Shown here: one piece after another, positions 1 to 64,000 of the stretch
Layout: the number at the start of each line of letters is the position of its first letter
Position numbering within the stretch: position 1 is the stretch's first letter
Virus record (IMG/VR): IMGVR_UViG_3300020473_000010
Coordinates: 62,001 to 126,000 of that record
Length of the DNA: 64,000 nucleotides
Reading direction: 5' to 3' (one strand)
Notes under the pieces: generated by a model
What the model was told of the DNA's origin: nothing
What the model saw: the letters and a program-made list of their open reading frames with translations, nothing else
Database searches by the model: none
Made by a program: the position numbers and the translations under genes

Positions 1-1096
1 TTTGATGACTGGTAATTGATGCCGCGGCATCAAATTTACTTCCAAATATTTGAGCAGCAGGTATAAATTCTGTACCTTTATCTGCCCAAATCATCCAACC
101 TTTTCCCCCAAGTCTTACAGCATAAAATTTAGCCCCTTTATACTCATCTGGGATTTTTTCATCATTTATTACAGGAATTTCTTCCCAAATACATGGGACT
201 GTGCCGGTCTTTTTTATTGTAAATCTTCTTGTACTGGCAAAATCTCCAACTATTTGACCAGAAATACAACCTACTAAAACACCTGAAGCTCTTTGTTTTT
301 TAATGCACAACCCTAATAAAGGACCTAAAAACACTGGGGATGAATCAACGCCGTGATTTTGGGTTAAAGAACCCTTAACGGAATAAAATTGATTACCGCC
401 AATAAGGCCGTCGGCAAACATTGCATCCGGTGCATTTCCACCGCCTGTTGGGACAAGATTAACATTTATAGCATCAAATACATTCTGAGCTAAATCTTCA
501 AATAAATCTCCGGTTGCGCCTTTATTTCCGACGAAACTATAAACCATATTTGAAAAAGATTGTAGATCATCTCTTAATTTTGTGTCTGTTTTCCCAGTGT
601 TTTTATTGACTGAAGTTCCATCCCAACTAGGGGATATTCCAATTAAATTTCCTTGTTTAGGAAGATAAAAAGCTTCTTTTCCAATTTTGATTACCGCATG
701 AGTTCTTTTACCAGATTTACCTGATCGAGCAGGAGTTGATCTTGAAGAAGATCCAGTACTTGCTGAAAAATCTGCAAATTGGTTTTTGAATGTTTCTAAT
801 GAATTTAAATCAGAATCTGAAAAAACATGGTTTCCTGATTTTTTTAATTTTCCGATTTTTGATCTAGATCTACTAACTCCATTTTTGGCCATAGATTTGA
901 GATCTTTAATATCAAATTTGGTTACGCCAGGTTCAATTCTAGATAACTTAGTTCTTTTTGGCAGGTCTTTAAACCCTAGTTGGTCAAGCTTGTCTCTTAA
1001 ATCATCGTTTTCTAACGAAGATAAACCTTCTGGATCAGATCGAAAATCATACTCTGATAACAAACGTTTTAAACTATATTTTTTCTGTTTAGACAT
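1..1096 (-). CDS. Partial ORF (>=365 aa, runs off window) with putative PD-(D/E)XK nuclease-like region; not in supplied track
   Basis: Hand translation from ATG 1096 is open to base 1: MSKQKKYSLKRLLSE...GDLFEDLAQ...NAPDAMF...FYSVKGS; ATG directly follows the TAG of the upstream gene. Confidence 0.75.
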   Translation of the reverse strand, partial: MSKQKKYSLKRLLSEYDFRSDPEGLSSLENDDLRDKLDQLGFKDLPKRTKLSRIEPGVTKFDIKDLKSMAKNGVSRSRSKIGKLKKSGNHVFSDSDLNSLETFKNQFADFSASTGSSSRSTPARSGKSGKRTHAVIKIGKEAFYLPKQGNLIGISPSWDGTSVNKNTGKTDTKLRDDLQSFSNMVYSFVGNKGATGDLFEDLAQNVFDAINVNLVPTGGGNAPDAMFADGLIGGNQFYSVKGSLTQNHGVDSSPVFLGPLLGLCIKKQRASGVLVGCISGQIVGDFASTRRFTIKKTGTVPCIWEEIPVINDEKIPDEYKGAKFYAVRLGGKGWMIWADKGTEFIPAAQIFGSKFDAAASITSHQ

Positions 1097-1288
1097 CTAA
1101 TTCTCCTTGAGAGGCCATATCATTTCCGAAGATATGCGTTGTAGTTTTCCATTCACAAGAATAATCCATTCTTCAGCTCCCCAGCCAAACCCATAAACAC
1201 ATTGAATAATTATACCAATCGCAACATTATTCCTGGGTAAATCTAATACTGAACCAATTCTAACTAAATCACCAGTATCTAGTATCAT
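1097..1288 (-). CDS. Small SH3/KOW-like beta protein
   Basis: MILDTGDLVRIG...GIII...WIILVNGK; start 1288 overlaps upstream TGA. Confidence 0.6.
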   Translation of the reverse strand: MILDTGDLVRIGSVLDLPRNNVAIGIIIQCVYGFGWGAEEWIILVNGKLQRISSEMIWPLKEN

Positions 1289-1494
1289 ACAGGCTTGGAT
1301 AATTTTTTTACCATTGTACGCAAACATTCTTGTAGTATTCCATTAGATAATACTATATATTTCTTTTTTGTTTTGTGTCCTATGATAACCCCAATCTTCC
1401 ATAAATTACCAGCATCTTCTGGTTTCATCAGAAGCGCAATAGGAACTTCTGTCCAGTAAATTAATTCTCCTATTTCATGGCAGGCTGGATCCAT
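1285..1494 (-). CDS. Small SH3/KOW-like beta protein
   Basis: IGELIYW...IGVII...YIVLSNG pattern. Confidence 0.6.
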   Translation of the reverse strand: MDPACHEIGELIYWTEVPIALLMKPEDAGNLWKIGVIIGHKTKKKYIVLSNGILQECLRTMVKKLSKPV

Positions 1495-1709
1495 TCTCCC
1501 TCCTTGTCACAAATTGGGTTTATAACTTGGATGTGTATCGACTGTAGGATACCATCAAACATGATATCCCACCATGCACCTTTAAATTCAGAATGAGGAC
1601 TTTCCCGGATTACTAATCCGTAGCTACAATTTGCACGAACTCCTGGACCTCTAACTTTCATTGCTGGTACTGCGACTAAGTCACCCTCCCTTGGAAACCA
1701 TCTAGACAT
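1470..1709 (-). CDS. Small SH3/KOW-like beta protein
   Basis: EGDLVAV...YGLVI...WDIMFDG. Confidence 0.6.
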   Translation of the reverse strand: MSRWFPREGDLVAVPAMKVRGPGVRANCSYGLVIRESPHSEFKGAWWDIMFDGILQSIHIQVINPICDKEGEWIQPAMK

Positions 1710-1912
1710 AAGTGTTTGTTATACCATTTAAGTTGTTTAAGATGCGATGCATCAACTTCAACTAACTTTCCTCGTAACAAAACTGACCAAGAGACCATGA
1801 CGCTGTCATCCAAATTTGTTTTTTCCATGCAAACTACTAAACCAAAACCCGGCGATACATTTTGCATAAACAAGCCCCTTTTAACCCAAACTAATTCACC
1901 AACCGAAAACAC
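1676..1912 (-). CDS. Small SH3/KOW-like beta protein
   Basis: FSVGELVWV...GFGLVV...WSVLLRG. Confidence 0.6.
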   Translation of the reverse strand: MFSVGELVWVKRGLFMQNVSPGFGLVVCMEKTNLDDSVMVSWSVLLRGKLVEVDASHLKQLKWYNKHLCLDGFQGRVT

Positions 1913-1935
1913 ACAGCAAACCTCTTAAAATGACG

Positions 1936-2136
1936 TTAAATCAAAATAAATGATTCACGTATTAACGAAACTGTGGAACCGCCAATGAGAGCCTTGTATA
2001 AACACGGATCATGATTGCTGTTTTCCCAAACCTCCTCAAACTTAAAATCAACTGAAACTATGACGCCGATGCTTCCATTATTCAACTTAATCAGCTGACC
2101 AGGCTTTAAAATTTTGTACACCTTTTCTGTCGCCAT
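1936..2136 (-). CDS. Small SH3/KOW-like beta protein
   Basis: LKPGQLIKL...IGVIV...YKALIGG; likely start ATG 2136. Confidence 0.6.
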   Translation of the reverse strand: MATEKVYKILKPGQLIKLNNGSIGVIVSVDFKFEEVWENSNHDPCLYKALIGGSTVSLIRESFILI

Positions 2137-2177
2137 AATAATACTTATATATACTAACAAGAATTTGGAGCATAATT

Positions 2178-3113
2178 ATGGGTTTAACAAGAAGAGAAAG
2201 GAAATTAATTCTTTCTGCAAACCGTCTTTTTGAAGTTGCATCTGAAGTAGAAATTGAATTACCTCGTGTAATTGAAAGACCTGAACTTCATGTTTTTGAT
2301 TTTGATGAAACTCTTGCTTTTCCACCTGAAGCAATATACAAATTGTATCTAGGATACTACATGGGAAAAGAACACGGTTTTATTGCTGCTAGTCCCTCTA
2401 TAGTAAAAGATGCTTTATCGATTTTGCTAGCAATTGGAGTAGAACCAATTGAAACTCTCCAAGAGCCAAACTCTGAATTCGGGCCAACTACAGTTTTGCA
2501 TTTGGACTATAAAGGTTATGAAACCGCAAGAGAAAAAATAAATTCAGAATTTAGAAATCAAGTTTTGGGACCTTCTTTACCAACAAAATTAAAAAGTGGG
2601 AAATGGAAGAAAATGGTTTCGGTTTATTATCAGTTTCCGGAAGCCCATGAATTAAGCCCTGAATTATATCAGCCATTACCAGCAACGGAAATCATGAAAG
2701 AAAAAATCCTAGCCGGACACCACGTTTATATTTGTACAGCCCGGGCCGGAAATGAAAACATAGAAAATATAATGGATTTTCTTAAATTTAACAAGATAAA
2801 AATCCCAAAAGAAAATATTTTTGCAGTTGGAAGTGAAAATAAAAGTAATACTATCAATCGATTAATTGAATTGCATAACACTGAAGATGTCTTCTTTTAT
2901 GATGACAGTTCAAAAAATGTCTTAAACGTTATGGATGATTGCTGTTCTGCTGCACAGAAATTAACTGTTATAAAATATTCTAGAAAAACTCCTGGGGCCA
3001 TTGATTCTACAACTGTTTGTGGGATCAAAACTGAAAATAAAAAACGGAACAACAGATATTTATCTGAGTCCCGTTCTGTGTTTAGGAAGTGGAGAAAAAT
3101 GAGCGGAATTTAA
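2178..3113 (+). CDS. HAD-family phosphatase (RNA-repair-type HAD-like)
   Basis: HVFDFDETL, ICTAR, K, FYDDS HAD motifs; C-terminal RKWRKMSGI. Confidence 0.7.
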   Translation: MGLTRRERKLILSANRLFEVASEVEIELPRVIERPELHVFDFDETLAFPPEAIYKLYLGYYMGKEHGFIAASPSIVKDALSILLAIGVEPIETLQEPNSEFGPTTVLHLDYKGYETAREKINSEFRNQVLGPSLPTKLKSGKWKKMVSVYYQFPEAHELSPELYQPLPATEIMKEKILAGHHVYICTARAGNENIENIMDFLKFNKIKIPKENIFAVGSENKSNTINRLIELHNTEDVFFYDDSSKNVLNVMDDCCSAAQKLTVIKYSRKTPGAIDSTTVCGIKTENKKRNNRYLSESRSVFRKWRKMSGI

Positions 3114-3733
3114 AAGAGGCCTTTAAAGATCCCTTTGAGAGTAGAGCCGGCTTTTTTCATTGCTCCTTTGAATTCACTTTCTTCTTCTGGATAATCAATA
3201 TCTGTAAACTGTGCAGAAGAATCAGCATTAGTAACTGTTTCATCGAAATTTCCTCTTTGTTTTAAAAATTCTTCAAAAACCGAATTGACATCTCCTTCGT
3301 TTTCTTTTATAGTTCCTGTTTTTCCTTCTAACCAACCTGGAAACCATTCGATAAATTCTTTTTCTAGTTTATCATCAACCAATTCTTTGTAACCATCATC
3401 TATATGGAATAATCCTAATAATTGGTTTCCATCGGCCGCACTGTCATCGGCATTTCTTGCTGCTTTTGTTGCGTCATATGCGTCTTTTACTTTTCCACCT
3501 AAAGAAATTCCGTCAGCAAACAGTTTTACTCCTGGCAGATATTCTAAAACGTTTTTAATAACTTTTCCAGTTGCTTCTCCACGTTGTTCGATATCTTTTA
3601 GCTCTTCAGCTTTGACGGCTAAGGCTAAAATCGTTTTCATTTCTTCCCATTTAGTTACTTTTCTTTCTTTTAATAAAGAAGAAATTTTAGTTTCTAAAAG
3701 GAATTTATTCCATTCTTTTTTTGCTGAATACAT
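3110..3733 (-). CDS. Hypothetical protein with propeptide-like leader
   Basis: 207 aa ORF, GGAG RBS, N-terminus KKEWNKFLLE. Confidence 0.75.
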   Translation of the reverse strand: MYSAKKEWNKFLLETKISSLLKERKVTKWEEMKTILALAVKAEELKDIEQRGEATGKVIKNVLEYLPGVKLFADGISLGGKVKDAYDATKAARNADDSAADGNQLLGLFHIDDGYKELVDDKLEKEFIEWFPGWLEGKTGTIKENEGDVNSVFEEFLKQRGNFDETVTNADSSAQFTDIDYPEEESEFKGAMKKAGSTLKGIFKGLF

Positions 3734-3742
3734 AATGTCTCC

Positions 3743-3937
3743 TTAATCAACTCTCATAACATCACCGATCTCTTCTTCGGTTTGAGTTCCATCATTCCAC
3801 TGAATAAGTATGCGCCAGCTGTTGCTAGCACTTCCTCCAGTGAAATATGTTTTTATCTTAATAGGAACTAGATGAATTACTTTCCCTTCTTTTCCAATAT
3901 TGTGGAACAAACTTACTTTATCGCCAACTTTGATCAT
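3743..3937 (-). CDS. Small SH3-like protein
   Basis: MIKVGDKV...GKVI...ILIQWNDG; GGAG RBS. Confidence 0.7.
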   Translation of the reverse strand: MIKVGDKVSLFHNIGKEGKVIHLVPIKIKTYFTGGSASNSWRILIQWNDGTQTEEEIGDVMRVD

Positions 3938-3950
3938 TTTATCTCCTAAA

Positions 3951-4331
3951 TTAAATTATTTCGTCAGTATTGAATGCTTTTACTACGCCAGTTTCCATAG
4001 CAATCTGAAACATATCTGCTAATGCCAAAGCAAAACTTTGAGGACAGCCTACTCCAATTTGTCTCATGAGAGGCCGTATAGATTCTAAAACTTCGTGTGG
4101 ATTATTGCAGATAATTTCTGCACTTTTGGAATAGCTATCAGGACACATCGCGGCATCGACATTGTTTAAATTTAAAACTTCTGATTTGAGATTTATTGGA
4201 AGTTCTGGCTGATACATTCCGTCGCCGTATACCGAATAATCTTCTTCTTCGCACCCACATTCTTGTAATAATTGGCGTTGATAATCTCTCCACCATTTAT
4301 GAACATCGTCTCTTCCCCATTTTGCGCTCAT
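3951..4331 (-). CDS. Hypothetical protein
   Basis: 126 aa ORF coupled to upstream gene (ATGA overlap). Confidence 0.7.
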   Translation of the reverse strand: MSAKWGRDDVHKWWRDYQRQLLQECGCEEEDYSVYGDGMYQPELPINLKSEVLNLNNVDAAMCPDSYSKSAEIICNNPHEVLESIRPLMRQIGVGCPQSFALALADMFQIAMETGVVKAFNTDEII

Positions 4332-5314
4332 TTTCTTTCTCCATCGTTTAATCCTAATACTTCTCTGCCATTATGGACTGCAATATTAATTATTTCTTCT
4401 TCGTCATAAATCCTACATGCATCAATTAAAAGTCTTAATTCATTAACAATGTCTCCATCGCAATAAGGCTTGTATAAATCACAAATGTTATCCGACCCTA
4501 TAGCAACACGCAGTCCTCTATTTAGTAATTCATCTACTGGTGTGATCGAATTGTGAATTGGGGCTAATATTTCCGACCTTTTGTGATCAATCCATGCTGA
4601 TGGACAGCAGATAAATGTAAGATCTGCATCGATACACATTTTATATACTTCTTCTCGGTATGTTTTTGGATGACATGCTAAACTTATTGAATGTATTGCC
4701 GTTACTCTGCTTTCTAATCCATGTTCCATGGTTTTTCTAGCTAATAATTCTGTCTCTCTTTCAAACGGGCGGTTATTTTGATCAACATGAACATGTAATC
4801 GTTTTCCAGTTTGTTTTGCCCAATCCATTACTACATCTAGATGTGCAGCTTCTTTTCCAGAATCGGCGCCGGGGAGAGAACCTATAATATCAATAGAATC
4901 AATTACGGTTTCTAAAAGATTTCTTGGTTCTTTTTCTAAAACGCCTTTTAAAGTTTGGCAAGCTATAATTAATTTTATTTCATCGAATTCTAAATCTTCT
5001 TTTGCTATTGTTGCTCCTGTAAGAGCAGTATAGTGAACTACAGGATCAATATCAATAAAGCTACAAACAACTTGAGAATTATAAAATTTTTGAGCCATTA
5101 AAGCATTTTTAATTCTATCTCTATATTCCATGACAGAACAGGTTCGCTTCATTTCATCTATTAGAAACCATTTATCTTGTAAATGACTATTTGTTTTTTC
5201 TAGAGTTTCTCTTGTTATGGTGTAAGCCCTGTCTAAATGTGAATGTGCATTAACATATCCTCCTTCTAGAAGAATTCTGTTAATGACATCAGACAAAGGG
5301 TTAGAATGTGTCAT
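4328..5314 (-). CDS. Metal-dependent amidohydrolase, cytosine deaminase (CodA)-like
   Basis: NAHSHLD, HVHVD, AIHS, IGSDN; likely start ATG 5314 after GAGG. Confidence 0.8.
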   Translation of the reverse strand: MTHSNPLSDVINRILLEGGYVNAHSHLDRAYTITRETLEKTNSHLQDKWFLIDEMKRTCSVMEYRDRIKNALMAQKFYNSQVVCSFIDIDPVVHYTALTGATIAKEDLEFDEIKLIIACQTLKGVLEKEPRNLLETVIDSIDIIGSLPGADSGKEAAHLDVVMDWAKQTGKRLHVHVDQNNRPFERETELLARKTMEHGLESRVTAIHSISLACHPKTYREEVYKMCIDADLTFICCPSAWIDHKRSEILAPIHNSITPVDELLNRGLRVAIGSDNICDLYKPYCDGDIVNELRLLIDACRIYDEEEIINIAVHNGREVLGLNDGERK

Positions 5315-5322
5315 ATAATACC

Positions 5323-5505
5323 TCAATAATCCGGAAAATCGCCGTCCAATCTTTTCCACGATATCCAAAGCCAGCTACTTATAATTAACACACCAAATAA
5401 GAAAAACCAAAAATAATTTCCCGGAAAAGATAAAGAAAAACCGCTGGTAATTAAATAGCCAAATCCTGTACCTAGTAAAAATTCTTTTGTCTTAAATTTA
5501 TCCAT
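5323..5505 (-). CDS. Small two-TM membrane protein
   Basis: Two hydrophobic segments, coupled ORF. Confidence 0.6.
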   Translation of the reverse strand: MDKFKTKEFLLGTGFGYLITSGFSLSFPGNYFWFFLFGVLIISSWLWISWKRLDGDFPDY

Positions 5506-6196
5506 GCTTTGACCACCAAGCTGGTACTTGAATTATTTCTTCCCAGCCCTCATCTAATGTTGGGGGCTCATATCCACTTATCATTCTGTCAATGGCTTCT
5601 GGAGGGATTGTTTTCTTTCTTCCGGTTGTTTCGAAACGTTTTTTAGCTCTAGCCGCTACTGAATCTTTCAAAAAATCAATTTGATTATTCCAGTCAAACA
5701 CAACAGCGATCAATTCATGATCCGGAGCATCTAAAGAATTAATTATTCTTTCTCTTCCTGATTTGTTCATGTTTGTCATGTCAACAATTATTGGTCTTCC
5801 GGATGATTTTGCCTCGACGATTGTTTTTTCATGTTCTGACAAAGCTGTAGCTTGAGCTGTGGCAACTTTATCCCAAACTTTTGGTTCCCAAGTTTTCCAT
5901 TCCAAAGGTTGATCGATCATTTCCCCATATTTTTCACTATATTGAGTTTCTGAATATCCTTTTTCTCCAGGTTGGATTGGTTTAGCAAACATATCGTCAT
6001 AATCAAACCCATGAGCATCTCCAGCCGCATCGGTTCTATCATCCATACTAATAATATATGGGTTTTTTATACCAAATTTGGGACCTTCTTTTTTTAACCA
6101 GGTTGATTTTCCTACCCCGGGAGGTCCTATTAAAAAAAATATTTTTAAATGAGATATTTCTTCTTTTAGTATTCTTTTCCAATTTGCTCCAAACAT
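5498..6196 (-). CDS. P-loop kinase, polynucleotide-kinase/AAA_33-like
   Basis: GPPGVGKST Walker A, IIVDMTNMNKSGR, PPTLDEGW; likely start 6196 (MFGANWKRILKEE). Confidence 0.8.
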   Translation of the reverse strand: MFGANWKRILKEEISHLKIFFLIGPPGVGKSTWLKKEGPKFGIKNPYIISMDDRTDAAGDAHGFDYDDMFAKPIQPGEKGYSETQYSEKYGEMIDQPLEWKTWEPKVWDKVATAQATALSEHEKTIVEAKSSGRPIIVDMTNMNKSGRERIINSLDAPDHELIAVVFDWNNQIDFLKDSVAARAKKRFETTGRKKTIPPEAIDRMISGYEPPTLDEGWEEIIQVPAWWSKHG

Positions 6197-6236
6197 ATTT
6201 CTTTCCTTTGGCTGTAATATTCTTATATAATTTAAC

Positions 6237-6665
6237 CTACATATTGTCAATATACACGGATTTTGAGTATTTTTCAATTATTATTAAATCTTCTAAATTA
6301 AAATCTTTTCCTTCTCCATTAGTCATTACTTTCCCGCGAGGAGGATTTCCTGGAATACTTTGAATTGAAACTAATATTCCAATTACTTTTTTAGGCGCCT
6401 GTTGGTATCCATGAGAATAGTGCATTACTAAATCACCAATCTCTGCCAACTCAAATCGTAGGTCGTTTTTTATATTACTAACATCAATGTATTGGCAAGA
6501 TTCTTTCGAAACTCTTATATGCGATTTCCAAAAACTATCTATTGGTTCAACAATTAAATCAAAAAGAGCAATTTCAATAACTCTACCTAATTTAAAATCG
6601 TAAACCTTTCCTTTGTTGTCTTTAGTAGATCCAACTAAGCAAACAACATCATTTATTTTATACAT
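6237..6665 (-). CDS. Hypothetical protein, tandem SH3-like repeats
   Basis: INDVVC...GRVI and IGDLVM...IGIL units. Confidence 0.65.
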   Translation of the reverse strand: MYKINDVVCLVGSTKDNKGKVYDFKLGRVIEIALFDLIVEPIDSFWKSHIRVSKESCQYIDVSNIKNDLRFELAEIGDLVMHYSHGYQQAPKKVIGILVSIQSIPGNPPRGKVMTNGEGKDFNLEDLIIIEKYSKSVYIDNM

Positions 6666-6692
6666 ACATTTATAAGTATATAAAAAACAAAA

Positions 6693-6765
6693 AGCTCTCG
6701 ATAGGATTCGAACCTACGACCGGCTGATTACAAATCAGCTGCTCTACCAACTGAGCTACGAGAGC
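6693..6765 (-). tRNA. tRNA-Thr (UGU)
   Basis: GCTCTCGTAGCTCAGTTGGTAGAGCA-GCTGA TTTGTAA TCAGC-CGGTCGTAGGTTCGAATCCTATCGAGAGC; CCA not encoded. Confidence 0.95.
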
Positions 6766-6777
6766 AAAAAATAATTT

Positions 6778-7221
6778 TTAAGTTATTCCAAAACCGTCAT
6801 CATCCCATGATGTTCCAAATTCTGGACCTCCATGAACTAGTCCTCCTGCTGGTTTTAATATAGATGATTTATTTCCATGCCAAGCTGCTGTTAATCCAAT
6901 TGTTCCTAATATTGATCTAGCAAATATTTCCATATGTTCTGTTTCCATATCAGAAATATATGACAATGATTTAAATTCAATTATTCCTTTTCTTACAAAA
7001 ATAATACAAATTGGATTTCCATGAAGATCTTCTATTAATATTCCGTCTATATCTCCAGTAGCAAATATTTTTCCCTTTGGGTCTTGGGATAAAGTTTCAG
7101 CCAGAGTTTTTGCAAATTCGTTTCTTTCATCATCTTCGTTAATATCGGTTTTTATTCCATTAACAGCGCAATTTATAATGAACGCTCTTACTTTTCCATT
7201 TTCTAAATCAGAATTGTCCAT
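6778..7221 (-). CDS. Hypothetical protein
   Basis: 147 aa ORF with AAGGA RBS. Confidence 0.7.
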   Translation of the reverse strand: MDNSDLENGKVRAFIINCAVNGIKTDINEDDERNEFAKTLAETLSQDPKGKIFATGDIDGILIEDLHGNPICIIFVRKGIIEFKSLSYISDMETEHMEIFARSILGTIGLTAAWHGNKSSILKPAGGLVHGGPEFGTSWDDDGFGIT

Positions 7222-7259
7222 CTTTCCTTCTCGTTTAACTTTTTATTATTGTATATCAG

Positions 7260-7961
7260 TTAATCATCATGTTCAGAATTTTTTGATTTTAATTTTATTT
7301 CATTGAGATAATTTTTTAATCTTACTTGAGGACCGTTTATCATAACATATGTTGCATGCTCAACCCAATCTCCGGTATTAACATATGTTCGTATTTTTTC
7401 GTTTTCGTCGATCCAGATCATTGCTTCCGGGGTATGAGTATGGCCCATGATAAAAACATCGGTATCACCGCTATATTTCATAATATCTCTAACATATTTA
7501 ATTCTTTTCTTTCTGGTTTTAAACCAATCATAAAATTTGTTAGAATTCCAGTTAAATACTCTTTCTAAAACGTCACCAATTAAAGCAACTATTTTCATTA
7601 TAAATCTTTTTTGCAGAATCCCACCTTCATGTTGGTCTCCGTGTTCAATTGCAAATGATCTTCCGCTTTCTTCAAATTCGTATCTTTTTGTAAAGCTTAC
7701 ATTTGCTAATGAAGAATCAATAAATGCTTCGAAGGCTCGATCATGATTTCCTACAACATAAACGATAGGTTTGTTTAATTTTCTTAAAATATCAAATATT
7801 TTCTTTGTATCTTCTGTAAATCTAGGTACTTTTAAAAATTCTATTACATCTCCCGCAAGAACCAATTCGTCATAATCTTTCTTTTCTAATAATGATATTA
7901 ACAGTTCTTCCCGGGAAAATGTAGATCCTAAATGAAGATCGGATATAACCAATCTTTTCAT
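7260..7961 (-). CDS. Calcineurin-like metallophosphoesterase (LpxH-like)
   Basis: SDLHLG, GDVIE, GNHD, HGD, GHTH. Confidence 0.85.
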   Translation of the reverse strand: MKRLVISDLHLGSTFSREELLISLLEKKDYDELVLAGDVIEFLKVPRFTEDTKKIFDILRKLNKPIVYVVGNHDRAFEAFIDSSLANVSFTKRYEFEESGRSFAIEHGDQHEGGILQKRFIMKIVALIGDVLERVFNWNSNKFYDWFKTRKKRIKYVRDIMKYSGDTDVFIMGHTHTPEAMIWIDENEKIRTYVNTGDWVEHATYVMINGPQVRLKNYLNEIKLKSKNSEHDD

Positions 7962-8656
7962 ATTAGTGACTCTAAAGTTGCTAGCGAATTATTAACCCCC
8001 GCTAGAGAAGCTGGTGGAAAATGAATAATTCCTTTGCCTCCCGATGATTCAAACATAGTTGTGTATTTTTCTCGATCATCAATTAAAATACATCTAGCTC
8101 CTGGAAAAAGGGGAGGAATTGAACTTTTGTCCTGGCGAATAAAAATTCTTTCAGGAGGAATTGGGGTATTATTAGTTAGCCAGTATTTCTTGGCTTTAAT
8201 GCTTTCATCATCAACAGGGGCTGATAAAATATAAACATTCTCTTCTCCAACTAGGTTAAAACATTGCTGGATTAATTGATCAGCCCCTGGGGCTTTTGGT
8301 AATTTTGCCCAATGATCATAATTTTTTGTTACTGGTGCAAATTGATATCTTTTTATCAATAATTCCCACTGGGTTAATTCTTCTTTTGCGTCTTTTTTTC
8401 TCATTAGTTCGCGCATGAATTCTTCTGTTATTGGAAAAACTTTGTCAATTCCTTCATAATTCCGGAGTTTTTCCAGTTTTTTTCCTCGAGATCTTGGATA
8501 TTCAATATTGCTGCTAATATCTTTATTCAAAACAGTAACCAATCCCTTTGTAAAACCTACTAATACTCCATCCATATCTAAAAAAACAATTATTCTTGAT
8601 TTAGGCTTAGACTCCATATAGTTTCTCCATGTTTCCATTAATTCTTTTGTTTTCAT
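7958..8656 (-). CDS. HAD 5'(3')-deoxyribonucleotidase-like phosphatase
   Basis: FLDMDGVL, ILSAP, LIDD; leader MKTKELMETWRNYMES. Confidence 0.8.
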   Translation of the reverse strand: MKTKELMETWRNYMESKPKSRIIVFLDMDGVLVGFTKGLVTVLNKDISSNIEYPRSRGKKLEKLRNYEGIDKVFPITEEFMRELMRKKDAKEELTQWELLIKRYQFAPVTKNYDHWAKLPKAPGADQLIQQCFNLVGEENVYILSAPVDDESIKAKKYWLTNNTPIPPERIFIRQDKSSIPPLFPGARCILIDDREKYTTMFESSGGKGIIHFPPASLAGVNNSLATLESLI

Positions 8657-9219
8657 AGGTTTATCTTTTCTCCGTTGGAAATATTGGCCAAAGAATCTCC
8701 TGGGTTTCCAGTGAGGTTTGTTAAAGATATGTGGAATATTCTATCAATTTCCTGAGGTGTTACATTAGAAATTTGTTTAATTTCTGTAGTATCAAGATTT
8801 GCTTCTAACAAAATAGTGTTTAGAAATTTACGTAGATCGGTGTGATTTTTGATTTTTATGAAAGTACTTGTTCTTCCATCTTCAGATTTAATTCCTATAT
8901 CCCCAAACTCCAAAAGAGGAGGAAGAATTGATAAAACACGGGGTGATTTAAATAATGCTTTTAACGCTTTATCTCCTCTTAGACCCTCTCGAGAAGTAAC
9001 TTTTTTTGGAACAGACTGATGTAAAAGAGTTACATGTAATTTTTCAATAGGTTTTTGGTTGGGAAACTTTTCTTGAATTGCTAGCTGTAGATCTTGAAGA
9101 AACGATATATCAGTTGGTTTAATCTGTATAATCCCAGTAAATTTTTTAGGTAAATTACTAGAAGACATTATAGACCCTTCGTTTAAAAATTTTAGCCAAG
9201 ATTCCATTATTTTTTTCAT
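8653..9219 (-). CDS. 2H phosphoesterase
   Basis: Two HxT/S motifs LHVTL and FHISL; likely start 9219 (MKKIMESWLKFLNEG). Confidence 0.75.
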   Translation of the reverse strand: MKKIMESWLKFLNEGSIMSSSNLPKKFTGIIQIKPTDISFLQDLQLAIQEKFPNQKPIEKLHVTLLHQSVPKKVTSREGLRGDKALKALFKSPRVLSILPPLLEFGDIGIKSEDGRTSTFIKIKNHTDLRKFLNTILLEANLDTTEIKQISNVTPQEIDRIFHISLTNLTGNPGDSLANISNGEKINL

Positions 9220-9297
9220 TTTTTCTCCGTTTTTTAATCTCATAATAATTTATCTTATTTTGAAACTAACTACACAGATTTATAGATTTATTTTAAA

Positions 9298-9384
9298 TGG
9301 TGCCTCAGGAGGGGCTCGAACCCTCACGCCTTTACAGGCAACGGATTTTAAGTCCGTTGTGTCTACCTATTCCACCACCAAGGC
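9298..9384 (-). tRNA. tRNA-Leu (UAA)
   Basis: GCCTTGG acceptor, ACGGA CTTAAAA TCCGT anticodon arm, long variable arm, GTTCGAG, encoded CCA. Confidence 0.95.
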
Positions 9385-9400
9385 TTACTCTTATATTTTA

Positions 9401-9595
9401 CTAGTCTTCGCAGGGTTGTTCAAAATGTTTTGCAAGATCTTTAATAATATTTGAGGCGGTACATGGAAAGAGATCAGGCCAGAAAGCATGTAAAAATACA
9501 CACAGTGCTGCTTTCTGGATTTTTGTATAATAACTTATGGCTTGTTTAAAATGGTACCAGTAAGTGAGTTTCTGTTCTTTTAAATGTTGAAACAT
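9401..9595 (-). CDS. Small conserved protein (DUF6356-like)
   Basis: HLKEQKLTYWYHF...FLHAFWPDLF...AS; likely start 9595. Confidence 0.6.
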   Translation of the reverse strand: MFQHLKEQKLTYWYHFKQAISYYTKIQKAALCVFLHAFWPDLFPCTASNIIKDLAKHFEQPCED

Positions 9596-9614
9596 ATCAT
9601 TAATTATTAACCGT

Positions 9615-9644
9615 AAACAAAAAACCCGCAGCAAAGCTGCGGGT
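9615..9644 (-). terminator. Rho-independent terminator
   Basis: ACCCGCAGC-TTT-GCTGCGGGT followed by TTTTTGTTT on minus strand. Confidence 0.9.
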
Positions 9645-9670
9645 ATAAAACACTAGGAAGGGAGGGTGTT

Positions 9671-9916
9671 TTAGTTTTCTGTATTATTAGTATTTTCTGT
9701 ATTATTAGTATTTTCTGTATTATTAGTATTTTCTGTATTGGTAACCGTATTAACTTTCGACGGTTCCGTGTTTGTTTTTGTCGTGTTGGTAGTTTCAGTA
9801 TTACTAGTTGTTGCAGTAGTTTCTACTGTATTTGTATTAGCGTTAGTATTTGCGGTGGTTTCTGCAGTGTTGTCTTCGCATGCTACCAAAGCTAAAAGCA
9901 TAATCATGATTCTCAT
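9671..9916 (-). CDS. Small lipoprotein with Thr/Asn-rich repeats
   Basis: MRIMIMLLALVAC lipobox; NTENTN repeats; GGAG RBS before 9916. Confidence 0.75.
   Translation of the reverse strand: MRIMIMLLALVACEDNTAETTANTNANTNTVETTATTSNTETTNTTKTNTEPSKVNTVTNTENTNNTENTNNTENTNNTEN
9675..9739. repeat. 18-bp coding tandem repeat x3.6
   Basis: ttttctgtattattagta repeated, encodes TNNTEN. Confidence 0.9.
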
Positions 9917-10026
9917 TGAAATCTCCTTTTGATTTTTGATTATAGTCAATATATTATGATAAATTTTATCAGTGTATAAGTTTTTTCCCAATAAATATTC
10001 TCCTAAATGGGAAAACCAAATTTATT

Positions 10027-10920
10027 TTATTCTACATGAGCAGTGCCAACAACCTCCCAAATCATATGTGATTGAAACCAGCCATTTAATTGGGGTGCTT
10101 CTCTTCTGTCGGTTTTATGCCTTGTTAAATGAACTGCAGCTAAAGACCAAGAAGGATAAGATTGAAAATATGAACCTGGAATATTCATATATCCTGAATC
10201 TTCTTCCATACAAGAGACAGACCCAAGTAATTGGGTTCCATCTGGAGAATATACTGCTATCAATATCTCGAATTGGCTGTTGGGAACAACTGGAGACCAA
10301 GTGAACGTAGTGTTTGATTTACTTATTACAGTATCGAAAGCATAAGATGGATCTACCCACAAAAGAGTATATGGTTCAATAGAATCAAAACCCTCGATTG
10401 TCGTAAAAGCATCTTCAATTACTCCATTTTCAGTAGAAACGCTATACGAAGTATTTCTTAGATATTGATATTCGTATAAATTTATATTCGCCCATATTCC
10501 TAAACCAGATGGTGTTAAAGAAATATCGTTAAAATAAGCCGGCTGTGTAGAAGGCAATGGTTGAGAACTTACATGGGTATTATACAAACTAGTAGTGCAT
10601 GTTCCGGTTGGAGTTAAATATTCTATATAATTTCCGCTAGTTGGATGATGAAGCTTAAGTTCAGCAGAAATATCAAATTCGCTTGATTCTCCAACACACG
10701 CAGGACATGCGATTTGGCGAAAATGGATTTCCCCAAATCCAATAGTTAAATCAGATATTTCTCCCGAAGGTTCTTCTGTTGATGGTTCGATACTTGGCTC
10801 TCCTGATTCTGATTGGTGGTCAAGAGCAGCTGTTTCATCCTGTTCTTCGTTTGGATGTTTCATAATAGAGACATCTGAAGAACATGAAAATAATAGCATT
10901 AGTAAAATATTTCGAAACAT
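10027..10920 (-). CDS. Lipoprotein of unknown function
   Basis: MFRNILLMLLFSC lipobox; acidic EPS linker; CPAC motif. Confidence 0.75.
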   Translation of the reverse strand: MFRNILLMLLFSCSSDVSIMKHPNEEQDETAALDHQSESGEPSIEPSTEEPSGEISDLTIGFGEIHFRQIACPACVGESSEFDISAELKLHHPTSGNYIEYLTPTGTCTTSLYNTHVSSQPLPSTQPAYFNDISLTPSGLGIWANINLYEYQYLRNTSYSVSTENGVIEDAFTTIEGFDSIEPYTLLWVDPSYAFDTVISKSNTTFTWSPVVPNSQFEILIAVYSPDGTQLLGSVSCMEEDSGYMNIPGSYFQSYPSWSLAAVHLTRHKTDRREAPQLNGWFQSHMIWEVVGTAHVE

Positions 10921-10936
10921 AGTTTCCCCTATAACA

Positions 10937-11926
10937 TTATTCTAATTTTTGTATAAGACCAGAATTTTCCCAAGAATATGGATCTTCTGTCCAAATTAGT
11001 ATACCATCATTTGATAATTCTGTAAGTGAAATAATTGCTGCAGTACCTAAAACAACAACAGCTTTTTGGATTTCTTCTTCACTAAATGTTGTTTGCGTAT
11101 TTTCGCACTGAGACTTACAAATCCAATCAGTGGGGTTTTCAAAGTCGCAATGATCAGCATCGATAATCTTTATTGCTTGATATGAATTCATCATTGAAAA
11201 TAGATTAAGTCCATTGTTTACTGCGTTACAAGTAGAAGGCTCTCCAAAAATGGAAAAAGCAGGACAGGTAATATTACTGGCATAATTTTGACCAATTAAA
11301 TCCGGGACTCCTGGAATATCTTGGGTATCAGTTGCATCTAATCCCAATACACCAATGGCGTTGTCATCTAAAGAAGCTGCAATAATAGCTGCAAGACCAC
11401 CTGCTGAATGTCCTGCATAAACAACTTCTGTTGCATTGTAGAAACTTGCTAGTTCTACCATGTTTTGTCCATTCATTTCATGATCGACCCCTGTAAAAAC
11501 ATTATAATGGCAGAGGGTTGGTAATAAAACTTTTACTCCCCAAGACGACAAATGCTCTGCCCACCCGGCCATAACGTCAGGCCCTCTAGCGAATCCATGG
11601 CCTAGGACAACCATGGGAGGATTGTCGGCATATGGGGTGTAAACATCGTATTGCATATTTGCGCAATTTGTAACGTTTATACTGTGTGTCTCTAAAGTGA
11701 TTCCATATGGATAATGAGGACCATAAACAGAAAAATCAGGAAGTAAGTTTTCTTCAGTTTCTTGTTCGGTTATTCCTGTTTCTTCTTGTATCGATCCATT
11801 ATCTTCCGAAGGCTCCTGTAAAGTATCGTAAGTATCATATGTCTCCTTTTCTGTGGCTATTCCTATATTTGCGTCACATGCTATAATGTTACACAAGCTT
11901 AAACCAAGTAAAATCTTAAAATTCAT
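10937..11926 (-). CDS. Secreted alpha/beta hydrolase (chlorophyllase/cutinase-like lipoprotein)
   Basis: Lipobox IIAC, HGF, GHSAGG nucleophile elbow, HCDF. Confidence 0.8.
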   Translation of the reverse strand: MNFKILLGLSLCNIIACDANIGIATEKETYDTYDTLQEPSEDNGSIQEETGITEQETEENLLPDFSVYGPHYPYGITLETHSINVTNCANMQYDVYTPYADNPPMVVLGHGFARGPDVMAGWAEHLSSWGVKVLLPTLCHYNVFTGVDHEMNGQNMVELASFYNATEVVYAGHSAGGLAAIIAASLDDNAIGVLGLDATDTQDIPGVPDLIGQNYASNITCPAFSIFGEPSTCNAVNNGLNLFSMMNSYQAIKIIDADHCDFENPTDWICKSQCENTQTTFSEEEIQKAVVVLGTAAIISLTELSNDGILIWTEDPYSWENSGLIQKLE

Positions 11927-11927
11927 T

Positions 11928-12461
11928 TTATATTTCTCCTTTTGCAGATAATAATACAGGGCATGGGAAACTCAGCGCCATTTCAATTACTAGGCAACCC
12001 GCGCCGGAACATGAATCTATAGTAACATCAAAATCTAAAACCATTGAAGAATTAGTAGTATATTTACCGTTCATAATAGTATTGATTAATAATTTTGCCG
12101 AGCCTCCTAAAGCAGATTCTTCTGCTGAAACAGCATTACATGTAAAATATCCGGATTGATTAATTTCACAGCTGGTATCCTCTGTTTTAAAAGATGATAT
12201 ATTGGATTCTACAATTGTAAAAGTTGGCGGGATCATTTCTGCAACATTTTGATAATTGTTTATTGAGCATGTGTCGTTAACTGAAGATACCTCAGAAACA
12301 TTCCATGTTCCTGTTTCGGCAATTATTGGAGGTTCTGAAGTATCTCTTCCGGAATCCATGGATTCATAAGGCTGAAAAAAATTATCATCCGTATTAGAGG
12401 AATTATTTAAGTTACAAGAAAATATAGTTCCAATAAAAAATGGGATTAACAAACTTTTCAT
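11928..12461 (-). CDS. Lipoprotein of unknown function
   Basis: MKSLLIPFFIGTIFSC from likely start 12461; several Cys pairs. Confidence 0.7.
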   Translation of the reverse strand: MKSLLIPFFIGTIFSCNLNNSSNTDDNFFQPYESMDSGRDTSEPPIIAETGTWNVSEVSSVNDTCSINNYQNVAEMIPPTFTIVESNISSFKTEDTSCEINQSGYFTCNAVSAEESALGGSAKLLINTIMNGKYTTNSSMVLDFDVTIDSCSGAGCLVIEMALSFPCPVLLSAKGEI

Positions 12462-13390
12462 ATTGCACCTGCGGCATCTAAGCCGGCTAATACACCATCG
12501 ATGGCCCAAAATGCAGTATAGATTTCTGAGTTAGCAATCCATGACCAACCAATCTCAAGATACCATCGATTGTTCCAACTTTTTGCACGAATAGTTTGAT
12601 ATGATAAAGTGACGGTCGTATCCTGACCAAACGCACCGTCTACCCAATCACCGAAGAAAAAGCCGTTTAGTAAAGCTTCTGCATCTGTATCATAGTAATT
12701 CCTCAGATCTTCGAGAAAGTCTGGTGTGATTTCGATCATCAGCTCGCCAAGAACAAAGTAGTCATCCTTATGGTCTTCAGTAGTCTCGATTGCCACAAGC
12801 GAATGTGGCAAGTCTAAGGTTAAATGTGCAACCATGGCTATAACAACTGCCCTAGTTCTAGAAACTTCTGGATGGTCAGCTAAATAATAATATTGGTTCC
12901 AAGCATAGGATGGTTCTTCACCAAGCAATGCTAATTGGAGATTTTCCATATAACGTGATGCAAAGTCTACAACAATCTTCCGTCCCCATTCTTGATCTTC
13001 GATCTCTTCATTTTCTATTGCTTCAATAATCCTGTTGGTAATATGTCGATATGTAGTCGGGAACATTCCCCATGGGTCGCCACATTCTTCGAAAATAGAA
13101 GCAATTTTGTCTATTCGGTCATATATTGTATAAATCGTTTCTGAATCGGAAAGAGAAGTTAAAACAATTATATCTTCAGCTGATTCAGCAGAAATGATTT
13201 CTCCATTGCAAAAGTTATTAATTAAACCAGAATTGGATTCAAAACCATTATATTGCTGTGGTTCTATTTGAGTTTCAACTAATATGTCTTCTTGTACCTT
13301 GTCTTGTACCTTATCTTGTACCTTATCATAGGCCTCGGGTTCACACCCCAATAGAAGTCCAAATATTCCTATAATATGTAGAATTTTCAT
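12458..13390 (-). CDS. Lipoprotein, DUF5995-like
   Basis: LLLGC lipobox; FPTTYRHIT, FASRY, AHLTLDLP. Confidence 0.65.
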   Translation of the reverse strand: MKILHIIGIFGLLLGCEPEAYDKVQDKVQDKVQEDILVETQIEPQQYNGFESNSGLINNFCNGEIISAESAEDIIVLTSLSDSETIYTIYDRIDKIASIFEECGDPWGMFPTTYRHITNRIIEAIENEEIEDQEWGRKIVVDFASRYMENLQLALLGEEPSYAWNQYYYLADHPEVSRTRAVVIAMVAHLTLDLPHSLVAIETTEDHKDDYFVLGELMIEITPDFLEDLRNYYDTDAEALLNGFFFGDWVDGAFGQDTTVTLSYQTIRAKSWNNRWYLEIGWSWIANSEIYTAFWAIDGVLAGLDAAGAI

Positions 13391-14115
13391 TATTGATAAC
13401 CCACCATGTCGAATGTTATTTTAAGAGGCTCAGCATTTCGTACTGCACCGAAGAATGCGCTGTATGGTTCAATCCCAAAATCACTATGGGTAAAGTCTAC
13501 AACACTAGACATATAAAAAGCATGCGATTGAGCTGTAAAATCAATATCGATATCCCAGGTTTTAACTTCATTTCGTATAGCCATATCTCCTGTCACTCTC
13601 AACGTGTTTACATTTAACAATTGACATTCTGAACTTACAAATGAGATGGTTGGATTTTGAGATGCATTTAATTGATTATCTGCTAACATATGTTCTCGAA
13701 TGGTTTCTCTGTCCGATTGAGAAATAGTGTCTCCATAACCCACTAACTCCCTCATAGCATCTTCGTCGACTTCTAAATCTCGCACCGGTAATGAAAACTG
13801 CATCGCACACTCGCTTATATCTGAAGGGTTGTATGAAACAATCCCATTCCAATTAGTTGCTCTCATCACATGGTCATGAGCTAACCCAGAAGCTGCAGCA
13901 TCAGGATCTTTATAAACCTGAATGTATAAAAGACTATCATTATCATCAAAAATATAATTTGCTGTGATGGGTTCTTCTACCGTTTCTTCAGTGGCCGTAT
14001 CATCAATTATATTGTCGCTTGGTACTGGAATATCATTTTCACTTGAGTCAGAAAGCTGATTATTTAAATTAGGGTCAGTACAAGAAAACAAAAGCGGAAA
14101 AATAAAATATTTCAT
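13390..14115 (-). CDS. YceI-like lipid-binding lipoprotein
   Basis: MKYFIFPLLFSC (start 14115); HDHV, LPVRDL, PTISFVS, VTGDMAIR, DFGI, ITFDM. Confidence 0.8.
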   Translation of the reverse strand: MKYFIFPLLFSCTDPNLNNQLSDSSENDIPVPSDNIIDDTATEETVEEPITANYIFDDNDSLLYIQVYKDPDAAASGLAHDHVMRATNWNGIVSYNPSDISECAMQFSLPVRDLEVDEDAMRELVGYGDTISQSDRETIREHMLADNQLNASQNPTISFVSSECQLLNVNTLRVTGDMAIRNEVKTWDIDIDFTAQSHAFYMSSVVDFTHSDFGIEPYSAFFGAVRNAEPLKITFDMVGYQ

Positions 14116-14438
14116 TTTAATCCTCCCGGCATGCAAGAAGCAAGAACATTCTTGTTGTCGACCCAATGGTAAACTTCATGATCGTTAATTCTAGGCTTAT
14201 TATAGCATACTGATTCATAAGGAAACCCATGAGTATCAAGCCATGTCTCAGTGATCTCTGCGTGTTCCGATGTCCGCGAAGTAAAAAAAGTTATCCTATC
14301 TCCTCTTTTATAAAGATATTTAATTCTTTCTAAAGCTCCTTCTAGAGGTTTTGCCGTTGCAAATCTCCAGGATTGCTCGTTAGGTATATCTTCACATATT
14401 GTTCCATCAATATCTAATAGCCAAATTGTTGGATGCAT
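14112..14438 (-). CDS. Short HAD phosphatase
   Basis: LDIDGTIC, FFTSR, KP, WVDNK. Confidence 0.75.
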   Translation of the reverse strand: MHPTIWLLDIDGTICEDIPNEQSWRFATAKPLEGALERIKYLYKRGDRITFFTSRTSEHAEITETWLDTHGFPYESVCYNKPRINDHEVYHWVDNKNVLASCMPGGLK

Positions 14439-14487
14439 TTATCCCCCCTGTGTTGTTAGTAATGTGATTAAAGTTTTAAAGTTTAAG

Positions 14488-15660
14488 TTATTTTCTTCGC
14501 ACAAAAACTAATAAGCCAATAAACACACCTAAAATATACGACCAAGAGTTGGGTTTTACAGTCACAGTTTGGCAACTTTTCACTGGGATTGATTCGGATG
14601 AATCTTCTTCAAGCTGAGGCATATTTTCATGTTGGTTTCCGGTATCAACCTCAGGTTGAGGCTCGTCTTCAGGTTGAGAGATCTCTTCTTCCTCCTCGCT
14701 TGGTTCTGGAATTTGTTCTTCTTCTTCAGGTGGCTCCCAGAATGGAGCAGAAATTTCAATATTTTCAAGGCTAACCCCCATTGTATAAGGCGTAACTTGA
14801 GTCATTCCATTATCAAATGATCCTAATACGTTAATTTGATCAATAATAAACGTTTGTCCTTCCTCAACTTGCACAGGAAGGAAATATTCATGATATGCCT
14901 GGTATTGTTCTCTGGCCTCTAAATTTAAATACATATCCCAAGCCATTGTATCTGCGGTACCTGTTGTCTCTACATCCCATTCGTATAGCATAACCTGGTA
15001 TTGTGTTTGAACGCGATAATCTGAATTAACATATCCTTTCACTTGTATATCGCCGGCTGCTTTAATATCTCCTTCTACATTTTCGGTATATTCTCCATGA
15101 GCCATCGCAGATCCTTCAGCGCCTGCTTCCCCATTTGCGCTGGCGCCGAGGCCATAACTATTGGTGAAAACAATCTCTCCATAGGCATCAATGCCATAAT
15201 CATCAAAGGGGACTGCCCAGTCCCACCTGAACGCCCCGCTGAAGTCTGGGCCAGTAGAATTACCACATGCAAAACAAAGCGCCTCTACTGATAAAACTGG
15301 AGATGATCCATAGTTTGTCCAGTCTTCTACCCATAGCTCTCTTCCTGGATTAGACCTTGCTTTTATGATAGCAACATAGAAATCTGATCCTCTATCAATC
15401 GATGATTCAAACCAGAAAAATTCAATAATAGCATCAACCATGTTTCCGTAATCATCTTCATTTCCAACATAAAGAGTGTTTCCGGAAAAGTAAGCATAAG
15501 CATTATTGTTTTCAGGGTTAAGAGGAGTTGCAAAATCAAATACTAAATCCGTGTTTCCTTCTAGCATTGTTGCACCAATATAAGAAGTTTGAGATTCGGA
15601 TAGATCTTCACCATAGGCGTTTCCTATAAGACATAAACCCAACAATAAACTTAACATCAT
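14488..15660 (-). CDS. Exported protein with MYXO-CTERM-like C-terminal anchor
   Basis: Signal peptide from 15660; acidic PEPSEE linker; KSCQT...TM helix...VRRK. Confidence 0.7.
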   Translation of the reverse strand: MMLSLLLGLCLIGNAYGEDLSESQTSYIGATMLEGNTDLVFDFATPLNPENNNAYAYFSGNTLYVGNEDDYGNMVDAIIEFFWFESSIDRGSDFYVAIIKARSNPGRELWVEDWTNYGSSPVLSVEALCFACGNSTGPDFSGAFRWDWAVPFDDYGIDAYGEIVFTNSYGLGASANGEAGAEGSAMAHGEYTENVEGDIKAAGDIQVKGYVNSDYRVQTQYQVMLYEWDVETTGTADTMAWDMYLNLEAREQYQAYHEYFLPVQVEEGQTFIIDQINVLGSFDNGMTQVTPYTMGVSLENIEISAPFWEPPEEEEQIPEPSEEEEEISQPEDEPQPEVDTGNQHENMPQLEEDSSESIPVKSCQTVTVKPNSWSYILGVFIGLLVFVRRK

Positions 15661-15839
15661 TTTATTCTCCTTAACCACATTGCTGTTAATGGAATTACTA
15701 ACAATAACGGACTATAAACCCCGAATGTTGTACAGCTGATTCCCCCAGTTTCTCCTGCTAATTCTGCTGCTGATATAATTTCTTGCTGGCATTCTTCAGA
15801 TGAAGTATCTTGAATTTCTGCAGTATCTCCTGTATCCAT
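15657..15839 (-). CDS. Small protein consisting mainly of a MYXO-CTERM-like tail
   Basis: MDTGDT...GGISCTT...LLLVIPLTAMWLRRIK; GGAG RBS. Confidence 0.6.
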   Translation of the reverse strand: MDTGDTAEIQDTSSEECQQEIISAAELAGETGGISCTTFGVYSPLLLVIPLTAMWLRRIK

Positions 15840-15856
15840 GTTTTTCTCCTGTTTAA

Positions 15857-15933
<77 letters not shown>

Positions 15934-15939
15934 CTAATA

Positions 15940-16749
15940 TTATTTGTTTTTTAATTCTGCAATTTGTCTTTTTAAATCATTGATTAAAGCAGTTGTTGTA
16001 TCTACATTATTATGATACCAAATATTGACATTGAAAGCAATACAAATTCGATCTCCATCCCCTTTAAACGGATCAACCCCATGAGGGGTATCTTTTGGGA
16101 ATAAGATTAGTTGACCGGGTTTTGGCCTAATTTGGATAACACTAGGGGGATGGAAAGAATTTGGCTGCTGTGTGGCTGTTGGTGGGCCGGCCCATAATTT
16201 GATTTGTCCACGAGAGTTTTGAGATGATGTTCTGTCTTCTTCGACATCTAGTATTTGGGGTGGAGATTTTATATAAACAACCCCGGATAATCCACATGGT
16301 GAAATAGTACTATGGTCGTGCACGGGATTATAGTCATCAGCTAACTGTTTTACAATCCACATATCGTTAATATCTACAGTTCCTTCAAATTTAACTGATC
16401 CACCCCAAACTGATAATAAATATTTATTGACGTATGCTGTAGATAAATGATGAATTACATCTTTTAGGTATAGAAATGGTTTTGTATATTGCCTTGGAAG
16501 AACGCCAACCTGCAATCCATAATCAATCTTTGCTGCTAAATTTTCAGTATAATCAATCGAAGCTGGATCGTTTAAGATTTCATAGACGTCTGGAAGTATT
16601 AAATTTACCCAATCTTCTCCTAAGTCAGCTCCGAACATAAATCGTGATGGGAAATTGTGGATATTTACTCCATTATTAGCTAGCTGTTGATCAAATTCTC
16701 TAACTTGGTCTTCACGTGATTTTCCATTATCTTCGATATTTTCACTCAT
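15940..16749 (-). CDS. Putative 2OG-Fe(II) oxygenase
   Basis: YNPVHDH, LSGVVYI, LILFP, HGVDP, RICIAFN. Confidence 0.8.
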   Translation of the reverse strand: MSENIEDNGKSREDQVREFDQQLANNGVNIHNFPSRFMFGADLGEDWVNLILPDVYEILNDPASIDYTENLAAKIDYGLQVGVLPRQYTKPFLYLKDVIHHLSTAYVNKYLLSVWGGSVKFEGTVDINDMWIVKQLADDYNPVHDHSTISPCGLSGVVYIKSPPQILDVEEDRTSSQNSRGQIKLWAGPPTATQQPNSFHPPSVIQIRPKPGQLILFPKDTPHGVDPFKGDGDRICIAFNVNIWYHNNVDTTTALINDLKRQIAELKNK

Positions 16750-16752
16750 CTT

Positions 16753-16899
16753 TTATTCCTTTTCTTGTATAATTTCTTTTATCTTTTTATATGTAAAAAA
16801 TCCACCTTTAACAATTAAATAAGCTGTTAAATAAACCATAGTGAACAATAACATTGTAGCAAAAATGGAAAAAACTATTGCGCCTATTGGTTCCCACAT
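16753..16899 (-). CDS. Small membrane protein
   Basis: Likely start ATG 16899 (MWEPIG...), one TM helix. Confidence 0.55.
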   Translation of the reverse strand: MWEPIGAIVFSIFATMLLFTMVYLTAYLIVKGGFFTYKKIKEIIQEKE

Positions 16900-16901
16900 T
16901 G

Positions 16902-17045
16902 TCACTGGTTTCTCCATGGATAACACCATGCAGCTAGCCCTCCACAGAGTAAGGCCCATAAATAATTGCCGGTAGAAATACTAGAAATACAAAAAAACAA
17001 ATTAAGAAAAAAGCAGCCCAGTGATATAAGTCTATTTTTGTCCAT
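16902..17045 (-). CDS. Small membrane protein (47 aa, below track cutoff)
   Basis: MDKNRLISLGCFFLNLFFCISSISTGNYLWALLCGGLAAWCYPWRNQ fills the gap after ahcY. Confidence 0.55.
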   Translation of the reverse strand: MDKNRLISLGCFFLNLFFCISSISTGNYLWALLCGGLAAWCYPWRNQ

Positions 17046-17046
17046 T

Positions 17047-18399
17047 TTAATACCTGTATTCATTTGATTTATAAGGTCCACATAAAGAAACGCCTATATA
17101 TTCAGCTTGTTCTTCAGTTAGTTTTTCCAATGTTGCTCCCACATGAGGAAGATGTAAATGTGCCACTTCTTCGTCTAATATTTTAGGCAAAGTATATACT
17201 TTTTGCTCATAATTTTGTGCATTATTAAACAATTCAATTTGAGCAAGTACCTGATTTGTGAAAGAGCAAGACATAACAAAACTTGGATGCCCTGTTGCAC
17301 ATCCTAAATTGACTAGTCGGCCTTCTGCTAGCAAAATTATTTGTTTTGTAGGTCCAGGAGAATCTGGTAATCCAGATGGCATGTAATATACATCAACCTG
17401 TGGTTTAATATTTTCTTTTACGAAATTTTCTTCAAGCCATGCAACATCAATTTCGTTATCAAAATGTCCAATATTGCAAACGATTGTATTATTTCTCATT
17501 TTTAGAAAATTATCTGCCGTAACAACACTTTTATTTCCTGTGGCAGTTACAACAATATTAGCTTCTTTTATCGCTTCTTCCATGGGTTTTACTTGGTATC
17601 CATCCATTACAGCTTGTAGAGCACAAATTGGATCAATTTCTGTAATTATTACTCTACAACCAGCAGCGGACAAAGAAGCTGCTGATCCTTTTCCTACATC
17701 GCCATATCCTGCTACTACTGCTACTTTTCCAGCCATCATAATATCTGTTGCTCTTCGAATTGCATCAACACAAGATTCCTTGCATCCGTACTTATTGTCA
17801 AATTTACTTTTAGTAACAGAGTCATTGATGTTAATAGCTGGAACAGGGAGTATGTTGTCGTTTTCATATTCTTTTAATCTTAGAACTCCTGTTGTAGTTT
17901 CTTCTGAAATTCCTTTAATATCTTTATAAAGATCCGGGTATTGTTCTAAAACATATTTTGTAAGATCTCCGCCATCGTCCAGAATCATGTTAGGACCTAA
18001 CCCTTCAGCAAACCATAGCACATAGTCTAAACAATCGTTATATTCAAGTTCTGACATTCCTTTCCATGCAAATACAGGGATTCCTTGATCAGCTATATAT
18101 GCTGCAGCGTGATCTTGGGTTGAAAAAATATTACATGTCATCCATCGTACTTCGGCGCCGAGTTCTACTAGCGTATCAATAAGAACCGCGGTTTGGATTG
18201 TCATGTGTAAACACCCAGCAATACGAGCCCCCTTTAGAGGTTTTTCATTGGTGTATTTTTTTCTAAGAGCCATTAATCCCGGCATTTCAGCTTCTGCTAA
18301 TTCAACTTCTTTCTTCCCCCATTTCCATAAATTTATATCCTTAATAATATAAGAAGGTGTTTGGCCGGTTTCGACCAATATTGTTTTTGATGAATTCAT
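17047..18399 (-). CDS. ahcY: S-adenosyl-L-homocysteine hydrolase
   Basis: [50 protein letters not shown]. Confidence 0.97.
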
Positions 18400-18411
18400 A
18401 TTAACCTCGTT

Positions 18412-18678
18412 TTAGTTATCATATCCGTCGTCGCCGATAGCGTATACTGGACATTGATCAATTGCTTCGATACAATCTAAAAGTTCTTCTTCGTTTTCTG
18501 GCTGCTTATATACGTAATCATGACAACCGTCTTCGCTTTGTTCAAAATTATCCGGGGCTACTTGCGAACAAACATGACAAAAAATACATTCTTTATCGAC
18601 ATAAAACGAGTATTTCTGCCCATTATATTCTACTGTTCCTTCAATGTTGTCATGAAATTTTTCTTTGGGATCTGCCAT
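18412..18678 (-). CDS. Ferredoxin (single-cluster type)
   Basis: YVDKECIFCHVCSQVAP...CPVYAI; start 18678 overlaps upstream TAA. Confidence 0.9.
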   Translation of the reverse strand: MADPKEKFHDNIEGTVEYNGQKYSFYVDKECIFCHVCSQVAPDNFEQSEDGCHDYVYKQPENEEELLDCIEAIDQCPVYAIGDDGYDN

Positions 18679-19115
18679 TACCATTCTTCCTTTTGGCCGA
18701 CCCAATCTTGGAATTGGTCTTTTCCTCCTCTGATTCCCCAATCTGAATCTACTGTTAATTTTGAAGAAATTCCTCCTCGAGGATTACAAACCAAAACCAA
18801 TCGTAGCCTTGCAGGTTCATATGTAGCCATCATATCATCATAAATCACATTAATGATTCTTTCGTACGAAAATATTTGATTTCTGAAAGCAAAAAAATAT
18901 TCTTTTAAGGATTTTAATTCAACTACTTTTGCAGATGGATAAATTGTAATATATAAAATACCAAAATCAGGTTGGCCTCTTACTCCTTCAAAAGTAAGTT
19001 CTGGTATTTTCATTTTTATTTCATATGCTTCTTTCGACGGGTTTGGGATAGACTTTAATATGTGTCTATTTTTTGCCCAATTTCTTTTTCTTTTTTTGGC
19101 TGATGTTTCATTCAT
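18678..19115 (-). CDS. queF: QueF-like T-fold protein lacking the catalytic Cys
   Basis: GQPDF, VELKSLKEY, FRN, YE, NPRGGI; the FTSLCP segment reads LTFEGV; likely start 19115. Confidence 0.8.
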   Translation of the reverse strand: MNETSAKKRKRNWAKNRHILKSIPNPSKEAYEIKMKIPELTFEGVRGQPDFGILYITIYPSAKVVELKSLKEYFFAFRNQIFSYERIINVIYDDMMATYEPARLRLVLVCNPRGGISSKLTVDSDWGIRGGKDQFQDWVGQKEEW

Positions 19116-19377
19116 CGTGCCCCCAATTACAATCGCAAGGCGTGCATTCACACGCACTACAATAATCATTGTCTAGCATTAATTTCCCCTTTTGTGTTAG
19201 TGTAATATTAAACATTGGTGCTAATCGGCCGGTACCAATAACATAGTTAACCATTTGCTCAGATTTTAATTCTTCCAAAATAGTTATTATGTTTTCTCCA
19301 AAATCTATTATAAGAGATTTTTTTGATCGATCATGATTTAATAATGATTTTAAAATTCTTGATTTAAGACCATTCAT
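19108..19377 (-). CDS. Winged-helix-like protein with Cys-rich tail
   Basis: LTQKGK wing; CSACECTPCDC; likely start 19377. Confidence 0.55.
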   Translation of the reverse strand: MNGLKSRILKSLLNHDRSKKSLIIDFGENIITILEELKSEQMVNYVIGTGRLAPMFNITLTQKGKLMLDNDYCSACECTPCDCNWGHDE

Positions 19378-19757
19378 ACACCCAAATCCTCCATCATTGA
19401 ACACAAGCAATTAATACAATAAATGTGGTCAGAAGGAATAGATAAAATCTTTGAATTTTCTAAATGAAAATTTGTTTCACAAGAGACGCAAGATGCTAAC
19501 CCATTAAACAAATCTAAAGTAGATATAAGTTTAATAGCATCTAGATCTCGAGATTTCTGCAATTTATATTCATCGTTTAAATTGCATTTAATTTTTGATA
19601 AATGTCCTGAAAGATTTCTCCGCCATCTGATTTCGTCTTTATTGTTATCCATACTATCAGGTCCCCATATGGATACTATTAATTTCCTAATTGAAACCCA
19701 GTTTCCTGATTCACTTTTAAGAATATTAAATATTTCTTTTGTTTTTCCAGATAGCAT
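19374..19757 (-). CDS. Winged-helix DNA-binding protein with C-terminal Zn finger
   Basis: IFNILKSESGNWVSIRKLIVSIWG (OmpR-like), CVSC...CINC. Confidence 0.6.
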   Translation of the reverse strand: MLSGKTKEIFNILKSESGNWVSIRKLIVSIWGPDSMDNNKDEIRWRRNLSGHLSKIKCNLNDEYKLQKSRDLDAIKLISTLDLFNGLASCVSCETNFHLENSKILSIPSDHIYCINCLCSMMEDLGV

Positions 19758-19783
19758 TTTAACCTCCAGCTTATTATATTCAT

Positions 19784-19812
19784 ATTATATAGGCTTGTAA
19801 GGTTTTTTACAA
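19784..19812 (-). promoter_or_regulatory. Promoter TTGTAA-N17-TATAAT
   Basis: Exact 17-bp spacer upstream of GGAGG RBS and ATG 19757. Confidence 0.7.
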
Positions 19813-19878
19813 AGACTTTCCCGCTAAAAATCCCTCGGTCTCCGACCCGCTCCACCGCCCGCTGTTTCGAAAGTCTTT
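19811..19878. repeat. GC-rich element: 10-bp inverted repeat enclosing three CCCGCT copies
   Basis: aaagactttc (19811-20) / gaaagtcttt (19869-78); cccgct at 19820, 19846, 19858. Confidence 0.7.
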
Positions 19879-20521
19879 ATCTTTTCGTTGTTATGATATT
19901 GACGTCATATTCTTCAATCGATTTTATTTTTCCTTGTCCTTCACACGGGAAACAAATTCCGGATAAAATTTTCCCTCTTCCGTAGCAGAGAGAACATGGT
20001 GTTGATGTTTTTACCATGGTTGGACCTTGTTTTTCTAATCTGTTAATATATCCTGTGCCAAAACAATCTTTACAAGAATGAGAAATATCTCCTCCTTTTC
20101 CATTACAAGCAGAACAGGTTTTGGTTATTCTCACTTTCACAGAAGTTGTTTTTCCTCCGGAAAATAATTCATCTATTGTTAAATCTAAATTAATCTTTTT
20201 TGATGGTTGGTCTTTTTGATTCATTTGATGATTAACCCTAAATAACGGATCAAATGGATTAAATCCAAAATCTTTAAACAGATCCTCGAAGGAATTAAAA
20301 GATTGATGGTTGTTGGAGATTGCAAAATCATGTTCTTGCCTTTTCTGTGGGTCGCTCAAAACGCTGTAAGCTTCACTCACCTCCTTAAAACGTTCGGCGG
20401 CATCCTCATCTCCCTGGTTTCTATCCGGATGGTATTTTTTTGCTAAATCTCTATAAGCTTTTTTAATATCTTTTTCATTAGCAAATGTTTCAACACCCAA
20501 GATTGTATAAAAATCTTTCAA
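19877..20521 (-). CDS. dnaJ: DnaJ-type co-chaperone (J domain + Zn finger, C-terminal domain truncated)
   Basis: HPD motif, four CxxCxGxG repeats; TTG start with GGAGG. Confidence 0.9.
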
Positions 20522-20573
20522 TTGTTCCTCCGAGGATCATAATATTAATTATGGAGAAAATCTTATTCAATCC

Positions 20574-21083
20574 TCAGATGGGGGATTTCGGAAAATATCT
20601 GCATTCAAAATATGGATAATAATCATCAATATTTCCGGTACCAATTAAAGCCCATATATGATTATCTCTAAGATCTAAAATTACATAACCATTAAAATCA
20701 TTATTTATTTCTTTCCTCCAAGAGATTTTATCAGATGTTATTAACCGTATTTTTGCTATTGGGTTTGGGAAAAAAATATAGTTATGATCTTGTAGCGGAA
20801 TTCTAGCGGCGCCTAAATAAGATCGATATCCATCATCCGGATCTTCAAGAATTTCGAAAATCATATCATTTAATTTTATGGCATTGTGATCCATTCCATA
20901 AAAATCATATTCTCCTCCTACCATAGAAATAAAACAGTCTGTTGAAAATTTTATATCTGGAATTAATTCAGTACTAACGCTTTCTGGGAGAGTGGAATCG
21001 TGTATTCGATTATAATCTCCATCACAATTGTTACTTGAAATATATCCTTTAAATTTGTTGTTTAGGTTCACTTTTATAGCCAT
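20574..21083 (-). CDS. Hypothetical phage protein
   Basis: 169 aa ORF; FEILEDPDDGYRSYL, IGTGNIDDYYP. Confidence 0.7.
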   Translation of the reverse strand: MAIKVNLNNKFKGYISSNNCDGDYNRIHDSTLPESVSTELIPDIKFSTDCFISMVGGEYDFYGMDHNAIKLNDMIFEILEDPDDGYRSYLGAARIPLQDHNYIFFPNPIAKIRLITSDKISWRKEINNDFNGYVILDLRDNHIWALIGTGNIDDYYPYFECRYFPKSPI

Positions 21084-21084
21084 T

Positions 21085-21297
21085 TTAAGCCTTGGTTAAA
21101 ATTTCTCTAGGAATTGCCTCAAAAATTTTACCGTCAATTAAAACATCATAAACTAAAATAATTTCTTTGTATTTTGCTGTTTTTCTATATTCTGATTCGT
21201 AAGGTCCTTTAATTATTATTCCTGTTTTATTTAATAAATTTTGATTGAAATGATAATAGTCATTTCTAGCAATGGTGACTAATAACCCAACCCGCAT
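21085..21297 (-). CDS. Small SH3-like protein
   Basis: MRVGLLV...GIIIKGP...YDVLIDG. Confidence 0.65.
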   Translation of the reverse strand: MRVGLLVTIARNDYYHFNQNLLNKTGIIIKGPYESEYRKTAKYKEIILVYDVLIDGKIFEAIPREILTKA

Positions 21298-21527
21298 ATG
21301 TCGTGATCCTTTTCTAAATCGATATCATCACTAAATATAGCTCTTAAAATTCCATCATCACACAAAACCGAGAAATATGTTGGGGGAGTTTTTTTAGGAA
21401 TTTCTATTAGAAGCCCATAACCACCATTAACAACAATCATATCGTGGCTATATTCATACCAATGAACTCTATTCCCTGTCTCAAAAGTTATTTTTCTTCG
21501 AGGGCATGTCCATTTAATTTTGTTCAC
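21279..21527 (-). CDS. Small SH3-like protein
   Basis: FETGNRV...YGLLI...FSVLCDDG. Confidence 0.55.
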   Translation of the reverse strand: MNKIKWTCPRRKITFETGNRVHWYEYSHDMIVVNGGYGLLIEIPKKTPPTYFSVLCDDGILRAIFSDDIDLEKDHDICGLGY

Positions 21528-22149
21528 TTGAAAAAGCCATCATGTTTAATGTTAAAAATTCAATTTGATTTAGAGAATTTTCAATATTTTGTTCATAGTT
21601 TTCTATTTGCTGTTTTGAGCGATTAATACTTTTTCGGTGTTCCTGTATTTTATCATTCATTGCTCGAATAAATGGAGATTGATCACCTTTCCAAATAGGT
21701 GTTCTTCCCCCTCTAACTTCCGGAGTTTCGCCTTTACATTGAGCCATATACATCATTTTGGCAATTTGCTGGGCGCCAGATTCGTCTGTTGCTACTACAT
21801 AACCAATAGAATTCCAGGATCCGTCTTTTACTTCCCATAGGTAATTACACCTAAGTGAATTCCGGAATGTTCTTAAGATGCGATTTAGATTTTCTTCTAG
21901 CCTATTTGAGCGATATGTTAGAGATTGTTTGTTTCCCTGTTGCCACATATCTTTGTCTTGAAACTGTTGTTCTTCTACAAGTCCTCTGGCACTCCAGGTG
22001 ACTCTAGGATATCTTTCATCCCGTATAATACCAATAAAGGCTGCAGCTTTATAATATTGTTCATAAAGATTAATATCGGTAAAATTAGGGGCTTTGTATC
22101 GTTTTTTGATTAGTGGTTTTACTAAATTCCATATTGTTTCTGAATTCAT
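21514..22149 (-). CDS. Hypothetical protein with C-terminal coiled coil
   Basis: Likely start ATG 22149 (MNSETIW). Confidence 0.7.
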   Translation of the reverse strand: MNSETIWNLVKPLIKKRYKAPNFTDINLYEQYYKAAAFIGIIRDERYPRVTWSARGLVEEQQFQDKDMWQQGNKQSLTYRSNRLEENLNRILRTFRNSLRCNYLWEVKDGSWNSIGYVVATDESGAQQIAKMMYMAQCKGETPEVRGGRTPIWKGDQSPFIRAMNDKIQEHRKSINRSKQQIENYEQNIENSLNQIEFLTLNMMAFSSEQN

Positions 22150-22153
22150 TTTT

Positions 22154-22948
22154 TTACCTTTTGTTAATTCGGTCGGCGGGCCAGGGTTGGCATTGACCAT
22201 TTAGAAGAACATCATATCCAATATTTTTTCTATGAATTAAAGGTGGAGAACAAATTATTCCAAACAATTTTTCAGTAACCCAATCTCCATTTTCGTTGCG
22301 AATATCGGTTTTTATAAAACATTTATCTCCTGGTGCAAACTTTGGTTCTTCAATCATCTTTAACTTTCCTCGGACAGCGTGTTTTGCACTTTCCCAAGTT
22401 TTTTCGAGAATATAATCATCCAATCCTTGAATATATCTTTTTAGTTGCCTAATTGCTCGCGATCCGGCGGCATGAGTTTGCCAATATATTTCGGAATAAC
22501 AAGGGCTTAACCGACAAACTAAATTCATTTTTTTTCTAGTTTCTTCATTAGGTTCCCAATGTCCATTATTTTCAATTTCACGAGCTTGCTGAAGTAATTG
22601 TTCAGCAAAATTTGCTTGTTTTTCAGTAAGGGTTCTTCCCTGTCTTAGCCTTGTAGCAAACGACAGAAGCGCTTCTGATAAGCGTCTATCGATTAAGAAA
22701 GTCGACAGCCTCTGCATTTCATCTGCTTCTGCATTATCTGGTACTGGTTTTATACCACCATCAATTAGTTCATCAATTTTTGAACGCATTTTTTTAGTCA
22801 AAGCTTTGCCTCTAGTCATTCTAAGAATCATTGCTTCAATGAAACTATAATCCCATTGGTGTAGCGACTTGGATGCTTGGTTATTGTTATATCCTTCCTT
22901 CAAGGTTTCGAGCTGTTGTTTTCTAAGTACGGCAGATTTTCTAGCCAT
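22154..22948 (-). CDS. Hypothetical protein with C-terminal SH3-like domain
   Basis: Likely start 22948 (GGAG RBS); repeated LTxKQ helices; FAPGDKC...YDVLLNG. Confidence 0.75.
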   Translation of the reverse strand: MARKSAVLRKQQLETLKEGYNNNQASKSLHQWDYSFIEAMILRMTRGKALTKKMRSKIDELIDGGIKPVPDNAEADEMQRLSTFLIDRRLSEALLSFATRLRQGRTLTEKQANFAEQLLQQAREIENNGHWEPNEETRKKMNLVCRLSPCYSEIYWQTHAAGSRAIRQLKRYIQGLDDYILEKTWESAKHAVRGKLKMIEEPKFAPGDKCFIKTDIRNENGDWVTEKLFGIICSPPLIHRKNIGYDVLLNGQCQPWPADRINKR

Positions 22949-22977
22949 TTTTACTCCGTGGTTGTTTTTATATATAT

Positions 22978-23006
22978 AATTTAACGCATCGAAACGATTT
23001 CTGCAC
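22978..23006 (-). promoter_or_regulatory. Promoter GTGCAG-N17-TAAATT
   Basis: 17-bp spacer upstream of ATG 22948. Confidence 0.5.
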
Positions 23007-23298
23007 ACTTATTATGATAATTTTCTATATTTTCTATTAATTCAGGGGCAATTTTTTCAAATCCTTTTTCTGTTAATAACCATTTTCCTCTTTTGGGACT
23101 ATGCCAATATTTGGTAGGATATCCTCTATGATTTTTTCTACCATAAAAATAACTAGTAGCCCAGCCTCTTTCTGAAAAACTGTTTAAATTTCCGTGCTTA
23201 CTAAAATATAGCGCTCGACGAATATCAGCTCCCGAACAAAGTGGATATCGAAAAATATATGTGGCAATAAAATTTATATTATTCAACTTCTTGAGCAT
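22981..23298 (-). CDS. Hypothetical protein (winged-helix-like)
   Basis: 105 aa; WLLTEKG wing-like motif. Confidence 0.6.
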   Translation of the reverse strand: MLKKLNNINFIATYIFRYPLCSGADIRRALYFSKHGNLNSFSERGWATSYFYGRKNHRGYPTKYWHSPKRGKWLLTEKGFEKIAPELIENIENYHNKCAEIVSMR

Positions 23299-23593
23299 TT
23301 AATTCCTCCAGGTCTGCAAGGTATAGTTCATGTTGCCGGGCACAAGCCATGGCGTGGTCCATAAATACCTGTTTAGGTACATCTGGTGTGGCCTTTATGA
23401 CACAGTAGGCACCAGGCACATATGTAGCTTTAGAATCTTTCGATATGTCCATAGAACGCGTTGTGGCAATCACGTCTATAGCTTCATCAATTTTCATTGC
23501 TTGAGACCAGCTATATAGCGAAAACCAGACAGCAATGAAGATAATAAACCAATTGTCTTTAAACCAATCCCATAATTCTAAAATTTTTTTCAT
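23279..23593 (-). CDS. Membrane-anchored hypothetical protein
   Basis: N-terminal TM; ATGA coupling to uvsE. Confidence 0.65.
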   Translation of the reverse strand: MKKILELWDWFKDNWFIIFIAVWFSLYSWSQAMKIDEAIDVIATTRSMDISKDSKATYVPGAYCVIKATPDVPKQVFMDHAMACARQHELYLADLEELNAQEVE

Positions 23594-24513
23594 TTTTGTT
23601 CTCCATGAATTTTTCGATAATTTTTCACTGCTAATTCTTTTCCTTTTGCTTCAATCACAACGTCGATATCTAAACCATGGGGATTTATAAACCCTGTAAC
23701 ATATTTAGAATGAGCTCGAAACATTGCTTTTGGATTATCAACCTGGGCTGTTTCTGAATAATGGGTGCATTGTTTAGAGTCTGACCAAGTAGAAGCTGCT
23801 AAGTGTAATGCTGTTTGTTCATCGTCTTGACCAGGATGGCACAAATGATGATGATAATCAAAAACAATAGGGATCCCGGTCCTAGAATAGAATAATTCAT
23901 ATAAGTCTCGAGTTGAATAAAGATTTGGACGATCGTCGTTTTCCAATGTAAGACGAGAAAGTACGGAATTAGAAAGGCGCTTAGAATTATTGATCCAGCG
24001 AAGAGCAGCCGCAGATTTGTCACCATAAGAACCCCCAACATGAATATTTATTTTTGCCATATGTGATCTAGGCTGATGCATATAGTCCATAATTTTACCA
24101 TGGGTTTCCAATTCGTTAATCGATTTTTCAACTGTTTCTTGATTGTGTCCAGCTAGAACCGTAAATGCACCAGGATGGAAAGATAAACGAATATTATTAT
24201 TTAATGCAAATTTTCCGCATTTGCTCAATAATTCTTTACATTCTTGCCAATTAGGTAAGTCTTCTAAATTATATTCAGAACACCATGGAGCCATTGATGA
24301 TGACATTCTATAAAGAAATATTTTATTATCTACATTCCATTCTAGAATTCTTTTTACGGCTTTTAAATTAATAGCAAATAATTCTCCTGCATGTTTTGTC
24401 CCCTTTTTAAGGAAAGTACTTTTTCTACATGTCCGACCGACTGTTATATTTTCTTTTTCAGCTAGCGTCATATTAATGCACGCATAGCCGAGATTGGTTG
24501 AGCCTCGTTTCAT
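23590..24513 (-). CDS. uvsE: UV-damage endonuclease (UvsE/UvdE)
   Basis: LGYACIN, LYRMSS, RLSFHPG, INIHVGG, LTLENDD, FDYHHH, HYSE, EAKGKE. Confidence 0.92.
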   Translation of the reverse strand: MKRGSTNLGYACINMTLAEKENITVGRTCRKSTFLKKGTKHAGELFAINLKAVKRILEWNVDNKIFLYRMSSSMAPWCSEYNLEDLPNWQECKELLSKCGKFALNNNIRLSFHPGAFTVLAGHNQETVEKSINELETHGKIMDYMHQPRSHMAKINIHVGGSYGDKSAAALRWINNSKRLSNSVLSRLTLENDDRPNLYSTRDLYELFYSRTGIPIVFDYHHHLCHPGQDDEQTALHLAASTWSDSKQCTHYSETAQVDNPKAMFRAHSKYVTGFINPHGLDIDVVIEAKGKELAVKNYRKIHGEQK

Positions 24514-24536
24514 TTATTCTCCTTGGTTGCATATTT

Positions 24537-24565
24537 ATTATATAAGAATTGTTCAATATTTACAA
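24537..24565 (-). promoter_or_regulatory. Promoter TTGTAA-N17-TATAAT
   Basis: Exact 17-bp spacer upstream of uvsE RBS AAGGAG. Confidence 0.7.
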
Positions 24566-24604
24566 TTTAATTTGTATAAGTTATTTTTGCACAGGTTTTT
24601 AGAA

Positions 24605-24856
24605 ATGCCATATGATTTTAAAGGGAAAAAAGATTGTACCCAAAAAAATGGAAATAAAGGAAAATACTTGACCATTAAAAAAAATGGATCTAGGAAATGT
24701 TATAAGTCCAAAGAACAGTATGATGCTGCCATGGCATGGGCTCATGAATCTGATGATAAAGCTGATGAAAAAACAGATAAATTTATTTCTTTACTTGAGG
24801 AAAATTTATTAAGAAGATGGATTTCTTTTATTATATCTTCGGGAGAAAAACCATGA
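24605..24856 (+). CDS. Small basic protein with C-terminal LLEE...W motif
   Basis: Likely start ATG 24605 (MPYDFKGKK). Confidence 0.6.
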   Translation: MPYDFKGKKDCTQKNGNKGKYLTIKKNGSRKCYKSKEQYDAAMAWAHESDDKADEKTDKFISLLEENLLRRWISFIISSGEKP

Positions 24857-25203
24857 TTGGAATTTTGATGCTATTGATATCATGCGCAAAAGAACCTTTA
24901 ACACCAGCTGCGGCAAGATCATATTTCCAAGGACCTGAATGTTTAAAAATACTTAAAGAAAAAATGATGGAAGCTGGATGTCCAAAATTACAGTATCAAA
25001 TTTTAGGTACTAACGATACGATGCTTCGGTGTCATAAACCAGAAAAAGAAAGAGGAAAATTTTGGGATAATTATATATTTAGAATATCACCTTCAAATTT
25101 GCAATATGATACCAAATCGCAAATCATGATTGAAAAACATACTATATGTTCTAATTCACATATAAGAATCGAAGCTTATCCTCCGCCACCTCAGGAAAAA
25201 TAA
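24853..25203 (+). CDS. Small lipoprotein
   Basis: MIGILMLLISC lipobox from 24853; GGGAG RBS. Confidence 0.7.
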   Translation: MIGILMLLISCAKEPLTPAAARSYFQGPECLKILKEKMMEAGCPKLQYQILGTNDTMLRCHKPEKERGKFWDNYIFRISPSNLQYDTKSQIMIEKHTICSNSHIRIEAYPPPPQEK

Positions 25204-25207
25204 GATA

Positions 25208-26221
25208 ATGCCAGTTGCCAATAAGAAAAACCTAATGCTAGATAGACCAACATCACATGGTGGTTGGCCAGGAGGACCTAACGACTGGTGGGGTGGAAAT
25301 AAATCAGTATCTGATACAATTTATGATTATTTAAAAGACATGGGACTAGTTGCTGAAAGTGACCTAAGAAAATTAATATCTGAAATAATTTTAGATATTG
25401 AGAATTCTCCAAGATTATCAGAATGTGTCGTAGCAGCTGGGCAAACCCAGGGCCAAAACGTTCTAGCGAAAACTAGAGACAGAAATTATAAACCAGAAGT
25501 AAAAATTATCAGAGAATTGCTTGATGATGGAACTGAAATTGTTTATATGATCGATTTAAAAACAGGATTTTTAGAAGGCATGAATAATCATGGTGTTGGA
25601 ATTTTAAATTCAACACTCATGGTTTACGAAGATGAAAACCCTTTAGAGCATGGAACTCAAAAAGATTATGGGAAAATTATTAAAAAAGCTTTGAAAAGCA
25701 AGAATTCAGAGAAAGCAGTGGAGATTTTGTGTAATAGTGGCGAGGGAGTTGAAGGTCATACATTTGTTGGGTGTCCAGACTTTTTACACTCTGTAGAAAG
25801 AACAAAGCATCATGATTCAATTGTTAGTCGACTAAATCCATTATCCAACTTTGAAGTAAGGACAAACCATGGAAATTATTATCCTTCAGCTGGATATACT
25901 GAAAAAGAAAAACCAGATGATTATTTATCAAGCAAAATTAGGAAAGCAACAGTTGAATTAAGCCTTAGTGGCATTAATGATTATTCTCAAATAGCTAGAT
26001 CTCTTTTATCTAGAAAATTTAATAAAGACTCAAATAAAAATACCCTGAGAAGGACAAATAATCTTCGAACAACTTCCCAGATTACAATGAATCTTCCAAA
26101 AAGAGAATTTTTATTTTACGTCTTTCCATCAGAATGCAAATTTTTAGGATTAGAAGATTTAACACCGGTAGATCACCAACCCTCTATCAAGATTAGAATG
26201 TTTAATTGGAAAGGAGACTAA
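25208..26221 (+). CDS. Ntn-hydrolase (peptidase C45/AAT-like) with 72-residue propeptide
   Basis: RLSE-CVVAAG...VLAKTRDRNY, EGMNNHGVGILNSTL, RTNHG. Confidence 0.75.
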   Translation: MPVANKKNLMLDRPTSHGGWPGGPNDWWGGNKSVSDTIYDYLKDMGLVAESDLRKLISEIILDIENSPRLSECVVAAGQTQGQNVLAKTRDRNYKPEVKIIRELLDDGTEIVYMIDLKTGFLEGMNNHGVGILNSTLMVYEDENPLEHGTQKDYGKIIKKALKSKNSEKAVEILCNSGEGVEGHTFVGCPDFLHSVERTKHHDSIVSRLNPLSNFEVRTNHGNYYPSAGYTEKEKPDDYLSSKIRKATVELSLSGINDYSQIARSLLSRKFNKDSNKNTLRRTNNLRTTSQITMNLPKREFLFYVFPSECKFLGLEDLTPVDHQPSIKIRMFNWKGD

Positions 26222-26556
26222 TCCTTTTCGTCATGTTCGTGCTGGTGCTCTTTAATCGATTCAATTAACCTAGCAGGAATATGATTGAACGTTCCGCATT
26301 TAAATTGAATATTATAATAATTTATAGTCCCGTTTTTCTCTAAATCATGGTGGACTATTTTTCCGATCGGGTTACCGGTAATTCCTAAAGCTTCTCTTAA
26401 AGATTCATCCTGAATCTTACCATGAGTAAGTCATGTATGGCCAATCAGTGGGTGGTCTTCTGTTTCTTTGGCTTGGCGCATTCCGGTGCCAAATGGTTCA
26501 AATTCTTCAAGGCTTTCTCTAATAATTCTTTTGAGTTGTCGCTTTGTGATTTTCAT
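26218..26556 (-). CDS. Candidate selenoprotein (112 aa, in-frame TGA at codon 42) with MKITKRQL leader; not in supplied track
   Basis: MKITKRQLKRIIRESLEEFEPFGTGMRQAKETEDHPLIGHT[TGA]LTHGKIQDESLREALGITGNPIGKIVHHDLEKNGTINYYNIQFKCGTFNHIPARLIESIKEHQHEHDEKD-TAG; GGAG RBS; ends flush with the convergent gene. Confidence 0.8.
26391..26430 (-). promoter_or_regulatory. Bacterial SECIS-like hairpin directly 3' of the in-frame UGA
   Basis: CUU(A)CUC/GAGAAG lower stem, AUGGU/UAA internal loop, AAGAUUCA/UGAAUCUU 8-bp upper stem, GGA apical loop 20 nt from UGA. Confidence 0.7.
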
Positions 26557-26780
26557 CTGGTTCTCCTGATGTTTGCTCCTCTCTTTTGATTTGACAAAGC
26601 TAATTCAATTTCATAAATCGCCATCTTTCTATTGAGTCCAGATTTCATCATGTGATCTTGAATAAGCTGCTCAACCATATCTTTGAGATCTTCGAAATGC
26701 TGAGATCCGCCTGATGTTTCTTGGAGCTTTTGTTTTTCTTCTCTAATAATTCTTCTGAGCTGTCTTTTTGTGATTTTCAT
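26553..26780 (-). CDS. MKITKRQL-leader small protein
   Basis: MKITKRQLRRIIREE. Confidence 0.85.
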   Translation of the reverse strand: MKITKRQLRRIIREEKQKLQETSGGSQHFEDLKDMVEQLIQDHMMKSGLNRKMAIYEIELALSNQKRGANIRRTR

Positions 26781-26781
26781 A

Positions 26782-27057
26782 TTATATTTCTTCCAATATT
26801 AATTTCATTGCATGAATGATATCTTCTCTATCATATCCGCTAGAGTCTCTTGGTGACCATGTCATTTTATCAATTATGCTTTCTAGAAGTTTCGTAACCT
26901 TTTCGTAGTCATCTAAATCGAGTAAAGCCGGCTGGTTGTCCGGATGGTCTGGATGAGCTAGAGCTTGATCATCTCTATTTTGCTGAAAGCGTCTATCCCA
27001 TTCTTCTTGTGTGGCTTCTTTAATAATTCTTCTGAGTTGTCTTTTAGTAATTTTCAT
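26782..27057 (-). CDS. MKITKRQL-leader small protein
   Basis: MKITKRQLRRIIKEA. Confidence 0.85.
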   Translation of the reverse strand: MKITKRQLRRIIKEATQEEWDRRFQQNRDDQALAHPDHPDNQPALLDLDDYEKVTKLLESIIDKMTWSPRDSSGYDREDIIHAMKLILEEI

Positions 27058-27081
27058 TTCATTTACCTGATTAATTTGTTG

Positions 27082-27441
27082 TTAAAGCCCTTCATGATAG
27101 TCAACTAAAAGGTCGATCATTTTATCCAGCAGATAATCCATATGTTTTTGAACGCCTAAAGCCATCTCTTGCGGATCCTGCAATTGGTCAATTGACTTAT
27201 ATTCATAATCAGAGCCAACATCTGTGACGCTGAAAGAATACGCTTGGTTCATTGGGTCTTTTTCATCCAAGACTCTTTTCTGCAATTCTTTCCATTCTAG
27301 TCGATACGTCAACAATTGCTTCCTGTCTCCAGGGTGCATATCCCTGGGTGGCATATCATAAAGTGCTGCATCTAGATATTTTTGACGATAATCTGCTACT
27401 TCTCGAATAATTCTTCGAAGTTTTCTCTTTGTAATTTTCAT
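27082..27441 (-). CDS. MKITKRQL-leader small protein
   Basis: MKITKRKLRRIIREV. Confidence 0.85.
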   Translation of the reverse strand: MKITKRKLRRIIREVADYRQKYLDAALYDMPPRDMHPGDRKQLLTYRLEWKELQKRVLDEKDPMNQAYSFSVTDVGSDYEYKSIDQLQDPQEMALGVQKHMDYLLDKMIDLLVDYHEGL

Positions 27442-27453
27442 TTTAATATCTCT

Positions 27454-28887
27454 CTAATCTAAAGTGTATGGGTTTCTAGCTAAATCTATTTTGCCTGATC
27501 TAAAATCTCTTTCTAATTCGCTTGAATCTACAAATCCTCTTTTGATGGGCTCGGGTTCATATGAATCTACACCGTTTTGAAAAAGTGCATCCTCGGCAGC
27601 CTCAAACCATATACTTAATTGGCCTTCATCGTATCCGTATTGGCGGCCGAATTTGACGTATCCTTCCCAGTCTTCATCTTCAGCATACATCTCAGCATGA
27701 TCTTCAACGTACCCAGCTGGTTCTGAAACTGAAGGTACCCGGACATGTTCTATAAGCGCTTTTTTAATAATTCTTTTCAAATGTCTTTTTGTAATTTTCA
27801 TTTCATTTACCTTTAGTGTTTTTAATTTATGTAATTCTTTCTCTATTACTATATTTACTCTTTCTTTAAATTTCTGCATGTACTTGTCACTGGAGATAAG
27901 CAGAGGCCCGAGAGGTTGAATGGAAAACAGTTCATAAAAAGAAGTTACTGGCATTCTTTTTAAAAATCTTTTTGCACCGCGGTACAAAGATGGCTGTCGT
28001 CCGAATGGATTGGTAGATGACGGATTGAATTTTTTTTCTTTAAAAAAGTTTATTTGTTCTTGTATAACTTTTTTTATTTTTATATCCAATGTAGAATAAT
28101 CAAAAGTATCTGTTTTAAATTGATGAGTAATAGTATGTGTATCTAAAATCGGAATATTTATTGTTGGCTTTTCTTGGCCTATTGTTTCAGACGGTAATCC
28201 ACCAACCTCTAAACCCATTTCAAATTCATTTTGGACCATTCTGTCTGCGGCTTCTTTCTCTTCTGGCGAAAGCATAGATCTTATTTCTTTTCTCCATTCA
28301 CGAGCTGGAGCTGATATATCAACTTCCGAAGGCATGTATATAGTTTCTAATATGAGTTTTTTTATCAAAGTTCTTATTCTATTTTCCTCTAAATTTACAA
28401 CACAGACAGAAGAATAGTATATATTTTTACTCATTTCAGAATTATAGGTTTTTACTACATCTTTAAGCATCTCAATATTTTTTCTGCAATCTTCATAGAC
28501 AACAACACGATTATAATCTTCTGACATTAATTTATTAATTAGCCATCTTGCTTTATTTTCAGATCCGCTTGTTGCAATGATTTCCGGAGGTTCAACGCCC
28601 ATCTTTAAAAGAAATCTTTTTACCGGAGGTGCTTCCGACCTTGCGGTAACAATATAAACATTTTCAAACCCAAACTGTTTTATAGCTTGGTCCATGGCAG
28701 AGACGGTTGTTTGTATCAGCTTTCCGTCGGAAACATCCATAAATTCTGAAAAATCTAAATTATCTTTGGGTGATGCCCGATATTTTGCAAACTCTCTTGA
28801 ATTTAATCTTAAAGAATTATTAACGATTACGTGAGAATCAGTAAGCGCTAAAGTATCGTCAAAATCAAATATAAAAAGAGTTTTCAT
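27454..28887 (-). CDS. HAD phosphatase fused to leader-bearing modules (internal MKITK at 27801)
   Basis: FIFDFDDTL, IVTAR, K, VYEDC; internal RIRTLIKKLILE and MKITKRHLKRIIKKALIE. Confidence 0.8.
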   Translation of the reverse strand: MKTLFIFDFDDTLALTDSHVIVNNSLRLNSREFAKYRASPKDNLDFSEFMDVSDGKLIQTTVSAMDQAIKQFGFENVYIVTARSEAPPVKRFLLKMGVEPPEIIATSGSENKARWLINKLMSEDYNRVVVYEDCRKNIEMLKDVVKTYNSEMSKNIYYSSVCVVNLEENRIRTLIKKLILETIYMPSEVDISAPAREWRKEIRSMLSPEEKEAADRMVQNEFEMGLEVGGLPSETIGQEKPTINIPILDTHTITHQFKTDTFDYSTLDIKIKKVIQEQINFFKEKKFNPSSTNPFGRQPSLYRGAKRFLKRMPVTSFYELFSIQPLGPLLISSDKYMQKFKERVNIVIEKELHKLKTLKVNEMKITKRHLKRIIKKALIEHVRVPSVSEPAGYVEDHAEMYAEDEDWEGYVKFGRQYGYDEGQLSIWFEAAEDALFQNGVDSYEPEPIKRGFVDSSELERDFRSGKIDLARNPYTLD

Positions 28888-28893
28888 TTTTTC

Positions 28894-29241
28894 TCAAGGG
28901 TGGTGAATATAGTTCCAGGGCGTAGTATGTTCATCTACTTGATCCTTTGGATAATATATGTATTCAACAATATTTCCGTCTGGATCTTTTACATATAAAT
29001 ATGCACTACCATCTCTATGATACTTAATTTCTCCTTTTGGGAACATATTCATCGAATTTACTTCTATAGCTATATGCGGAGGATGTAAACCTGGAAGAGT
29101 AAGTGCTAATTTAGTGTTTCCAGATCTTAGCATCGCCCATTCGTTATCAAAATATTCTACTGAGAATCCTAGATTATTAGTATACCACTTTAAAGACTCA
29201 TCAATATTTGATACAACAATTGCTACATGATCAATCGGCAT
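28894..29241 (-). CDS. VOC/glyoxalase-family protein
   Basis: IDHVAIVV...WY...LGF, HIAIEV, YVKDPDGNIVE. Confidence 0.88.
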   Translation of the reverse strand: MPIDHVAIVVSNIDESLKWYTNNLGFSVEYFDNEWAMLRSGNTKLALTLPGLHPPHIAIEVNSMNMFPKGEIKYHRDGSAYLYVKDPDGNIVEYIYYPKDQVDEHTTPWNYIHHP

Positions 29242-29764
29242 TTTTTCTCCTGGCTATTGATTCTAACCGGTTTCTAATTAAAATATATTTTATCGCTTCT
29301 TTTTTATTTCCTTTATAGACTTTTCTAGTTCCTAAAAGACGGTCAAAAACAGAACTCCTTACTCCCCAATTAGCATGCTGATTAGGAGCTAAATGGTGGT
29401 CATAATGATGAGATAAATTATCTCTAGCCCATGAAATATCTTGGTGAGCTTTTCTATGTACCCACCAATATTCAACTGCACAAAGTAAAAGCGTAAGATA
29501 AGCCCATGGAAACCAATATGATATGGGTAAATGAATAATTCCTAAAACAATTAATCCTTTTATTTCCGGGTCTCCTTTTATACTTGCTTTTTGCAAATAT
29601 TTTGGATCAATCATTAAATATTTTCTCGAGGTTTTGTGGTGATCTCCAAAATGACTTTTGAAAAACTTTTTTCGTTTTGGGTTATGCAATATATATCGAT
29701 GCAAAACCCACTCGAGTAAATGTGAATATAAATAAGCAAACAAAAATTGAAAAATAATAAACAT
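29231..29764 (-). CDS. Fatty acid hydroxylase/sterol desaturase-family membrane di-iron enzyme
   Basis: EWVLHRYILH, HH, WVHRKAH, HHYDHH, NWGV. Confidence 0.8.
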   Translation of the reverse strand: MFIIFQFLFAYLYSHLLEWVLHRYILHNPKRKKFFKSHFGDHHKTSRKYLMIDPKYLQKASIKGDPEIKGLIVLGIIHLPISYWFPWAYLTLLLCAVEYWWVHRKAHQDISWARDNLSHHYDHHLAPNQHANWGVRSSVFDRLLGTRKVYKGNKKEAIKYILIRNRLESIARRKNAD

Positions 29765-29810
29765 AAAATTTCCTCCCTTCTAATATAAATAAGGATTGAA
29801 TTATAATGTT

Positions 29811-30059
29811 TTATTTTTCATTTAATAAAATACAAAGTTTTTCTAAATTATTTATTCTGTCTGATAATTCTGTAAGCAATATCTCTGTAGAAATAGGAAA
29901 GATAGCTCCTTCACCCTCTGCTCTACTAACAAGATCTGCAGCAATATCATCAGTTGGGATTATCATTACAGAAATTAATTGGTCAGGATCATAAAAATAT
30001 TTTTCTTCTTTGGTTTCTGGTTTTTTTAAAAAATTTTTTAAATGAATTAATTCGCCCAT
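29811..30059 (-). CDS. Hypothetical protein
   Basis: 82 aa ORF, MGELIHL start. Confidence 0.6.
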   Translation of the reverse strand: MGELIHLKNFLKKPETKEEKYFYDPDQLISVMIIPTDDIAADLVSRAEGEGAIFPISTEILLTELSDRINNLEKLCILLNEK

Positions 30060-30062
30060 AAT

Positions 30063-30305
30063 CTAGATTCTCTCTTCTAAATCAACAATGTCTAAATGTG
30101 CCAATACTCTCGCCAGTGACCAACCGTCATCCATTAATGCATCCGCAATATCCCAAAATGCGTCTTTATTAAGGCTTTCTGGGCGATTTGCTAATCTCTC
30201 AATAATATCATGCAAACAAGAAAGCTGTTTTTTATGAGATAATTCGTCATACCTTCTTTCAAGGTAACGAACTACTCGAGATGTTTCCGGATCTTTCAGC
30301 TGCAT
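30063..30305 (-). CDS. Hypothetical protein
   Basis: 80 aa helical ORF. Confidence 0.6.
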   Translation of the reverse strand: MQLKDPETSRVVRYLERRYDELSHKKQLSCLHDIIERLANRPESLNKDAFWDIADALMDDGWSLARVLAHLDIVDLEERI

Positions 30306-30537
30306 TTTGTGTCCCGTTTGGTGATATCATAATCGCTAATTGTTCTTCAAGTTGCTGGTAAACAATTTTAGCTATAGCGGTTTCTTTTTCATCGTTGTTT
30401 TCTTTTATAAAATTTTCTAATTCTTCCATTTCCTCTAGAAGTTGCTGAAAAACATGTGCACGCGCTAATCCTTGTGTGAATTTTTCTGCTGATTTATGAG
30501 CTTTGGCAAAAGGGCCGACGGTGAAAAAACCTGACAT
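30259..30537 (-). CDS. Hypothetical protein
   Basis: 92 aa ORF, AAGGA RBS. Confidence 0.6.
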   Translation of the reverse strand: MSGFFTVGPFAKAHKSAEKFTQGLARAHVFQQLLEEMEELENFIKENNDEKETAIAKIVYQQLEEQLAIMISPNGTQNAAERSGNISSSSLP

Positions 30538-30560
30538 ATAAGTTTCCTTGGCTATATTAC

Positions 30561-31124
30561 TTAAATATGTTTCTTCGCTTTCTTCTGCTGTCTTTCTTTC
30601 TTTTTTTGTATTTTCCGAAGTTTAGACAACATCAACGAACCTGAGGGTCTTGACATGCGTTTGTTAAACGTAACCCCGTCTAGATGATCACATTCATGCT
30701 GAATAGCACCTGATAAAGGCCAAGAAGCTTCTAGTGTTTTTTGTTCTCCAAACTCATTTTGATATTTGACTAATACATTGCTTCCTCTTTTGACTTTTCC
30801 TTGAACACCTTTAAGAGATAAGCACTGCTCTATCCATGCTATTTCATCTCCGGAAATTTCTATTTTTGGGTTAATCATTGCAATAAAATCTTTATTGTAA
30901 TTACACGGTTCAAATTCTTCATAACCCATTGATTTTGGTTTAAGAACTACAACCCTTTGTAAAACACCAATTTGATTAGCTGCTAAACCAGCACCATAAT
31001 CAATGTTACACGTATCAACCATGTCCTTGATTAATGATTGTAATTTTTCTCCAAAATCGTCTACTGTTTTTGCTTTTTTAAACAGTTTAGAATTAGGCCA
31101 CTGCAAGACATTTCTATAAGTCAT
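30561..31124 (-). CDS. def: Peptide deformylase
   Basis: GAGLAANQIG, EQCLS (EGCLS variant), QHECDHLDG. Confidence 0.93.
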   Translation of the reverse strand: MTYRNVLQWPNSKLFKKAKTVDDFGEKLQSLIKDMVDTCNIDYGAGLAANQIGVLQRVVVLKPKSMGYEEFEPCNYNKDFIAMINPKIEISGDEIAWIEQCLSLKGVQGKVKRGSNVLVKYQNEFGEQKTLEASWPLSGAIQHECDHLDGVTFNKRMSRPSGSLMLSKLRKIQKKKERQQKKAKKHI

Positions 31125-31139
31125 AAATCCTCCATAAAT

Positions 31140-31295
31140 TTATTCTACATGACTTGGGCTATTTTTATAACCAATATAACAAAGTATTCCACATGCAGCT
31201 GTAAACAAAGATCCGGAAAGGTCCTGGGCAAAAACGTGGGCCATTAATAAAAACACGTTAATAAAAACCGCAGATAGATAAATAGTTTTCATCAT
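31140..31295 (-). CDS. Small membrane protein (51 aa, below track cutoff)
   Basis: MMKTIYLSAVFINVFLLMAHVFAQDLSGSLFTAACGILCYIGYKNSPSHVE; ATGA overlap. Confidence 0.55.
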   Translation of the reverse strand: MMKTIYLSAVFINVFLLMAHVFAQDLSGSLFTAACGILCYIGYKNSPSHVE

Positions 31296-31561
31296 TTTTT
31301 TGTGGGTGCTTTTCTTTTATAAGTTCTCTTTTTTGTTGCTGGTTTTTTCTTTGCCTCTTTTTTAGGGGAACTTTTTTCTATTTTTGGCTTAGGAGGAAAG
31401 GCTTTTAATTTTGCTTGCTCATAATATTTTTTTGAAGGAGGGGAAATTTTTTGGTTTTCACACCACTCTTCTAGAAGTTTGTAATTTTGCATTTTGTTGT
31501 TTTTTATAAAAGAAGGGAAATCAATATTTCTTCTTTTTTCGTAAAAATTCCATGGAATCAT
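31292..31561 (-). CDS. Small basic protein
   Basis: Lys/Pro-rich C-terminal tail. Confidence 0.7.
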   Translation of the reverse strand: MIPWNFYEKRRNIDFPSFIKNNKMQNYKLLEEWCENQKISPPSKKYYEQAKLKAFPPKPKIEKSSPKKEAKKKPATKKRTYKRKAPTKK

Positions 31562-31852
31562 TTAACTCTCCGGTGCGTTCATAAGATCTATCATTTCTTT
31601 TCTATGGCATTCGATCATTTTCATCATTATTTTAGATTGTCTAAAACCTAATTTTTTTTCAAGTTTTGTTTCAATACTAATAAATATATCTTTATAAGAT
31701 TGTCCACAAATAGATTCATTTTGTAAAACTTCAGAAAATACTGAAAGGGACGAAGATAAAAGATCTTCGTCCCAATCGCACGCTTCTAGAAGTTCAGTTT
31801 GCAATGACAAATTTGTTAGGCTATGTTTAACTAAATCAAATATCGACACCAT
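31562..31852 (-). CDS. Hypothetical protein
   Basis: 96 aa coupled ORF. Confidence 0.6.
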   Translation of the reverse strand: MVSIFDLVKHSLTNLSLQTELLEACDWDEDLLSSSLSVFSEVLQNESICGQSYKDIFISIETKLEKKLGFRQSKIMMKMIECHRKEMIDLMNAPES

Positions 31853-32111
31853 AACTTTTGTCCTTGATAAGTGCAGCTATAGCTGTTTGGAATCTTGTAT
31901 CAGCCGCGATTTCTTTTGCTGGCCGGCCTGTAATTTCTTCCATTGGTTTAGCTAGTTTGACCATTGCACGCATAAAATAATTTCTTGCGGAAGCGTGGTT
32001 CATTTTATGTCCGGAAGCAGTCATTATTTCAGAAATTTCTCTGTATCCTTTTCCTATTCCGGCTACAGTGGCATAACCATGTTCATGTTTCATTCCTTTA
32101 GGCATACTCAT
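31836..32111 (-). CDS. Stand-alone sigma region-4.2-like HTH protein
   Basis: GYREISEIM...HASARNYFMRAMVKLA resembles TLEEVG...RERIRQIEAKALRKL; TAATG-coupled to sigma. Confidence 0.6.
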   Translation of the reverse strand: MSMPKGMKHEHGYATVAGIGKGYREISEIMTASGHKMNHASARNYFMRAMVKLAKPMEEITGRPAKEIAADTRFQTAIAALIKDKSYGVDI

Positions 32112-32848
32112 TATTTTTCTCCTTGTGATTGTGTAGTTTGATATTCTTCTGCATCATCATCCTCGGAAATTCCAAACCTTAGACGAAGTACTCGCTCTTC
32201 TTGTGGCTTGAGAGATTTAAAAGCTGACCTAATAAGAAACATCATTTTTTTATGATCTATTTCTCTATCTAAATCTGGGGCTTCTTCATCTTCGATTAAA
32301 TCAGCGTAAGTTCTACCTCCTTCAATTCCGCCAACTGGGCTATTGATGTCAATTGGCCATTGCATTCCTAGTCTTAGATTTTGTACTTGTTCTTCTTTTA
32401 CGCCGAGCAAATTTGCAACTTCAGAATTTGAAGGCATAATCCCAAATTCTTCTTCGTATTCTTTCCTGATATTGTTAATTTTCCATATTAGGTGTCTAGA
32501 GCCAGCTGGGAATTTAATATGTCCTTGAGCGGCTAAATATCTTCGAATTGATTGCTTAATCCACCAACAAGCATATGTTGAAAAGCGAAAACCTTTTTTC
32601 CAATCGAATCTATCAACAGCTTTTATCAAACCAATATTTGCTTCTTGAATAAGATCTTCTAGAGGGAATCCTGTTGCTTTATAATTATTGGCTAAAGATA
32701 AAGCTAATCTGAGGTTTGAAGATATCATCAAATCTCTTGCATTCGAATCCCCTTTCTCGATTTTTTGAGCCAAGGTTTTTTCTTGTTGTTTTGTAAGTAG
32801 TTTAAAACTTCCTACATCATCGTAATATGCTGACAAAGTATCTGGCAT
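32111..32848 (-). CDS. Sigma70-family factor (regions 1.2-4.1; region 4.2 missing)
   Basis: NLRL, DLIQEANIGLIKAVDRFD, GFRFSTYACWWIKQSI, EERVLRLRFGI then ends. Confidence 0.92.
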   Translation of the reverse strand: MPDTLSAYYDDVGSFKLLTKQQEKTLAQKIEKGDSNARDLMISSNLRLALSLANNYKATGFPLEDLIQEANIGLIKAVDRFDWKKGFRFSTYACWWIKQSIRRYLAAQGHIKFPAGSRHLIWKINNIRKEYEEEFGIMPSNSEVANLLGVKEEQVQNLRLGMQWPIDINSPVGGIEGGRTYADLIEDEEAPDLDREIDHKKMMFLIRSAFKSLKPQEERVLRLRFGISEDDDAEEYQTTQSQGEK

Positions 32849-32893
32849 ATGTTCTCCTTTTGGTTGAATGAAAATGTGTTAATCACACTATAT

Positions 32894-32922
32894 AATTTAA
32901 TCACATTTTGGTTGAGTTACAC
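32894..32922 (-). promoter_or_regulatory. Promoter GTGTAA-N17-TAAATT upstream of sigma gene
   Basis: 17-bp spacer; nearby direct repeats TGTGATTAA x2 and TCAACCAAAA x2. Confidence 0.55.
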
Positions 32923-32940
32923 CCTTTTTTAGTAAATAAA

Positions 32941-33123
32941 TTAATTTTTTTGGTCCTCTATATTTTGGATATTTTGTTGTACATAACAAATATCAATTTG
33001 TAATTTTTGAGATAATTTATAATTTTTCTTTTTTCTTGTTTCTTTTAGTTTTTTAAATAATTCGTTTTCTAATGCTTTTAATTGTGCCAAATCCATTTTT
33101 TCAATTTCCATTTTTAACCTCAA
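32941..33123 (-). CDS. Small coiled-coil protein
   Basis: 60 aa heptad-like ORF. Confidence 0.55.
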   Translation of the reverse strand: MRLKMEIEKMDLAQLKALENELFKKLKETRKKKNYKLSQKLQIDICYVQQNIQNIEDQKN

Positions 33124-33132
33124 ATCTCCTGG

Positions 33133-34755
33133 TTATTCATATAGTTTTGTATCTGACTCTTCTTCTTCTTCTCGTACAGAATGCATTGCGCATGCAACTG
33201 AAAGTAAATTATCTGCAGCAGAAGTAGCATGTTTTACTGCTGAGACAACAACCAATGTTGGATCAATTACTCCTTTTTCGTATAGATTAACCCATTCTCC
33301 AGATCTTGCATCATAGCCCAATGGGGATTTTCGCTCTAAGGTTTTTTCAACAATGATATCTGGAACTTGTCCTGCATTTGTAGCAATTTGCCTTATGGGT
33401 TCCTCACAGGCTTTTACCATAATATTAAAACCGGTCAAATAATCATCGCTTAATTTTGTAGTAATTGATTTAGATACCCTCAATAAAGCTGCGCCACCTC
33501 CATCTAATATTCCGGAAGTTACGGCAGCTTTTGTGGCATAAAGGGCATCTTCTACTCTATCCTTTCGTTCTCTTAATTCCGCTTCTGTTGATCCTCCTAC
33601 TCGTAAAATAGCAACTCCTCCGGCTAGTCTAGCTAGTCTTCGACGCTGCATTGCTTCTTCGTCTGTTGTCATTGTCAATGAATCTAGATTGTTTCGTATT
33701 TCTTTACAATGCTTTTCTAGATCTTTTGATTCACAATTAGATCCAACGATTATAGTTTCGTTTCTACCAATTATAATTCTTTCGCAAGTCCCTAAATCTG
33801 ATGGAAGAATTTTTGCTAATTCGTTTTCTTCGCTTGAAGTTATTACCCTTGTTCCCAATAGGGTTGCAAGATCTTGCATGGCAAATACTCGAGATTGACC
33901 GAATTCTGGAGCACGAATTACACAACAATTTAGTATTCCTTTTACAGAATTTAAAACAAATCCTTTTAAAGCTTCTCCCTCCATATCTTCAGCAATTACT
34001 AAAATTGATTTACCTAATTGGTGGATTTTTTCTAACAAAGGAACTAATTCTTTCACTGAAGAGAATGATCGATTTGCCAATAAAACCAACGGTTTTTCAA
34101 GCACACAAGTATTCCTGTTTTTATCATTTATAAAATACGGGGAAAGATAACCTCTATTTAATCTTGTTCCTTCGACTTTTGTAAGAGTTGTTTTAAAGCC
34201 TTTTGCTTCTTCAACCGTAATAATTCCATCTCTACCCACTGCTTCCATAGCTTCGCATAGATATTTTCCAATCTCTTCTTCACCGTTTGCGCTAATCGTT
34301 CCAACCTGGATAATCTCTTCGTTTGTTTTAACTTTTTTACTTCTTTTATAAATTTGTTCTATTATCTGAGTGGAAGCTTGTTTAATCCCATTTCTGACTT
34401 TTACGGGATTATGGCCGGCATTAATTGCTTTTAGCCCTTTTTCAAAAAGCGAGTATGCCAGAACCGTTGCTGTAGTAGTACCATCGCCGGCGATATCTGC
34501 AGCTCCTTGTGCAGCTTCTTTAACTAGTTGTACCCCCAAGTTTTGCATCCTATCTGGAAGATTAACAGACTTGGCAACTGTTACGCCATCTTTGGTTAAG
34601 ATAGGTATTTTCCCAGGTCTTTCAATAACGACATTTAAACCGCCCGGGCCCATTGTAACCCTAACAGCATCTGTTAGTTGCTTTACTCCAATCAGTAAAA
34701 TATTCCTGGCTTCTTCGTCAAAAACTAATTTTTTTGGAACGTTGTCGATATTCAT
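33133..34755 (-). CDS. groL: Chaperonin GroEL
   Basis: TMGPGG, TKDGVTVAK, AGDGTTTATV, RLAGGVA, GGGAAL, GVIDP. Confidence 0.97.
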   Translation of the reverse strand: MNIDNVPKKLVFDEEARNILLIGVKQLTDAVRVTMGPGGLNVVIERPGKIPILTKDGVTVAKSVNLPDRMQNLGVQLVKEAAQGAADIAGDGTTTATVLAYSLFEKGLKAINAGHNPVKVRNGIKQASTQIIEQIYKRSKKVKTNEEIIQVGTISANGEEEIGKYLCEAMEAVGRDGIITVEEAKGFKTTLTKVEGTRLNRGYLSPYFINDKNRNTCVLEKPLVLLANRSFSSVKELVPLLEKIHQLGKSILVIAEDMEGEALKGFVLNSVKGILNCCVIRAPEFGQSRVFAMQDLATLLGTRVITSSEENELAKILPSDLGTCERIIIGRNETIIVGSNCESKDLEKHCKEIRNNLDSLTMTTDEEAMQRRRLARLAGGVAILRVGGSTEAELRERKDRVEDALYATKAAVTSGILDGGGAALLRVSKSITTKLSDDYLTGFNIMVKACEEPIRQIATNAGQVPDIIVEKTLERKSPLGYDARSGEWVNLYEKGVIDPTLVVVSAVKHATSAADNLLSVACAMHSVREEEEESDTKLYE

Positions 34756-34758
34756 GGA

Positions 34759-34953
34759 TTACCCTTTTAGGATTTGACGCTTATTACCTTCTTGCAAAAT
34801 TTCTCCAGCTTTACCAATTATTCTTCTTTCTTGAGTAATCACGTTTTTAGCTAGCAGTAAATCACCTTCTAAGATTGCAATTTCGTTTTCTGATATTGTT
34901 CCTTCTAATCGCAATATTTGCAATTGTGAACCTGAGATTGTTTGTTCATTCAT
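34759..34953 (-). CDS. Small hypothetical protein
   Basis: 64 aa, GGAG RBS, directly upstream of groL; no GroES motifs. Confidence 0.65.
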   Translation of the reverse strand: MNEQTISGSQLQILRLEGTISENEIAILEGDLLLAKNVITQERRIIGKAGEILQEGNKRQILKG

Positions 34954-34962
34954 TGTTTTCTC

Positions 34963-35397
34963 CTAAAAATCTGGTGGCAATTGAATTCTTGCTCTAGTTC
35001 CGTTTTCCAATTCTACATATTCGTAGTTTTCTTCTTTTGAATTTTCACTGGGTGGGCTAGTAGTTTTAACAATTTCTGTATTTGGATTTATGTTTGGTGA
35101 TTTTTTCCAATGGGTCTGGATTAAATCTTGAGACAGGGAAATCATTTTATTGATAGCTTTTTCAGCAGAGGATTTCATATATTCTTTTGCTTCTTCTGCG
35201 CTTGAGAATATTTCTCCCTCGATATTATCAATAGAAATTATTTTAGATTTTCCGGAAGAGGACAATTGCTCGACTTGGTATGTAACAAGGGTACCGTTTA
35301 AATTTTTTTTGGTGACCTCTTCAACAACGCGTAATACTTTAAGCCCAGGACGAGAATGCCCTACAACCCACAAGATGTTTCCAACCTCATAATTCAT
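34963..35397 (-). CDS. Hypothetical protein (N-terminal SH3-like)
   Basis: YEVGNILWV...; C-terminal VELENGTRARI. Confidence 0.7.
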   Translation of the reverse strand: MNYEVGNILWVVGHSRPGLKVLRVVEEVTKKNLNGTLVTYQVEQLSSSGKSKIISIDNIEGEIFSSAEEAKEYMKSSAEKAINKMISLSQDLIQTHWKKSPNINPNTEIVKTTSPPSENSKEENYEYVELENGTRARIQLPPDF

Positions 35398-35405
35398 GGT
35401 TTTCC

Positions 35406-35597
35406 CTATTTGTTTGTATTTCTTTTAACCTTGTTTAATTCGTCTTCGTTTACTAATATTTGGATTCCATCTTGACGGGTATATACAGCAATATTTAATT
35501 CGCTCAGTGCTTTTTTTAGTTTAACTTGATCTCTCCAACCAGAATAAACCTCGTAAGTTTCAACTAATTTCTCAATTAATGTAGGGTGAAATTTCAT
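35406..35597 (-). CDS. Small hypothetical protein
   Basis: TAATG-coupled 63 aa ORF. Confidence 0.6.
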   Translation of the reverse strand: MKFHPTLIEKLVETYEVYSGWRDQVKLKKALSELNIAVYTRQDGIQILVNEDELNKVKRNTNK

Positions 35598-36373
35598 TAT
35601 TTTATTTCCTCATATTCAAATGTGTATCGCGATTTCCTTTCAGAAATTATTTTAATCTCTTCTTCGGTCTTGTTAATAAGGTTTTCTAATTTTTGAGTAG
35701 ATCTATTAATTTGATCAGTATATTTGTTGTAATCATATACTTGGGTATTTTTTAAACTAGCTCTTTGTTCTTTCCAGATATTGATTTGGGATTGAATAAG
35801 AGATTTTTGGTTTTCCATTTTTTCCATAATAGATTCTGCTCGTCGTTCATTAAGGTTTACTACGTTTCCAAGCAAAACATTGCCTTTTAGCATCCCTTTG
35901 TGTTTAAACATTTGAACTTTGCCTCGGGCGCCGGGGCTTAAATTTCTAAAATCAGATATATCTAAGTCTTTAAAATGGATAGCACAAAATCCAGAAAAAT
36001 CCTCATTAGCGATGATGTAAATATAATCCAAACTTCCTTTTTTTTCCAATGTTTCATAATCTGTTTGAAATGAAATTGAGCCTGATGAGTGTGGGCTTGT
36101 TAATTTACACTCAAGCTCTTTTTCAAAGCCTTTCCGGAAAGATATAATGATATCAGCTTTCCCAGTTCGGCCGTCGTCATCGACTTTCGGAAATGTTTTG
36201 CGGAGTTCTTGTGCAAGAAAATATTCCATTGGAGCAGACATCATAATATTTCGACGCCCCCTATTTTCTTCAATTGACATTCCGCTAGACTCATACAAAC
36301 TTGCAAGGTTGAAATAAAAATTTTTCATTTTCAAACAAGTGTTTAAGGCATGTTGCCGCGTTATATATGACAT
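35597..36373 (-). CDS. PD-(D/E)XK restriction-endonuclease-like protein
   Basis: MEYFLAQEL, GKADIII, ELECKLT; C-terminal coiled coil. Confidence 0.6.
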   Translation of the reverse strand: MSYITRQHALNTCLKMKNFYFNLASLYESSGMSIEENRGRRNIMMSAPMEYFLAQELRKTFPKVDDDGRTGKADIIISFRKGFEKELECKLTSPHSSGSISFQTDYETLEKKGSLDYIYIIANEDFSGFCAIHFKDLDISDFRNLSPGARGKVQMFKHKGMLKGNVLLGNVVNLNERRAESIMEKMENQKSLIQSQINIWKEQRASLKNTQVYDYNKYTDQINRSTQKLENLINKTEEEIKIISERKSRYTFEYEEIK

Positions 36374-36429
36374 AGAATTATCCTTGATTGGTTTAGATTT
36401 ATAGCGATAATATGAAACGCTATATTAAT

Positions 36430-36458
36430 ATTTTATTAGATAAATCAAAGATTTACAA
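36430..36458 (-). promoter_or_regulatory. Promoter TTGTAA-N17-TAAAAT
   Basis: 17-bp spacer upstream of 36373. Confidence 0.6.
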
Positions 36459-36459
36459 A

Positions 36460-36828
36460 TTAATTTGTATTTTTTTGTTGTACGTTTGTTGCGATTTTAA
36501 TCGATTGTTCTTTCCCTCTTTTTCTTGCTTCTTCAAGCGCTAATAGGCCAAGACATTGTCGGACTTGATCATAAACCTCTGGTTTTAATCCTTCTTGTAA
36601 ATATTTCATGCACGCGAATTGGTATAATTCCATTTCTACAATGGGTTGTTCATTTCCTTCTGCGTCTGGCTCAAATTCTCCGGTATCCGTTGACCCAAAG
36701 AAAAACAAGATATTTGGCATTTCTTTCTCTTTTGGGATTGCAATAAACGGCAAACCGCCAGTTAGGTTTTCTTCGTTATAATCTTCATAACAAATTTCTG
36801 GCACCCATTTTCTTTTATCGTTTGACAT
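36460..36828 (-). CDS. Hypothetical protein
   Basis: 122 aa, GGAG RBS. Confidence 0.75.
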   Translation of the reverse strand: MSNDKRKWVPEICYEDYNEENLTGGLPFIAIPKEKEMPNILFFFGSTDTGEFEPDAEGNEQPIVEMELYQFACMKYLQEGLKPEVYDQVRQCLGLLALEEARKRGKEQSIKIATNVQQKNTN

Positions 36829-36850
36829 TATATTCTCCTATTTGAGGATA

Positions 36851-38134
36851 TTATAACAACCTTCTTACATCTGTTAATGCTGAATCTAATTTTTCCATTG
36901 TTTCCTGGATAAACTTTGCATACTCTGTCCCGACGTCTGTAGTAAGAAGAATTTCAATTTCTTTAGGGCCAATATCACCTGTTATAAATTCAGTAACTGT
37001 TGCATATGATTCTTCTACTCCATCAGCTGCAACTTTTACCATATCTTTTTTCGCAATTTTCCAAAGGTATTCGTTCAGTTTAGCTTCAGCATCTGGATCA
37101 GTATCCATATCTATCCCTTCAGATTTTGCTGCTTTTTTTAATTCTTCCATTTTAGATGGGCTAGCTTTTATCTCATCAACGGAATTTTTAAAATCTGCTT
37201 CAAGTGTTGAAACATTTAAACTTTTTATTCCCGGGTCTTTTATGTCACCAATTGATTCAATAAACGATTGAGGGCTGGTACTGGCTAAAATTGCAGCGGA
37301 AAATTTATACGCTGTTTCTAAAGGATCTATTAATTGTCTCATGAGGTTCTTTTTAAGAGTTAACTCTCTTTTTCCTATCTTTTCAATTTCTTTATAAGCT
37401 CCAATTCTTTCTAATTCTGTTAAAACTCTCTGGATATCTCTTTTCTCTTTCGATGGTTGTTCTATGTCTTCTCCTTCGAAGATTATATTTCGTGATTCTC
37501 CTATAACAAGCCCAACTGGATTAATAAAAGCCTTCTGGATTGTATTAAAAGTTTTTGATAAGATTCCTCCCTTGTCTTCAATTTCGCCTTCTGAAGAGAC
37601 TTCGAAATCGTCAAACCAAAACCCTCCAGCTGTTGTTAATCCTTCTATTGCTGGTCCAACAATTGGTAATTGAGATAATCCAGAACTATCTAGAAACCCT
37701 TTAAATTCATCAGAACCAATATTTCTTGCACCTTCAAAAGCATAAGCGCTCAATATTGCACCAGGTGCAAAAGCAAACATCGATGCTTTTACAGGTCCCA
37801 AGTTTTCTTCTAGAGGTTTTAAAGCCTGGTCTATTTCTCTTTGGTTTGCTTTTTGGTCTCTTTCATATTCAGCAAATAATTTAGAATATTCTCTTTTTGT
37901 TTTAAAGGGTGTAAAAGGAAAATTGACTGTTATCCATAAAACAGCTGCACGAGATACTTTTTTTACGGACCCAACTAAAACCTTTCCAAAATTAGAAAAA
38001 CCTTTTTCGACTTCTCCCCAAAAGACCTGGAACAAGCCGTTATACATGTTATCTTCTAATAATAATCTTTTATTTTCTTTTAAGAGAGAATTACGAATCT
38101 GTTGTTTTGTTTTTTCTTTTTCAGAAAATGACAT
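36851..38134 (-). CDS. Hypothetical (putative virion) protein with LLxE leader
   Basis: 427 aa; SLLKENKRLLLED; internal VIGES.NIIFEG. Confidence 0.75.
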   Translation of the reverse strand: MSFSEKEKTKQQIRNSLLKENKRLLLEDNMYNGLFQVFWGEVEKGFSNFGKVLVGSVKKVSRAAVLWITVNFPFTPFKTKREYSKLFAEYERDQKANQREIDQALKPLEENLGPVKASMFAFAPGAILSAYAFEGARNIGSDEFKGFLDSSGLSQLPIVGPAIEGLTTAGGFWFDDFEVSSEGEIEDKGGILSKTFNTIQKAFINPVGLVIGESRNIIFEGEDIEQPSKEKRDIQRVLTELERIGAYKEIEKIGKRELTLKKNLMRQLIDPLETAYKFSAAILASTSPQSFIESIGDIKDPGIKSLNVSTLEADFKNSVDEIKASPSKMEELKKAAKSEGIDMDTDPDAEAKLNEYLWKIAKKDMVKVAADGVEESYATVTEFITGDIGPKEIEILLTTDVGTEYAKFIQETMEKLDSALTDVRRLL

Positions 38135-38151
38135 ATGTTTTCTCCAAAACT

Positions 38152-38180
38152 GTGTAAAACAGTATAAAACTAATTATATT
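38152..38180 (+). promoter_or_regulatory. Promoter GTGTAA-N17-TATATT
   Basis: 17-bp spacer upstream of AAGGAG RBS and ATG 38213. Confidence 0.55.
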
Positions 38181-38212
38181 ATTAATATACATTTATCAAA
38201 AAGGAGTTGTGA

Positions 38213-38752
38213 ATGATTATTGGTTTAGTTCCTGGTGCCATGAAACCTTATCATGCTGGGCATCATTTTTTAGTTCAAAAAGCATCTAATGAATGTGATT
38301 CAGTTATAATTTTTACTACCACAAAAGATAGAGAAGCTATCAAAGGTTCTAACATGAAAAAAGTTTGGGACGATATTATTATCCCTCAATTACCTTCAAA
38401 TGTTAAAGTTGAATTTGTTGTTAGTCCTGTCGGCTCTGTTTACGATACCATAGAATGGGAAGAAACAAAGAAAACAGGTTGGAAATATCGAATATATGGT
38501 GGGACAGAAGATATTTCAAGATATAATACCAAAGCTATCAAGCAACGATGGCCAAATGCTGGTTATCGATTTGTTAATGTAGCCGAAGAAGAAGCAAATA
38601 GATATTTACGTGGGCGGGGAGAAAGCCCTAATGCTAAAGGAGAATGGGTAAGAAATTCAATTTTAACTCAAGACTTTAAAAAGTTTGAAGAATTTCTTCC
38701 GGAAATCCTATCTCCTTATTCTAAAGAGTATCTTAATATCCTTCTTTCTTAA
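38213..38752 (+). CDS. HxGH-family nucleotidyltransferase (cytidylyltransferase-like)
   Basis: GAMKPYHAGH. Confidence 0.8.
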   Translation: MIIGLVPGAMKPYHAGHHFLVQKASNECDSVIIFTTTKDREAIKGSNMKKVWDDIIIPQLPSNVKVEFVVSPVGSVYDTIEWEETKKTGWKYRIYGGTEDISRYNTKAIKQRWPNAGYRFVNVAEEEANRYLRGRGESPNAKGEWVRNSILTQDFKKFEEFLPEILSPYSKEYLNILLS

Positions 38753-39041
38753 GAAACCCAAGGAAAGACTCTATTGGGTTTTCTAAGCTGATCTCCCATC
38801 CTTTTAGTTTACAGTGGTTAAGCCACTCTTTTTCAGGAAGGCCGGATAACAGATACAAAGTTCCGCTTTGAGTAACTACAGTTTTTCCGTTAATTGAAAT
38901 TATTTGACTAGTAATGACTGGAGACCCATCTGAAAATCGAGGGTCTCCATATATTTTTCCAAAGATTGTCAAATTTTTTTGATCAATTATATCAAGAGAT
39001 CCTTGGGAACTATAGCAAGACCATTCCCGTAATTCGGTCAT
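38733..39041 (-). CDS. Small conserved phage protein
   Basis: LREWS...GKIYGDPRFSDG...ITSQI...TQSGTLYLL. Confidence 0.65.
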   Translation of the reverse strand: MTELREWSCYSSQGSLDIIDQKNLTIFGKIYGDPRFSDGSPVITSQIISINGKTVVTQSGTLYLLSGLPEKEWLNHCKLKGWEISLENPIESFLGFLKKEGY

Positions 39042-39103
39042 TTTTTTTCTCTATAAAAGTCCTTTGTGGAAGCCACAATTTAATTATGCTATAGATAAAC
39101 CTT

Positions 39104-40327
39104 CTAGTATGCATTTGCAAAAGTTTTTTCTTTCTCTTTTTCGAAATCAATCCCAAGTGGATATCTTACTGCTCCACAAATACGGTTCATGCTTGGGAAA
39201 GCGCCAGTAAGTTTATAAATTTTTCCATACATTGGGATTACTATTCCTTCCATTACTGGGCATTCAACATTAAGGCTTTCAAAGCGGTCTAGGTTTCCCT
39301 GTAATTCTTCCCATATATGTGGGTGGGTATTTATGTGGATTTCTCCTGCTTGGATTATATTAAATCTTACAAGCTCATCTAAGCGCTGTCGAGCATTAGC
39401 TGAGTTTTTAATCAAGCAACTATCTAACGGTTCTATAACTTTGGCGCCAAAGATATCCCATATTCTTCTCATCTGGGTTTTACATTTACCTTGGTATCCT
39501 TGTCTATATTTTGACAAGCCAATGCGGTCCAAATGAGAATGGGTTTGTTTTGGCAATTGCTTTTTAATTAATTGAATTTTGTGTTTTCCGGAATTCCATA
39601 CATTTTCCGAAATTTGTATTGCATGAATAGAAGATAGCCCAACTTCTTCACATTGAGCTTGGGTTATTCTCATATAATAATCTCTTAAAGTTGATTCATA
39701 TTCAAGGTTATAAGATTCCATTAAATTTCTTATTGAAACCATTGCTGAAATAACATGTTGATCTAAGGGGCTGGGATTAATCTTAATTTCTAATTTATGG
39801 AAAGCTTTCCATGAATGAGGATTATTAAATTCAGACCGAAGAAAAGAATTCCAATATGAAGAATATGGTCTGGAGCAAGATACCATTGCATTGCGCGCTA
39901 GATTCATCATTACAAGATCATGATAAACTAAAGCATCAAAATCATATCGTATTGTTTGTGGGTGGTTACTAGAAACAATTTCTGTATTAACCCAATGTTG
40001 ACCTTGTTTTGGTCCTGGCCATGCAATATTTTTTGCTCTTTCGGCGATGGCATTAATGCCAGCCAAAAATTGAGCTCCGCCCGGATGGGTTTCCATCTTG
40101 GTTCTGATTTCATTCAAGGATATACCTCGAGATTTTATCTCTGTCATGTTTCTTGCAAACATGGGACTGTGGTTTTCGTTAAGATACCAGTGGATATTTA
40201 GTCCATCAACTTTTTCAATTGAATTGACATCCCCAAGAGATATCTTCATAATCAAATTACTCATTTGTGAGAATGTCATATCCAAATCATCATAAGGATG
40301 CATCATTTGTTTTGCAGCTCCGCCCAT
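39104..40327 (-). CDS. DUF6267-like protein with RNA-ligase-type nucleotidyltransferase motifs
   Basis: MGGAA...HPYDD; EKVDGLN (motif I), EGIVI (IV), YKLTG (V). Confidence 0.65.
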   Translation of the reverse strand: MGGAAKQMMHPYDDLDMTFSQMSNLIMKISLGDVNSIEKVDGLNIHWYLNENHSPMFARNMTEIKSRGISLNEIRTKMETHPGGAQFLAGINAIAERAKNIAWPGPKQGQHWVNTEIVSSNHPQTIRYDFDALVYHDLVMMNLARNAMVSCSRPYSSYWNSFLRSEFNNPHSWKAFHKLEIKINPSPLDQHVISAMVSIRNLMESYNLEYESTLRDYYMRITQAQCEEVGLSSIHAIQISENVWNSGKHKIQLIKKQLPKQTHSHLDRIGLSKYRQGYQGKCKTQMRRIWDIFGAKVIEPLDSCLIKNSANARQRLDELVRFNIIQAGEIHINTHPHIWEELQGNLDRFESLNVECPVMEGIVIPMYGKIYKLTGAFPSMNRICGAVRYPLGIDFEKEKEKTFANAY

Positions 40328-40596
40328 TATTTCTCCACGGTTTCGGTTGGTTGGTCTTGGGGAAATAAATCTTTTACAATGTTTTCCCCTGTGTTAGTTA
40401 AAGTCCAAAGTTTTGGTCTGTCTGGAGTATTACCAGAAATTGTTTTAAGTTTACCTTGATGTTGGAGGAAGCCCATTCTTCTTTTAAGGGTGGGCCAATC
40501 CATTTTACCATCAAAAGAATGGAAAATTTCCATGCGAGTTGCAAATCCTAGACATCCAATGACACGTAGGATTTGATTGTTTATTTCTTGAGACAA
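40327..40596 (-). CDS. Winged-helix protein
   Basis: TTG start with GGAG; LKRRMGFLQHQG...WTLTNTG. Confidence 0.6.
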   Translation of the reverse strand: MSQEINNQILRVIGCLGFATRMEIFHSFDGKMDWPTLKRRMGFLQHQGKLKTISGNTPDRPKLWTLTNTGENIVKDLFPQDQPTETVEK

Positions 40597-40605
40597 ATTT
40601 ACTCC

Positions 40606-40640
40606 AAAATAAAAAGGGTTACATAGTAATGTAACCCTTT
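40606..40640 (-). terminator. Rho-independent terminator overlapping a promoter
   Basis: AAAGGGTTACAT-TACT-ATGTAACCCTTT then TTATTTT. Confidence 0.75.
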
Positions 40641-40656
40641 AAAAGTAAATCTACAC
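40628..40656 (-). promoter_or_regulatory. Promoter GTGTAG-N17-TACATT
   Basis: 17-bp spacer; -10 lies in the terminator stem. Confidence 0.45.
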
Positions 40657-40666
40657 AGTTTTTCAC

Positions 40667-41692
40667 TTAATCAGTTAAAATACCTGCAAGTTTATTCCAT
40701 CTTCTGAAACCTTCGTTGACATTGATTTCGCCATCCTTGAGAGCTTTGATTGTGTTATCAATTGAGGGTGTATTTTTTGTTGATTTGTCATCATCGATTA
40801 CAGGCATATCAATTCTTTCAGGGGCTCCTGGCATGACTGCGCCGGCGCCTTTGGCTCCTGGAACACTTTGAAGATTGTCATACATTTGTTTCGCCATCGC
40901 TTTTGCGGCTTCTTCGCCTTCTAAGCCTGTTGCTTTTTCAATAACTTCTTTAGCTTTTCCTGCGCTGTCATCTCCTGCGACACCTTTGAATGTACCACCT
41001 TTTGGGCTGGGGGCTTCATCTGTCAGCATTTTGGTTAATACACCTTCGATTTCTTCGAGTTTCTGAAACTGTTCAAAACCTCCTGTTCCTGGTTTTCCCT
41101 GGGTAACACCTAATAGCCCAACGGTAACCGTATTTAGGACTGCAACTAATTGTTTTGCTGGCCAGTCGACTTTGAAACCCTCAATTGACGCTGAAGGGTC
41201 TGCCATGGCAGTAGCAATCCATCGATGATGGCCATCCATCAAGTAGTTATCTTGGGAAACAAAAGCGTTTGTTTTTCCGCCTGGTCCACCAGATCCAAAC
41301 ATCGAACCGTTGAGCATACCAAGTGCAAACCAGCATGCTTTTGGAAGATTCATACTAGTTTGAGAAGGAGATAATTCAGCAGCAGACCAACTATCTGGTT
41401 TAACACCGATTGCATCTGAAGCACCATCACCTGAAGTAACTAATTTTTCAGCTAATTCTACATCGCCAGCAACATCGCTTAATTTTAATGGAAACTTTTC
41501 AGTATCTAATTGGGAAGGGTCCGCGGCAGTGCCTCCTTCTTCTTTTTTTTCTTCATCGCCTTCAAGAATCAATTTTGCTCTACGGAGAGATTCTCTTAAT
41601 TTTTTCTGATGAGGCGTAAATCTATCTTCTGTTTTTAACCGTTCTTCTTTAATGGTTTGTTCAACTAGTGTTTTTAATTCTTTGATATTCAT
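40667..41692 (-). CDS. ParB/Srx-like domain protein with leader (paralog 1)
   Basis: LSPSQ, LMDGHHRW, APERIDMP, RRWNKLAGI. Confidence 0.75.
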   Translation of the reverse strand: MNIKELKTLVEQTIKEERLKTEDRFTPHQKKLRESLRRAKLILEGDEEKKEEGGTAADPSQLDTEKFPLKLSDVAGDVELAEKLVTSGDGASDAIGVKPDSWSAAELSPSQTSMNLPKACWFALGMLNGSMFGSGGPGGKTNAFVSQDNYLMDGHHRWIATAMADPSASIEGFKVDWPAKQLVAVLNTVTVGLLGVTQGKPGTGGFEQFQKLEEIEGVLTKMLTDEAPSPKGGTFKGVAGDDSAGKAKEVIEKATGLEGEEAAKAMAKQMYDNLQSVPGAKGAGAVMPGAPERIDMPVIDDDKSTKNTPSIDNTIKALKDGEINVNEGFRRWNKLAGILTD

Positions 41693-41747
41693 TCGAAACT
41701 CCTAAACATCTTTCTTTATTAAGTATTTACATAGTAGGATAAAACGT

Positions 41748-42011
41748 CTAATACTGTTCATAAATTTTTCCTAGACGACGTTTCTTTTTCCTAAGATCAG
41801 CCAGAACGCCATTATAATAAGCTCGATTCGCAGTACCTCCAGATTGATTATCACGTTGGAACAGCGTGTCTTCAATCCTGGAACAAACATCACTATAGCA
41901 TGCCTCTGAATCGTCCGGAACAATACTTCCATCCATGCACCTGTGTTGGCCAATAGACTCTAAAATTATTGATTCTATAATAATTCTTAAATTTGTTTCG
42001 GTAGTTTTCAT
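41748..42011 (-). CDS. Small leader-bearing protein
   Basis: MKTTETNLRIIIESIILES; three Cys. Confidence 0.75.
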   Translation of the reverse strand: MKTTETNLRIIIESIILESIGQHRCMDGSIVPDDSEACYSDVCSRIEDTLFQRDNQSGGTANRAYYNGVLADLRKKKRRLGKIYEQY

Positions 42012-43072
42012 TTAATTAACCCCGCTAATTTTTGCCAACGTTCTGAAATAATTTGATCAGCTTTAGATTGGACAGATTCAGGCTGGATTGGTTCATCAAC
42101 ATTAAATTTACCAGATTGTAATCCAGCGTATATGTCGCTTTTTACTTTTTTCTTATTGCCCATTGATTCATGGTCAAATTGAGGCATATCAGCTCTATCC
42201 GGCGCGCTTTTATTCGCCGGAAGAGTACTTAAATTAGCACCGACTTTCTTTGCTATAGCATCGATGATTACCTCTTCAGAATCACCAACAGAAAACCCGG
42301 CCCATTCAGCAGCTGTTTCGCTTTCTGCAACATCTTTTAAAAACTGATCGTTTAATACTGCACCTGGGGCATCTTCATCAGTTTGTTTCCCTTTGTTGTC
42401 TTTTATCATTTTGGCGATTTCTTCAGCAGATTTTCCCATAATATTAGTAGTAAACGGGTCACTTTTAGATGGCTGGGGTAAATTTGGGTCCTTATATGCG
42501 GCGATGGCTAATTGGGCGCCAGCTAATTTTTCGCTAGTATTAGAGCCTGGCAAATCAATTTCTTGAGCGCTTACATTGCCTTCTTTTTCGCTAATTGCCC
42601 AAATTCCTGACCATCGATGGTGTCCATCAATTACTTCTCCTCCGGATACGGAGATTGAACCAGGAGCAGTAGAAGTTTTTGATGATATCATTTTTTCTAA
42701 AGTTCCAATATCAGAAAGGGGCCAGCCCACAGATTGCATCATATCTATTTCTTTTTGGGTAGGAATAAGTGAACCAACAGATACTGAGGATGCTCCATCA
42801 ATTTCAACAACATCATCATCTTTTTTTTCGTCGTAATCTCCTTGTAGAACTTTTTTGAGCAATTCAGGATCGTCAGTATTATCAACTAGATCTCTCACCT
42901 CGGCGGGGCCGCTTTGGGCAGCTTTTGAGACTGCTGCTGCAGTTTGCTCCTCATCTCCGAGAGAATATTTTTCATCGTCTCCTTCAAATAAAATACTGGA
43001 TAAAGATGGATTTTTAATTTCGTGAATCTCTTTTAGGATTATTGATCTGAGTTGTTTTGTTGAGATTTTCAT
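42008..43072 (-). CDS. ParB/Srx-like domain protein with leader (paralog 2)
   Basis: MKISTKQLRSIILKE (start 43072), LIPTQ, VIDGHHRW, APDRADMP, ERWQKLAGL. Confidence 0.75.
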   Translation of the reverse strand: MKISTKQLRSIILKEIHEIKNPSLSSILFEGDDEKYSLGDEEQTAAAVSKAAQSGPAEVRDLVDNTDDPELLKKVLQGDYDEKKDDDVVEIDGASSVSVGSLIPTQKEIDMMQSVGWPLSDIGTLEKMISSKTSTAPGSISVSGGEVIDGHHRWSGIWAISEKEGNVSAQEIDLPGSNTSEKLAGAQLAIAAYKDPNLPQPSKSDPFTTNIMGKSAEEIAKMIKDNKGKQTDEDAPGAVLNDQFLKDVAESETAAEWAGFSVGDSEEVIIDAIAKKVGANLSTLPANKSAPDRADMPQFDHESMGNKKKVKSDIYAGLQSGKFNVDEPIQPESVQSKADQIISERWQKLAGLIK

Positions 43073-43683
43073 TTGTTTCTCCAAAGTATACTTTTTTCTT
43101 TAGACTTGTTGGCTGATTCTCCTACTACTATTGGAGAACCTTCTCCAGCTGGTGGTTTTTTATCAGCTTTAACTGTGTCTTTTTTCATTTTAATTTTATA
43201 AGGATCCTGTTTCGGTACCGGTGCTTTATCACCTTCTCCTCCTTCTTCAGACCCCATAATTTTATCTAGGCCTGTGAGAAATGCATAAAGGGCTACACGT
43301 TCAGATCCATTAAGTCTTGTAAAATAGGCTTTAAGGTCGACTTTTGCTTTTTCATCTTTTAAAGATTTTCCGGCTCGAAGAGAATTTAAAAGGGCAATTA
43401 TTTTTGTAAGTGTAATTTCTGGTAATTTCGAAGCCTTTGCTTTGGCTGGGGCTTTTAGACCGTCTTTTGATTCTTCATCACCAGCTTCGTCAATTTCATC
43501 ATCTAGCTTATCTTTATCTATAGATGCAGATGATTTTTTTCTAGCCTTAAATGGTTTTTGAGCATCAGCTTGTTGTTGTTGGCGAATTTTTTCTTTATCT
43601 AAAATTCCATCCATGGCTTTTTTTGTCTCTTGTTCTATTAAAAGACCTAAATCGATGCCTAAAAATTTTTCTTTATTTTTCAC
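43069..43683 (-). CDS. Hypothetical (putative virion) protein
   Basis: LLIEQE leader; LNSLRAGKSLKD; C-terminal VVGES. Confidence 0.7.
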   Translation of the reverse strand: MKNKEKFLGIDLGLLIEQETKKAMDGILDKEKIRQQQQADAQKPFKARKKSSASIDKDKLDDEIDEAGDEESKDGLKAPAKAKASKLPEITLTKIIALLNSLRAGKSLKDEKAKVDLKAYFTRLNGSERVALYAFLTGLDKIMGSEEGGEGDKAPVPKQDPYKIKMKKDTVKADKKPPAGEGSPIVVGESANKSKEKSILWRNK

Positions 43684-44032
43684 CTGAAGACTCCTGTAAT
43701 ATTACTTTAATTTTTCGACCAAGGCATTCAAGTCTACATTCCGGGTCTTCGATAGTAAATTCCCTAGTTGAATCACCATAAGTAATTATGGGGTTGTCAA
43801 GGGATTTTCCTTCTAATAATTCAAAAGCACCTACGATATCTGAGGTTACAAAAATTAAAAATCTTAAACCGTTTTTAGATCCTAGCGATTGAAGATCGCC
43901 CGAAAGTGGCTGTACAACTTTAATACTCGTGTGAGCTTCTGAGAAATTAAAAGCTTCTGCAAGTGTGTCACTTATCATCAAGTCGTTTGATTTACTTTTT
44001 ATTGCCACTTTTATATCCTTCGTAAATATCAT
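43673..44032 (-). CDS. Hypothetical protein
   Basis: 119 aa coupled ORF. Confidence 0.6.
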   Translation of the reverse strand: MIFTKDIKVAIKSKSNDLMISDTLAEAFNFSEAHTSIKVVQPLSGDLQSLGSKNGLRFLIFVTSDIVGAFELLEGKSLDNPIITYGDSTREFTIEDPECRLECLGRKIKVILQESSGEK

Positions 44033-44375
44033 CTACTTTTTTAATCCATTCCAAATCCATTTCCGTAATATCCATAAGGGTATGAGTCCATATTTCCATT
44101 TTTACTTTAGGATACTGTATTGAAATTCTTCCATGGTGACCATTTTCAGATTGCATCTCGAGAACATCTATGATAAAATTATTAAAATTTTGCTCATTAG
44201 AAATTTTAAATATTTTTACCATTCTTTTAGGATTTGATTTTTTTTCCCAATTGGACTTTTTGTTTGGTTGTATCGGTAATTCAGAAGGGATTGTAGAAAT
44301 TGATTTTGACCGGGTCTCGTTTAAGAGAGTCCGGTCATCTTGAAAATAATCACTCATAAGATCTTTAAGTTGCAT
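43992..44375 (-). CDS. Pterin-4-alpha-carbinolamine dehydratase-like protein with N-terminal extension
   Basis: W...RMVKIFK, NGHHGRI, IWTHT, ITEMDL; N-terminal LLNE. Confidence 0.75.
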   Translation of the reverse strand: MQLKDLMSDYFQDDRTLLNETRSKSISTIPSELPIQPNKKSNWEKKSNPKRMVKIFKISNEQNFNNFIIDVLEMQSENGHHGRISIQYPKVKMEIWTHTLMDITEMDLEWIKKVDDIYEGYKSGNKK

Positions 44376-44379
44376 ATGT

Positions 44380-45627
44380 TTATCCCATTACAGATGTATC
44401 TCTTTGCAAGAACTCTAGATTAGACTGCATAGCTTTTCTGGCGTCATTTGCTTTTCTGGCTTTTGTCATTCCGTTCCAGCGTTTTTTAATTTTCTCGATT
44501 ACTGCATCCGCTTCTTCAGGAGATAGTTGAGATTTTTTTGATAGTGGATCGTAAACACCAGCTCTTTTTAATTTTGCTAATTCTTTCATAGCTGGAATAA
44601 TGATTGCTTGATGAGACATGTATTTAAACATTTCACTATCCATTAAGGCATTTTCGTCTTTTTTCAAATCATCAATATGTTCCTGATCGAGGAGCTTGGA
44701 AAAAAGCATGGCTTCATAAAAAGCATCTCTAGCAAATTCAGAACGAACTAAGCTATTGAGACGGTCTGTTAATTGGGGCGCGTTTTTGGTTGCCCTTAGG
44801 ATGGGATAGATTTCTCGCTCTAATTTATTTGTAATGCCGCTTGGACCTTTAACGGATGGGTAAACATTGCTGGCCACAATGTCCTCAAGGCCAAAAGCGG
44901 TTGCCATTTCTGGCCTATATCCAGCAACCTTTGTTGGATCATGTTCACCGGTTTCCTCCATAAAATCGCGTATATCATCAACATCAGGAACCCATTCGTC
45001 ATCTAATTCCGAGTAATCATCATCTGGACGATAGAGGTTGAGATCATCTCCTTGTTTCCATTTTCTTGCAGCGTCTCTTTGACGTGCTCCATATCTTGCT
45101 TCAGGCATAACACTCCTATTTTTATTGGTTACATTAGTAATGTAACCCGTTCTTTTAAGTGCTACACGGTTTTTTAGTTTTCTTTTTCTATTTTCTTTTA
45201 CTGATTTAATTGGAACATCAATATCTTTATCACCCAAAAATAAATCTTGAAGGTCTGGTTTGTTTCCTTGTTCAATAGCCTTTTCGCGAAGATTCATTAA
45301 CTCATTGTAGAAAAACTCTCTTTCCGAATCTGGAATTCCGGAAGCTAATGCTTCTGCCGCGGCACTAAGTTCTTTTCCACATGTAGGAACCCAGTCTGGA
45401 TCTTCTACTGGTGGAAGATCTTTTTGAAGCTGTGTTGAAGTTTGATCTAATGCAATTATGGGTTGGGGAGATGGTACTGTTGTTTCTATATCTTCTTTTC
45501 TGGTATCCCCTAATGTACCGGCAACTTTGTCATCGGTGGATGCCCTATGAGAAACACCAGAATCTGTGTTGTATTCAAATAGCCAGTCTTTAATTGCTGA
45601 ACGAAGTTTTGATTCTTTAATTTTCAT
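44380..45627 (-). CDS. Hypothetical (putative virion) protein with leader
   Basis: MKIKESKLRSAIKDWLFE. Confidence 0.75.
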   Translation of the reverse strand: MKIKESKLRSAIKDWLFEYNTDSGVSHRASTDDKVAGTLGDTRKEDIETTVPSPQPIIALDQTSTQLQKDLPPVEDPDWVPTCGKELSAAAEALASGIPDSEREFFYNELMNLREKAIEQGNKPDLQDLFLGDKDIDVPIKSVKENRKRKLKNRVALKRTGYITNVTNKNRSVMPEARYGARQRDAARKWKQGDDLNLYRPDDDYSELDDEWVPDVDDIRDFMEETGEHDPTKVAGYRPEMATAFGLEDIVASNVYPSVKGPSGITNKLEREIYPILRATKNAPQLTDRLNSLVRSEFARDAFYEAMLFSKLLDQEHIDDLKKDENALMDSEMFKYMSHQAIIIPAMKELAKLKRAGVYDPLSKKSQLSPEEADAVIEKIKKRWNGMTKARKANDARKAMQSNLEFLQRDTSVMG

Positions 45628-45629
45628 TT

Positions 45630-46046
45630 TTAATTTCCTATTTTATCGAGCGTCCAAGCAGAAAGAGCTACAACCCCTATTCCAACTGCGACACCACCAA
45701 CGAAAAAGAGGGGTTTTTCCCATGTGGGTGAAACAGCGCGCTTTTCTAAATATTGTATTTGGTTTAAATATATTTTTTCATATTCTGTAAATCTTAACGT
45801 ACATGCAGCTAATTCTGCTTCTTTATTAGAAACTGCTAAATTAAATTCTGCTGTTAAAATTGCTTTTTCTTTTTCCGCTTCTGCTTGACATATTGCTAAA
45901 TCTGTTTCACCAGTAGCAAGTAATTTAGCTGCAGCAGATGGTGATAGTAAAGTTCCGGAAAAAGGAGCTGGTTCACCTTTGTTTACGGTTACAACATCCT
46001 CATTAGCAAAAGCTAAACCTATGCAAAGAAATAAACAGGTTATCAT
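45630..46046 (-). CDS. Exported coiled-coil protein with C-terminal TM (spanin-like candidate)
   Basis: Signal peptide, KGEPAPFSGTLLS, two Cys, TM. Confidence 0.55.
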   Translation of the reverse strand: MITCLFLCIGLAFANEDVVTVNKGEPAPFSGTLLSPSAAAKLLATGETDLAICQAEAEKEKAILTAEFNLAVSNKEAELAACTLRFTEYEKIYLNQIQYLEKRAVSPTWEKPLFFVGGVAVGIGVVALSAWTLDKIGN

Positions 46047-46414
46047 TTTTTTAATCTCTCTTTTATTGCTTCTGTGGCTTCTTCTGCAGTATTAATTTTG
46101 TTTATTTTTTCTTGTTCTGCTTTTGCAAGTTTTTTAAGTACTTCTTCATGTTCTAAATTAATTTTATTTACAGAATTAATAAATTCTGATTGGGCTTCTT
46201 GTTTCTTTTTTGTTTCTAAATCATGTGACTGCTGAAGTGCGTTTAATTGAGACTTTTTTGCCTCTGCTGCTTTTTTATAAATTTTAACAGTGTTGCCTTT
46301 TCGTAAAAGTATTGACACGACAATAGGAATAGAAATTCCTAAAAGAAATTTCCAATGGATTTTGCACCATTCCCATGTTTTTTTTAACCACACAATCGAA
46401 ACTGACCAAATCAT
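46043..46414 (-). CDS. Membrane-anchored coiled-coil protein (inner spanin-like candidate)
   Basis: N-terminal TM then coiled coil; overlaps the next gene. Confidence 0.55.
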   Translation of the reverse strand: MIWSVSIVWLKKTWEWCKIHWKFLLGISIPIVVSILLRKGNTVKIYKKAAEAKKSQLNALQQSHDLETKKKQEAQSEFINSVNKINLEHEEVLKKLAKAEQEKINKINTAEEATEAIKERLKK

Positions 46415-46734
46415 TATTCTCTATTCTCCTTTACAGCCATCATTCTTTCGTAAAGTTGTTGTAAAAGATCTTCTATATCTAAGGCCCTTGGATCATCAAA
46501 GGATTCATATGAATCTAACCAATATTGAAGATAATTTAAATGACTATCTACAGTTTGCTCAAGAGTATTTGGGCCAGAAGGTAACGGTTCTAAACCACGG
46601 TCTCCAGGGCCGCCGGGACCCCATTCTTTTATTAAATTCTTTCTTTGTTCATTTGATCCAAAATCAAAGTTATTATATAGCTTTGATTTCTCTTCTTTAA
46701 TAATTCTCTTAAGTTGTCTTTTTGTAATTTTCAT
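46414..46734 (-). CDS. MKITKRQL-leader small protein
   Basis: MKITKRQLKRIIKEE; second LIKEW site. Confidence 0.85.
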   Translation of the reverse strand: MKITKRQLKRIIKEEKSKLYNNFDFGSNEQRKNLIKEWGPGGPGDRGLEPLPSGPNTLEQTVDSHLNYLQYWLDSYESFDDPRALDIEDLLQQLYERMMAVKENRE

Positions 46735-46977
46735 TTATATGCCCATCTCTAGAGATACTTCTGCAACCTCTTCTTCTGACATTCCATCAACCCACTCGAT
46801 TGCATAATCATAATTGATCCAATCGGGTTCTTCACCAAGATATTCAGCAGCAATTTGAATTAGTTCATCGTCCGGTAATCCAAACAGGTAGTCAGTAACA
46901 ATCTGTCGGTTTTCTCGAAGTAACTTTAGTTTTTCTTCTTTAATAATTCTCTTAAGCTGTCGTTTTGTAATTTTCAT
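46735..46977 (-). CDS. MKITKRQL-leader small protein
   Basis: MKITKRQLKRIIKEEKLKLLRE. Confidence 0.85.
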   Translation of the reverse strand: MKITKRQLKRIIKEEKLKLLRENRQIVTDYLFGLPDDELIQIAAEYLGEEPDWINYDYAIEWVDGMSEEEVAEVSLEMGI

Positions 46978-47423
46978 TATCTACTTCCTAATTCAGATCT
47001 GAATTTATCTTCACTAAAAACGGACGCTCTTTCAAATGCCTGTAGAATTGTTTTAATATCATCGATTATTCCTTCATCTCCACCATGGCGGAAAACCATG
47101 GAGACACCAGGGCCAGCTAATTGTATGTACCAATACTCCATATCACCACCGTAGGGTCGATAAGTGTAACTGTACTCACACTGAAATACGTATTCATCCT
47201 TTGATAACACCAACGTGAATTCACCATCGCCTACTTCGCTCTCCATGTATCCCTCTAGAGAATCCAATGACCAACCATGGCCTTGGGCTACCTCCTGAAA
47301 TTGTTGGGGAAGTCTTTTCCAAGCATCCTCAGCGTATTCATTCTCAAATTCAAGACCTTCTGCTAAGATGTTTTGCTTCTCTTCTCTGATAATTCTTTTA
47401 AGTTGTCTTTTTGTAATTTTCAT
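46977..47423 (-). CDS. MKITKRQL-leader protein
   Basis: Start 47423 (GGAGG RBS): MKITKRQLKRIIREEKQNILAE. Confidence 0.85.
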   Translation of the reverse strand: MKITKRQLKRIIREEKQNILAEGLEFENEYAEDAWKRLPQQFQEVAQGHGWSLDSLEGYMESEVGDGEFTLVLSKDEYVFQCEYSYTYRPYGGDMEYWYIQLAGPGVSMVFRHGGDEGIIDDIKTILQAFERASVFSEDKFRSELGSR

Positions 47424-47424
47424 T

Positions 47425-47703
47425 TTATCCTCCGTGGCGCCAGGTTTTTGCAAAATCAACGGCAGATTGGCCGCCAATATAACACATGGCAATCATTCCC
47501 CAGGTTTCGGGATCTAATCCATGCCACATTAGCACTGTTGATGTAATAAAAACAATAAGTTTTCTAGATGCAAGTTTTTCTTGAATGATATCTAAAATAC
47601 CTTTTTGTTCTGCTCGGTTTTGTACTTTTCCCAATTCAGCTGAAGCGTCAGCAAGGGCTTGGGAGATTTCTTCTTTAATTGTTTCTCGGATTTCTTGTTG
47701 CAT
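47425..47703 (-). CDS. Small two-TM protein (holin-like candidate)
   Basis: SRKLIVFITSTVLMW...WGMIAMCYIGGQ; AGGAGG RBS. Confidence 0.6.
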   Translation of the reverse strand: MQQEIRETIKEEISQALADASAELGKVQNRAEQKGILDIIQEKLASRKLIVFITSTVLMWHGLDPETWGMIAMCYIGGQSAVDFAKTWRHGG

Positions 47704-47733
47704 AATGCACCTCCTTATCGTAAGTAAATATGC

Positions 47734-48141
47734 CTAATTCCAGTCTTCGTCACCATTAAAAAACGTATATTGCTCTTTTTCGATTCCCATAGATTTAACC
47801 AATTCATTAAATGCTTCAGTTAGGGTAAACACTTGGGTTGCAATATCTTGTTGATTTTGACCAACATCTTTCATGAAAGTCATTAACGTTTTTATATTCT
47901 GGTTAATTATTACCATGCTTTTAACATGAAGCTCATTAGACTTTTCTAATTCTAGAATTTTTATTTTTAAATCTTCAATTTCTTTATTGAGTTTTTTAAT
48001 CTTTGTCTTCTGAATCGATGAGTCTGTAAATTGAGTCTGCTTCAGCTCGGGCAATTTGAGTTTCTCCAGCAATTTTTCTTTCAACCACTTTATCAAGTAA
48101 CTTCTCCATATATGGACTACCTTCAGCAATCTGGATAGCAC
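47734..48141 (-). CDS. Coiled-coil protein (start uncertain)
   Basis: Heptad-like LNKEIEDLKIKILELEK; 5' part overlaps the next ORF. Confidence 0.55.
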   Translation of the reverse strand: MLSRLLKVVHIWRSYLIKWLKEKLLEKLKLPELKQTQFTDSSIQKTKIKKLNKEIEDLKIKILELEKSNELHVKSMVIINQNIKTLMTFMKDVGQNQQDIATQVFTLTEAFNELVKSMGIEKEQYTFFNGDEDWN

Positions 48142-48274
48142 ATGCTTCCAGGGCTTCTTGCATTGTTAATCCTTTCTTTAGTAGGAATGATCGGAACTCT
48201 GCATGAGTTCCTTTCATAAGATGGATGTGAACTGATTTCCTTGCTTCGAAATTATACCTTCTTTTAGAAGACAT
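47996..48274 (-). CDS. Ribbon-helix-helix-like DNA-binding protein
   Basis: RKSVHIHL...HAEFRSFLLKKGLTMQEALE; likely start 48274. Confidence 0.6.
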   Translation of the reverse strand: MSSKRRYNFEARKSVHIHLMKGTHAEFRSFLLKKGLTMQEALEACAIQIAEGSPYMEKLLDKVVERKIAGETQIARAEADSIYRLIDSEDKD

Positions 48275-48275
48275 G

Positions 48276-49037
48276 TTAAGCGCCTCCGCCACCACCAGCG
48301 GTGGTTGCACCTGATGCTACAGGAGTTGGTGCTATATCTTCATAGTCGCCGGAAAAATCTAAACCGTGAATTAGGGCGAGTTTTTCTTCAAAATCATCTG
48401 CTTGCTCATTACCAAATTGACTATGAATAAACTGTTTTGCTTTGCTGAAAATCATTCCTTCTACATCTAGAAGAGTTTGATAATTTTTAATATATCGAGC
48501 TACCTCTTGGGCATAAAAATCCATGTTAAAAGTCTGAGGAACTGCAGTGTCGGGAACTACGTCTTCTTCTCCTTCTTCTCCTTCAAATAAAAGTTGTAAA
48601 GAATATTTTTTTGAGGATTCTACAATTTCTTCTTCTGGCATTTCTCCTGGATATCCAGCCGATAATTGGGAATTAACTTTAGCCGTGGCAACACTGTCCA
48701 TAAAGATCTGTTGTAAAATATTATCAATTTCAACATCGATTTGTCCTGGTCCGTATTCCGCAATTTCATCATTAGTTAATTGCTCTGCCGGTTCCTCTTC
48801 CTCTTCCTCTTCTTCTCCTTCTTCGGCTCCTTCTTCTCCTTCATCTCCGCCTTCATCATCTCCAAAAAGATCTCCACCGCCTTCATCATCGCCTCCGGCG
48901 TCGTCTCCTCCAGCATCATCACCGCCTTCGTCGCCACCTTCGTCGCCACCAAATAGGTCATCACCTTCTAAGAGAACATCTGATCTATGAATAATTCCTG
49001 CCATTTCTAATAAACGATTTCTCTTAAAGTTTGACAT
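48276..49037 (-). CDS. Acidic Gly/Asp/Glu-rich protein (putative scaffold/virion)
   Basis: RLLEMAGII, GGDE/GGDD repeats, SKKYSLQLLFEG. Confidence 0.8.
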   Translation of the reverse strand: MSNFKRNRLLEMAGIIHRSDVLLEGDDLFGGDEGGDEGGDDAGGDDAGGDDEGGGDLFGDDEGGDEGEEGAEEGEEEEEEEEPAEQLTNDEIAEYGPGQIDVEIDNILQQIFMDSVATAKVNSQLSAGYPGEMPEEEIVESSKKYSLQLLFEGEEGEEDVVPDTAVPQTFNMDFYAQEVARYIKNYQTLLDVEGMIFSKAKQFIHSQFGNEQADDFEEKLALIHGLDFSGDYEDIAPTPVASGATTAGGGGGA

Positions 49038-49732
49038 TATTCGTGCCCTCCTGCAGTTACTTTACCGATTTTTTCAGCAATTTTAATTCTTTTTTCAATT
49101 CGGTCCCAATCTAATTCTTTCATCATGGCATATACATATGATTTTCTATCGCTCATATAATCTCTAAAATAAGAATGTTCCCAGCAATCGATTACTATAA
49201 CTGGATAAGAAGCAAATGGAACATTGTTTGAATGCAAATCGACAACAACATTAATATATCGTTGCAAGAAAATATTATAAACAGTACATGCCCATCCATT
49301 TCTGGCCGATAAAGCTGTTGCTACAAAATCTTTTTGCCATTCATCAAATGAACCAAAATCTCTCTCTAGCCTCATAAAAGCTAAAGAATCCATAGTAATA
49401 ATGGAATTTGGGTCTGCAATATTTTCGAAATACCATGCATGTAAAAAAGCCGCGTTTAAATTATAGACTTCATCAATTTTAAGACTTCTAAATTCTGAAC
49501 TATTAAGATCTGCATCATCTCGAGAAACCGTGTCCAATTTTGCTGAAACAGTATTTAAACTATCGATGTATTTAGCCATTAACTCTTGATGAGTTTTTTT
49601 GGTTTTTTCAGAAAGTAATTCTGTAGGCAATCTATATTTTTGAGCCTTTGTAACATAGGACTCGTTCAGCGTTTTTTCTTTTTGGACACCAAGAGAATCT
49701 CTAATTGTTTTTTTGATTGTTTCATCGTTCAT
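49037..49732 (-). CDS. Fe/Mn superoxide dismutase-like protein with N-terminal extension
   Basis: THQE, AFLHAWYF, DFGSFDEW, IDCWEHSYF; four metal ligands present. Confidence 0.8.
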   Translation of the reverse strand: MNDETIKKTIRDSLGVQKEKTLNESYVTKAQKYRLPTELLSEKTKKTHQELMAKYIDSLNTVSAKLDTVSRDDADLNSSEFRSLKIDEVYNLNAAFLHAWYFENIADPNSIITMDSLAFMRLERDFGSFDEWQKDFVATALSARNGWACTVYNIFLQRYINVVVDLHSNNVPFASYPVIVIDCWEHSYFRDYMSDRKSYVYAMMKELDWDRIEKRIKIAEKIGKVTAGGHE

Positions 49733-50202
49733 TATTCTACCTCGTAGTCTTCTTCAAATTCTGATTTTTTAACAGCCAAAAGACTGGTTTTAGGAAGTTT
49801 AAGATCTGCATCTTTTTCTAAATCTACCCTGTGTGAGGTTACTTGTTCAACTTCATCACCGGAAGGATCTCCTCCTTTGATTCTCCCAATATCTACACCA
49901 CTTAAATTAATAGTTGCTGTAGTTTCGGAAAGCGGCTGTCCCTTGGGTTCAAACCGAGGTTGATCTGGGTGCCGAAGATAAACAATAGCATCATCACCCT
50001 CTCCTTCGACATGGTCTACCGTGTATTCGTACCCTGAAGCTTTATGACGAGCTTTGAGCCCTTGAGACAACAGCTGATTACCACGCTTATCATACATGTC
50101 GGTTTCTTTTAAATCAGCTTCTAAAGCAACCTCAACCAATCTTTTTTTGTATTCTTCACGAATAATCTTTATAATATGTCGTTCCGTTAATTTTTTGCGC
50201 AT
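49732..50202 (-). CDS. Leader-bearing protein with SH3-like core
   Basis: KLTERHIIKIIREE...LVE; GLKARHKASGYEYTV. Confidence 0.75.
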   Translation of the reverse strand: MRKKLTERHIIKIIREEYKKRLVEVALEADLKETDMYDKRGNQLLSQGLKARHKASGYEYTVDHVEGEGDDAIVYLRHPDQPRFEPKGQPLSETTATINLSGVDIGRIKGGDPSGDEVEQVTSHRVDLEKDADLKLPKTSLLAVKKSEFEEDYEVE

Positions 50203-50212
50203 TTATAAACTC

Positions 50213-52831
50213 CTAATCTTTAATTATGCCGGCCAATCTTTGCCATCTATAAACGTTTTCTTGAAATAGCGGTTTCGGCAATACGTCTTCCAAAGCTTGA
50301 TTCAGTGCTTTTCTAAATCCTGCTGCCCCAGCTTTTTTATAATCATCTAAAAATCCTTTGAAAATGGCCGGTTGTAATTCTGGGTCTGGATTGCCAGCGG
50401 CTCCGAAAGCTTGATGGAACTTAGGAAATCCTGCTTTTTTAATATATGCGGGTTTTTTAGAGTCTCCAGCTTCGGCGGCGGATTTGATATCAAACCCGAA
50501 TTCATCTTCGAAATATTTTAAGAAATTTTCATTATCAAGCAAATCAAGCGCTTTAGTAGTTAATTCGTCTTGGCCTTTAATTTTATCAGTTAAATCCGAA
50601 AGAAACTCTTTTAAAAGAACTTTTGATTCTATAATAAATGGAAGATCTGCATTTAATTCTTTTAGCCCTGTTAAGAAAAGAGCCACTGCATCTCCATCGA
50701 TTTTTTTATCTATTTTTTTAATCGCATCAACTGTAGCGCCGATTTGTATTTTGGGAAGTCCACCTAATTCCCATTCAATATCAAATTTATCTTTAAAGAA
50801 TTTCTTTACTTCTTTATTTTTAAAATATTTTTGCATCTGAGCTTCGGCTTCTTTGTCGTTAGAAGCTGCATTATATATTAAACCCGGAAGGAAGTCGTCC
50901 CATTTAGTTTTTTCTTCAACTAATAATGAATTTAAAGAATTTAAATGAATTGATTCAAGTTTTAATTTTTCCCATTGGTTTTCATCGTGTTGGCCGACGC
51001 CTTTCGGACCTTGGCGAAATATATCATAAATCTTGGCTAATATTTCAGGCTTTAATTCGGTTGGGTTTGGAATTTCTTTTATAAAATCTTCTTTAGAAAA
51101 GGTTCGTATATCATCTCCGGTTTCATCTTGAGGTTCTGCATTCAAAGTGTCAGGTGTATCAACTTCAACATCATTGACGTCATCATCTTCGAGTTTTCCT
51201 AAATTCAATACTGCCTTAATAAAATCTTCTAAATCTTTTGGGGTTTTGATGTCCAATTTAGCTAAATCAGCAGATAAGTCTTTTGCCTCAGGTTCGGTAT
51301 TGGGATCAATAATAATTTCTTCATTGTTGTCGTCGTTCGTTAATGTAACTGGAGAATTGTCGTTAGTTAATCCAGCAATGGCCTTGTTTAAATCACTAGC
51401 GGCCCCATCTTCTAGTGTCGAAGTAAGATCTGATGCTTCTTCTGCTTTTTCTACTCCTAAAACACCCCAAATCTTTGCAGCAGTTTCTTTGTCAGAGTCG
51501 AATTTAAATTTATAGTCAATGCCTTTTATTAATTCTGAGATTTCAGTTATAGCTTCCGTTAATAAGTTTTTAAATCCAGCATGATGGAAAAATTTAGATT
51601 CTTTAAAGATTTCTTGAACTGGTTTTTCTGATGCAGCCATTACCAAAGATAAAACAGCTTTATCCATTTCATCAATGTCTTTAAAAGCCTCATGTTTATT
51701 CATTGCCTGCATAAAAGGTTCACCATCATCAAATAGCTTTTCTACTTCTGGAGAAACTTCTACAGTAAGCATATCTTTTAAAGTGCTTTCTGCTTTATCA
51801 ATAACCTCTGATTTGATTCCCATTCCAAATTCTTTAAAATCGAACCATCCCATGGAAAAAATTCCGCTTTTGCCATCTTCTCCCAACAAAATCTTTGGAG
51901 ACAAAGTAGTATCTTGTTCAATTTCGAATTCTAGCAAATCTTTCATATCTGCAATTGCTTTTAATTCTTTCTCTGCTTGCTTTGCAGCGTTTTCGATATT
52001 TTTTCCTAATTTCCCAAAAACTCTTTTTGCTTCATTTTCAGCTTGAATAAATTTTTTATTTAATTTTTCAACTTCTTTCTTTTTTGCATCATCCCAGCCT
52101 TCATGCCACCCAGAAACCCACTGCAATATTGTTGATGGCTTATATCCGTCAGGATTTAAATCTGGTGGAGGAGGACCATCTGTTGCAAACGATATTAATC
52201 TTATTTTTTCCATCTTTTCTGCAACATCCGGTGTAATCCCAGAAGCTTCTAGAAGAAGCGAAGCTAAGCTTGATTTATGAATAAAGTTAAAAGATTCTTT
52301 TTGTTGATTTCCTCCAGACTCTTCTTGAGATTGATCATCTTTCTTTTCGCTGGAAGCATCAGAACCTGACAATTCTTTTGGGAGACCTTGTAGAAAATTA
52401 ATTTCTTCATCTGAAATTGCAACTGCATTCATCCAGCCGGCGATATCTGTAATGACAGATTCAAACATGTCTAGATTCATTTTTGCATGGGTTGCAAGGT
52501 ATTTTATTTTAGTAGCTGCTTCGTCTTCCTGTTTATCTTTTGCGTTTGTTCCAGTAATTGCACCAGCAAAACGAGAAAACATTCCAGGTTCTTCCATCGA
52601 TTTTTCGCTGATTGTTCCGGCCGCTTTTTCTAAGTTTTTAAATACTGTTGATACTTTTTGTTTCAACGATTTTAAATCATCGGTATCGTCAGGCATTCTT
52701 TCAAATCTTAGAATGACTTCATCTAAAAGAGAGTCTAGGTCTTGTTGTGCTTGAAGGATTTCTCCTTCAGTCAAAAGCCTTGCTTCCGTAATTAATTTAC
52801 ATTTTTTTCTTGATTCAATAAATATATTCAA
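50213..52831 (-). CDS. Large acidic multi-module protein (putative processed virion polyprotein)
   Basis: 872 aa; repeated ES...L(L)xE segments; C-terminal RWQRLAGII. Confidence 0.75.
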   Translation of the reverse strand: MNIFIESRKKCKLITEARLLTEGEILQAQQDLDSLLDEVILRFERMPDDTDDLKSLKQKVSTVFKNLEKAAGTISEKSMEEPGMFSRFAGAITGTNAKDKQEDEAATKIKYLATHAKMNLDMFESVITDIAGWMNAVAISDEEINFLQGLPKELSGSDASSEKKDDQSQEESGGNQQKESFNFIHKSSLASLLLEASGITPDVAEKMEKIRLISFATDGPPPPDLNPDGYKPSTILQWVSGWHEGWDDAKKKEVEKLNKKFIQAENEAKRVFGKLGKNIENAAKQAEKELKAIADMKDLLEFEIEQDTTLSPKILLGEDGKSGIFSMGWFDFKEFGMGIKSEVIDKAESTLKDMLTVEVSPEVEKLFDDGEPFMQAMNKHEAFKDIDEMDKAVLSLVMAASEKPVQEIFKESKFFHHAGFKNLLTEAITEISELIKGIDYKFKFDSDKETAAKIWGVLGVEKAEEASDLTSTLEDGAASDLNKAIAGLTNDNSPVTLTNDDNNEEIIIDPNTEPEAKDLSADLAKLDIKTPKDLEDFIKAVLNLGKLEDDDVNDVEVDTPDTLNAEPQDETGDDIRTFSKEDFIKEIPNPTELKPEILAKIYDIFRQGPKGVGQHDENQWEKLKLESIHLNSLNSLLVEEKTKWDDFLPGLIYNAASNDKEAEAQMQKYFKNKEVKKFFKDKFDIEWELGGLPKIQIGATVDAIKKIDKKIDGDAVALFLTGLKELNADLPFIIESKVLLKEFLSDLTDKIKGQDELTTKALDLLDNENFLKYFEDEFGFDIKSAAEAGDSKKPAYIKKAGFPKFHQAFGAAGNPDPELQPAIFKGFLDDYKKAGAAGFRKALNQALEDVLPKPLFQENVYRWQRLAGIIKD

Positions 52832-52861
52832 TTTAAATCCCCTAAACCATACATAATCTAA

Positions 52862-53272
52862 TTATTCAAGATCTAGGAAACAAACCTCTATTCCTGAATT
52901 TTTAAGTAATTCTACTCCAGATAAATCTCGATATTTTCTAGAATAAACAACTCTATTGATACCACCATTAATTATGGCCTTAGCACACCCTTTGCACGGC
53001 GATAATGTAAGATACATCGTTTTTTTCTTGGGTGTATTATAATCCATTTTAATTAATGCGTTAATTTCAGCGTGGATAAAGCCTGAATGGCCTGGTTCTG
53101 GACTTTCAACTTGGTTTGATCCACCTTTTTGATCTCCGTTGTATCCAATAGCAAGTACCTGGCAATTATCTTGAGAAACAATGCAGCATCCAACTTGAAA
53201 TCTAGGATCATGGCTTCTTCTTGCAATGTTTGTTGCGAAATCCATCCAAATTGTGTCCCAATCAGGTCTCAT
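52862..53272 (-). CDS. dCMP deaminase
   Basis: HAEINA, PCKGC, GYNG. Confidence 0.92.
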   Translation of the reverse strand: MRPDWDTIWMDFATNIARRSHDPRFQVGCCIVSQDNCQVLAIGYNGDQKGGSNQVESPEPGHSGFIHAEINALIKMDYNTPKKKTMYLTLSPCKGCAKAIINGGINRVVYSRKYRDLSGVELLKNSGIEVCFLDLE

Positions 53273-54212
53273 GAGAAACTTCCTTTACTTCTTCAGGTGG
53301 TTTACCATCATTTAATTGTTCTTTCTCCTCTTCGGATTCAGGTTCTTTGTCAGTTTCGGGAAGTTCGTCGTCAAAAATACTATCCGGATGAACTTCCGAA
53401 GAAAGCCTAAAACCTGCAGCTTTTTTATGTCCTCCTCCTTTAAACTTTTTGGCAATTTCTGAAACATCTGTTGTTTCGTGAAACGCTCTAAGGGAACAAT
53501 TATACCCAAGTGTTTCATGATCATAATACCATATCATTGCAAAATCACAATCCGGGGCAAGCCTGGCGCCAATCTCGGACATCCAATGAGATGAATTGAC
53601 AACTAGTACATCTTTTCCATCAAACTTACGTTTTTGGGCTTTCTCGCAAACTTTTTTAATTACAGTTTTTGAATATGCTAAGATGAAAGATCCTCTTTTA
53701 ACAGCATCGTCAAAAACTGAATCATCTTCAAATTTTTCGTATTCTTCAAATTCCCATGGTACCATATCGAATGCTGCAGAAAATTCTTTTGAATACGGGA
53801 GTTCCCAAGTCCAAAGATCGCGATCTTGAATATATTGGATAAATTTAGGCGCTTCTTTACCCGGGTGGAAAAATTCCCAAGCTAACATTGCTCCGGATTT
53901 ATTCATATCAAAACGAGTGTTTGATATATCATGAAGTTCTACCATCGCAGATTTATGGTGATCAATTATAAGAAATGCTTCTGCTTCTTTAATTAATTTT
54001 TTAGTTGTGGCATTGTTATAAGAAAAATCTAGACAAACAACTTTTTTCCCGTTTATATCTGGCGGGGTTGTGCCATGGGAACAGGCGATATATTCTGCTC
54101 GGTTTCCCAAAAGTTTCCAAGCAGAGTAAGCTGCTCCAAATCCATCGTTACAATTCGCGTGGTATAATACCACTTCGACTGATGAAGGTTCTAACATGTT
54201 GATTTCCTCCAA
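53262..54212 (-). CDS. DHH/DHHA1 phosphoesterase
   Basis: YHANCNDG, LDFSY, IDHH, QDRDLW, GGGHKKAAG. Confidence 0.88.
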   Translation of the reverse strand: MEEINMLEPSSVEVVLYHANCNDGFGAAYSAWKLLGNRAEYIACSHGTTPPDINGKKVVCLDFSYNNATTKKLIKEAEAFLIIDHHKSAMVELHDISNTRFDMNKSGAMLAWEFFHPGKEAPKFIQYIQDRDLWTWELPYSKEFSAAFDMVPWEFEEYEKFEDDSVFDDAVKRGSFILAYSKTVIKKVCEKAQKRKFDGKDVLVVNSSHWMSEIGARLAPDCDFAMIWYYDHETLGYNCSLRAFHETTDVSEIAKKFKGGGHKKAAGFRLSSEVHPDSIFDDELPETDKEPESEEEKEQLNDGKPPEEVKEVSHET

Positions 54213-54230
54213 GAGAGAGTAGAATTCTAA

Positions 54231-54665
54231 TTATCTACAATTAATTTCGGTTCTATTAAGTTTACGACCATAATCATCTTCTAACATAACAAACCCATCT
54301 CTTGCTCCTGGGCTTCCGTTTAAAACTTCTAACATCTTACTATCTTCGATAGCTGTTATTCTATACGGACTTTGAGCCTGGATTAAAATAATGTCCCCAG
54401 AATGCAAATTAAAATAATTCCCATCTTCGCCATCGATATCGCCAAACTCTTTTTCTCCTTTTGCAAAAACACGAACATGACCTTCGAGACAATATATTAA
54501 TTGATTTTTCATATCGTAATATTTAAGAGAGGTGCGTTTGTTAGCTTTTAAAGTAATAATTTTACCAGACATCCCAAATGGGGAAGAAAAATGTTCTTCA
54601 TCTCCCCAGGGTTTGGATAAAAAACTTGATTTGGATTTCCATATAGACACTACAATAACTCCCAA
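54231..54665 (-). CDS. Cupin-fold protein (sugar isomerase-like)
   Basis: KPWGDE, GKII...RTSL, SPYRI...LEV, LEDDYGR. Confidence 0.7.
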   Translation of the reverse strand: MGVIVVSIWKSKSSFLSKPWGDEEHFSSPFGMSGKIITLKANKRTSLKYYDMKNQLIYCLEGHVRVFAKGEKEFGDIDGEDGNYFNLHSGDIILIQAQSPYRITAIEDSKMLEVLNGSPGARDGFVMLEDDYGRKLNRTEINCR

Positions 54666-55645
54666 TAGTTGAAAACTTTTTCAAGACCTTCTTCAAACTG
54701 AACTTTAGGATTCCAGCCTAATTTTTTTAATGCAGATATATTGGCTTGAGTATGTTTTACATCTCCTTTTCTTGCAGGTGCTTGTTCGATGTTTGTATAA
54801 CCTTTTTCAAAAAATTTTGATAATATATAATTATTAGAGTAAGATTTTCCAACTCCAACATTGAATATTTTTTCTTCTTTCAGATCAGCTTTACTAACAC
54901 AGATGTTAGCAGACACAATATCTGAAACATAGATTAAGTCTCGAGATTGCGTGCCATCTCCATCTTTTCTTAAGGGTTCTTCATTTGATGCCTTAGTACA
55001 CCAAGCACTAATTGCTGTGGAATATGGGGAAGATCCGTCTTGGCCCGGGCCATAAACATTAAAATATCTTAATGCTACCCAGTCGAGATTATATAAATTT
55101 TCAAATAGCTCTAAATATTGCTCTACGCAAAGTTTTGATAAGCCATAAGGATTAGTAGGTTTTTTATTATCTGATTCTTTAGTTGGTAAATTTTTGTTAT
55201 TTCCATATACAGCTGACGTTGAACTGAAAATAAGTCTAGATTCTCCTTTTGCACAAGCCAAAGCAAGATCTAAAGATTTATTAAAATTTTCATCTGTTGC
55301 ATCCAAGGGGTTTGTGACGGACCATTCTACTCGAGGCTTTGCTGCTAGATGAAAAACTTTAGAGAAAAACCCATCTTCAATCCTTTCCAATATTGCTGAA
55401 TGTGTAAAATCAGCCTCTAAAAATACTATTTTGGGCTTTCTTGGATCATCTTTTACGTCGTAAAATCTACTTAAAGCAGATACCAAATTACGAACTGGTA
55501 CTTTGAAAAAAGATTCAGGTTCAATTTTCGAATTCGAAAAATCATCAACAACCCAGACGGTATAATCTAAAGTTATTAATTCTTTAACTAAATGGGATCC
55601 AATAAAACCTAATCCTCCTGTTACTAAAATATTTTTAGATTTCAT
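54650..55645 (-). CDS. NAD-dependent nucleotide-sugar epimerase/dehydratase
   Basis: TGGLGFIGS, SSTSAVYG, YGLSK, RYFNVYGP, RDLIYV. Confidence 0.92.
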   Translation of the reverse strand: MKSKNILVTGGLGFIGSHLVKELITLDYTVWVVDDFSNSKIEPESFFKVPVRNLVSALSRFYDVKDDPRKPKIVFLEADFTHSAILERIEDGFFSKVFHLAAKPRVEWSVTNPLDATDENFNKSLDLALACAKGESRLIFSSTSAVYGNNKNLPTKESDNKKPTNPYGLSKLCVEQYLELFENLYNLDWVALRYFNVYGPGQDGSSPYSTAISAWCTKASNEEPLRKDGDGTQSRDLIYVSDIVSANICVSKADLKEEKIFNVGVGKSYSNNYILSKFFEKGYTNIEQAPARKGDVKHTQANISALKKLGWNPKVQFEEGLEKVFNYWELL

Positions 55646-56088
55646 TATACTATCCCCGTGGATCCAAATCCACCCGCGCCTCTGTCGGTAGTTTCTTCAA
55701 AAAGATCATCATTATTAATTTCCTCAATTCCAGAATGATCAACTGGAACTAAAAGAAACTGAATTAATTTTTGCCCTGGTTCAATTTTTTGAGGTTTATT
55801 TGAAGTGTTAATTAAGTGTAAGTGGATTTCACCTTGGTAATCACTGTCTACAACACATGCGCCGACCATTAATCCAGACTTAAGGGCTACGCCAGATTTG
55901 TTGAATGCGATAAGCGCATAGCCACAAGGCACATTAGCTCTAATACCCGATGGAATAAAGAAACGGTCACCGGGTTCAATTGTACAAAGACTGTCTGGGT
56001 AATTATTGGGTACGTAAAAGTCAATTCCTGCTGATCCATCTGTTCCTCTTGTTGGTAGTTTAACATCTCTAATTCTAGATACTTTCAT
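55645..56088 (-). CDS. dut: Trimeric dUTPase
   Basis: AGIDF, NKSG, VDSDYQGE, RGAGGFGSTG; likely start 56088. Confidence 0.92.
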   Translation of the reverse strand: MKVSRIRDVKLPTRGTDGSAGIDFYVPNNYPDSLCTIEPGDRFFIPSGIRANVPCGYALIAFNKSGVALKSGLMVGACVVDSDYQGEIHLHLINTSNKPQKIEPGQKLIQFLLVPVDHSGIEEINNDDLFEETTDRGAGGFGSTGIV

Positions 56089-56282
56089 TTTCTCTCCTTT
56101 ATAATTTTTATGCATTCATCAGCCTCTGCTATAGACCGAATTAAGTTAATAATTTCAGTAGCAAGATCTGGATGTTCTCCAATCGCAACTGGGTTTTTTA
56201 AATAAATTTCTAAATTTGCTTCTGTTTTTAATTTATTAGCTTCAAAATGAAGCAAAGCAGCTTTTAATAATTTGTTTTCCAT
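56085..56282 (-). CDS. Small conserved phage protein
   Basis: YLKNPVAIGEHPDL motif. Confidence 0.7.
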   Translation of the reverse strand: MENKLLKAALLHFEANKLKTEANLEIYLKNPVAIGEHPDLATEIINLIRSIAEADECIKIIKERK

Positions 56283-56665
56283 TATTTTCCCTTTGAATCA
56301 ATTGATGTATTGTAGTTAGCTGAAGGTGGAACTAATCTTGTTGGAGTGTCTGGGCCCATGATTTCGGGATCATTAAATTCTGAATGATTTTTGTTGATAT
56401 AGTTTTGCCAAGCACCTATATAAGCCGCAGCATCTAGTAAATTATCTTCTTTGTGATTATATGATTGCCTACTAAATTTTAGTGCAATTAAAGCAGCAAA
56501 CATATCATGGGCCGTTAATTCTTTGCCGGTCATTCCTGAACAGATAGCAGCGGCTCTTTCCATTCCTTCGCCGAATGGACCATATTGACGTGCCTTTTCT
56601 TCAGATCTGTGGTTGACGATCTCGTCTGCAAGAGCGAGAATATTACGGTTGAGTTGGTCGCTCAT
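56282..56665 (-). CDS. DUF6378-like (dNTP diphosphohydrolase-associated) protein
   Basis: RQYGPF, LKFSR, KEDNLLDAAAYI; likely start 56665. Confidence 0.65.
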   Translation of the reverse strand: MSDQLNRNILALADEIVNHRSEEKARQYGPFGEGMERAAAICSGMTGKELTAHDMFAALIALKFSRQSYNHKEDNLLDAAAYIGAWQNYINKNHSEFNDPEIMGPDTPTRLVPPSANYNTSIDSKGK

Positions 56666-57524
56666 ATATAATCTCCTTAATTTCGTTTGTATGTTGATTG
56701 ATTTCTTCTTTAGATAATTCACGACAAGGCATAGCAATCCTGGGAATACTAGCCGTTGTTATTGTACTTGCAAGTTTCCATTTGTTCAATTCTGGCCATC
56801 CATCTACAAAAACTTTTGCATGATAATTGTTTAAAATTTTATCCATCATTGACCAATGTGTTTCATATATGTGAAATGAACCAGCTGTATGATAATACTC
56901 TCCTAAATCTAATTTTTGGTTCTCTGGAAAAGCTTGGTTTAAGTCATTAAGCATCAACTGCTGGAACATGCAAAACGTAAATACATCATTGCAAAAACCA
57001 AATATTGCATCGTTACTTCGCATATTAACTCCCATGTACAAACAATTATTCCTAATAAAGAAATGAATATATTGAGTACATGGATAGTCGGCTTTATTTT
57101 TGCCTTTATGATATGGCTGATTGATGACCAGAGTAGCTCTTCTAGAATCTCTATCTTTAATCAATTCATTTCTGCACCAATTCCATTGTTCGCCTAAAAG
57201 GTACATTCCATAATTACTTTCGACATGACCAGTAGCATCCGATATCTTATTCCATATGCTAGCTAATTTTCCTATATTGGTTGAACTAGGATCGCGACTA
57301 AGGTACCATAGCCATTCAGCTACGGCATAATCCGGATTGAATCTTCTAGCTCTAGGTTCAATTGAAAGCGCAGTTGGGTCTTTTATAGTCATTGAATAAA
57401 ACAATAATTCACGTTGTTTGCTCCCTCGAGAATTAACTTGTTTTCCGCGAATTTTAAGATTATATAAAGACTCAACAAATGCTTCGTTTAAATCTTTATA
57501 ATAATTTTTAGCTACAATATTCAT
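56643..57524 (-). CDS. Thymidylate-synthase-family enzyme, T4 gp42-like (dCMP hydroxymethylase/methylase candidate)
   Basis: DSRRA, YPCT, MRSNDAIFGFCNDV, GSFHIYETH. Confidence 0.8.
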   Translation of the reverse strand: MNIVAKNYYKDLNEAFVESLYNLKIRGKQVNSRGSKQRELLFYSMTIKDPTALSIEPRARRFNPDYAVAEWLWYLSRDPSSTNIGKLASIWNKISDATGHVESNYGMYLLGEQWNWCRNELIKDRDSRRATLVINQPYHKGKNKADYPCTQYIHFFIRNNCLYMGVNMRSNDAIFGFCNDVFTFCMFQQLMLNDLNQAFPENQKLDLGEYYHTAGSFHIYETHWSMMDKILNNYHAKVFVDGWPELNKWKLASTITTASIPRIAMPCRELSKEEINQHTNEIKEIIYERPTQP

Positions 57525-57577
57525 AAAAACTCCCTACCTTTGTATATAATACAGGTTTTTTTACATATGAACAAAAA

Positions 57578-60500
57578 TTAATCTGTGAATATTTCAAACC
57601 TACTCCATCTTGTACTTTTTCCGAATGGATTTTCCGATACTTCAGCAACACACACACTATATGGTTCAATTTGTGTTCTTCCATCCCAGGACCAAATATT
57701 CATCCACTCTTGTTTTCCATTTGCACCCATGATTTTGCAACGAAGATATTTTTTATTTGTCTTTGTTGTTCGAACTTGGGTTGATATCATAATAAACCAG
57801 TAAAAATATTTACCAGAATATTCATCAATTGGTAACCATCCTTCTTGGCGGAACCTTGTAAGATATCTTGGAGGAACAACTTTTTCAACTGCGACAGACC
57901 CCAACAAATCCATATCGTTTTTGATGATTTCTTTTCTAGTCCATGGATCGCAATCGGCGTTTTCTTCAATTGCGGCTTTTAAAATATCTTGGCCTTCTCT
58001 AGGATTGCGTTTTAGAGATTTCCTCAACTTCATCCAATTTGGAATTATAGAATCATACACATGTTTATAATTGTCGAATAATTTTCCATGGCCTACCATA
58101 TCCATTGATTCTAAAGCCTGAATCCTGATTAAGCTTTCTACAGATCGCTTATTAAATTTACTTAACTTCCATGTACCATCTTCGTTCCAAAACATGTTCC
58201 ATACATCTGTATACGGTCTATTTTCCATAATTTCATCAATAGCAGTGTCGCCAATACCTTTACAAGACCTAAATGATGGCATGAATTTTTTGCCTTCTAA
58301 AATTGTCCAGCTTTTTTCTGCATAGTTTATATCGATAGGTACAATTTCATAACCAAGCGTTTGAACTTCAGCAAAAGCCTTACCTCTTTTGTCTGGATTT
58401 CCTTCCATGGATTCCAGATACGCACATAGCCATTCTTCCTCGTAATACGTCATTAACCAGGCACAATAATAAGAATCTATAGCATATGCTACTGCATGAG
58501 ATTTATTAAACCCGTAAGCAGCAAACAACATAATATCATCAAAAAGCTTATTTGCAATATGAGGACGAACACCATTTTCAATACATCCACCGACAAAGCG
58601 TTCTTCAAGGGCTTTTGCTTTAGCTAAAGCATCTTTTGAAGATCCTTGAGGTTTCATCATTTTTCTTACGGCATTACATTCATTTTTTGGAATTCCAGCA
58701 ACTCTATTTGCTAACTCCATAACTTGTTCTTGAAAAATAATACAGCCATAAGTTTCTTGCAAAATTTCTTCAATAAGATGATGTCCATATTGGGCTTCAT
58801 AATCTTTTTTATTTCTAAGATACAATCTATCAACATTAGCACCTAAAGGACCTGGACGATAAATTGATGTCAGAGTAGCAATATCAACAATAGATGTTGG
58901 CTGGGCTTTTTTAAATAATTGCTGGGCTCCGGCTTGGGTACACTGAAATATTCCTGCCCATTTACCTTGATGGTAAACGTTTTTATACACATTTTGGTCA
59001 TTAAAATCAATTACATCTGTACCCATGTTTTTATCAAACCAGTGTTTTATTTGGCTAAAAGAAACCTCTTTATATCCCTTTTGGCGTCTTAATATAAGCT
59101 CGATTGTTCTCTCTATAATCCTTAAAGTTTCTAAACCCAGAAGATCAAATTTAACCCAACCAAAGTTTTCTAAATGTTTATACGAAGCTCCTTCTACCCA
59201 AGGTGTTTGAAGTTCACCTCTTGCAAGAATTAATGGCATTCTTTCTGCAATATTTTCTGAAACAATAACGCCGCCAGCGTGGCGTCCAAGCGCTTTGTTT
59301 TGTTTGAACAATACATCAATTGGCTCAGCAATCTCTGGGTGATCAGAAATAAGCTTCATGAACTTGTGACTATATTTTAATGCCCATTCTAAAGTTGGCT
59401 CTATTGGGCCGTTAATTTCTACCCCATCAGATCGCAGCCCATTTTTTACATCAACATCTAGTGTGCTCAATGCTTTGTTAACTTCTTTGAATTCAATTCC
59501 ATAAAATCTAGAAATATCTTTCACTAGGGATTTGAGTTTGAATGTATTGTAATTTGAAATTGGAATGATATTTTCATTACCAAATTTATTTCTCATTAAT
59601 TCTAAAAGTTTATCGCGATCACCGATATCAGTATCAATATCTGGCATGTCTTTTCTGTCTGGTGAAAGAAACCTTTCGAATAAAAGACCATATTTTAGTG
59701 GGTCAACATCGGTTATGCCTAGCACATAGTTAACTAAAGAGCCTGCACCAGAACCGCGACCTGGGCCTACGAACATATGCTTTCTAGCTAAGTCTATAAT
59801 TGCTTTTGTTGTTAAAAAATATTCAGAAAACTTCTTGTTTTTAATAATTCTTAATTCGTATTTTAGTTGGTCAATATATTCCCGTGTTGTTAAGCCTTTT
59901 TTGACCAAGCCTTTTTTGCATTCTTCAATTAGTGCTTGATCTGCAGTTTTGTTTTTGGGAATTACATAAGATGGGAGTTTTTGAGAGCAATCAGGCTGAA
60001 TATCTCCAATCATTTCATGTGCTATATCATGTGTTCTTTCAACTGCTTCACAAATTATTTCGTCATTATAAAAATCCATGCCACCGGTAGTGCTTTTATA
60101 GCTTTCCCAAACCTGTTCTGCGTTTTTAGGATATAATTCACACTTTAAATCTTCACGAGTCTTGGGAAGGCTATCCGGATTAAAGGTTTTATGATTCATC
60201 CATCCTAATTTTTTATAAAGCTCTCTTTCTTTCCAGTGTTCAGGCCGAGAATAGTGTGAATCGCAAGTAACAATTAATTTGTCTTGAAGACTGTTTTGGT
60301 TTGCAAATTCAATCAATGCTCGATTAACCAAATGCTGGGCTGGAAGTTTATTAAATTGTAATTCTAGCATTACAGCATCATTTCCGACTGAATTAGTCAA
60401 ATGATCATAAGAATTTCCAATATTTGTTAAAATTCTTTTCAATAAAGCATCATTGTCTAAAAGACTGGGTTTGAGTTCATCAAATTCAATACCTTGAACT

Positions 60501-61165
60501 TGTCGAAAAACTTCATAAGCCATAGGTCCACCGATACACGCGGTGCTGACCATTAAATGGCCGCCTTTCGATGCTTCTTTGATCATTTTATAATCTACTC
60601 TAGGAAACCTATAAAATCCTTCAGAATACCCTCGGGAGATAAGATGAAAAAGACGTTGGAGGCCAATAGAAGTTCTTGGCAGTACTACTAAGTGATGTCG
60701 GCGTTTAATTGGATCAAAAAATTTACCGCTTTTGGATTCTTCTTCGTTTTCAACAGTAAGTCCAACCTCATCTTTTGCTACTTCTACTATTTCATCATCC
60801 CCGTCTGTTATTGCCCATAGGGGAGATACGATTTCCGACTTAAGCCTTTCAAGCCTTTCAATTTCTGTTTGGTTACCTTTTTTCTTCGCACGAGAAAGGT
60901 CATATTCTATTTGCCAAACATTTAAATCTGGATGAACATACATTTCGCAGCCAGGAATAAATTTAAAATCGACTCCTGCCTTCTTTATTTTTTCTGCATG
61001 TAAATAAGCATGGGCAAAACTGTTCATATGTCCATGGTTTGTTAAAGCAAAAGCATTCATGCCATTTTCGACTACAAAATTAATGTGGTCTTGAGGATAA
61101 TCTAGTCCATCAAAGGTGGAAAATCCATCATGAGCATGAAGGCCTACAAATTTGGTTGGTTTCAT
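57578..61165 (-). CDS. dnaE: DNA polymerase III alpha subunit
   Basis: PHP HAH/TNHG/CE/DSHY, GRGSGAGS, PDIDTD, RHAGG, KFDLLGL, YGFNKSHA. Confidence 0.95.
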   Translation of the reverse strand: MKPTKFVGLHAHDGFSTFDGLDYPQDHINFVVENGMNAFALTNHGHMNSFAHAYLHAEKIKKAGVDFKFIPGCEMYVHPDLNVWQIEYDLSRAKKKGNQTEIERLERLKSEIVSPLWAITDGDDEIVEVAKDEVGLTVENEEESKSGKFFDPIKRRHHLVVLPRTSIGLQRLFHLISRGYSEGFYRFPRVDYKMIKEASKGGHLMVSTACIGGPMAYEVFRQVQGIEFDELKPSLLDNDALLKRILTNIGNSYDHLTNSVGNDAVMLELQFNKLPAQHLVNRALIEFANQNSLQDKLIVTCDSHYSRPEHWKERELYKKLGWMNHKTFNPDSLPKTREDLKCELYPKNAEQVWESYKSTTGGMDFYNDEIICEAVERTHDIAHEMIGDIQPDCSQKLPSYVIPKNKTADQALIEECKKGLVKKGLTTREYIDQLKYELRIIKNKKFSEYFLTTKAIIDLARKHMFVGPGRGSGAGSLVNYVLGITDVDPLKYGLLFERFLSPDRKDMPDIDTDIGDRDKLLELMRNKFGNENIIPISNYNTFKLKSLVKDISRFYGIEFKEVNKALSTLDVDVKNGLRSDGVEINGPIEPTLEWALKYSHKFMKLISDHPEIAEPIDVLFKQNKALGRHAGGVIVSENIAERMPLILARGELQTPWVEGASYKHLENFGWVKFDLLGLETLRIIERTIELILRRQKGYKEVSFSQIKHWFDKNMGTDVIDFNDQNVYKNVYHQGKWAGIFQCTQAGAQQLFKKAQPTSIVDIATLTSIYRPGPLGANVDRLYLRNKKDYEAQYGHHLIEEILQETYGCIIFQEQVMELANRVAGIPKNECNAVRKMMKPQGSSKDALAKAKALEERFVGGCIENGVRPHIANKLFDDIMLFAAYGFNKSHAVAYAIDSYYCAWLMTYYEEEWLCAYLESMEGNPDKRGKAFAEVQTLGYEIVPIDINYAEKSWTILEGKKFMPSFRSCKGIGDTAIDEIMENRPYTDVWNMFWNEDGTWKLSKFNKRSVESLIRIQALESMDMVGHGKLFDNYKHVYDSIIPNWMKLRKSLKRNPREGQDILKAAIEENADCDPWTRKEIIKNDMDLLGSVAVEKVVPPRYLTRFRQEGWLPIDEYSGKYFYWFIMISTQVRTTKTNKKYLRCKIMGANGKQEWMNIWSWDGRTQIEPYSVCVAEVSENPFGKSTRWSRFEIFTD

Positions 61166-61195
61166 AGGTTCTCCTTAGTGTTTTTATACAAAGAT

Positions 61196-61224
61196 ATTTT
61201 ACTCTGTTTCTCTGCGTTTTACAA
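61196..61224 (-). promoter_or_regulatory. Promoter TTGTAA-N17-TAAAAT upstream of dnaE
   Basis: 17-bp spacer; AAGGAG RBS follows. Confidence 0.6.
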
Positions 61225-61366
61225 GCGTTGTATACAGAAAGCAAGCATAAGTTAATCCAACCATGGTGAATACCATAGGAGCTGCTTTGATTGCTTTTTT
61301 TATTTTAACCCTTATTCCAGGGCTGGATGATGTAAATCCATTATCGGATTCCCAAGGCTGTGACAT
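61199..61366 (-). CDS. Small membrane protein (55 aa, below track cutoff)
   Basis: GGAGG RBS; MSQPWES...VFTMVGLTYACFLYTTLVKRRETE. Confidence 0.65.
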   Translation of the reverse strand: MSQPWESDNGFTSSSPGIRVKIKKAIKAAPMVFTMVGLTYACFLYTTLVKRRETE

Positions 61367-61399
61367 GTTTACCTCCGTAAAAATTTATTCTATATATAG

Positions 61400-61428
61400 A
61401 ATTTAACACATTTCGTATATGTCTACAC
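61400..61428 (-). promoter_or_regulatory. Promoter GTGTAG-N17-TAAATT
   Basis: 17-bp spacer upstream of 61366; shares AAATGTG with the sigma-gene promoter. Confidence 0.5.
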
Positions 61429-61433
61429 AGGTT

Positions 61434-62159
61434 TTACAATTCTAAATTAACAATTTCTTTAATTAAAACCGCTCTTGGGGGAACTGGAATTTTTTGTTGG
61501 TGCAAACATAGGATTAATATATTAACCCGGTCTTCGAGGTTTTCCCAACTATTTCCCCAGTTCCATGAAACTGAATTTTGAATTTCGTTAATTTGTTTTG
61601 CGTCTTTTTCATATAGTCTGTTTAATTTATCTAATTGTTTTCTAGATGATAATTTATCCGTAAATTTATTTAACATGATTCCTAAAAACAATATTTCATC
61701 CCAATCGGTGTTTTTGTAGGATATCATTGCTCCATCTAAAATCTGTTTTCTTAAAAATTGTTCCTCTATAGATAATTTGAGAGAATCTATTTTATCCGGA
61801 TGACAATGTTTCATAATTTCTCTCCAGATTTCTTTGGCCCAGGCTGGGATTTCTTCTTTTTCTATATTTGGAATATCTAAATTATTTATAGGCCCTGAAT
61901 GTTCTTTGGTGTTTTTAGATTCAGTATAAATTTCTTCACGTTGATTTGAAACAACAATTTCTTGTTGGTTATTATTAATAGCTTCTCTTTTTTCTTGGTT
62001 TAAAGGTTTGTTAGAATTTAAAAATGAATTTATTAATTCCTGTAGCTCTAAAGCATATTCGGAATTTAATAAATTCATTTCTTTTGCCATGGATCGAGTA
62101 TTTTTCACCATTCTAGCGGAAGAAACTAGTCGTTTTTTTGATACTCGAGATAATCCCAC
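61434..62159 (-). CDS. Protein with J-domain-like HPD segment
   Basis: EIWREIMKHCHPDK; GTG start. Confidence 0.6.
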   Translation of the reverse strand: MGLSRVSKKRLVSSARMVKNTRSMAKEMNLLNSEYALELQELINSFLNSNKPLNQEKREAINNNQQEIVVSNQREEIYTESKNTKEHSGPINNLDIPNIEKEEIPAWAKEIWREIMKHCHPDKIDSLKLSIEEQFLRKQILDGAMISYKNTDWDEILFLGIMLNKFTDKLSSRKQLDKLNRLYEKDAKQINEIQNSVSWNWGNSWENLEDRVNILILCLHQQKIPVPPRAVLIKEIVNLEL

Positions 62160-62169
62160 ATTTTATCTC

Positions 62170-62403
62170 CTAATCAAACAACGTTTGTTTTTTAGAAGAT
62201 TGTTGTTCTTGAAGCTCTACAAGCATCTTTTGTAAATTAGTCTCAAATTGACTGGAATATTCCGGAGAGATTTCAATATTTCCATCTTGTACAACAAACT
62301 GAATTTGCCTAAGATGGTCGACGATATCTGTTCCAGTTAAAATAGCTACCTGAAGACATTTTGCGATTTGGGCGATTGTTTGATCTGTAAATTTTGAATT
62401 CAT
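62170..62403 (-). CDS. Small conserved hypothetical protein
   Basis: 77 aa ORF. Confidence 0.7.
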   Translation of the reverse strand: MNSKFTDQTIAQIAKCLQVAILTGTDIVDHLRQIQFVVQDGNIEISPEYSSQFETNLQKMLVELQEQQSSKKQTLFD

Positions 62404-62409
62404 AATATT

Positions 62410-62754
62410 TTACTCCACTTTTTCTGATTTAGCTAACAAGGGATATCCTTGCGATCTAAAGAACTTTACCACGTTAGATGATTTTGTATCCGCAATTTCT
62501 TTAGAATATGGTCCTCCAGCGATTCCTTTTCCTTTTTTGTGTACTGACATCATGATTGTTGTTGCTGATTCTATTGAATGATGAAAAAAATGACACAATG
62601 AAATTGTAACTAAATCCATAGGTGTATAATCATCATTATAATAAATAACCTGATATTTAGAAGGTGGCTGTATTTTATTTTTAGACTTTTCTCGATCTAA
62701 TAAATCAACACCGGCTCCTGAATTGTTTTTTGTATCTTTCTTTTTTTGAGGCAT
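62410..62754 (-). CDS. clpS: Clp protease adaptor ClpS
   Basis: PPSKYQVIYYNDDYTPMDLV, MMSVHKKGKG, EIADTK, YPL; likely start 62754. Confidence 0.9.
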   Translation of the reverse strand: MPQKKKDTKNNSGAGVDLLDREKSKNKIQPPSKYQVIYYNDDYTPMDLVTISLCHFFHHSIESATTIMMSVHKKGKGIAGGPYSKEIADTKSSNVVKFFRSQGYPLLAKSEKVE

Positions 62755-62759
62755 ATATT

Positions 62760-62969
62760 TTAAACGTCTTGATTGAAACAATGCACAACGGCATCTCTAT
62801 AGAACAAGACTTTTTCTCCTTCTTTGGGGCTACAAAGGGAAGTTTCTTGTAAAATAATCATTGTTTCGACTGTATTCCCTAAGGTAAATTCAACGATTAT
62901 TTTATCACCAACAACATCATCGACTGTTCCTAGCATAAGCAAACCAGCTATCATCATTTCATTAATCAT
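62760..62969 (-). CDS. Small OB-like hypothetical protein
   Basis: GTVDDVVGD...VEF...C.PKEGEKV. Confidence 0.6.
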   Translation of the reverse strand: MINEMMIAGLLMLGTVDDVVGDKIIVEFTLGNTVETMIILQETSLCSPKEGEKVLFYRDAVVHCFNQDV

Positions 62970-63742
62970 TATTTCTGAACCTTTGGTACCCAGTATGTTG
63001 ATCTTTTATCATTTGTTTCTTCTTTTATTACTTCGTTTCCATCCGGATCTTCTTGTTTTCCATATATAAGAAACTTTGAAGGGCTGTCAGCATAAGTTTC
63101 GTTAACTTGATATGATTCTTTCATTACTTGCTTAATTGATCTATTAAGTACTGCTAATTCTCCATCTGATAAATCCCCAACATGGCGGTGAGGTGAAATT
63201 TGGGCTAGCCATAAAGAATCAGCTTTTATATAATTCCCTATTCCAGAAACTATGGATTGATCCATTAAAGCCTTGGTAATACCCCATGAGTCTTTATTTC
63301 GTAATCTTGCTATAAAATCTTTGTCCGATAAATCTTCTGAAAGCATATCAGGACCTAAAGATTTTAGCTTATTTATCATGTTGTGTTTACCGCGGACAAA
63401 TTTCAAAGTACCAAAATTACGTTGGTCATTAAAAAATACTTTGGTTTTATCTGATAAAACAAATTTTATTCTAGAATGGTTCGTTTGAGAGTTTGACCAA
63501 AAACCTGTCATGCCAAACGTAGAATATATAAATGTTTCTTTTTCACAAATCCAGTAACAAAATTTTCCATGGACTCCAGGTCCAATGATTTTTAACGGCA
63601 ATTGTTTAAGAAAATCCTCATATCCTGAAGGGGATTTCTTACTGTATCTTCCAGAAAGTATTTCTATAGAAATTATTGTTTTTCCGGAAATTTGAGAAGC
63701 TAATTGTTCTCCGTTTCTTTTAACCTCTGGTCCTTCTGGCAT
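62969..63742 (-). CDS. Fpg/Nei DNA glycosylase (no Zn finger)
   Basis: MPEGPEV, HGKF, FGMTG, FNDQRNFG, LGPD, GIGNYI; C-terminal Cys4 absent. Confidence 0.9.
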   Translation of the reverse strand: MPEGPEVKRNGEQLASQISGKTIISIEILSGRYSKKSPSGYEDFLKQLPLKIIGPGVHGKFCYWICEKETFIYSTFGMTGFWSNSQTNHSRIKFVLSDKTKVFFNDQRNFGTLKFVRGKHNMINKLKSLGPDMLSEDLSDKDFIARLRNKDSWGITKALMDQSIVSGIGNYIKADSLWLAQISPHRHVGDLSDGELAVLNRSIKQVMKESYQVNETYADSPSKFLIYGKQEDPDGNEVIKEETNDKRSTYWVPKVQK

Positions 63743-63768
63743 GATTTCTCCGAGTTGCTATTATTTAA

Positions 63769-63797
63769 ATTATAATGAAAAATATCTAAATTTACAA
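63769..63797 (-). promoter_or_regulatory. Promoter TTGTAA-N17-TATAAT
   Basis: Exact 17-bp spacer upstream of GGAG RBS and ATG 63742. Confidence 0.7.
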
Positions 63798-64000
63798 CTA
63801 GTTTTTTCAAATCAAAAGAGGGTTTCTAACCCCTTTTCATTTCCACGATATTTGCACCCTTAAAGTGCCCTTCTATAATTATGGAAGTCCAGAGAACCCT
63901 ACAAATTTGAAATTTATATCATTTTTAAAAGACCAAGCGCAATTCCCATTGCGAACTGTACAACCATAAATATGGTAACCGCTTTGGTTTTAAACATTTT

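What the first reader, a model, noticed from the sequence alone, without database searches (positions are those of the whole stretch)
2178..52831. About 25 unrelated proteins share a basic amphipathic leader ending in [IL]-x-E: a capsid-targeting/propeptide system
Seen: MKITKRQL(R/K)RII(R/K)E at 26556, 26780, 27057, 27441, 27801, 46734, 46977 and 47423. Variants are MKISTKQLRSIILKE (43072), MKIKESKLRSAIKDWLFE (45627), MKTTETNLRIIIESIILES (42011), KLTERHIIKIIREE (50202), and a W-type group KEWNKFLLE (3733), NWKRILKEE (6196), METWRNYMES (8656), MESWLKFLNE (9219). Established: T4 internal proteins use the N-terminal capsid targeting sequence MKTYQEFIAE and are cut after (I/L)-X-E by prohead protease gp21. 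Inference: this phage tags a large, diverse cargo set (enzymes and orphan peptides) for packaging and ejection into the host.
Basis: partly seen in the sequence, partly recalled or inferred. Interest (0 to 1): 0.75.

Follow-up and report, generated by a model that had tools for sequence, protein, structure and literature searches.

The report
Shared capsid-targeting-like leader on phage proteins
An uncultured 289-kb T4-like marine phage puts the same 14-residue basic N-terminal helix, ending in a prohead-protease-type cut site, on more than 40 otherwise unrelated small proteins. This is most likely a much enlarged version of the T4 tag that loads proteins into the capsid for injection into the host.

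Summary
The core observation is real and larger than reported. A profile of M-K-I-T-K-R-Q-L-[KR]-R-I-I-[RK]-E finds 28 copies in the genome, 9 of them in the window. All lie on the coding strand and all sit on a start codon. The next best score is far lower, and reversed-sequence controls give none. A second class of the same length (M-K-x-L-R-x-Y-I-R-x-Φ-L-L-E) and a third (M-R-L-x-E-S-x-L-R…Φ-Φ-E) raise the total to at least 41. Three related contigs carry 13 to 31 each.

Conservation stops abruptly after Glu14. Codons vary synonymously, upstream DNA is unrelated, and the protein bodies are unrelated, acidic and rarely shared between relatives.

The genome has a T4-type head module with a gp21-like Peptidase_S77 that keeps its His and Ser. 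By alignment to T4 gp23, the capsid protein's maturation site is L-L-R-E|A. A conserved small head-module protein begins with a leader-like sequence.

The "W-type" group is not above chance, and "about 25" in the window is really about 12. This is a new variant of the T-even internal-protein system.

The parts
26431..26556 (-). 41-aa ORF with type-A leader (codons 1-14 = 26515-26556); possibly a truncated copy
   Evidence: (34.3 bits)
26553..26780 (-). 75-aa ORF with type-A leader MKITKRQLRRIIRE (26739-26780)
   Evidence: (33.7 bits)
26782..27057 (-). 91-aa ORF with type-A leader (27016-27057)
   Evidence: (33.0 bits)
27082..27441 (-). 119-aa ORF with type-A leader (27400-27441)
   Evidence: (31.6 bits)
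27454..27801 (-). 115-aa leader-bearing unit (leader 27760-27801, Lys instead of Glu at position 14). It lies in frame inside the 477-aa ORF 27454-28887, with no stop codon before it.
   Evidence: (23.1 bits); the upstream part matches phrog_415 polynucleotide kinase
41748..42011 (-). 87-aa ORF with a divergent, type-B-like leader MKTTETNLRIIIES
   Evidence: the ortholog in G002 starts MKTLRETIRRIILE
42008..43072 (-). 354-aa ORF with a divergent type-A leader MKISTKQLRSIILKE
   Evidence: (22.1 bits)
44380..45627 (-). 415-aa ORF with a type-C leader MKIKESKLRSAIKDWLFE. Orthologs keep ...LFE; one ortholog lacks the leader.
46414..46734 (-). 106-aa ORF with type-A leader (46693-46734)
   Evidence: (32.3 bits)
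46735..46977 (-). 80-aa ORF with type-A leader (46936-46977)
   Evidence: (32.9 bits)
46977..47423 (-). 148-aa ORF with type-A leader (47382-47423). The AF2 model has a helix at residues 5-23, then a folded alpha/beta body.
   Evidence: (32.6 bits)
49732..50202 (-). 156-aa ORF with an A-like leader, offset by two residues (MRKKLTERHIIKIIRE)
   Evidence: score 26.7; 24.1
3110..9243 (-). Four 'W-type' N-termini (3733, 6196, 8656, 9219/9243). They are not shown to belong to the system. Two are enzymes (AAA_33 kinase, NT5C nucleotidase).

Best explanation
The leader is a capsid-targeting propeptide. This is a 289-kb uncultured T4-like jumbo phage. Its 14-residue basic amphipathic N-terminal helix comes in three classes:
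- type A: M-K-I-T-K-R-Q-L-K/R-R-I-I-R/K-E
- type B: M-K-x-L-R-x-Y-I-R-x-Φ-L-L-E
- type C: a longer variant

Proposed mechanism (inferred):
1. The helix docks a protein onto the scaffolding core of the assembling prohead. It does so by mimicking the N-terminus of a conserved head-module protein.
2. Once the shell has closed, the gp21-type prohead protease cuts after the Glu of Φ-Φ-x-E and releases the mature protein inside the head.
3. The mature proteins are mostly small (median precursor 125 aa), acidic, folded and different in every related phage. They are then delivered into the host together with the DNA, most plausibly as anti-defence or host-takeover factors.

Shown here:
- the leader, its copy number, its N-terminal position, its sharp boundary and selection at the peptide level
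- the unrelated and hypervariable bodies
- a T4-type protease with catalytic residues
- a matching predicted cleavage site in the capsid protein

Inferred, not shown: docking to the core, cleavage, packaging, ejection and function in the host.
For: 1. The signal is specific. There are 28 type-A copies in the genome and 109 leaders of 12 bits or more in four related genomes. 123 of 133 hits sit on ATG, GTG or TTG, and reversed controls give none.
2. The boundary is sharp. Information is 2.2-4.3 bits per position for residues 1-14, 2.1 at position 15 (E/A/S), and 1 bit or less afterwards. Ile11, Ile12 and Glu14 are near-invariant: 81, 85 and 85 of 90.
3. Selection acts on the peptide. Leu8 uses CTN and TTR codons and Arg uses AGA or CGN. 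Upstream DNA identity is 0.28, which is random.
4. The leader is an amphipathic helix. Its hydrophobic moment is 0.79 against 0.36 for shuffles. The AF2 model places a helix at residues 5-23 ahead of a confident alpha/beta body.
5. The genome has a T4-type head module: Peptidase_S77, a gp23-type capsid protein, and protease His78 and Ser131/132 aligned with T4 gp21.
6. Other head proteins have cut-site-like sequences at the aligned or N-terminal positions.
   - The capsid protein has L-L-R-E|A where T4 gp23 has L-T-E|A.
   - The scaffold-like protein starts ...AIAE|A, like T4 gp22 ...LIAE|A.
   - The protease starts ...LLTE, like T4 gp21 ...LLIE.
7. The conserved 135-aa head-module protein starts MPKKVTRSLLKEIVKE, or MAKISRNALKGLVKE in relatives. 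It scores above about 99.997% of background windows in all four genomes.
8. The bodies are unrelated and acidic, with median pI 4.5 against 5.9 (p = 1e-13). They are rarely conserved: 18 of 89 have a homolog in a relative, against 313 of 665 other short proteins. None is shared by all four genomes.
9. There is a T-even precedent. The internal proteins Ip1-3 share only an N-terminal leader that directs packaging, and they inhibit host restriction enzymes (PMC12373910, PMC3012670, PMC5694885).
10. The leader co-occurs with the protease. 11 of 15 further leader-bearing viral records have Peptidase_S77, and the 4 without are 50% complete or less.
11. In G002 a leader cluster lies directly after the capsid gene.
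Against: - There is no direct evidence of packaging or cleavage.
- The complex prediction of protease plus cargo gave no answer.
- The leader shows no sequence similarity to the T4 sequence MKTYQEFIAE, and the leader profile finds nothing in T4.
- Mature parts are acidic, whereas T4 internal proteins are basic.
- Forty or more cargo species, about 12% of genes, would be far beyond any characterised phage.
- Some carriers look like ordinary enzymes: a zeta/AAA_33 kinase and an HD domain.
- The clusters lie among replication and metabolism genes, and expression timing is unknown. No promoter motif could be extracted.
- Half of the leaders have Glu at P1', which is not seen in the T4 sites examined.
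- The head-module protein with the leader-like N-terminus is not detectably homologous to T4 gp67 or gp68.
- The nearest cultured relative, Flavobacterium phage immuto, has the protease but no leader.
Confidence: 0.6

Rival explanations
1. The leader is an uncleaved targeting or interaction helix unrelated to the capsid. It would bring many different effector bodies to one common intracellular partner or place. Candidates are nucleic acid, the ribosome, the membrane, a phage-made compartment, or a chaperone such as the phage's own GroEL.
For: The helix is very basic (pI about 11.7) and amphipathic. Carriers include enzymes. The clusters sit among non-structural genes. The phage encodes GroEL and a sigma factor.
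Against: This does not explain why conservation ends exactly at a Φ-Φ-x-E motif matching the capsid protein's predicted maturation site. It also does not explain why a head-module protein shares the leader. No partner is identified.
Confidence: 0.2
2. The leader is only the conserved remnant of one expanding paralog family, or a homology patch that promotes cassette shuffling by recombination. It would have no targeting role of its own.
For: The genes are tandemly clustered. Identical-codon use is somewhat above expectation, 0.65 against 0.48. Subfamilies share longer N-terminal stretches, EEKQKLLKE or EEYSRLKRRGLIRE. Some neighbours are fused in frame.
Against: The leader is nearly identical across genomes whose capsid proteins are only 60-69% identical, while bodies show no similarity. 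Synonymous sites vary and the flanks are unrelated, so 42 nt of imperfect identity makes a poor recombination substrate. Three leader classes keep the same length and the same end motif.
Confidence: 0.1
3. The conservation is at the mRNA level: an A-rich, unstructured 5' coding region that boosts translation initiation, possibly linked to phage-modified ribosomes.
For: Codon choice within the leader is biased to AGA, ATT and ACA. The window encodes tRNA-Arg(TCT) and tRNA-Thr(TGT), which read AGA and ACA.
Against: Amino acids are conserved through different codons, including changes at the first codon base for Leu and Arg. The hydrophobic periodicity and the acidic end residue are protein features. 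Types B and C differ in nucleotide sequence but keep the peptide architecture.
Confidence: 0.05
4. The leader is a RiPP-type recognition sequence: one modifying enzyme would process many precursor peptides with hypervariable cores, as with prochlorosins.
For: Many precursors combine a conserved leader with a hypervariable remainder, and they are clustered.
Against: The 'cores' are 60-400 residues and are folded proteins or enzymes. The leader is only 14 aa. No Pfam family, and so no modifying-enzyme domain, was detected in the ORFs flanking the in-window clusters that were scanned.
Confidence: 0.02

Closest known systems
T-even phage internal proteins (T4 IPI, IPII, IPIII; more than 10 Ips across T-evens) with the capsid targeting sequence MKTYQEFIAE, cleaved by gp21
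   Same: Both have a short N-terminal leader shared by otherwise non-homologous small proteins, ending in Φ-x-E. Both phages have a gp21-type Peptidase_S77 and a gp23-type capsid. The genes are clustered and hypervariable between related phages. The leader resembles the N-terminus of a head-assembly protein: T4 gp22 starts MLKEQLIAE, and here the 135-aa head-module protein plays that part.
   Different: The leader sequence is unrelated and strongly basic, 14 residues rather than 10. There are at least three leader classes. There are at least 41 carriers per genome, against 3 in T4. Mature parts are acidic rather than basic. Some carriers are enzymes of 230-415 aa. The leader codons vary, whereas the two T4 copies are identical in DNA. 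Packaging is untested.
Propeptide-bearing ejection and inner-body proteins of phiKZ-like giant phages (SPN3US, 201phi2-1, phiKZ)
   Same: These are giant phages with dozens of head-internal proteins processed by a gp21-related prohead protease after Glu. Their propeptides are thought to act like the T4 targeting sequence (PMC5694885).
   Different: Those propeptides are mostly 100 residues or more, the cut motif is (A/S/G)-x-E, and the carriers are paralog families rather than one short leader on unrelated bodies. The phage studied here has a classical T4-type capsid protein and a scaffold-like gene.
T4 Alt, gp24, gp67 and gp68 N-terminal propeptides
   Same: They are short N-terminal segments ending in L/I-x-E, removed by gp21 (T4 N-termini; PMC5694885).
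   Different: In T4 each has its own sequence. Here one near-identical sequence is reused on many proteins.

Membership tests
T4-type capsid-targeting-sequence / internal-protein system | Short (10-20 aa) leader at the extreme N-terminus of the precursor | tested here: met
   14-residue conserved block. 123 of 133 hits start on ATG, GTG or TTG.
T4-type capsid-targeting-sequence / internal-protein system | Leader ends in the gp21 recognition motif (L/I)-x-E | tested here: met
   Ile12 in 85 of 90 and Glu14 in 85 of 90 for type A. Type B has L-L-E at positions 12-14.
T4-type capsid-targeting-sequence / internal-protein system | Phage encodes a gp21-family prohead protease with catalytic residues, within a T4-type head module | tested here: met
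   PF03420 at 89.9 bits. His and Ser are invariant in the alignment with T4 gp21. PF07068 capsid protein. Module order.
T4-type capsid-targeting-sequence / internal-protein system | The same protease specificity is used on the major capsid protein | tested here: met
   By alignment only: L-L-R-E|A aligns with T4 gp23 L-T-E|A, and the E-A columns are invariant.
T4-type capsid-targeting-sequence / internal-protein system | Carriers share no similarity beyond the leader and vary between related phages | tested here: met
T4-type capsid-targeting-sequence / internal-protein system | Sequence similarity of the leader to MKTYQEFIAE | tested here: not met
   The leader profile finds nothing in T4. The T4 pattern is found only in T4 IPII and IPIII. 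The leader here is basic.
T4-type capsid-targeting-sequence / internal-protein system | Mature proteins are small and basic (DNA-associated) | tested here: not met
   Median body pI is 4.5, and 80% are below 6.
T4-type capsid-targeting-sequence / internal-protein system | Precursor is incorporated into the prohead core, the leader is removed, and the protein is ejected with the DNA | not testable with these tools
   This needs virion proteomics or biochemistry. The complex prediction gave no answer.
RiPP precursor families with a shared leader (e.g. prochlorosins) | Short hypervariable core peptide and a dedicated modifying enzyme | tested here: not met
   Bodies are 60-400 aa, folded or enzymatic. 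No Pfam family, and so no modifying-enzyme domain, was detected in the ORFs flanking the in-window clusters that were scanned.

The most novel reading that the evidence does not exclude
A widespread clade of uncultured aquatic T4-like jumbo and huge phages uses a previously undescribed basic 14-residue capsid-targeting propeptide, in at least three classes. With it each phage would load a very large, genome-specific arsenal of 13 to more than 40 different, mostly acidic, proteins and enzymes into the head for co-injection. That is about ten times the repertoire known for T-even phages. The leader would then serve as a sequence tag that lists hundreds of candidate injected anti-defence or takeover effectors directly from metagenomes.
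Probability: 0.5. Interest if true: 0.78.

Novelty: new variant of a known kind. Interest (0 to 1): 0.62.

Why it matters
Injected phage proteins are the first phage products to meet host immunity. In T4, all three internal proteins turned out to be specific inhibitors of restriction enzymes (PMC12373910). If this leader marks packaged proteins, three things follow.
- It gives a simple sequence handle for finding hundreds of candidate injected effectors in uncultured jumbo phages.
- It shows that the T4 loading principle has been re-invented or diversified with a different peptide.
- It offers a new short tag for loading foreign proteins into large capsids.

It would also explain a sizeable part (about 12%) of the unannotated small genes of these genomes.

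Tried and rejected
- Pfam and PHROGs scans of leader-bearing proteins and their neighbours found no family for the leader or for most bodies.
- tblastn of an 80-aa carrier against 50,697 phage records found nothing. The leader is too short and low in complexity.
- A full-text search for the peptide strings found no paper.
- A large-database protein search returned only two true homologs plus leader-only hits.
- The ESM Atlas look-alike search gave only unnamed clusters below the reliability mark.
- The complex prediction of protease plus a 75-aa carrier gave 'no answer', so it is not used as evidence either way.
- A Foldseek search of the 148-aa carrier model against the PDB found no significant match.
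- Profile comparison of the 135-aa head-module protein with T4 gp67 and gp68 found no homology.
- Upstream k-mer enrichment, meant to find late promoters, recovered only ribosome-binding sites, so expression timing stays unknown.
- The W-type motif was not separable from chance.
- A nucleotide-level explanation was rejected, because the flanks are unrelated and synonymous sites vary.
- A RiPP reading was rejected on the size and nature of the bodies.


Full report
WHAT THE WINDOW IS

The window is bases 62,001-126,000 of a single 288,697-bp IMG/VR virus record. The record is estimated 96% complete, has about 35% G+C, and about 355 of 386 simple ORF calls lie on the minus strand. In the window it encodes:
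- a DnaE-type polymerase, GroEL and S-adenosylhomocysteine hydrolase
- a sigma-70 family protein, peptide deformylase and UvdE
- three tRNAs

Outside the window lies a T4-type head module: terminase, portal, a gp21-like Peptidase_S77, several small proteins, a 576-aa scaffold-like protein and a 654-aa gp23-type capsid protein. The nearest cultured relatives by capsid protein are distant. They are Flavobacterium phage immuto (43% identity), Microcystis phage Mel-JY01 and Rhodothermus phage RM378, with huge uncultured phages also nearby.

CHECKING THE OBSERVATION

I built a profile from the strict copies and ran it on all six reading frames of the genome.
- It gave 28 hits of 13.9-37 bits, followed by a gap down to 6.2 bits.
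- All 28 are on the coding strand and begin on a start codon.
- They cluster at genome 38-60 kb (left of the window), 88.4-89.8 kb (window 26.4-27.8 kb) and 105-109.4 kb (window 43.1 and 46.4-47.4 kb).

All-against-all comparison of N-termini gave 362 pairs at score 40 or more. Shuffled N-termini gave 1 and internal segments gave 3.

Clustering revealed a second leader class of the same length, M-K-x-L-R-x-Y-I-R-x-Φ-L-L-E, at genome 31.9-45.3 kb.

With a joint profile, four related genomes (G000-G003, 242-289 kb) hold 41, 31, 24 and 13 leaders of 12 bits or more. 123 of 133 hits of 8 bits or more lie on ATG, GTG or TTG. Reversed translations give no hit of 10 bits or more, against 122 real ones.

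The four W-type N-termini are not. The pattern occurs 5 times in N-termini against about 1.8 expected, and these proteins have no orthologs in the relatives. So about 12 leader genes lie in the window, not about 25, but at least 41 lie in the genome.

ANATOMY OF THE LEADER

In 90 type-A copies, positions 1-14 carry 2.2-4.3 bits each. Ile11, Ile12 and Glu14 are near-invariant. Position 15 is E, A or S (2.1 bits), and from position 16 information falls to 1 bit or less. Type B also ends in L-L-E at positions 12-14.

The peptide is strongly basic (pI about 11.7) and amphipathic. Its hydrophobic moment is 0.79, against 0.36 for shuffles. An AlphaFold2 model of the 148-aa carrier shows a helix over residues 5-23, followed by a confidently folded alpha/beta body with no PDB match.

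Conservation is at the peptide level:
- Leu8 is encoded by CTN or TTR, and Arg by AGA or CGN.
- The DNA from -40 to -13 is only 28% identical between copies, which is random.
- Only a ribosome-binding site is shared upstream.

Codon identity is somewhat above expectation, 0.65 against 0.48. That fits common descent and a 5'-end codon bias.

THE BODIES

After removing the first 22 residues, the 25 G000 carriers long enough to compare show no BLASTP similarity to each other, apart from one weak pair and one self-overlap. Other properties:
- Median precursor length is 125 aa.
- Bodies are acidic: median pI is 4.5, against 5.9 for other short proteins (p = 1e-13).
- Almost none has a Pfam or PHROG family. 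The exceptions are a zeta/AAA_33-type kinase and an HD domain among type-B carriers.
- Only 18 of 89 short carriers have a homolog in another of the four genomes, against 313 of 665 other short proteins. None is shared by all four.
- Meanwhile the leader is nearly identical across genomes whose capsid proteins are 60-69% identical.

A few leaders lie in frame inside longer ORFs. One is window 27801 inside the ORF 27454-28887. Another is a GTG-started copy at genome 52625. Database proteins with two leaders also exist.

LINK TO HEAD ASSEMBLY

- The protease aligns with T4 gp21 and keeps the His of G-E-L-x-H-P and the Ser-Ser of S-S-R-G.
- The capsid protein aligns with T4 gp23 so that the T4 cleavage site L-T-E|A falls on L-L-R-E|A. 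The E-A columns are invariant, also in immuto.
- The scaffold-like protein begins ...AIAE|A, like T4 gp22 ...LIAE|A. The protease begins ...LLTE, like T4 gp21 ...LLIE.
- A conserved 135-148-aa protein between the protease and the scaffold gene begins MPKKVTRSLLKEIVKE. In the relatives it begins MAKVKRSVLKQLIKE, MAKISRNALKGLVKE and MAKVSRSTLKTLVKE. These score above about 99.997% of 286,008 background windows on the type-A matrix.
- That protein is not detectably homologous to T4 gp67 or gp68, so its role as a core protein rests on its position only.
- In G002 a leader cluster directly follows the capsid gene.
- Of 15 further leader-bearing viral records, 11 have Peptidase_S77. The four without are 27-50% complete.

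DISTRIBUTION

- T4, immuto, Mel-JY01, RM378 and cyanophage Sf-FS3 lack the leader.
- The 484-kb uncultured phage LR756508 has a cluster of small ORFs starting MRLSERKLRRIVKEEI, MKIKEKKLRKIINEEI and the like. This is a diverged form.
- No paper in the searchable library contains the peptide.

INTERPRETATION

The closest known system is the T-even internal proteins. The literature states that they share no homology except an N-terminal leader that directs packaging into the prohead core. It also states that the leader is removed by gp21, and that T4 Ip1-3 each inhibit a specific type IV restriction enzyme (PMC3012670, PMC5694885, PMC12373910). T4 itself has two exact copies of MKTYQEFIAE|A, in IPII and IPIII.

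Several properties here match that system:
- the N-terminal position
- the length
- the end motif and the sharp boundary
- the presence of the protease
- a matching capsid-protein site
- a head-module look-alike of the leader
- the unrelated, hypervariable, clustered cargo

Several things hold me back:
- There is no direct evidence of packaging or cleavage.
- The number of carriers would be unprecedented.
- The mature parts are acidic, whereas those of T4 are basic.
- Some carriers look like ordinary enzymes.
- Expression timing is unknown.
- The complex prediction gave no answer.

RIVALS

- An uncleaved interaction or localisation helix: about 0.2.
- A paralog remnant or recombination patch: about 0.1.
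- An mRNA-level initiation element: about 0.05.
- A RiPP-type leader: about 0.02.

The first rival is the serious one. It fails to explain the boundary at Φ-Φ-x-E and the head-module look-alike.

NOVELTY AND VERDICT

The principle is known from T-even phages. What is new:
- the peptide itself, which is basic, 14 residues long and comes in at least three classes
- the scale, at least 41 carriers or about 12% of genes
- the occurrence in a widespread clade of uncultured jumbo phages

I rate it a new variant of a known kind, with interest 0.62. The decisive test is proteomic: virion or viral-fraction peptides starting at residue 15 of the carriers.

Noticed in passing
outside the window: genome 31,913-45,264 (window -30,087 to -16,736): A second leader class, M-K-x-L-R-x-Y-I-R-x-Φ-L-L-E, sits on about 15 longer proteins (130-370 aa). 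They include a zeta/AAA_33-type kinase and an HD-domain protein. The same class forms a cluster at 253-263 kb in G002.
   Followed up: partly
window 27454-28887 (-): A 477-aa ORF has an N-terminal part matching phrog_415 (polynucleotide kinase; it starts with a DxDxT-type motif). It runs without a stop codon into a leader-bearing 115-aa unit that has its own ATG and ribosome-binding site. Database proteins with two leaders (P0004, P0005, P0008, P0010) show the same arrangement.
   Followed up: partly
window 9671-15660 (-): A run of ORFs has signal-peptide-plus-Cys N-termini (e.g. ...LLALVAC, ...FFIGTIFSC, ...FGLLLGC, ...PLLFSC). This is a cluster of putative lipoproteins with low-complexity, acidic mature parts and no Pfam family.
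   Followed up: no
window 6693-6765, 9298-9384, 15857-15933 (-): Three tRNA genes are present: tRNA-Thr(TGT), tRNA-Leu(TAA) and tRNA-Arg(TCT). The Thr and Arg tRNAs read ACA and AGA, the codons the leader strongly prefers (ACA 21 of 26, AGA 66 of 77).
   Followed up: partly
window 32111-32848, 30561-31124, 33133-34755, 17047-18399, 23590-24513, 57578-61165 (all -): Auxiliary and replication genes are present: a sigma-70 family protein (regions 1.2, 2 and 3), peptide deformylase, GroEL-type chaperonin, S-adenosylhomocysteine hydrolase, UvdE UV endonuclease and a DnaE-type Pol III alpha subunit.
   Followed up: partly
window 1936-2136, 3743-3937, 6237-6665 and many elsewhere in the genome (e.g. 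genome 11421, 19860, 24748, 154335, 155509): A second N-terminal look-alike group consists of small proteins starting MK(I/V)GDLV. These look like an ordinary paralog family of small beta-rich proteins rather than a leader.
   Followed up: no
G003 139110-141020 and 141082-142965 (L041/L042): The related contig G003 carries two tandem full-length copies of the gp23-type capsid gene. Both are about 62% identical to the G000 protein.
   Followed up: no
outside the window: genome 175728-175955 (L018 5728-5955): A 75-aa very basic ORF lies between the head-module genes and looks like ribosomal protein bS21 by eye. Mel-JY01 has an annotated RpsU at the same place, and a clade of bS21-encoding phages is described in PMC9723584. 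Pfam gave no hit at E of 0.001 or better.
   Followed up: partly
L173 936-2228 (LR756508, 484-kb uncultured phage): Inside the diverged leader-gene cluster of this huge phage sits a 430-aa ORF that looks by eye like a TnpB/OrfB-type transposon-associated nuclease (it has a zinc-ribbon-like C-terminus). This was not tested.
   Followed up: no
P0008; IMG/VR contig GVMAG-S-1030632-100_000001: Leader-bearing proteins occur on a 278-kb contig deposited as a 'Euryarchaeota archaeon' MAG and on contigs labelled as a giant-virus MAG. These are probably mis-binned contigs of phages with this leader.
   Followed up: no

Follow-up and report, generated by a model that had tools for sequence, protein, structure and literature searches.

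For the capsid targeting sequence (CTS) carried by T4's internal proteins, and for the polymorphic ip loci of the T-even phages, the sources cited in PMC3012670 and PMC9026906 are the studies that Mullaney and Black published in 1996 and Repoila et al. in 1994. The T4 CTS is an N-terminal propeptide of 10–20 residues that is present on otherwise unrelated internal proteins, and the protease gp21 cleaves after L/I-X-E (PMC9026906, PMC3012670, PMC5694885). Asp at the cleavage position prevents processing, and the abundant internal proteins of T4 are described as basic (PMC9026906). The small prohead-core proteins gp67 and gp68, which are encoded beside the protease, are also cut by gp21 (PMC5694885).

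The DNA considered here (the window) is a stretch of 64,000 nt from the 289-kb genome (288,697 bp) of a marine T4-like phage. It contains an array of five consecutive minus-strand ORFs (array 1; Table 1), with ATGs at 26556, 26780, 27057, 27441 and 27801. Because of these positions, the interval 26218–27801 given in a preliminary description of this DNA can be recognized as running from the true stop of unit 1 to the start of unit 5. The N-termini of the units read MKITKR(Q/K/H)L(K/R)RII(R/K)(E/K), and their first 42 nt, the leader DNA, show a pairwise identity of 76–90%, with 31 invariant columns in a 100-nt alignment of the five units. By BLASTP, the cargos that follow resemble neither one another nor any of the genome's other leader ORFs. 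The earlier picture of five tandem units with a shared leader and unrelated cargos thus stands, the term near-identical for the leader DNA being slightly generous. Gene coupling in the array is tight (ATGA and TAATATG junctions), the stop of unit 2 overlapping the start of unit 1 in an ATGA. Arrays of this type are situated in non-structural regions, near genes for UvdE, glyoxalase and GroEL. Rfam gave no family matches, sigma-70-like promoters and terminators were no more frequent than in shuffles, and there was no enrichment of TATAAATA, the late-promoter word of T4.

Table 1 Positions of the features of array 1 and its surroundings in the window
Feature	Position	Strand	Properties
Convergent ORF at array end	25208–26221	+	337 aa; no assigned function; among few + strand genes
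Unit 1	26218–26556	-	112 codons; leader 26515–26556, followed by cargo; in-frame TGA 26431–26433; terminal gene of the array, its stop codon overlapping that of the convergent gene on the + strand
Hairpin	26400–26418	-	8 bp, 3-nt loop; begins 12 nt 3' of the unit 1 TGA
Unit 2	26553–26780	-	75 aa; leader 26739–26780; extension EEKQKL
Unit 3	26782–27057	-	91 aa; leader 27016–27057; acidic cargo, net charge -10
Unit 4	27082–27441	-	119 aa; leader 27400–27441; acidic cargo, net charge -8
Unit 5	27454–27801	-	115 aa; leader 27760–27801; very acidic cargo, net charge -15
HAD/polynucleotide-kinase-phosphatase-like ORF	27802–28887	-	362 codons; reads through into unit 5 (477-aa frame in total)
Second array	46414–47423	-	Three leader genes, starts 46734, 46977 and 47423; 106, 80 and 148 aa

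The leader is far more frequent than expected by chance. The window has eight occurrences of the pattern ATGAAAATYACWAARMG where 0.04 would be expected, a count matched by none of 100 shuffles, and the genome has 12, on the minus strand only; scanned at the peptide level, the genome contains 25 leader ORFs, and relaxing the pattern raises this to 27. All three genes of the second array carry the extension EEK.K(L/I)(L/Y). Over 494 unique leader ORFs, drawn from IMG/VR loci that were retrieved by the leader pattern (97 IMG/VR stretches), residues 1–14 are nearly invariant. The consensus is a basic, amphipathic peptide of 14 residues, MKITKRQLKRII[KR]E, frequently extended by EEKQKLLxE, with a net charge of about +5 and a helical hydrophobic moment of 0.79 (attained by 1.6% of shuffles). 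Ile12 is found in 468 and Glu14 in 470 of the 494 ORFs; the leader thus closes on I-x-E, and many leader ORFs have a further [IL]xE at residues 20–22. None of 50,697 phage records in INPHARED, T-even phages included, gave more than chance matches to the leader by blastn or tblastn, and PHROGs provided no match of the leader or its proteins to T4 internal proteins or their CTS.

Leu8 is encoded by five codons and Arg by AGA, CGA, CGC or CGG with the residues unchanged, and this synonymous variation of Leu8 shows selection to act on the leader peptide. The identity of the leader DNA is mostly a matter of peptide conservation plus codon bias, which is why every gene opens with some 42 nt of similar DNA; ACA and AGA, read by the phage's own tRNAs, dominate the A-rich 5' coding region. 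The excess of same codons is equal within arrays (0.69) and between them (0.67–0.72), so neighbouring leaders have not been homogenized and local gene conversion can be ruled out.

The unit 5 leader deviates in that Lys replaces Glu at residue 14, with L-I-E at residues 16–18. Unit 5 was originally listed as a separate unit; the leader is indeed present, but its ATG lies within a 477-aa frame (27454–28887) in which the 362 preceding codons of the HAD-like ORF continue without an intervening stop. Separate initiation is possible since an AAGG precedes the ATG by 8 nt. Internal in-frame leaders were found in 31 of the 494 leader ORFs. The HAD-like ORF matches HAD_2 in Pfam (weakly) and phrog_415 (1.1e-8), and a HAD-like homologue in the relative G002 bears at its N-terminus another type of leader, MRLLREYIREIL.... 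A search of IMG/VR with this ORF gave only relatives of 30–53% identity, lacking syntenic arrays.

The cargos are diverse. A set of 486 leader cargos falls into 251 BLASTP clusters, with 186 singletons; lengths and compositions vary, there is no residual similarity, although a few cargos are paralogous within the genome and some have common extensions (EEKQKLL, EEYSRLKRxGLIRES). Their median charge is -7, with 88% negative, against a median of 0 for the genome's small ORFs without a leader (p = 4e-6). Only three of the 80 longest cargo representatives match Pfam (HD_4, 2-oxogl_dehyd_N, DUF5824), and searches of Pfam, PHROGs and the ESM Atlas yielded no usable family, fold or atlas match that would hint at what the cargos do. 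The role as injected anti-defence effectors that the preliminary description proposed for them, of the kind that IPI* has against GmrSD, is conjectural. The unit 3 cargo has no homologue in the set of 486. For unit 4, a search of 5.8 billion proteins returned only two homologues (78–79% identity), each with a different next cassette, and 23 or more contigs, which come from many different marine samples, encode the identical protein. Set against expectation, the cargos use [IL]xE less than [IL]xD (observed/expected 1.08 vs 1.40), whereas other proteins of the genome show no difference (1.16 vs 1.15).

Regarding head assembly, the genome encodes a prohead protease (Peptidase_S77, PF03420; 89.9 bits), a gp23-type capsid protein (Gp23, PF07068; 212 bits) with ...QLLRE|A at residue 59, and an acidic scaffold-like ORF of 576 aa with 20 [IL]xE sites. 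Each of the six jumbo records that were examined encodes the protease, including five of five further leader-bearing records. Two genes 3' of it, the six jumbo genomes have a conserved head-module protein with the N-terminus MAK(I/V)(T/S)(K/R)xxLKx(I/L)VKE...; the proteins at this position gave no sequence-family match. This N-terminus aligns with the leader, the ORF after it resembles leader plus extension, and the leader-like peptide pattern is encoded by different DNA. The leader is most likely a capsid-targeting propeptide, and the analogy with the CTS-bearing ip loci of T-even phages, already drawn in the preliminary description, is well supported by inference from the T4-type protease and capsid protein, the I-x-E end and the likeness to the head module, the leader sequence itself not being that of the T4 CTS.

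These features, from which we infer targeting, cleavage, packaging and injection, can be combined in an explanation to which we would give a probability of about 60%. Each unit would be a pro-protein in which a 14-residue basic amphipathic leader is joined to a cargo that is unrelated to the others and, as a rule, acidic. In the manner of the T4 CTS, the leader would most likely bind to the acidic prohead scaffolding core, so that the cargo becomes enclosed; the T4-type prohead protease would cut after the Glu of I-x-E and free the cargo inside the head, and the freed cargo would probably be delivered to the host along with the DNA. Recombination between stretches of leader DNA would swap, gain, lose and reorder whole cargo genes.

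The proposed role of the leader as a recombination handle is supported by comparison of related contigs, where cargo gain and loss had been expected to have breakpoints in the leader and changes at leaders were indeed found. Of 219 internal ends of homology blocks, 121 (55%) lie near leaders, i.e. within -15 to +50 of a leader ATG, against 7–15% by chance, a figure that is to be read with the caveat that alignments necessarily run on through any conserved leader. Leader-bounded changes include a swap in cassette order between contigs L025 and L033 and a two-cassette indel between L033 and L039; in a comparison of the window with L125, 96% identity begins at the unit 1 ATG; and one cargo family occurs in three different neighbourhoods. 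Contig L139, which is 99.75% identical to the window, matches it through nt 36 of the unit 2 leader and has an unrelated cargo thereafter. This is a singleton contig with a coverage of 2.2, and a search for a second independent copy of the junction found none; single-contig junctions such as this one could be chimeras, because leaders break assembly graphs. The handle proposal is thus carried by the block ends, order swaps, indels, the L139 switch and the cargo in three neighbourhoods, with the low coverage of L139, the synonymous variation of Leu8 and the lack of local homogenization on the other side. Logan contigs from four marine runs show no variant at 10% or more over 3,401 bases and end at each leader; low-similarity Logan joints were dropped as evidence of recombination, since they stem from further leader genes in the community.

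Several observations speak against packaging: the cargos are acidic, unlike the abundant internal proteins of T4; unit 5 has Lys14; [IL]xE persists in the cargos (655 sites in 486); the arrays are far from the head module and a late-promoter signal was not found; the leader is basic and has no detectable similarity to T4 or other isolate proteins; and at least 25 different packaged proteins would be a heavy load. An unlikely alternative is that the leader is a peptide module with another role, such as nucleic-acid or membrane binding, oligomerization, masking of the acidic cargo or recognition by the phage GroEL, on proteins that would work inside the infected cell without ever entering the head. 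Its basic and amphipathic character would suit such a role, as would the location of arrays by metabolic and repair genes (UvdE, glyoxalase, GroEL). However, the near-invariant I-x-E end, the agreement with the N-terminal sequences of conserved prohead-protease neighbours in six genomes, and the cargo bias against [IL]xE relative to [IL]xD would be left unexplained. The 5' sequence could also be selected as nucleic acid, for example for translation initiation, transcript processing or as a nuclease or recombinase site, with the peptide being incidental; this is very improbable in view of the five Leu8 codons, the varied Arg codons at fixed residues, the recurrence of the peptide pattern with different DNA in head-module proteins and the leaders internal to longer frames, even though the A-rich start with its dominant ACA and AGA codons, read by phage tRNAs, and the tight gene coupling would fit.

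The units could also be ordinary paralogues that arose by tandem duplication and diverged fast outside a constrained N-terminus, in which case the block ends would reflect gene-boundary mosaicism and alignment run-on, and leaders would not be recombination sites. The shared extensions, the few cargos that are paralogous within the genome, a same-codon excess that is uniform across arrays, as fits common descent, and the unavoidable run-on through a conserved leader all agree with this. We nevertheless regard it as quite improbable, since the cargos lack residual similarity and are unlike in length and composition, 99.75% identity changes to unrelated sequence inside a leader in L139, the same cargo family is found behind three different neighbours, and cassette order is swapped between L025 and L033. 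An origin of the array, or of its variants, in faulty assembly of a repeated 42-nt sequence, as might be suspected from the Logan contigs of three runs that end at every leader and from the low-coverage singleton L139, is hardly credible: contigs L136, L137, L138 and L141–L143 have the window array base for base (100%) and L140 has one mismatch, all being independent assemblies from different samples and pipelines, and another array is common to four independent contigs.

Unit 1 deserves separate attention. It had been described as a 41-aa stub, which is incorrect since its frame passes the TGA and continues to 26218. Its homologues are 57–76% identical over the full length and show W at this site in the database; in three of three cases looked up, this W is a TGA codon, and TGA was also seen directly in L087, L107 and L128. 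The in-frame TGA is kept in all eight copies of which the DNA was read (including the window, L087, L107 and L125–L128), with coding sequence conserved on both sides, and so is the hairpin. The first loop base of the hairpin is an invariant G and its geometry is like that of a bacterial SECIS element. Over seven sequences 98.2% of the cells are paired, with compensatory double changes in five of eight pairs; this covariation was reached by none of 500 shuffles, and slid controls were 27–54% paired. No Cys-containing homologue was found among 14 database homologues, and the machinery for Sec insertion (tRNA-Sec, SelA, SelB, SelD) is missing from the phage genome. Genome-wide reassignment of TGA is ruled out, as TGA terminates 49 of 224 long ORFs. 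Unit 1 can thus be considered a candidate for selenocysteine incorporation or readthrough, with hairpin-stimulated readthrough as the alternative to selenocysteine; the earlier selenoprotein suggestion has held up better than expected. One of five structure models was confident (pLDDT 74) and gave a small beta-barrel without a significant PDB match. In the Tara contig L127, a unit 1 homologue has the same end-to-end layout with the convergent ORF, and the next cassette differs.

If the leader is a packaging signal, it would mark a large and easily recognized pool of proteins injected into marine bacteria, and the 251 cargo clusters in 97 IMG/VR stretches would be an obvious set in which to search for new functions in anti-defence and host takeover. 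It would also illustrate how one sequence can be both a peptide signal and a recombination site, and for phages other than the T-even ones the leader could be used to tag proteins for packaging. A UGA-recoded phage cargo would link infection to the selenium machinery of the host, or to programmed readthrough. Since assembly graphs break at the leader, many metagenomes probably contain these loci in fragmented or mis-assembled form. The broadest reading is tentative and falls somewhat short of even odds: uncultivated marine jumbo T4-like phages would possess an undescribed capsid-loading system, in which a 14-residue leader that originated from the N-terminus of a prohead-core protein, or imitates it, loads dozens of fast-evolving acidic proteins per genome, the leader DNA serves as crossover site for trading cargo between phages, like a protein-coding gene-cassette array, and one widespread cargo needs UGA recoding, probably with selenocysteine.

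With bacterial selenoprotein genes and their SECIS elements, unit 1 shares the conserved in-frame UGA, the covarying hairpin 12 nt on, a loop that opens with G, and the conserved flanking coding sequence; it differs in having no Cys homologue seen and a 3-nt loop, in a phage lacking tRNA-Sec, SelA and SelB. The phages phiKZ, 201phi2-1 and SPN3US are also jumbo phages in which many head-internal proteins are processed after Glu by a gp21-related protease, with redundant cleavage motifs in the propeptides and plastic family sizes (PMC5694885, PMC9026906). However, most of their propeptides exceed 100 residues in length, with the motif (S/A/G)-x-E, and their paralogues are related over the whole length, whereas the leader described here has 14–22 residues and is the only part shared, and the head genes are of the T4 type. 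The equivalents of gp67 and gp68 in this phage group, equivalent by gene position only, have a leader-like N-terminus. The closest parallel is that of T4 IPI, IPII, IPIII and Alt with their CTS and the polymorphic T-even ip loci (PMC3012670, PMC9026906). In contrast to these, packaging and cleavage are putative here, the leader has 14 strongly basic residues without detectable similarity to isolate phages, cargos are mostly acidic, leaders also occur within fused frames, a second leader type exists, and each genome has 25–27 of these genes, the arrays reaching about 15, instead of a handful. In both systems, a short conserved N-terminal propeptide that ends in L/I-x-E is carried by unrelated small proteins, the phage has a protease of the gp21 family, a scaffold like gp22 and a capsid protein of the gp23 type, and the loci vary among relatives.

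The five genes of array 1 (units 1-5) are tightly packed, with stop-start junctions, listed from the unit 1 side, of ATGA and TAATATG followed by spacers of 24 and 12 nt, and their products share the N-terminus MKITKR(Q/K/H)L(K/R)RII(R/K)(E/K), the leader. The preliminary description of five consecutive units with near-identical leader DNA and unrelated cargo is borne out, with pairwise identities of 76-90% over the first 42 nt, and can be extended. A degenerate 17-nt leader pattern has eight matches in the window (0.04 expected), and leader ORFs in the whole genome number 25, or 27 when the pattern is relaxed, the longest run being about 15 ORFs at 52-58 kb. Removal of the leader left 486 cargos from the leader ORFs compared, which gave 251 BLASTP clusters with 186 singletons; the cargos of units 2-5 lack BLASTP relatives among these 486, and unit 4 has only two homologues among 5.8 billion proteins.

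The window spans bases 62001-126000 of the virus record, which is 288,697 bp long (34% G+C, estimated completeness 96%) and has nearly all genes on one strand. The phage can be assigned to the jumbo members of the T4 superfamily from its prohead protease of T4 type (Pfam Peptidase_S77, 89.9 bits; genome 178317-178931) and its major capsid protein of gp23 type (212 bits), together with a portal gene, an acidic scaffold-like ORF of 576 aa with 20 [IL]xE sites, and DNA polymerase and GroEL genes. Copies of array 1 without differences are present in numerous ocean assemblies, Tara and others, indicating a marine metagenome origin, and no cultured phage was found to resemble the region or the leader. 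The three tRNA genes include those for Thr(UGU) and Arg(UCU), reading ACA and AGA, the dominant leader codons (ACA at Thr4 in 17 of 25 leaders, AGA at Arg6 and Arg10 in 18-20 of 25), and Leu(UAA), reading TTA, the commonest leucine codon of the genome. ARAGORN detected, at the very start of the record, a tmRNA gene whose tag peptide reads ANNNYFYDSERLAA.

Table. Location of array features and related genes (G000, the whole virus record; L-numbers, related contigs)
Feature	Location	Strand	Remarks
ORF starts, units 1-5	window 26556, 26780, 27057, 27441, 27801	minus	back to back
Unit 1 TGA and hairpin	window 26400-26433	minus	conserved, covarying
Second array	window 46414-47423		three remaining pattern matches of the eight
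337-aa ORF	window 25208-26221	plus (rare strand)	no assigned function; convergent with array 1
Fused frame including unit 5	window 27454-28887	minus	
Other fused leaders	G000:C1:52332-53003; L128:763-1386; L146:4362-4808		
tRNA genes Thr(UGU), Leu(UAA), Arg(UCU)	window 6693-6765, 9298-9384, 15857-15933	minus	
tmRNA gene	G000:C1:3-355	minus	outside window
Two small leader-like head-module ORFs	G000:C1:176985-177771	minus	outside window, just downstream of protease; conserved in L129-L133
Second-type leader gene	G000:C1:40317	minus	372 aa
Second-type leader genes in relatives	L121:11427-16905; L098; L144:1401-2369		
Unit 1 homologue in JGI marine contig	L128:2580-3671		as in array 1, last in a leader array; then GIY-YIG nuclease, HAD-like and thioredoxin genes

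The internal proteins and Alt of phage T4 carry N-terminal propeptides of 10-20 residues that act as capsid targeting sequences (CTS); these load the proteins onto the scaffolding core and are later removed, the prohead protease gp21 cleaving after the Glu of L/I-X-E, and the mature parts are mutually unrelated and variable among T-even phages (PMC9026906, PMC3012670, PMC5694885). The leader likewise ends in I-x-E. In a set of 494 unique leader ORFs from 97 IMG/VR stretches, Ile12 occurs in 468 and Glu14 in 470, and many have a second LxE at residues 20-22. A matching sequence, ...QLLRE|A, is found in the capsid protein at residue 59, the site of T4 gp23 processing.

The strongest link of the leader to capsid targeting and cleavage comes from the head module. 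A prohead protease was present in all six jumbo records with leader arrays that were examined, and in each of them the second gene after it codes for a product of about 135-150 aa starting with MAK(I/V)(T/S)(K/R)xxLKx(I/L)VKECLVEIL, which aligns position by position with the leader of the arrays. The ORF that follows is similar to the leader together with its extension, EEKxKLLxE. These two leader-like genes, whose products have no match to known families, occupy a position equivalent to that of the T4 core proteins gp67 and gp68, and may represent the ancestral source of the leader.

The physical properties of leader and cargo also fit a targeting and cleavage signal. As a helix, the leader is basic and amphipathic (computed net charge about +5, hydrophobic moment 0.79). 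The cargos are acidic, with a median charge of -7 and 88% negative, whereas the remaining small ORFs of the genome have a median of 0 (p = 4e-6), a pattern that suits binding to an acidic scaffold. Moreover, [IL]xE is under-represented in the cargos relative to [IL]xD (observed/expected 1.08 versus 1.40), the two being equal in the remaining proteome, which fits selection by exposure to such a protease. We infer from these sequence properties and from the T4 precedent that the leader is a CTS-like targeting and cleavage signal: it would load the cargo onto the scaffolding core, after which the protease would cut behind the Glu of I-x-E.

Leaders that lie within longer frames (31 of 494) fit this protease model, in which an internal cleavage site would render fusions harmless. 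The ATG of unit 5 is in frame with a 362-codon ORF resembling HAD and polynucleotide kinase-phosphatase proteins; separate initiation at this internal ATG is possible. The fused cassettes suggest precursors of polyprotein type, or else a loss of stop codons made tolerable by the cleavage site within the leader. The HAD-like homologue in the relative G002 starts with a second type of leader, MKLLREYIRELLKE, likewise ending in LxE, which heads an array of about 11 genes in that phage and occurs once in the present genome. This family (consensus M(K/N/R)LLREYIRELLxE, also ending in LxE) has larger cargos (120-370 aa), forms its own arrays in related phages and also adjoins arrays of the first type.

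The preliminary description considered the leader DNA a recombination handle that shuffles effectors, and the contig comparison supports exchange at this position. Related contigs share homology blocks (at least 80% identity), and 121 of 219 internal block ends lie within -15 to +50 nt of a leader ATG (7-15% for random positions), with the caveat that alignments inevitably extend through any conserved leader. The order of two cassettes is reversed between contigs L025 and L033, and L039 has two fewer than L033, all boundaries being in leaders. L139, a single low-coverage contig, matches window 27544-26739 at 99.75% identity, from the end of unit 5 through units 4 and 3 to nt 36 of the unit 2 leader; from codon 13 of that leader it is unrelated and codes for another protein, of 98 aa, with a further leader gene behind it. 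This 98-aa cargo family recurs with 83-90% identity in two further array contexts, those of L144/L145 and of L146, a contig of 264 kb. The Tara contig L125 is 96% identical exactly from the unit 1 ATG, with unrelated sequence upstream, L127 retains the 337-aa flanking gene and unit 1 in the same arrangement but has a different next cassette, and each unit 4 homologue is followed by a different cassette. The 337-aa ORF also has a homologue in G002 (48% identity). A homing-type nuclease adjoining an array, as in L128, could promote local recombination.

Whether the leader DNA is itself under selection is a different matter, and the codon test speaks against it. Leu8 is encoded by five codons and Arg by four. 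Codons are shared more often than expected (0.69 versus 0.45), equally so within and between arrays, and neighboring leaders are therefore not being homogenized. The identity of the leader DNA is a by-product of a conserved peptide and codon bias. As a dispersed repeat, the leader breaks assembly graphs, fragments assemblies and risks chimeric joins: Logan contigs of marine runs stop at every leader (26515-26556, 26739-26780, 27016-27057, 27760-27801), and many unrelated community contigs match leaders only, at 90-95% identity. Array 1 itself was recovered in assemblies made independently: six match it at 100%, and one shows a single mismatch.

Unit 1 was earlier noted as a selenoprotein candidate. 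Its description as a 41-aa ORF was rejected, as the frame runs on through an in-frame TGA (26431-26433) to 112 codons. The TGA, its flanks (L/I/V)(I/V)GHT-TGA-L(T/Q)H and 69 downstream residues are kept in every homologue (among them contigs L087, L107 and L125-L128; DNA checked in seven other copies), and the 'W' at this site in database proteins results from reading TGA as Trp. A hairpin of 8 bp with a 3-nt loop, the first loop base being an invariant G, starts 12 nt after the TGA. Compensatory changes occur in five of its eight pairs, 98.2% of cells are paired, and none of 500 shuffles reached the observed covariation; in four sequences the hairpin nucleotides are identical and nearby codons synonymously variable. 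Elsewhere in the genome TGA is an ordinary stop. The mature protein is rich in histidine (GHT-U-LTH, VHHD, EHxH), and one of five models predicted a small beta-barrel. The conserved TGA and covarying hairpin make unit 1 a candidate for selenocysteine insertion or programmed readthrough. No Cys-bearing counterpart was found among the homologues, and tRNA-Sec, SelA and SelB are missing from the phage genome. The leading reading of this sequence pattern is that host machinery inserts selenocysteine, with hairpin-stimulated readthrough of the TGA as the alternative.

Concerning cargo function, Pfam, PHROGs and the ESM Atlas were silent, and a role as anti-defence effectors, by likeness to IPI*, is a reasonable guess and nothing more. 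The literature searched contained no description of the leader motif. The proposed relationship to T-even ip loci was largely right in kind, as regards CTS-like arrays with cassettes exchanged at the leader, whereas the mechanism is unproven. The arrays follow the same logic as the ip loci but depart from them in several ways: their leader is a different one of unrelated sequence, they are far larger in scale, they carry acidic cargos, and they include some fused cassettes and one recoded cargo.

Follow-up and report, generated by a model that had tools for sequence, protein, structure and literature searches.

A small gene interrupted by an in-frame TGA

The stretch analyzed here (hereafter the window) comprises 64,000 nucleotides of the uncultured 289-kb marine phage IMGVR_UViG_3300020473_000010 (288,697 bp). 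On its minus strand, positions 26556..26218 form a single reading frame of 41 codons, a TGA (26433..26431), 70 codons and a TAG (26220..26218). The start codon ATG (26556..26554) overlaps the TGA stop of the upstream gene (ATGA) and is preceded by a GGAG ribosome-binding site at 26566..26563, while the end of the frame overlaps the convergent gene 25208..26221 by 4 nt. The first part encodes 41 residues that begin with the leader MKITKRQLKRIIRE (26556..26515) and end in PLIGHT, and the second (26430..26221) encodes 70 residues that begin with LTHGKIQDESLRE and end in HQHEHDEKD, without any Met. The TGA, which is the only interruption of the frame, is codon 42 and lies in the motif H40-T41-[TGA]-L43-T44-H45.

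Just downstream of the TGA there is a hairpin (26418..26400) formed by AAGAUUCA (26418..26411), a GGA loop (26410..26408) and UGAAUCUU (26407..26400). Counting the U of UGA as nt 1, the 8-bp stem starts at nt 16 and the loop is at nt 24-26, so that 20 nt lie between the UGA and the loop. This combination is not due to chance: of the 2,315 TGA triplets on both strands of the window, 21 are followed by a hairpin of this kind, and only this one also has at least 30 open codons on both sides. The original prediction, made from the sequence alone, was that of a phage-encoded selenoprotein with an in-frame UGA and a bacterial SECIS hairpin, and the observation on which it was based is confirmed. It also included a lower stem, CUU(A)CUC/GAGAAG (26430..26424 with 26396..26391), which is present in the window but, as shown below, is doubtful.

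TGA is an ordinary stop codon elsewhere in the window. It ends 15 of the 70 long ORFs on the coding (minus) strand, no other gene is split by a TGA, no other selenoprotein gene was found, and the three tRNAs detected are Thr, Leu and Arg, with no suppressor among them. Genome-wide reassignment of TGA (code 4 or 25), in which the codon would be in frame in many genes and rarely used as a stop, was thus rejected.

The window has 35% G+C and encodes a DnaE-type polymerase III alpha subunit, GroEL, DnaJ, a sigma-70 factor, peptide deformylase, AdoHcy hydrolase, Fe/Mn SOD, UvdE, Fpg, QueF, dUTPase, dCMP deaminase and thymidylate synthase. It belongs to a jumbo phage of roughly 290 kb that is not T4-like, judging by its polymerase, and a DNA search of the region against 50,697 phage records gave no match; hence, there is no cultured close relative. 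The leader, with the consensus MKITKRQL[KR]RII[KR]E, heads eight genes in two clusters of the window. Synonymous differences among the copies show that it is conserved at the protein level, and it is very common in IMG/VR contigs, although a tblastn search with a neighboring leader-bearing protein found no match in cultured phages. The original prediction proposed that this leader directs the protein to the virion. T4-type capsid-targeting peptides end in (L/I)-x-E and are cleaved by the prohead protease, and the leader of this gene does end in I-R-E; however, its neighbors are metabolic genes, and no head or protease genes were seen among the top 25 of the 37 Pfam families reported for the 56 larger ORFs of the window. 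There are no proteomic data, and packaging into the virion is untested.

Conserved TGA and cysteine homologs

The two pieces of the protein were searched separately. The 70-residue piece found 17 database proteins, of which the full-length ones show W at the critical position. Their DNA has TGA there, since gene callers had used code 4 on short contigs. Scans for homologous loci added 33 metagenome loci, the 288,697-bp IMG/VR contig, which carries an identical copy of this gene, and a 305,838-bp contig (NHDW01000006.1) binned in a MAG, and all the loci that cover the site have TGA. A scan of 1.8 billion representative proteins, followed by further locus scans, revealed two more subfamilies with the same feature (AHN-TGA-ATHMEWK and EHQ-TGA-MKEGKLSSAL), in addition to the main one (GHT-TGA-LTHGK). 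The subfamilies were scanned separately because a family-wide alignment was too diverse for this purpose. In total, 49 loci from independent metagenomes, representing 39 distinct 45-mers in three divergent subfamilies, keep the same frame across a TGA at this codon, and none has TGG or any other sense codon. Assembly error, which had been raised in advance as something to exclude, is ruled out by this recurrence.

Whether the homologs carry Cys or UGA at position 42, another residue, or the end of the protein had also been set as a criterion beforehand. The eight homologous loci without TGA that we read all have Cys, and none of the homologs ends at this codon. Three uncultured forms have F-H-A-C-A-S/A-H, encoded by TGC or TGT, and one 186-kb viral contig has N-H-Y-C-A-H-H. 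The other four are cultured cyanophages, namely P-SSM7 gp192 (SHDCAS), Syn9 gp185 (THICAK), S-PRM1 (THLCAK) and P-HM2 (PHM2_164; KHSCAT). TGC or TGT was found at the aligned column in these cyanophages and in our loci L038, L040-L043 and L052. The alignment places the TGA column on the Cys column, with H40, H45, H70, H106 and H108 (window numbering) invariant, and an hhalign comparison of the Sec and Cys profiles gives 98% probability and an E value of 2e-13 over 102 columns, again with the TGA column on the Cys column.

The Cys forms match the N-terminal part of phrog_764, annotated as (possible) cytidyltransferase (E value of 7e-10 for one of the Cys forms, P0051), and tblastn finds the domain in 246 cultured T4-like cyanophage records. 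These phages have the same small beta-barrel domain, with the pattern H-x-C ... H-x-L-x-x-D/N-G ... Y-D-V/I ... H-E-H. The cyanophage proteins have Cys and no hairpin, usually lack the MKITK leader, are often fused or adjacent to a nucleotidyltransferase, and carry long acidic or basic tails. The original prediction that T4-like marine phages have related proteins with H-x-C-x-x-H was therefore essentially right, except that the cyanophage proteins that we read have H-x-C-A but K or T in place of the second His. The PHROG links came only through the Cys forms: the C-terminal piece of the window protein alone is weak (tblastn to P-SSM7, E value of 0.06), and neither piece had hits in Pfam or PHROGs.

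An AlphaFold2 model of the Cys form P0051, based on a 25-row alignment, gives a confident core (pLDDT of about 90) consisting of a five-stranded small beta-barrel preceded by a helical leader, with H-x-C in the first strand and H-x-H in the last. A fold search against the PDB gave no significant match (best E value of 0.14), only generic SH3/Tudor/KOW-like barrels, and no function could be transferred. The search of BFVD returned cyanophage proteins (S-CAM9, S-RIM2, P-SSM7, and MED4-213, with E values of about 1e-6).

A covarying hairpin tied to the UGA

Conservation and covariation of the hairpin had likewise been proposed as a test, and both were found. In 32 distinct sequences of the main subfamily, the upper stem is paired in 98% of cells and six of its eight pairs show compensatory changes on both sides. 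None of 500 shuffles reaches the observed values, slid registers pair at only 33-50%, and RNAalifold predicts this stem. Several amino acid changes are themselves compensatory, such as Ile/Ser (A-U), Val/Ser (G-U) and Val/Pro (G-C) at one pair, or Lys-Ile...Glu-Ser changed to Lys(AAA)-Ile(AUC)...Gly-Phe in locus L030. Synonymous divergence falls to a pS of 0.17 in codons +5 to +11 compared to 0.81 in the rest of the downstream ORF, and third-position entropy is 0-0.35 bits there versus 0.9-1.9 bits elsewhere. The lower stem, in contrast, pairs in 82% of cells, has a single double change among its five pairs (in one sequence), and is not predicted by RNAalifold. We consider it unsupported, although codons +12 and +13 also have low synonymous variation.

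All 49 TGA loci have a hairpin of 5-9 bp starting at nt 15-18 (a spacer of 11-14 nt), while none of the eight Cys-form loci has a hairpin of 5 bp or more in that position. The three subfamilies have unrelated stem sequences (AAGRUUCR, AGUGGAA, and AAGCUG) at the same distance, and the loop is at nt 24-26 (GGA, GUC, GGG, GUU, or GGU) or nt 22-25 (AGUU), always with G in the first or second position. As a yardstick we read Escherichia coli fdhF, in which the apical stem starts at nt 15 and the GGUC loop is at nt 22-25. The folding energies of single phage hairpins are not better than those of shuffled sequences, but neither is that of the genuine fdhF element (z-score of -0.01), and the test was discarded as uninformative. 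Rfam gave no SECIS hit, only chance snoRNA-like matches, although bacterial SECIS elements are poorly modeled there; bSECISearch was not run.

The part downstream of the TGA is under purifying selection at the protein level, with a dN/dS of about 0.1 over 62 codons (pS of 0.72-0.81 against pN of 0.20-0.22).

Probable selenocysteine insertion and alternative readings

Considering these data, it is very probable that the gene encodes a 112-residue selenoprotein, with selenocysteine inserted at UGA42 in a SelB-dependent manner into a His-rich small beta-barrel protein of unknown function. The original interpretation is thus supported, since all of its checks that could be run by computation came out in its favor, although the lower stem is weak and this phage is not T4-like. 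The sequence data themselves demonstrate the conserved UGA, its Sec/Cys pairing, the covarying hairpin at a fixed position, purifying selection after the UGA and the use of TGA as an ordinary stop elsewhere in the window, whereas the dependence on SelB, the use of the host SelA, SelB, SelC, and SelD, the role of the site and any packaging role of the leader are inferences; selenium incorporation was not assayed. In the mechanism that we propose, when the ribosome reaches UGA42 the hairpin starting 13 nt further on would sit at the mRNA entrance and recruit the SelB-GTP-Sec-tRNA(Sec) complex of the host, so that translation would continue through the beta-barrel domain. Sec42, within H-x-U-x-x-H, would most likely form a metal-binding or redox site together with the invariant H70 and the C-terminal H-x-H, as a single Sec or Cys surrounded by four invariant His residues suggests. 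Cyanophages use Cys at the same place, presumably because their hosts lack Sec decoding.

The case fulfills the published computational criteria for a new selenoprotein family (Zhang et al. 2007, PMC1976440), namely a TGA conserved in at least two sequences, at least two Cys homologs and a SECIS-like stem-loop. Regarding the Sec machinery, tRNA scans of the window and 25 loci found only Thr, Leu, and Arg tRNAs, and neither tRNA-Sec nor other Sec machinery was found in the window or in the loci retrieved; the rest of the 289-kb genome was not covered. Scans of IMG/VR with E. coli SelD and SelA also found nothing, but they detect only close relatives. No host has been assigned, so its Sec genes were not examined, and the only hint, a weak one, is that the related 306-kb contig is binned in the gammaproteobacterial MAG TMED69 (GTDB UBA11654). 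PHROG scans of the neighbors of the MEWK and EHQ loci were uninformative. According to a 2026 preprint, Pelagibacter genomes lack selC while Actinomarina has the full pathway; therefore, Sec decoding exists in some abundant low-GC marine bacteria but not in SAR11.

Other readings seem unlikely. Programmed read-through by a standard or suppressor tRNA, such as the near-cognate tRNA-Trp in the A1 protein of phage Q-beta, would give a short 41-residue product and a minor full-length one with Trp or another standard residue, the hairpin acting as a pause element. UGA-C, the context in the main subfamily, is leaky, the hairpin sits where a stalling structure would act, and public gene callers already translate the codon as W. 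However, the alternative to TGA is always Cys and never TGG, no suppressor tRNA is present in the window or the loci, the loop always carries a G at the SECIS distance, and we know of no bacterial read-through that depends on a hairpin. Even less likely is decoding as cysteine by a misacylated tRNA-Sec or by a SelB-compatible tRNA-Cys with a UCA anticodon, of the kind described in some deltaproteobacteria (PMC5389517). The homologs show that Cys is functional at this site, but a plain TGC or TGT would do the same at no cost, and keeping the UGA and a hairpin across three diverged subfamilies implies a benefit that Cys does not give; no such tRNA was seen in the sequence available.

It is also conceivable that the UGA is a true stop and that the leader peptide and the beta-barrel domain are separate products, the second made by re-initiation, with the hairpin regulating translational coupling. 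An ATG follows the TGA directly in the EHQ-TGA-M and L036 forms and lies three codons later in the MEWK forms, and gene callers start some database proteins there. Yet, the main subfamily, which includes the window, has no in-frame ATG, GTG, or TTG near the TGA, and a hairpin 13 nt into an ORF would hinder initiation rather than help it. Moreover, the His two codons before the TGA and, in the main and MEWK subfamilies, the His three codons after it are conserved as one motif that is continuous in the Cys forms; we consider this reading improbable. A sequencing error or a pseudogene, suggested only by the bare presence of a stop codon, is refuted by the conservation in 49 loci from many samples and by strong purifying selection on both sides of the TGA.

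Selenocysteine recoding is known from cells and from a few eukaryotic viruses. Literature searches found no report of a phage selenoprotein, although they covered only open-access papers and bioRxiv and absence there is not proof, and the 2026 catalogue of 111 bacterial selenoprotein families (BSepDB) does not mention phages. The mechanism is of a known kind, while the protein family and its location in phages appear to be new. It is probable that this is the first selenoprotein family encoded by bacteriophages, carried by several lineages of uncultured phages, most of those traced coming from marine samples, on viral contigs from about 24 kb up to jumbo contigs of about 290-305 kb. If so, these phages depend on, or themselves supply, the Sec-decoding machinery, and the Sec/Cys state of the gene would be a sequence-only marker of whether the host of an uncultured phage decodes selenocysteine. 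It would also mean that phages can evolve and keep a SECIS inside their own genes, add a new, abundant marine selenoprotein family with an unusual H-x-U-x-x-H site, and offer a compact, naturally diverse set of short SECIS hairpins for recoding studies. In addition, it would expose a systematic annotation error, since public protein sets hold this family either split at the TGA or translated with Trp.

Among known systems, the closest are bacterial selenoprotein genes with an intragenic SECIS, whose prototype is E. coli fdhF (formate dehydrogenase H). The in-frame UGA followed at once by a stem-loop, the position of the stem and the G-containing loop, and the existence of Cys homologs are shared, and the geometry also matches the example shown in BSepDB. 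Some phage loops read GGUCU if the G-U closing pair is left open, or have GUC directly. However, the E. coli element has a bulged U in the upper stem and a G-U in the loop, which are reported to be contacted by SelB (Liu et al. 1998 and work from the Bock laboratory). The phage stems are uninterrupted, and G-U is present in the GUC, GUU, GGU, and AGUU loops but not in GGA, the commonest one; hence, the element is SECIS-like in general rather than a copy of the fdhF type. The protein family is unrelated to any of the 111 in BSepDB, as far as its text shows. The glutathione peroxidases of poxviruses (molluscum contagiosum virus and fowlpox virus) are also virus-encoded selenoproteins that rely on the Sec machinery of the host, but they belong to eukaryotic viruses, have the SECIS in the 3' UTR and derive from a captured cellular GPx, whereas here the element is of the bacterial, intragenic type and the family is phage specific. 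Finally, stop-codon-recoded phages (code 4 or code 15 crAss-like and Lak phages) also have in-frame stops, but in many genes and often together with suppressor tRNAs, while here one codon in one gene is affected and TGA terminates 21% of long ORFs.

A shared, possibly modular N-terminal leader

We found eight genes sharing the N-terminal leader MKITKRQL[KR]RII[KR]E, organized in two clusters on the minus strand of the window. In seven of them, it lies at the start of the gene (47423, 46977, 46734, 27441, 27057, 26780, and 26556), while in the 477-aa ORF 27454..28887 it is internal (27801), 364 residues in. The same pattern, of unknown function, matched more than 592 stretches in IMG/VR contigs. 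In one homologous locus (L002:643-1371), the probable selenoprotein gene is fused in frame to an upstream 171-residue ORF, so that the leader-like RRLRRIIRE is internal, which suggests that the leader-bearing units are modular.

RNA-level features around the proposed Sec codon and the Cys codon

Synonymous sites stay constrained for two to three codons beyond the 3' arm of the SECIS-like hairpin (window 26391..26399, codons +12 and +13 after the TGA), with AGA and GAA almost fixed. The weak lower stem of the original prediction does not fully explain this constraint. One Cys form (NHYCAHH; L052:5001-5321, from the 186-kb IMGVR_UViG_3300003690_000002) has a strong 7-bp hairpin of unknown meaning, which starts directly at the Cys codon (nt 2-24), a different position from that of the SECIS-like hairpins.

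Database annotation and genomic context

Public protein collections hold this family (database proteins P0001-P0014, P0036, and P0009) either with Trp at the proposed Sec codon, because code 4 was chosen on short contigs, or as fragments starting after the TGA. One of these fragments is named "ProFAR isomerase" by a source, which is a misnomer. The same gene, together with a neighboring GroEL-sized ORF, is carried by a contig of a GTDB species-representative MAG (L039; NHDW01000006.1, 305,838 bp, "MAG: Methylococcaceae bacterium TMED69"), which is probably a jumbo-phage genome binned into a bacterial MAG.

A Pfam scan of 56 ORFs from across 2178..63742, whose hits were not mapped to coordinates, showed that the window is dense in host-like auxiliary genes. 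These include S-adenosylhomocysteine hydrolase, Fe/Mn superoxide dismutase, peptide deformylase, DnaJ, GroEL (33133..34755), sigma-70, UvdE (23590..24513), Fpg, QueF, pterin-4a dehydratase, and a DnaE-type polymerase (57578..61165).
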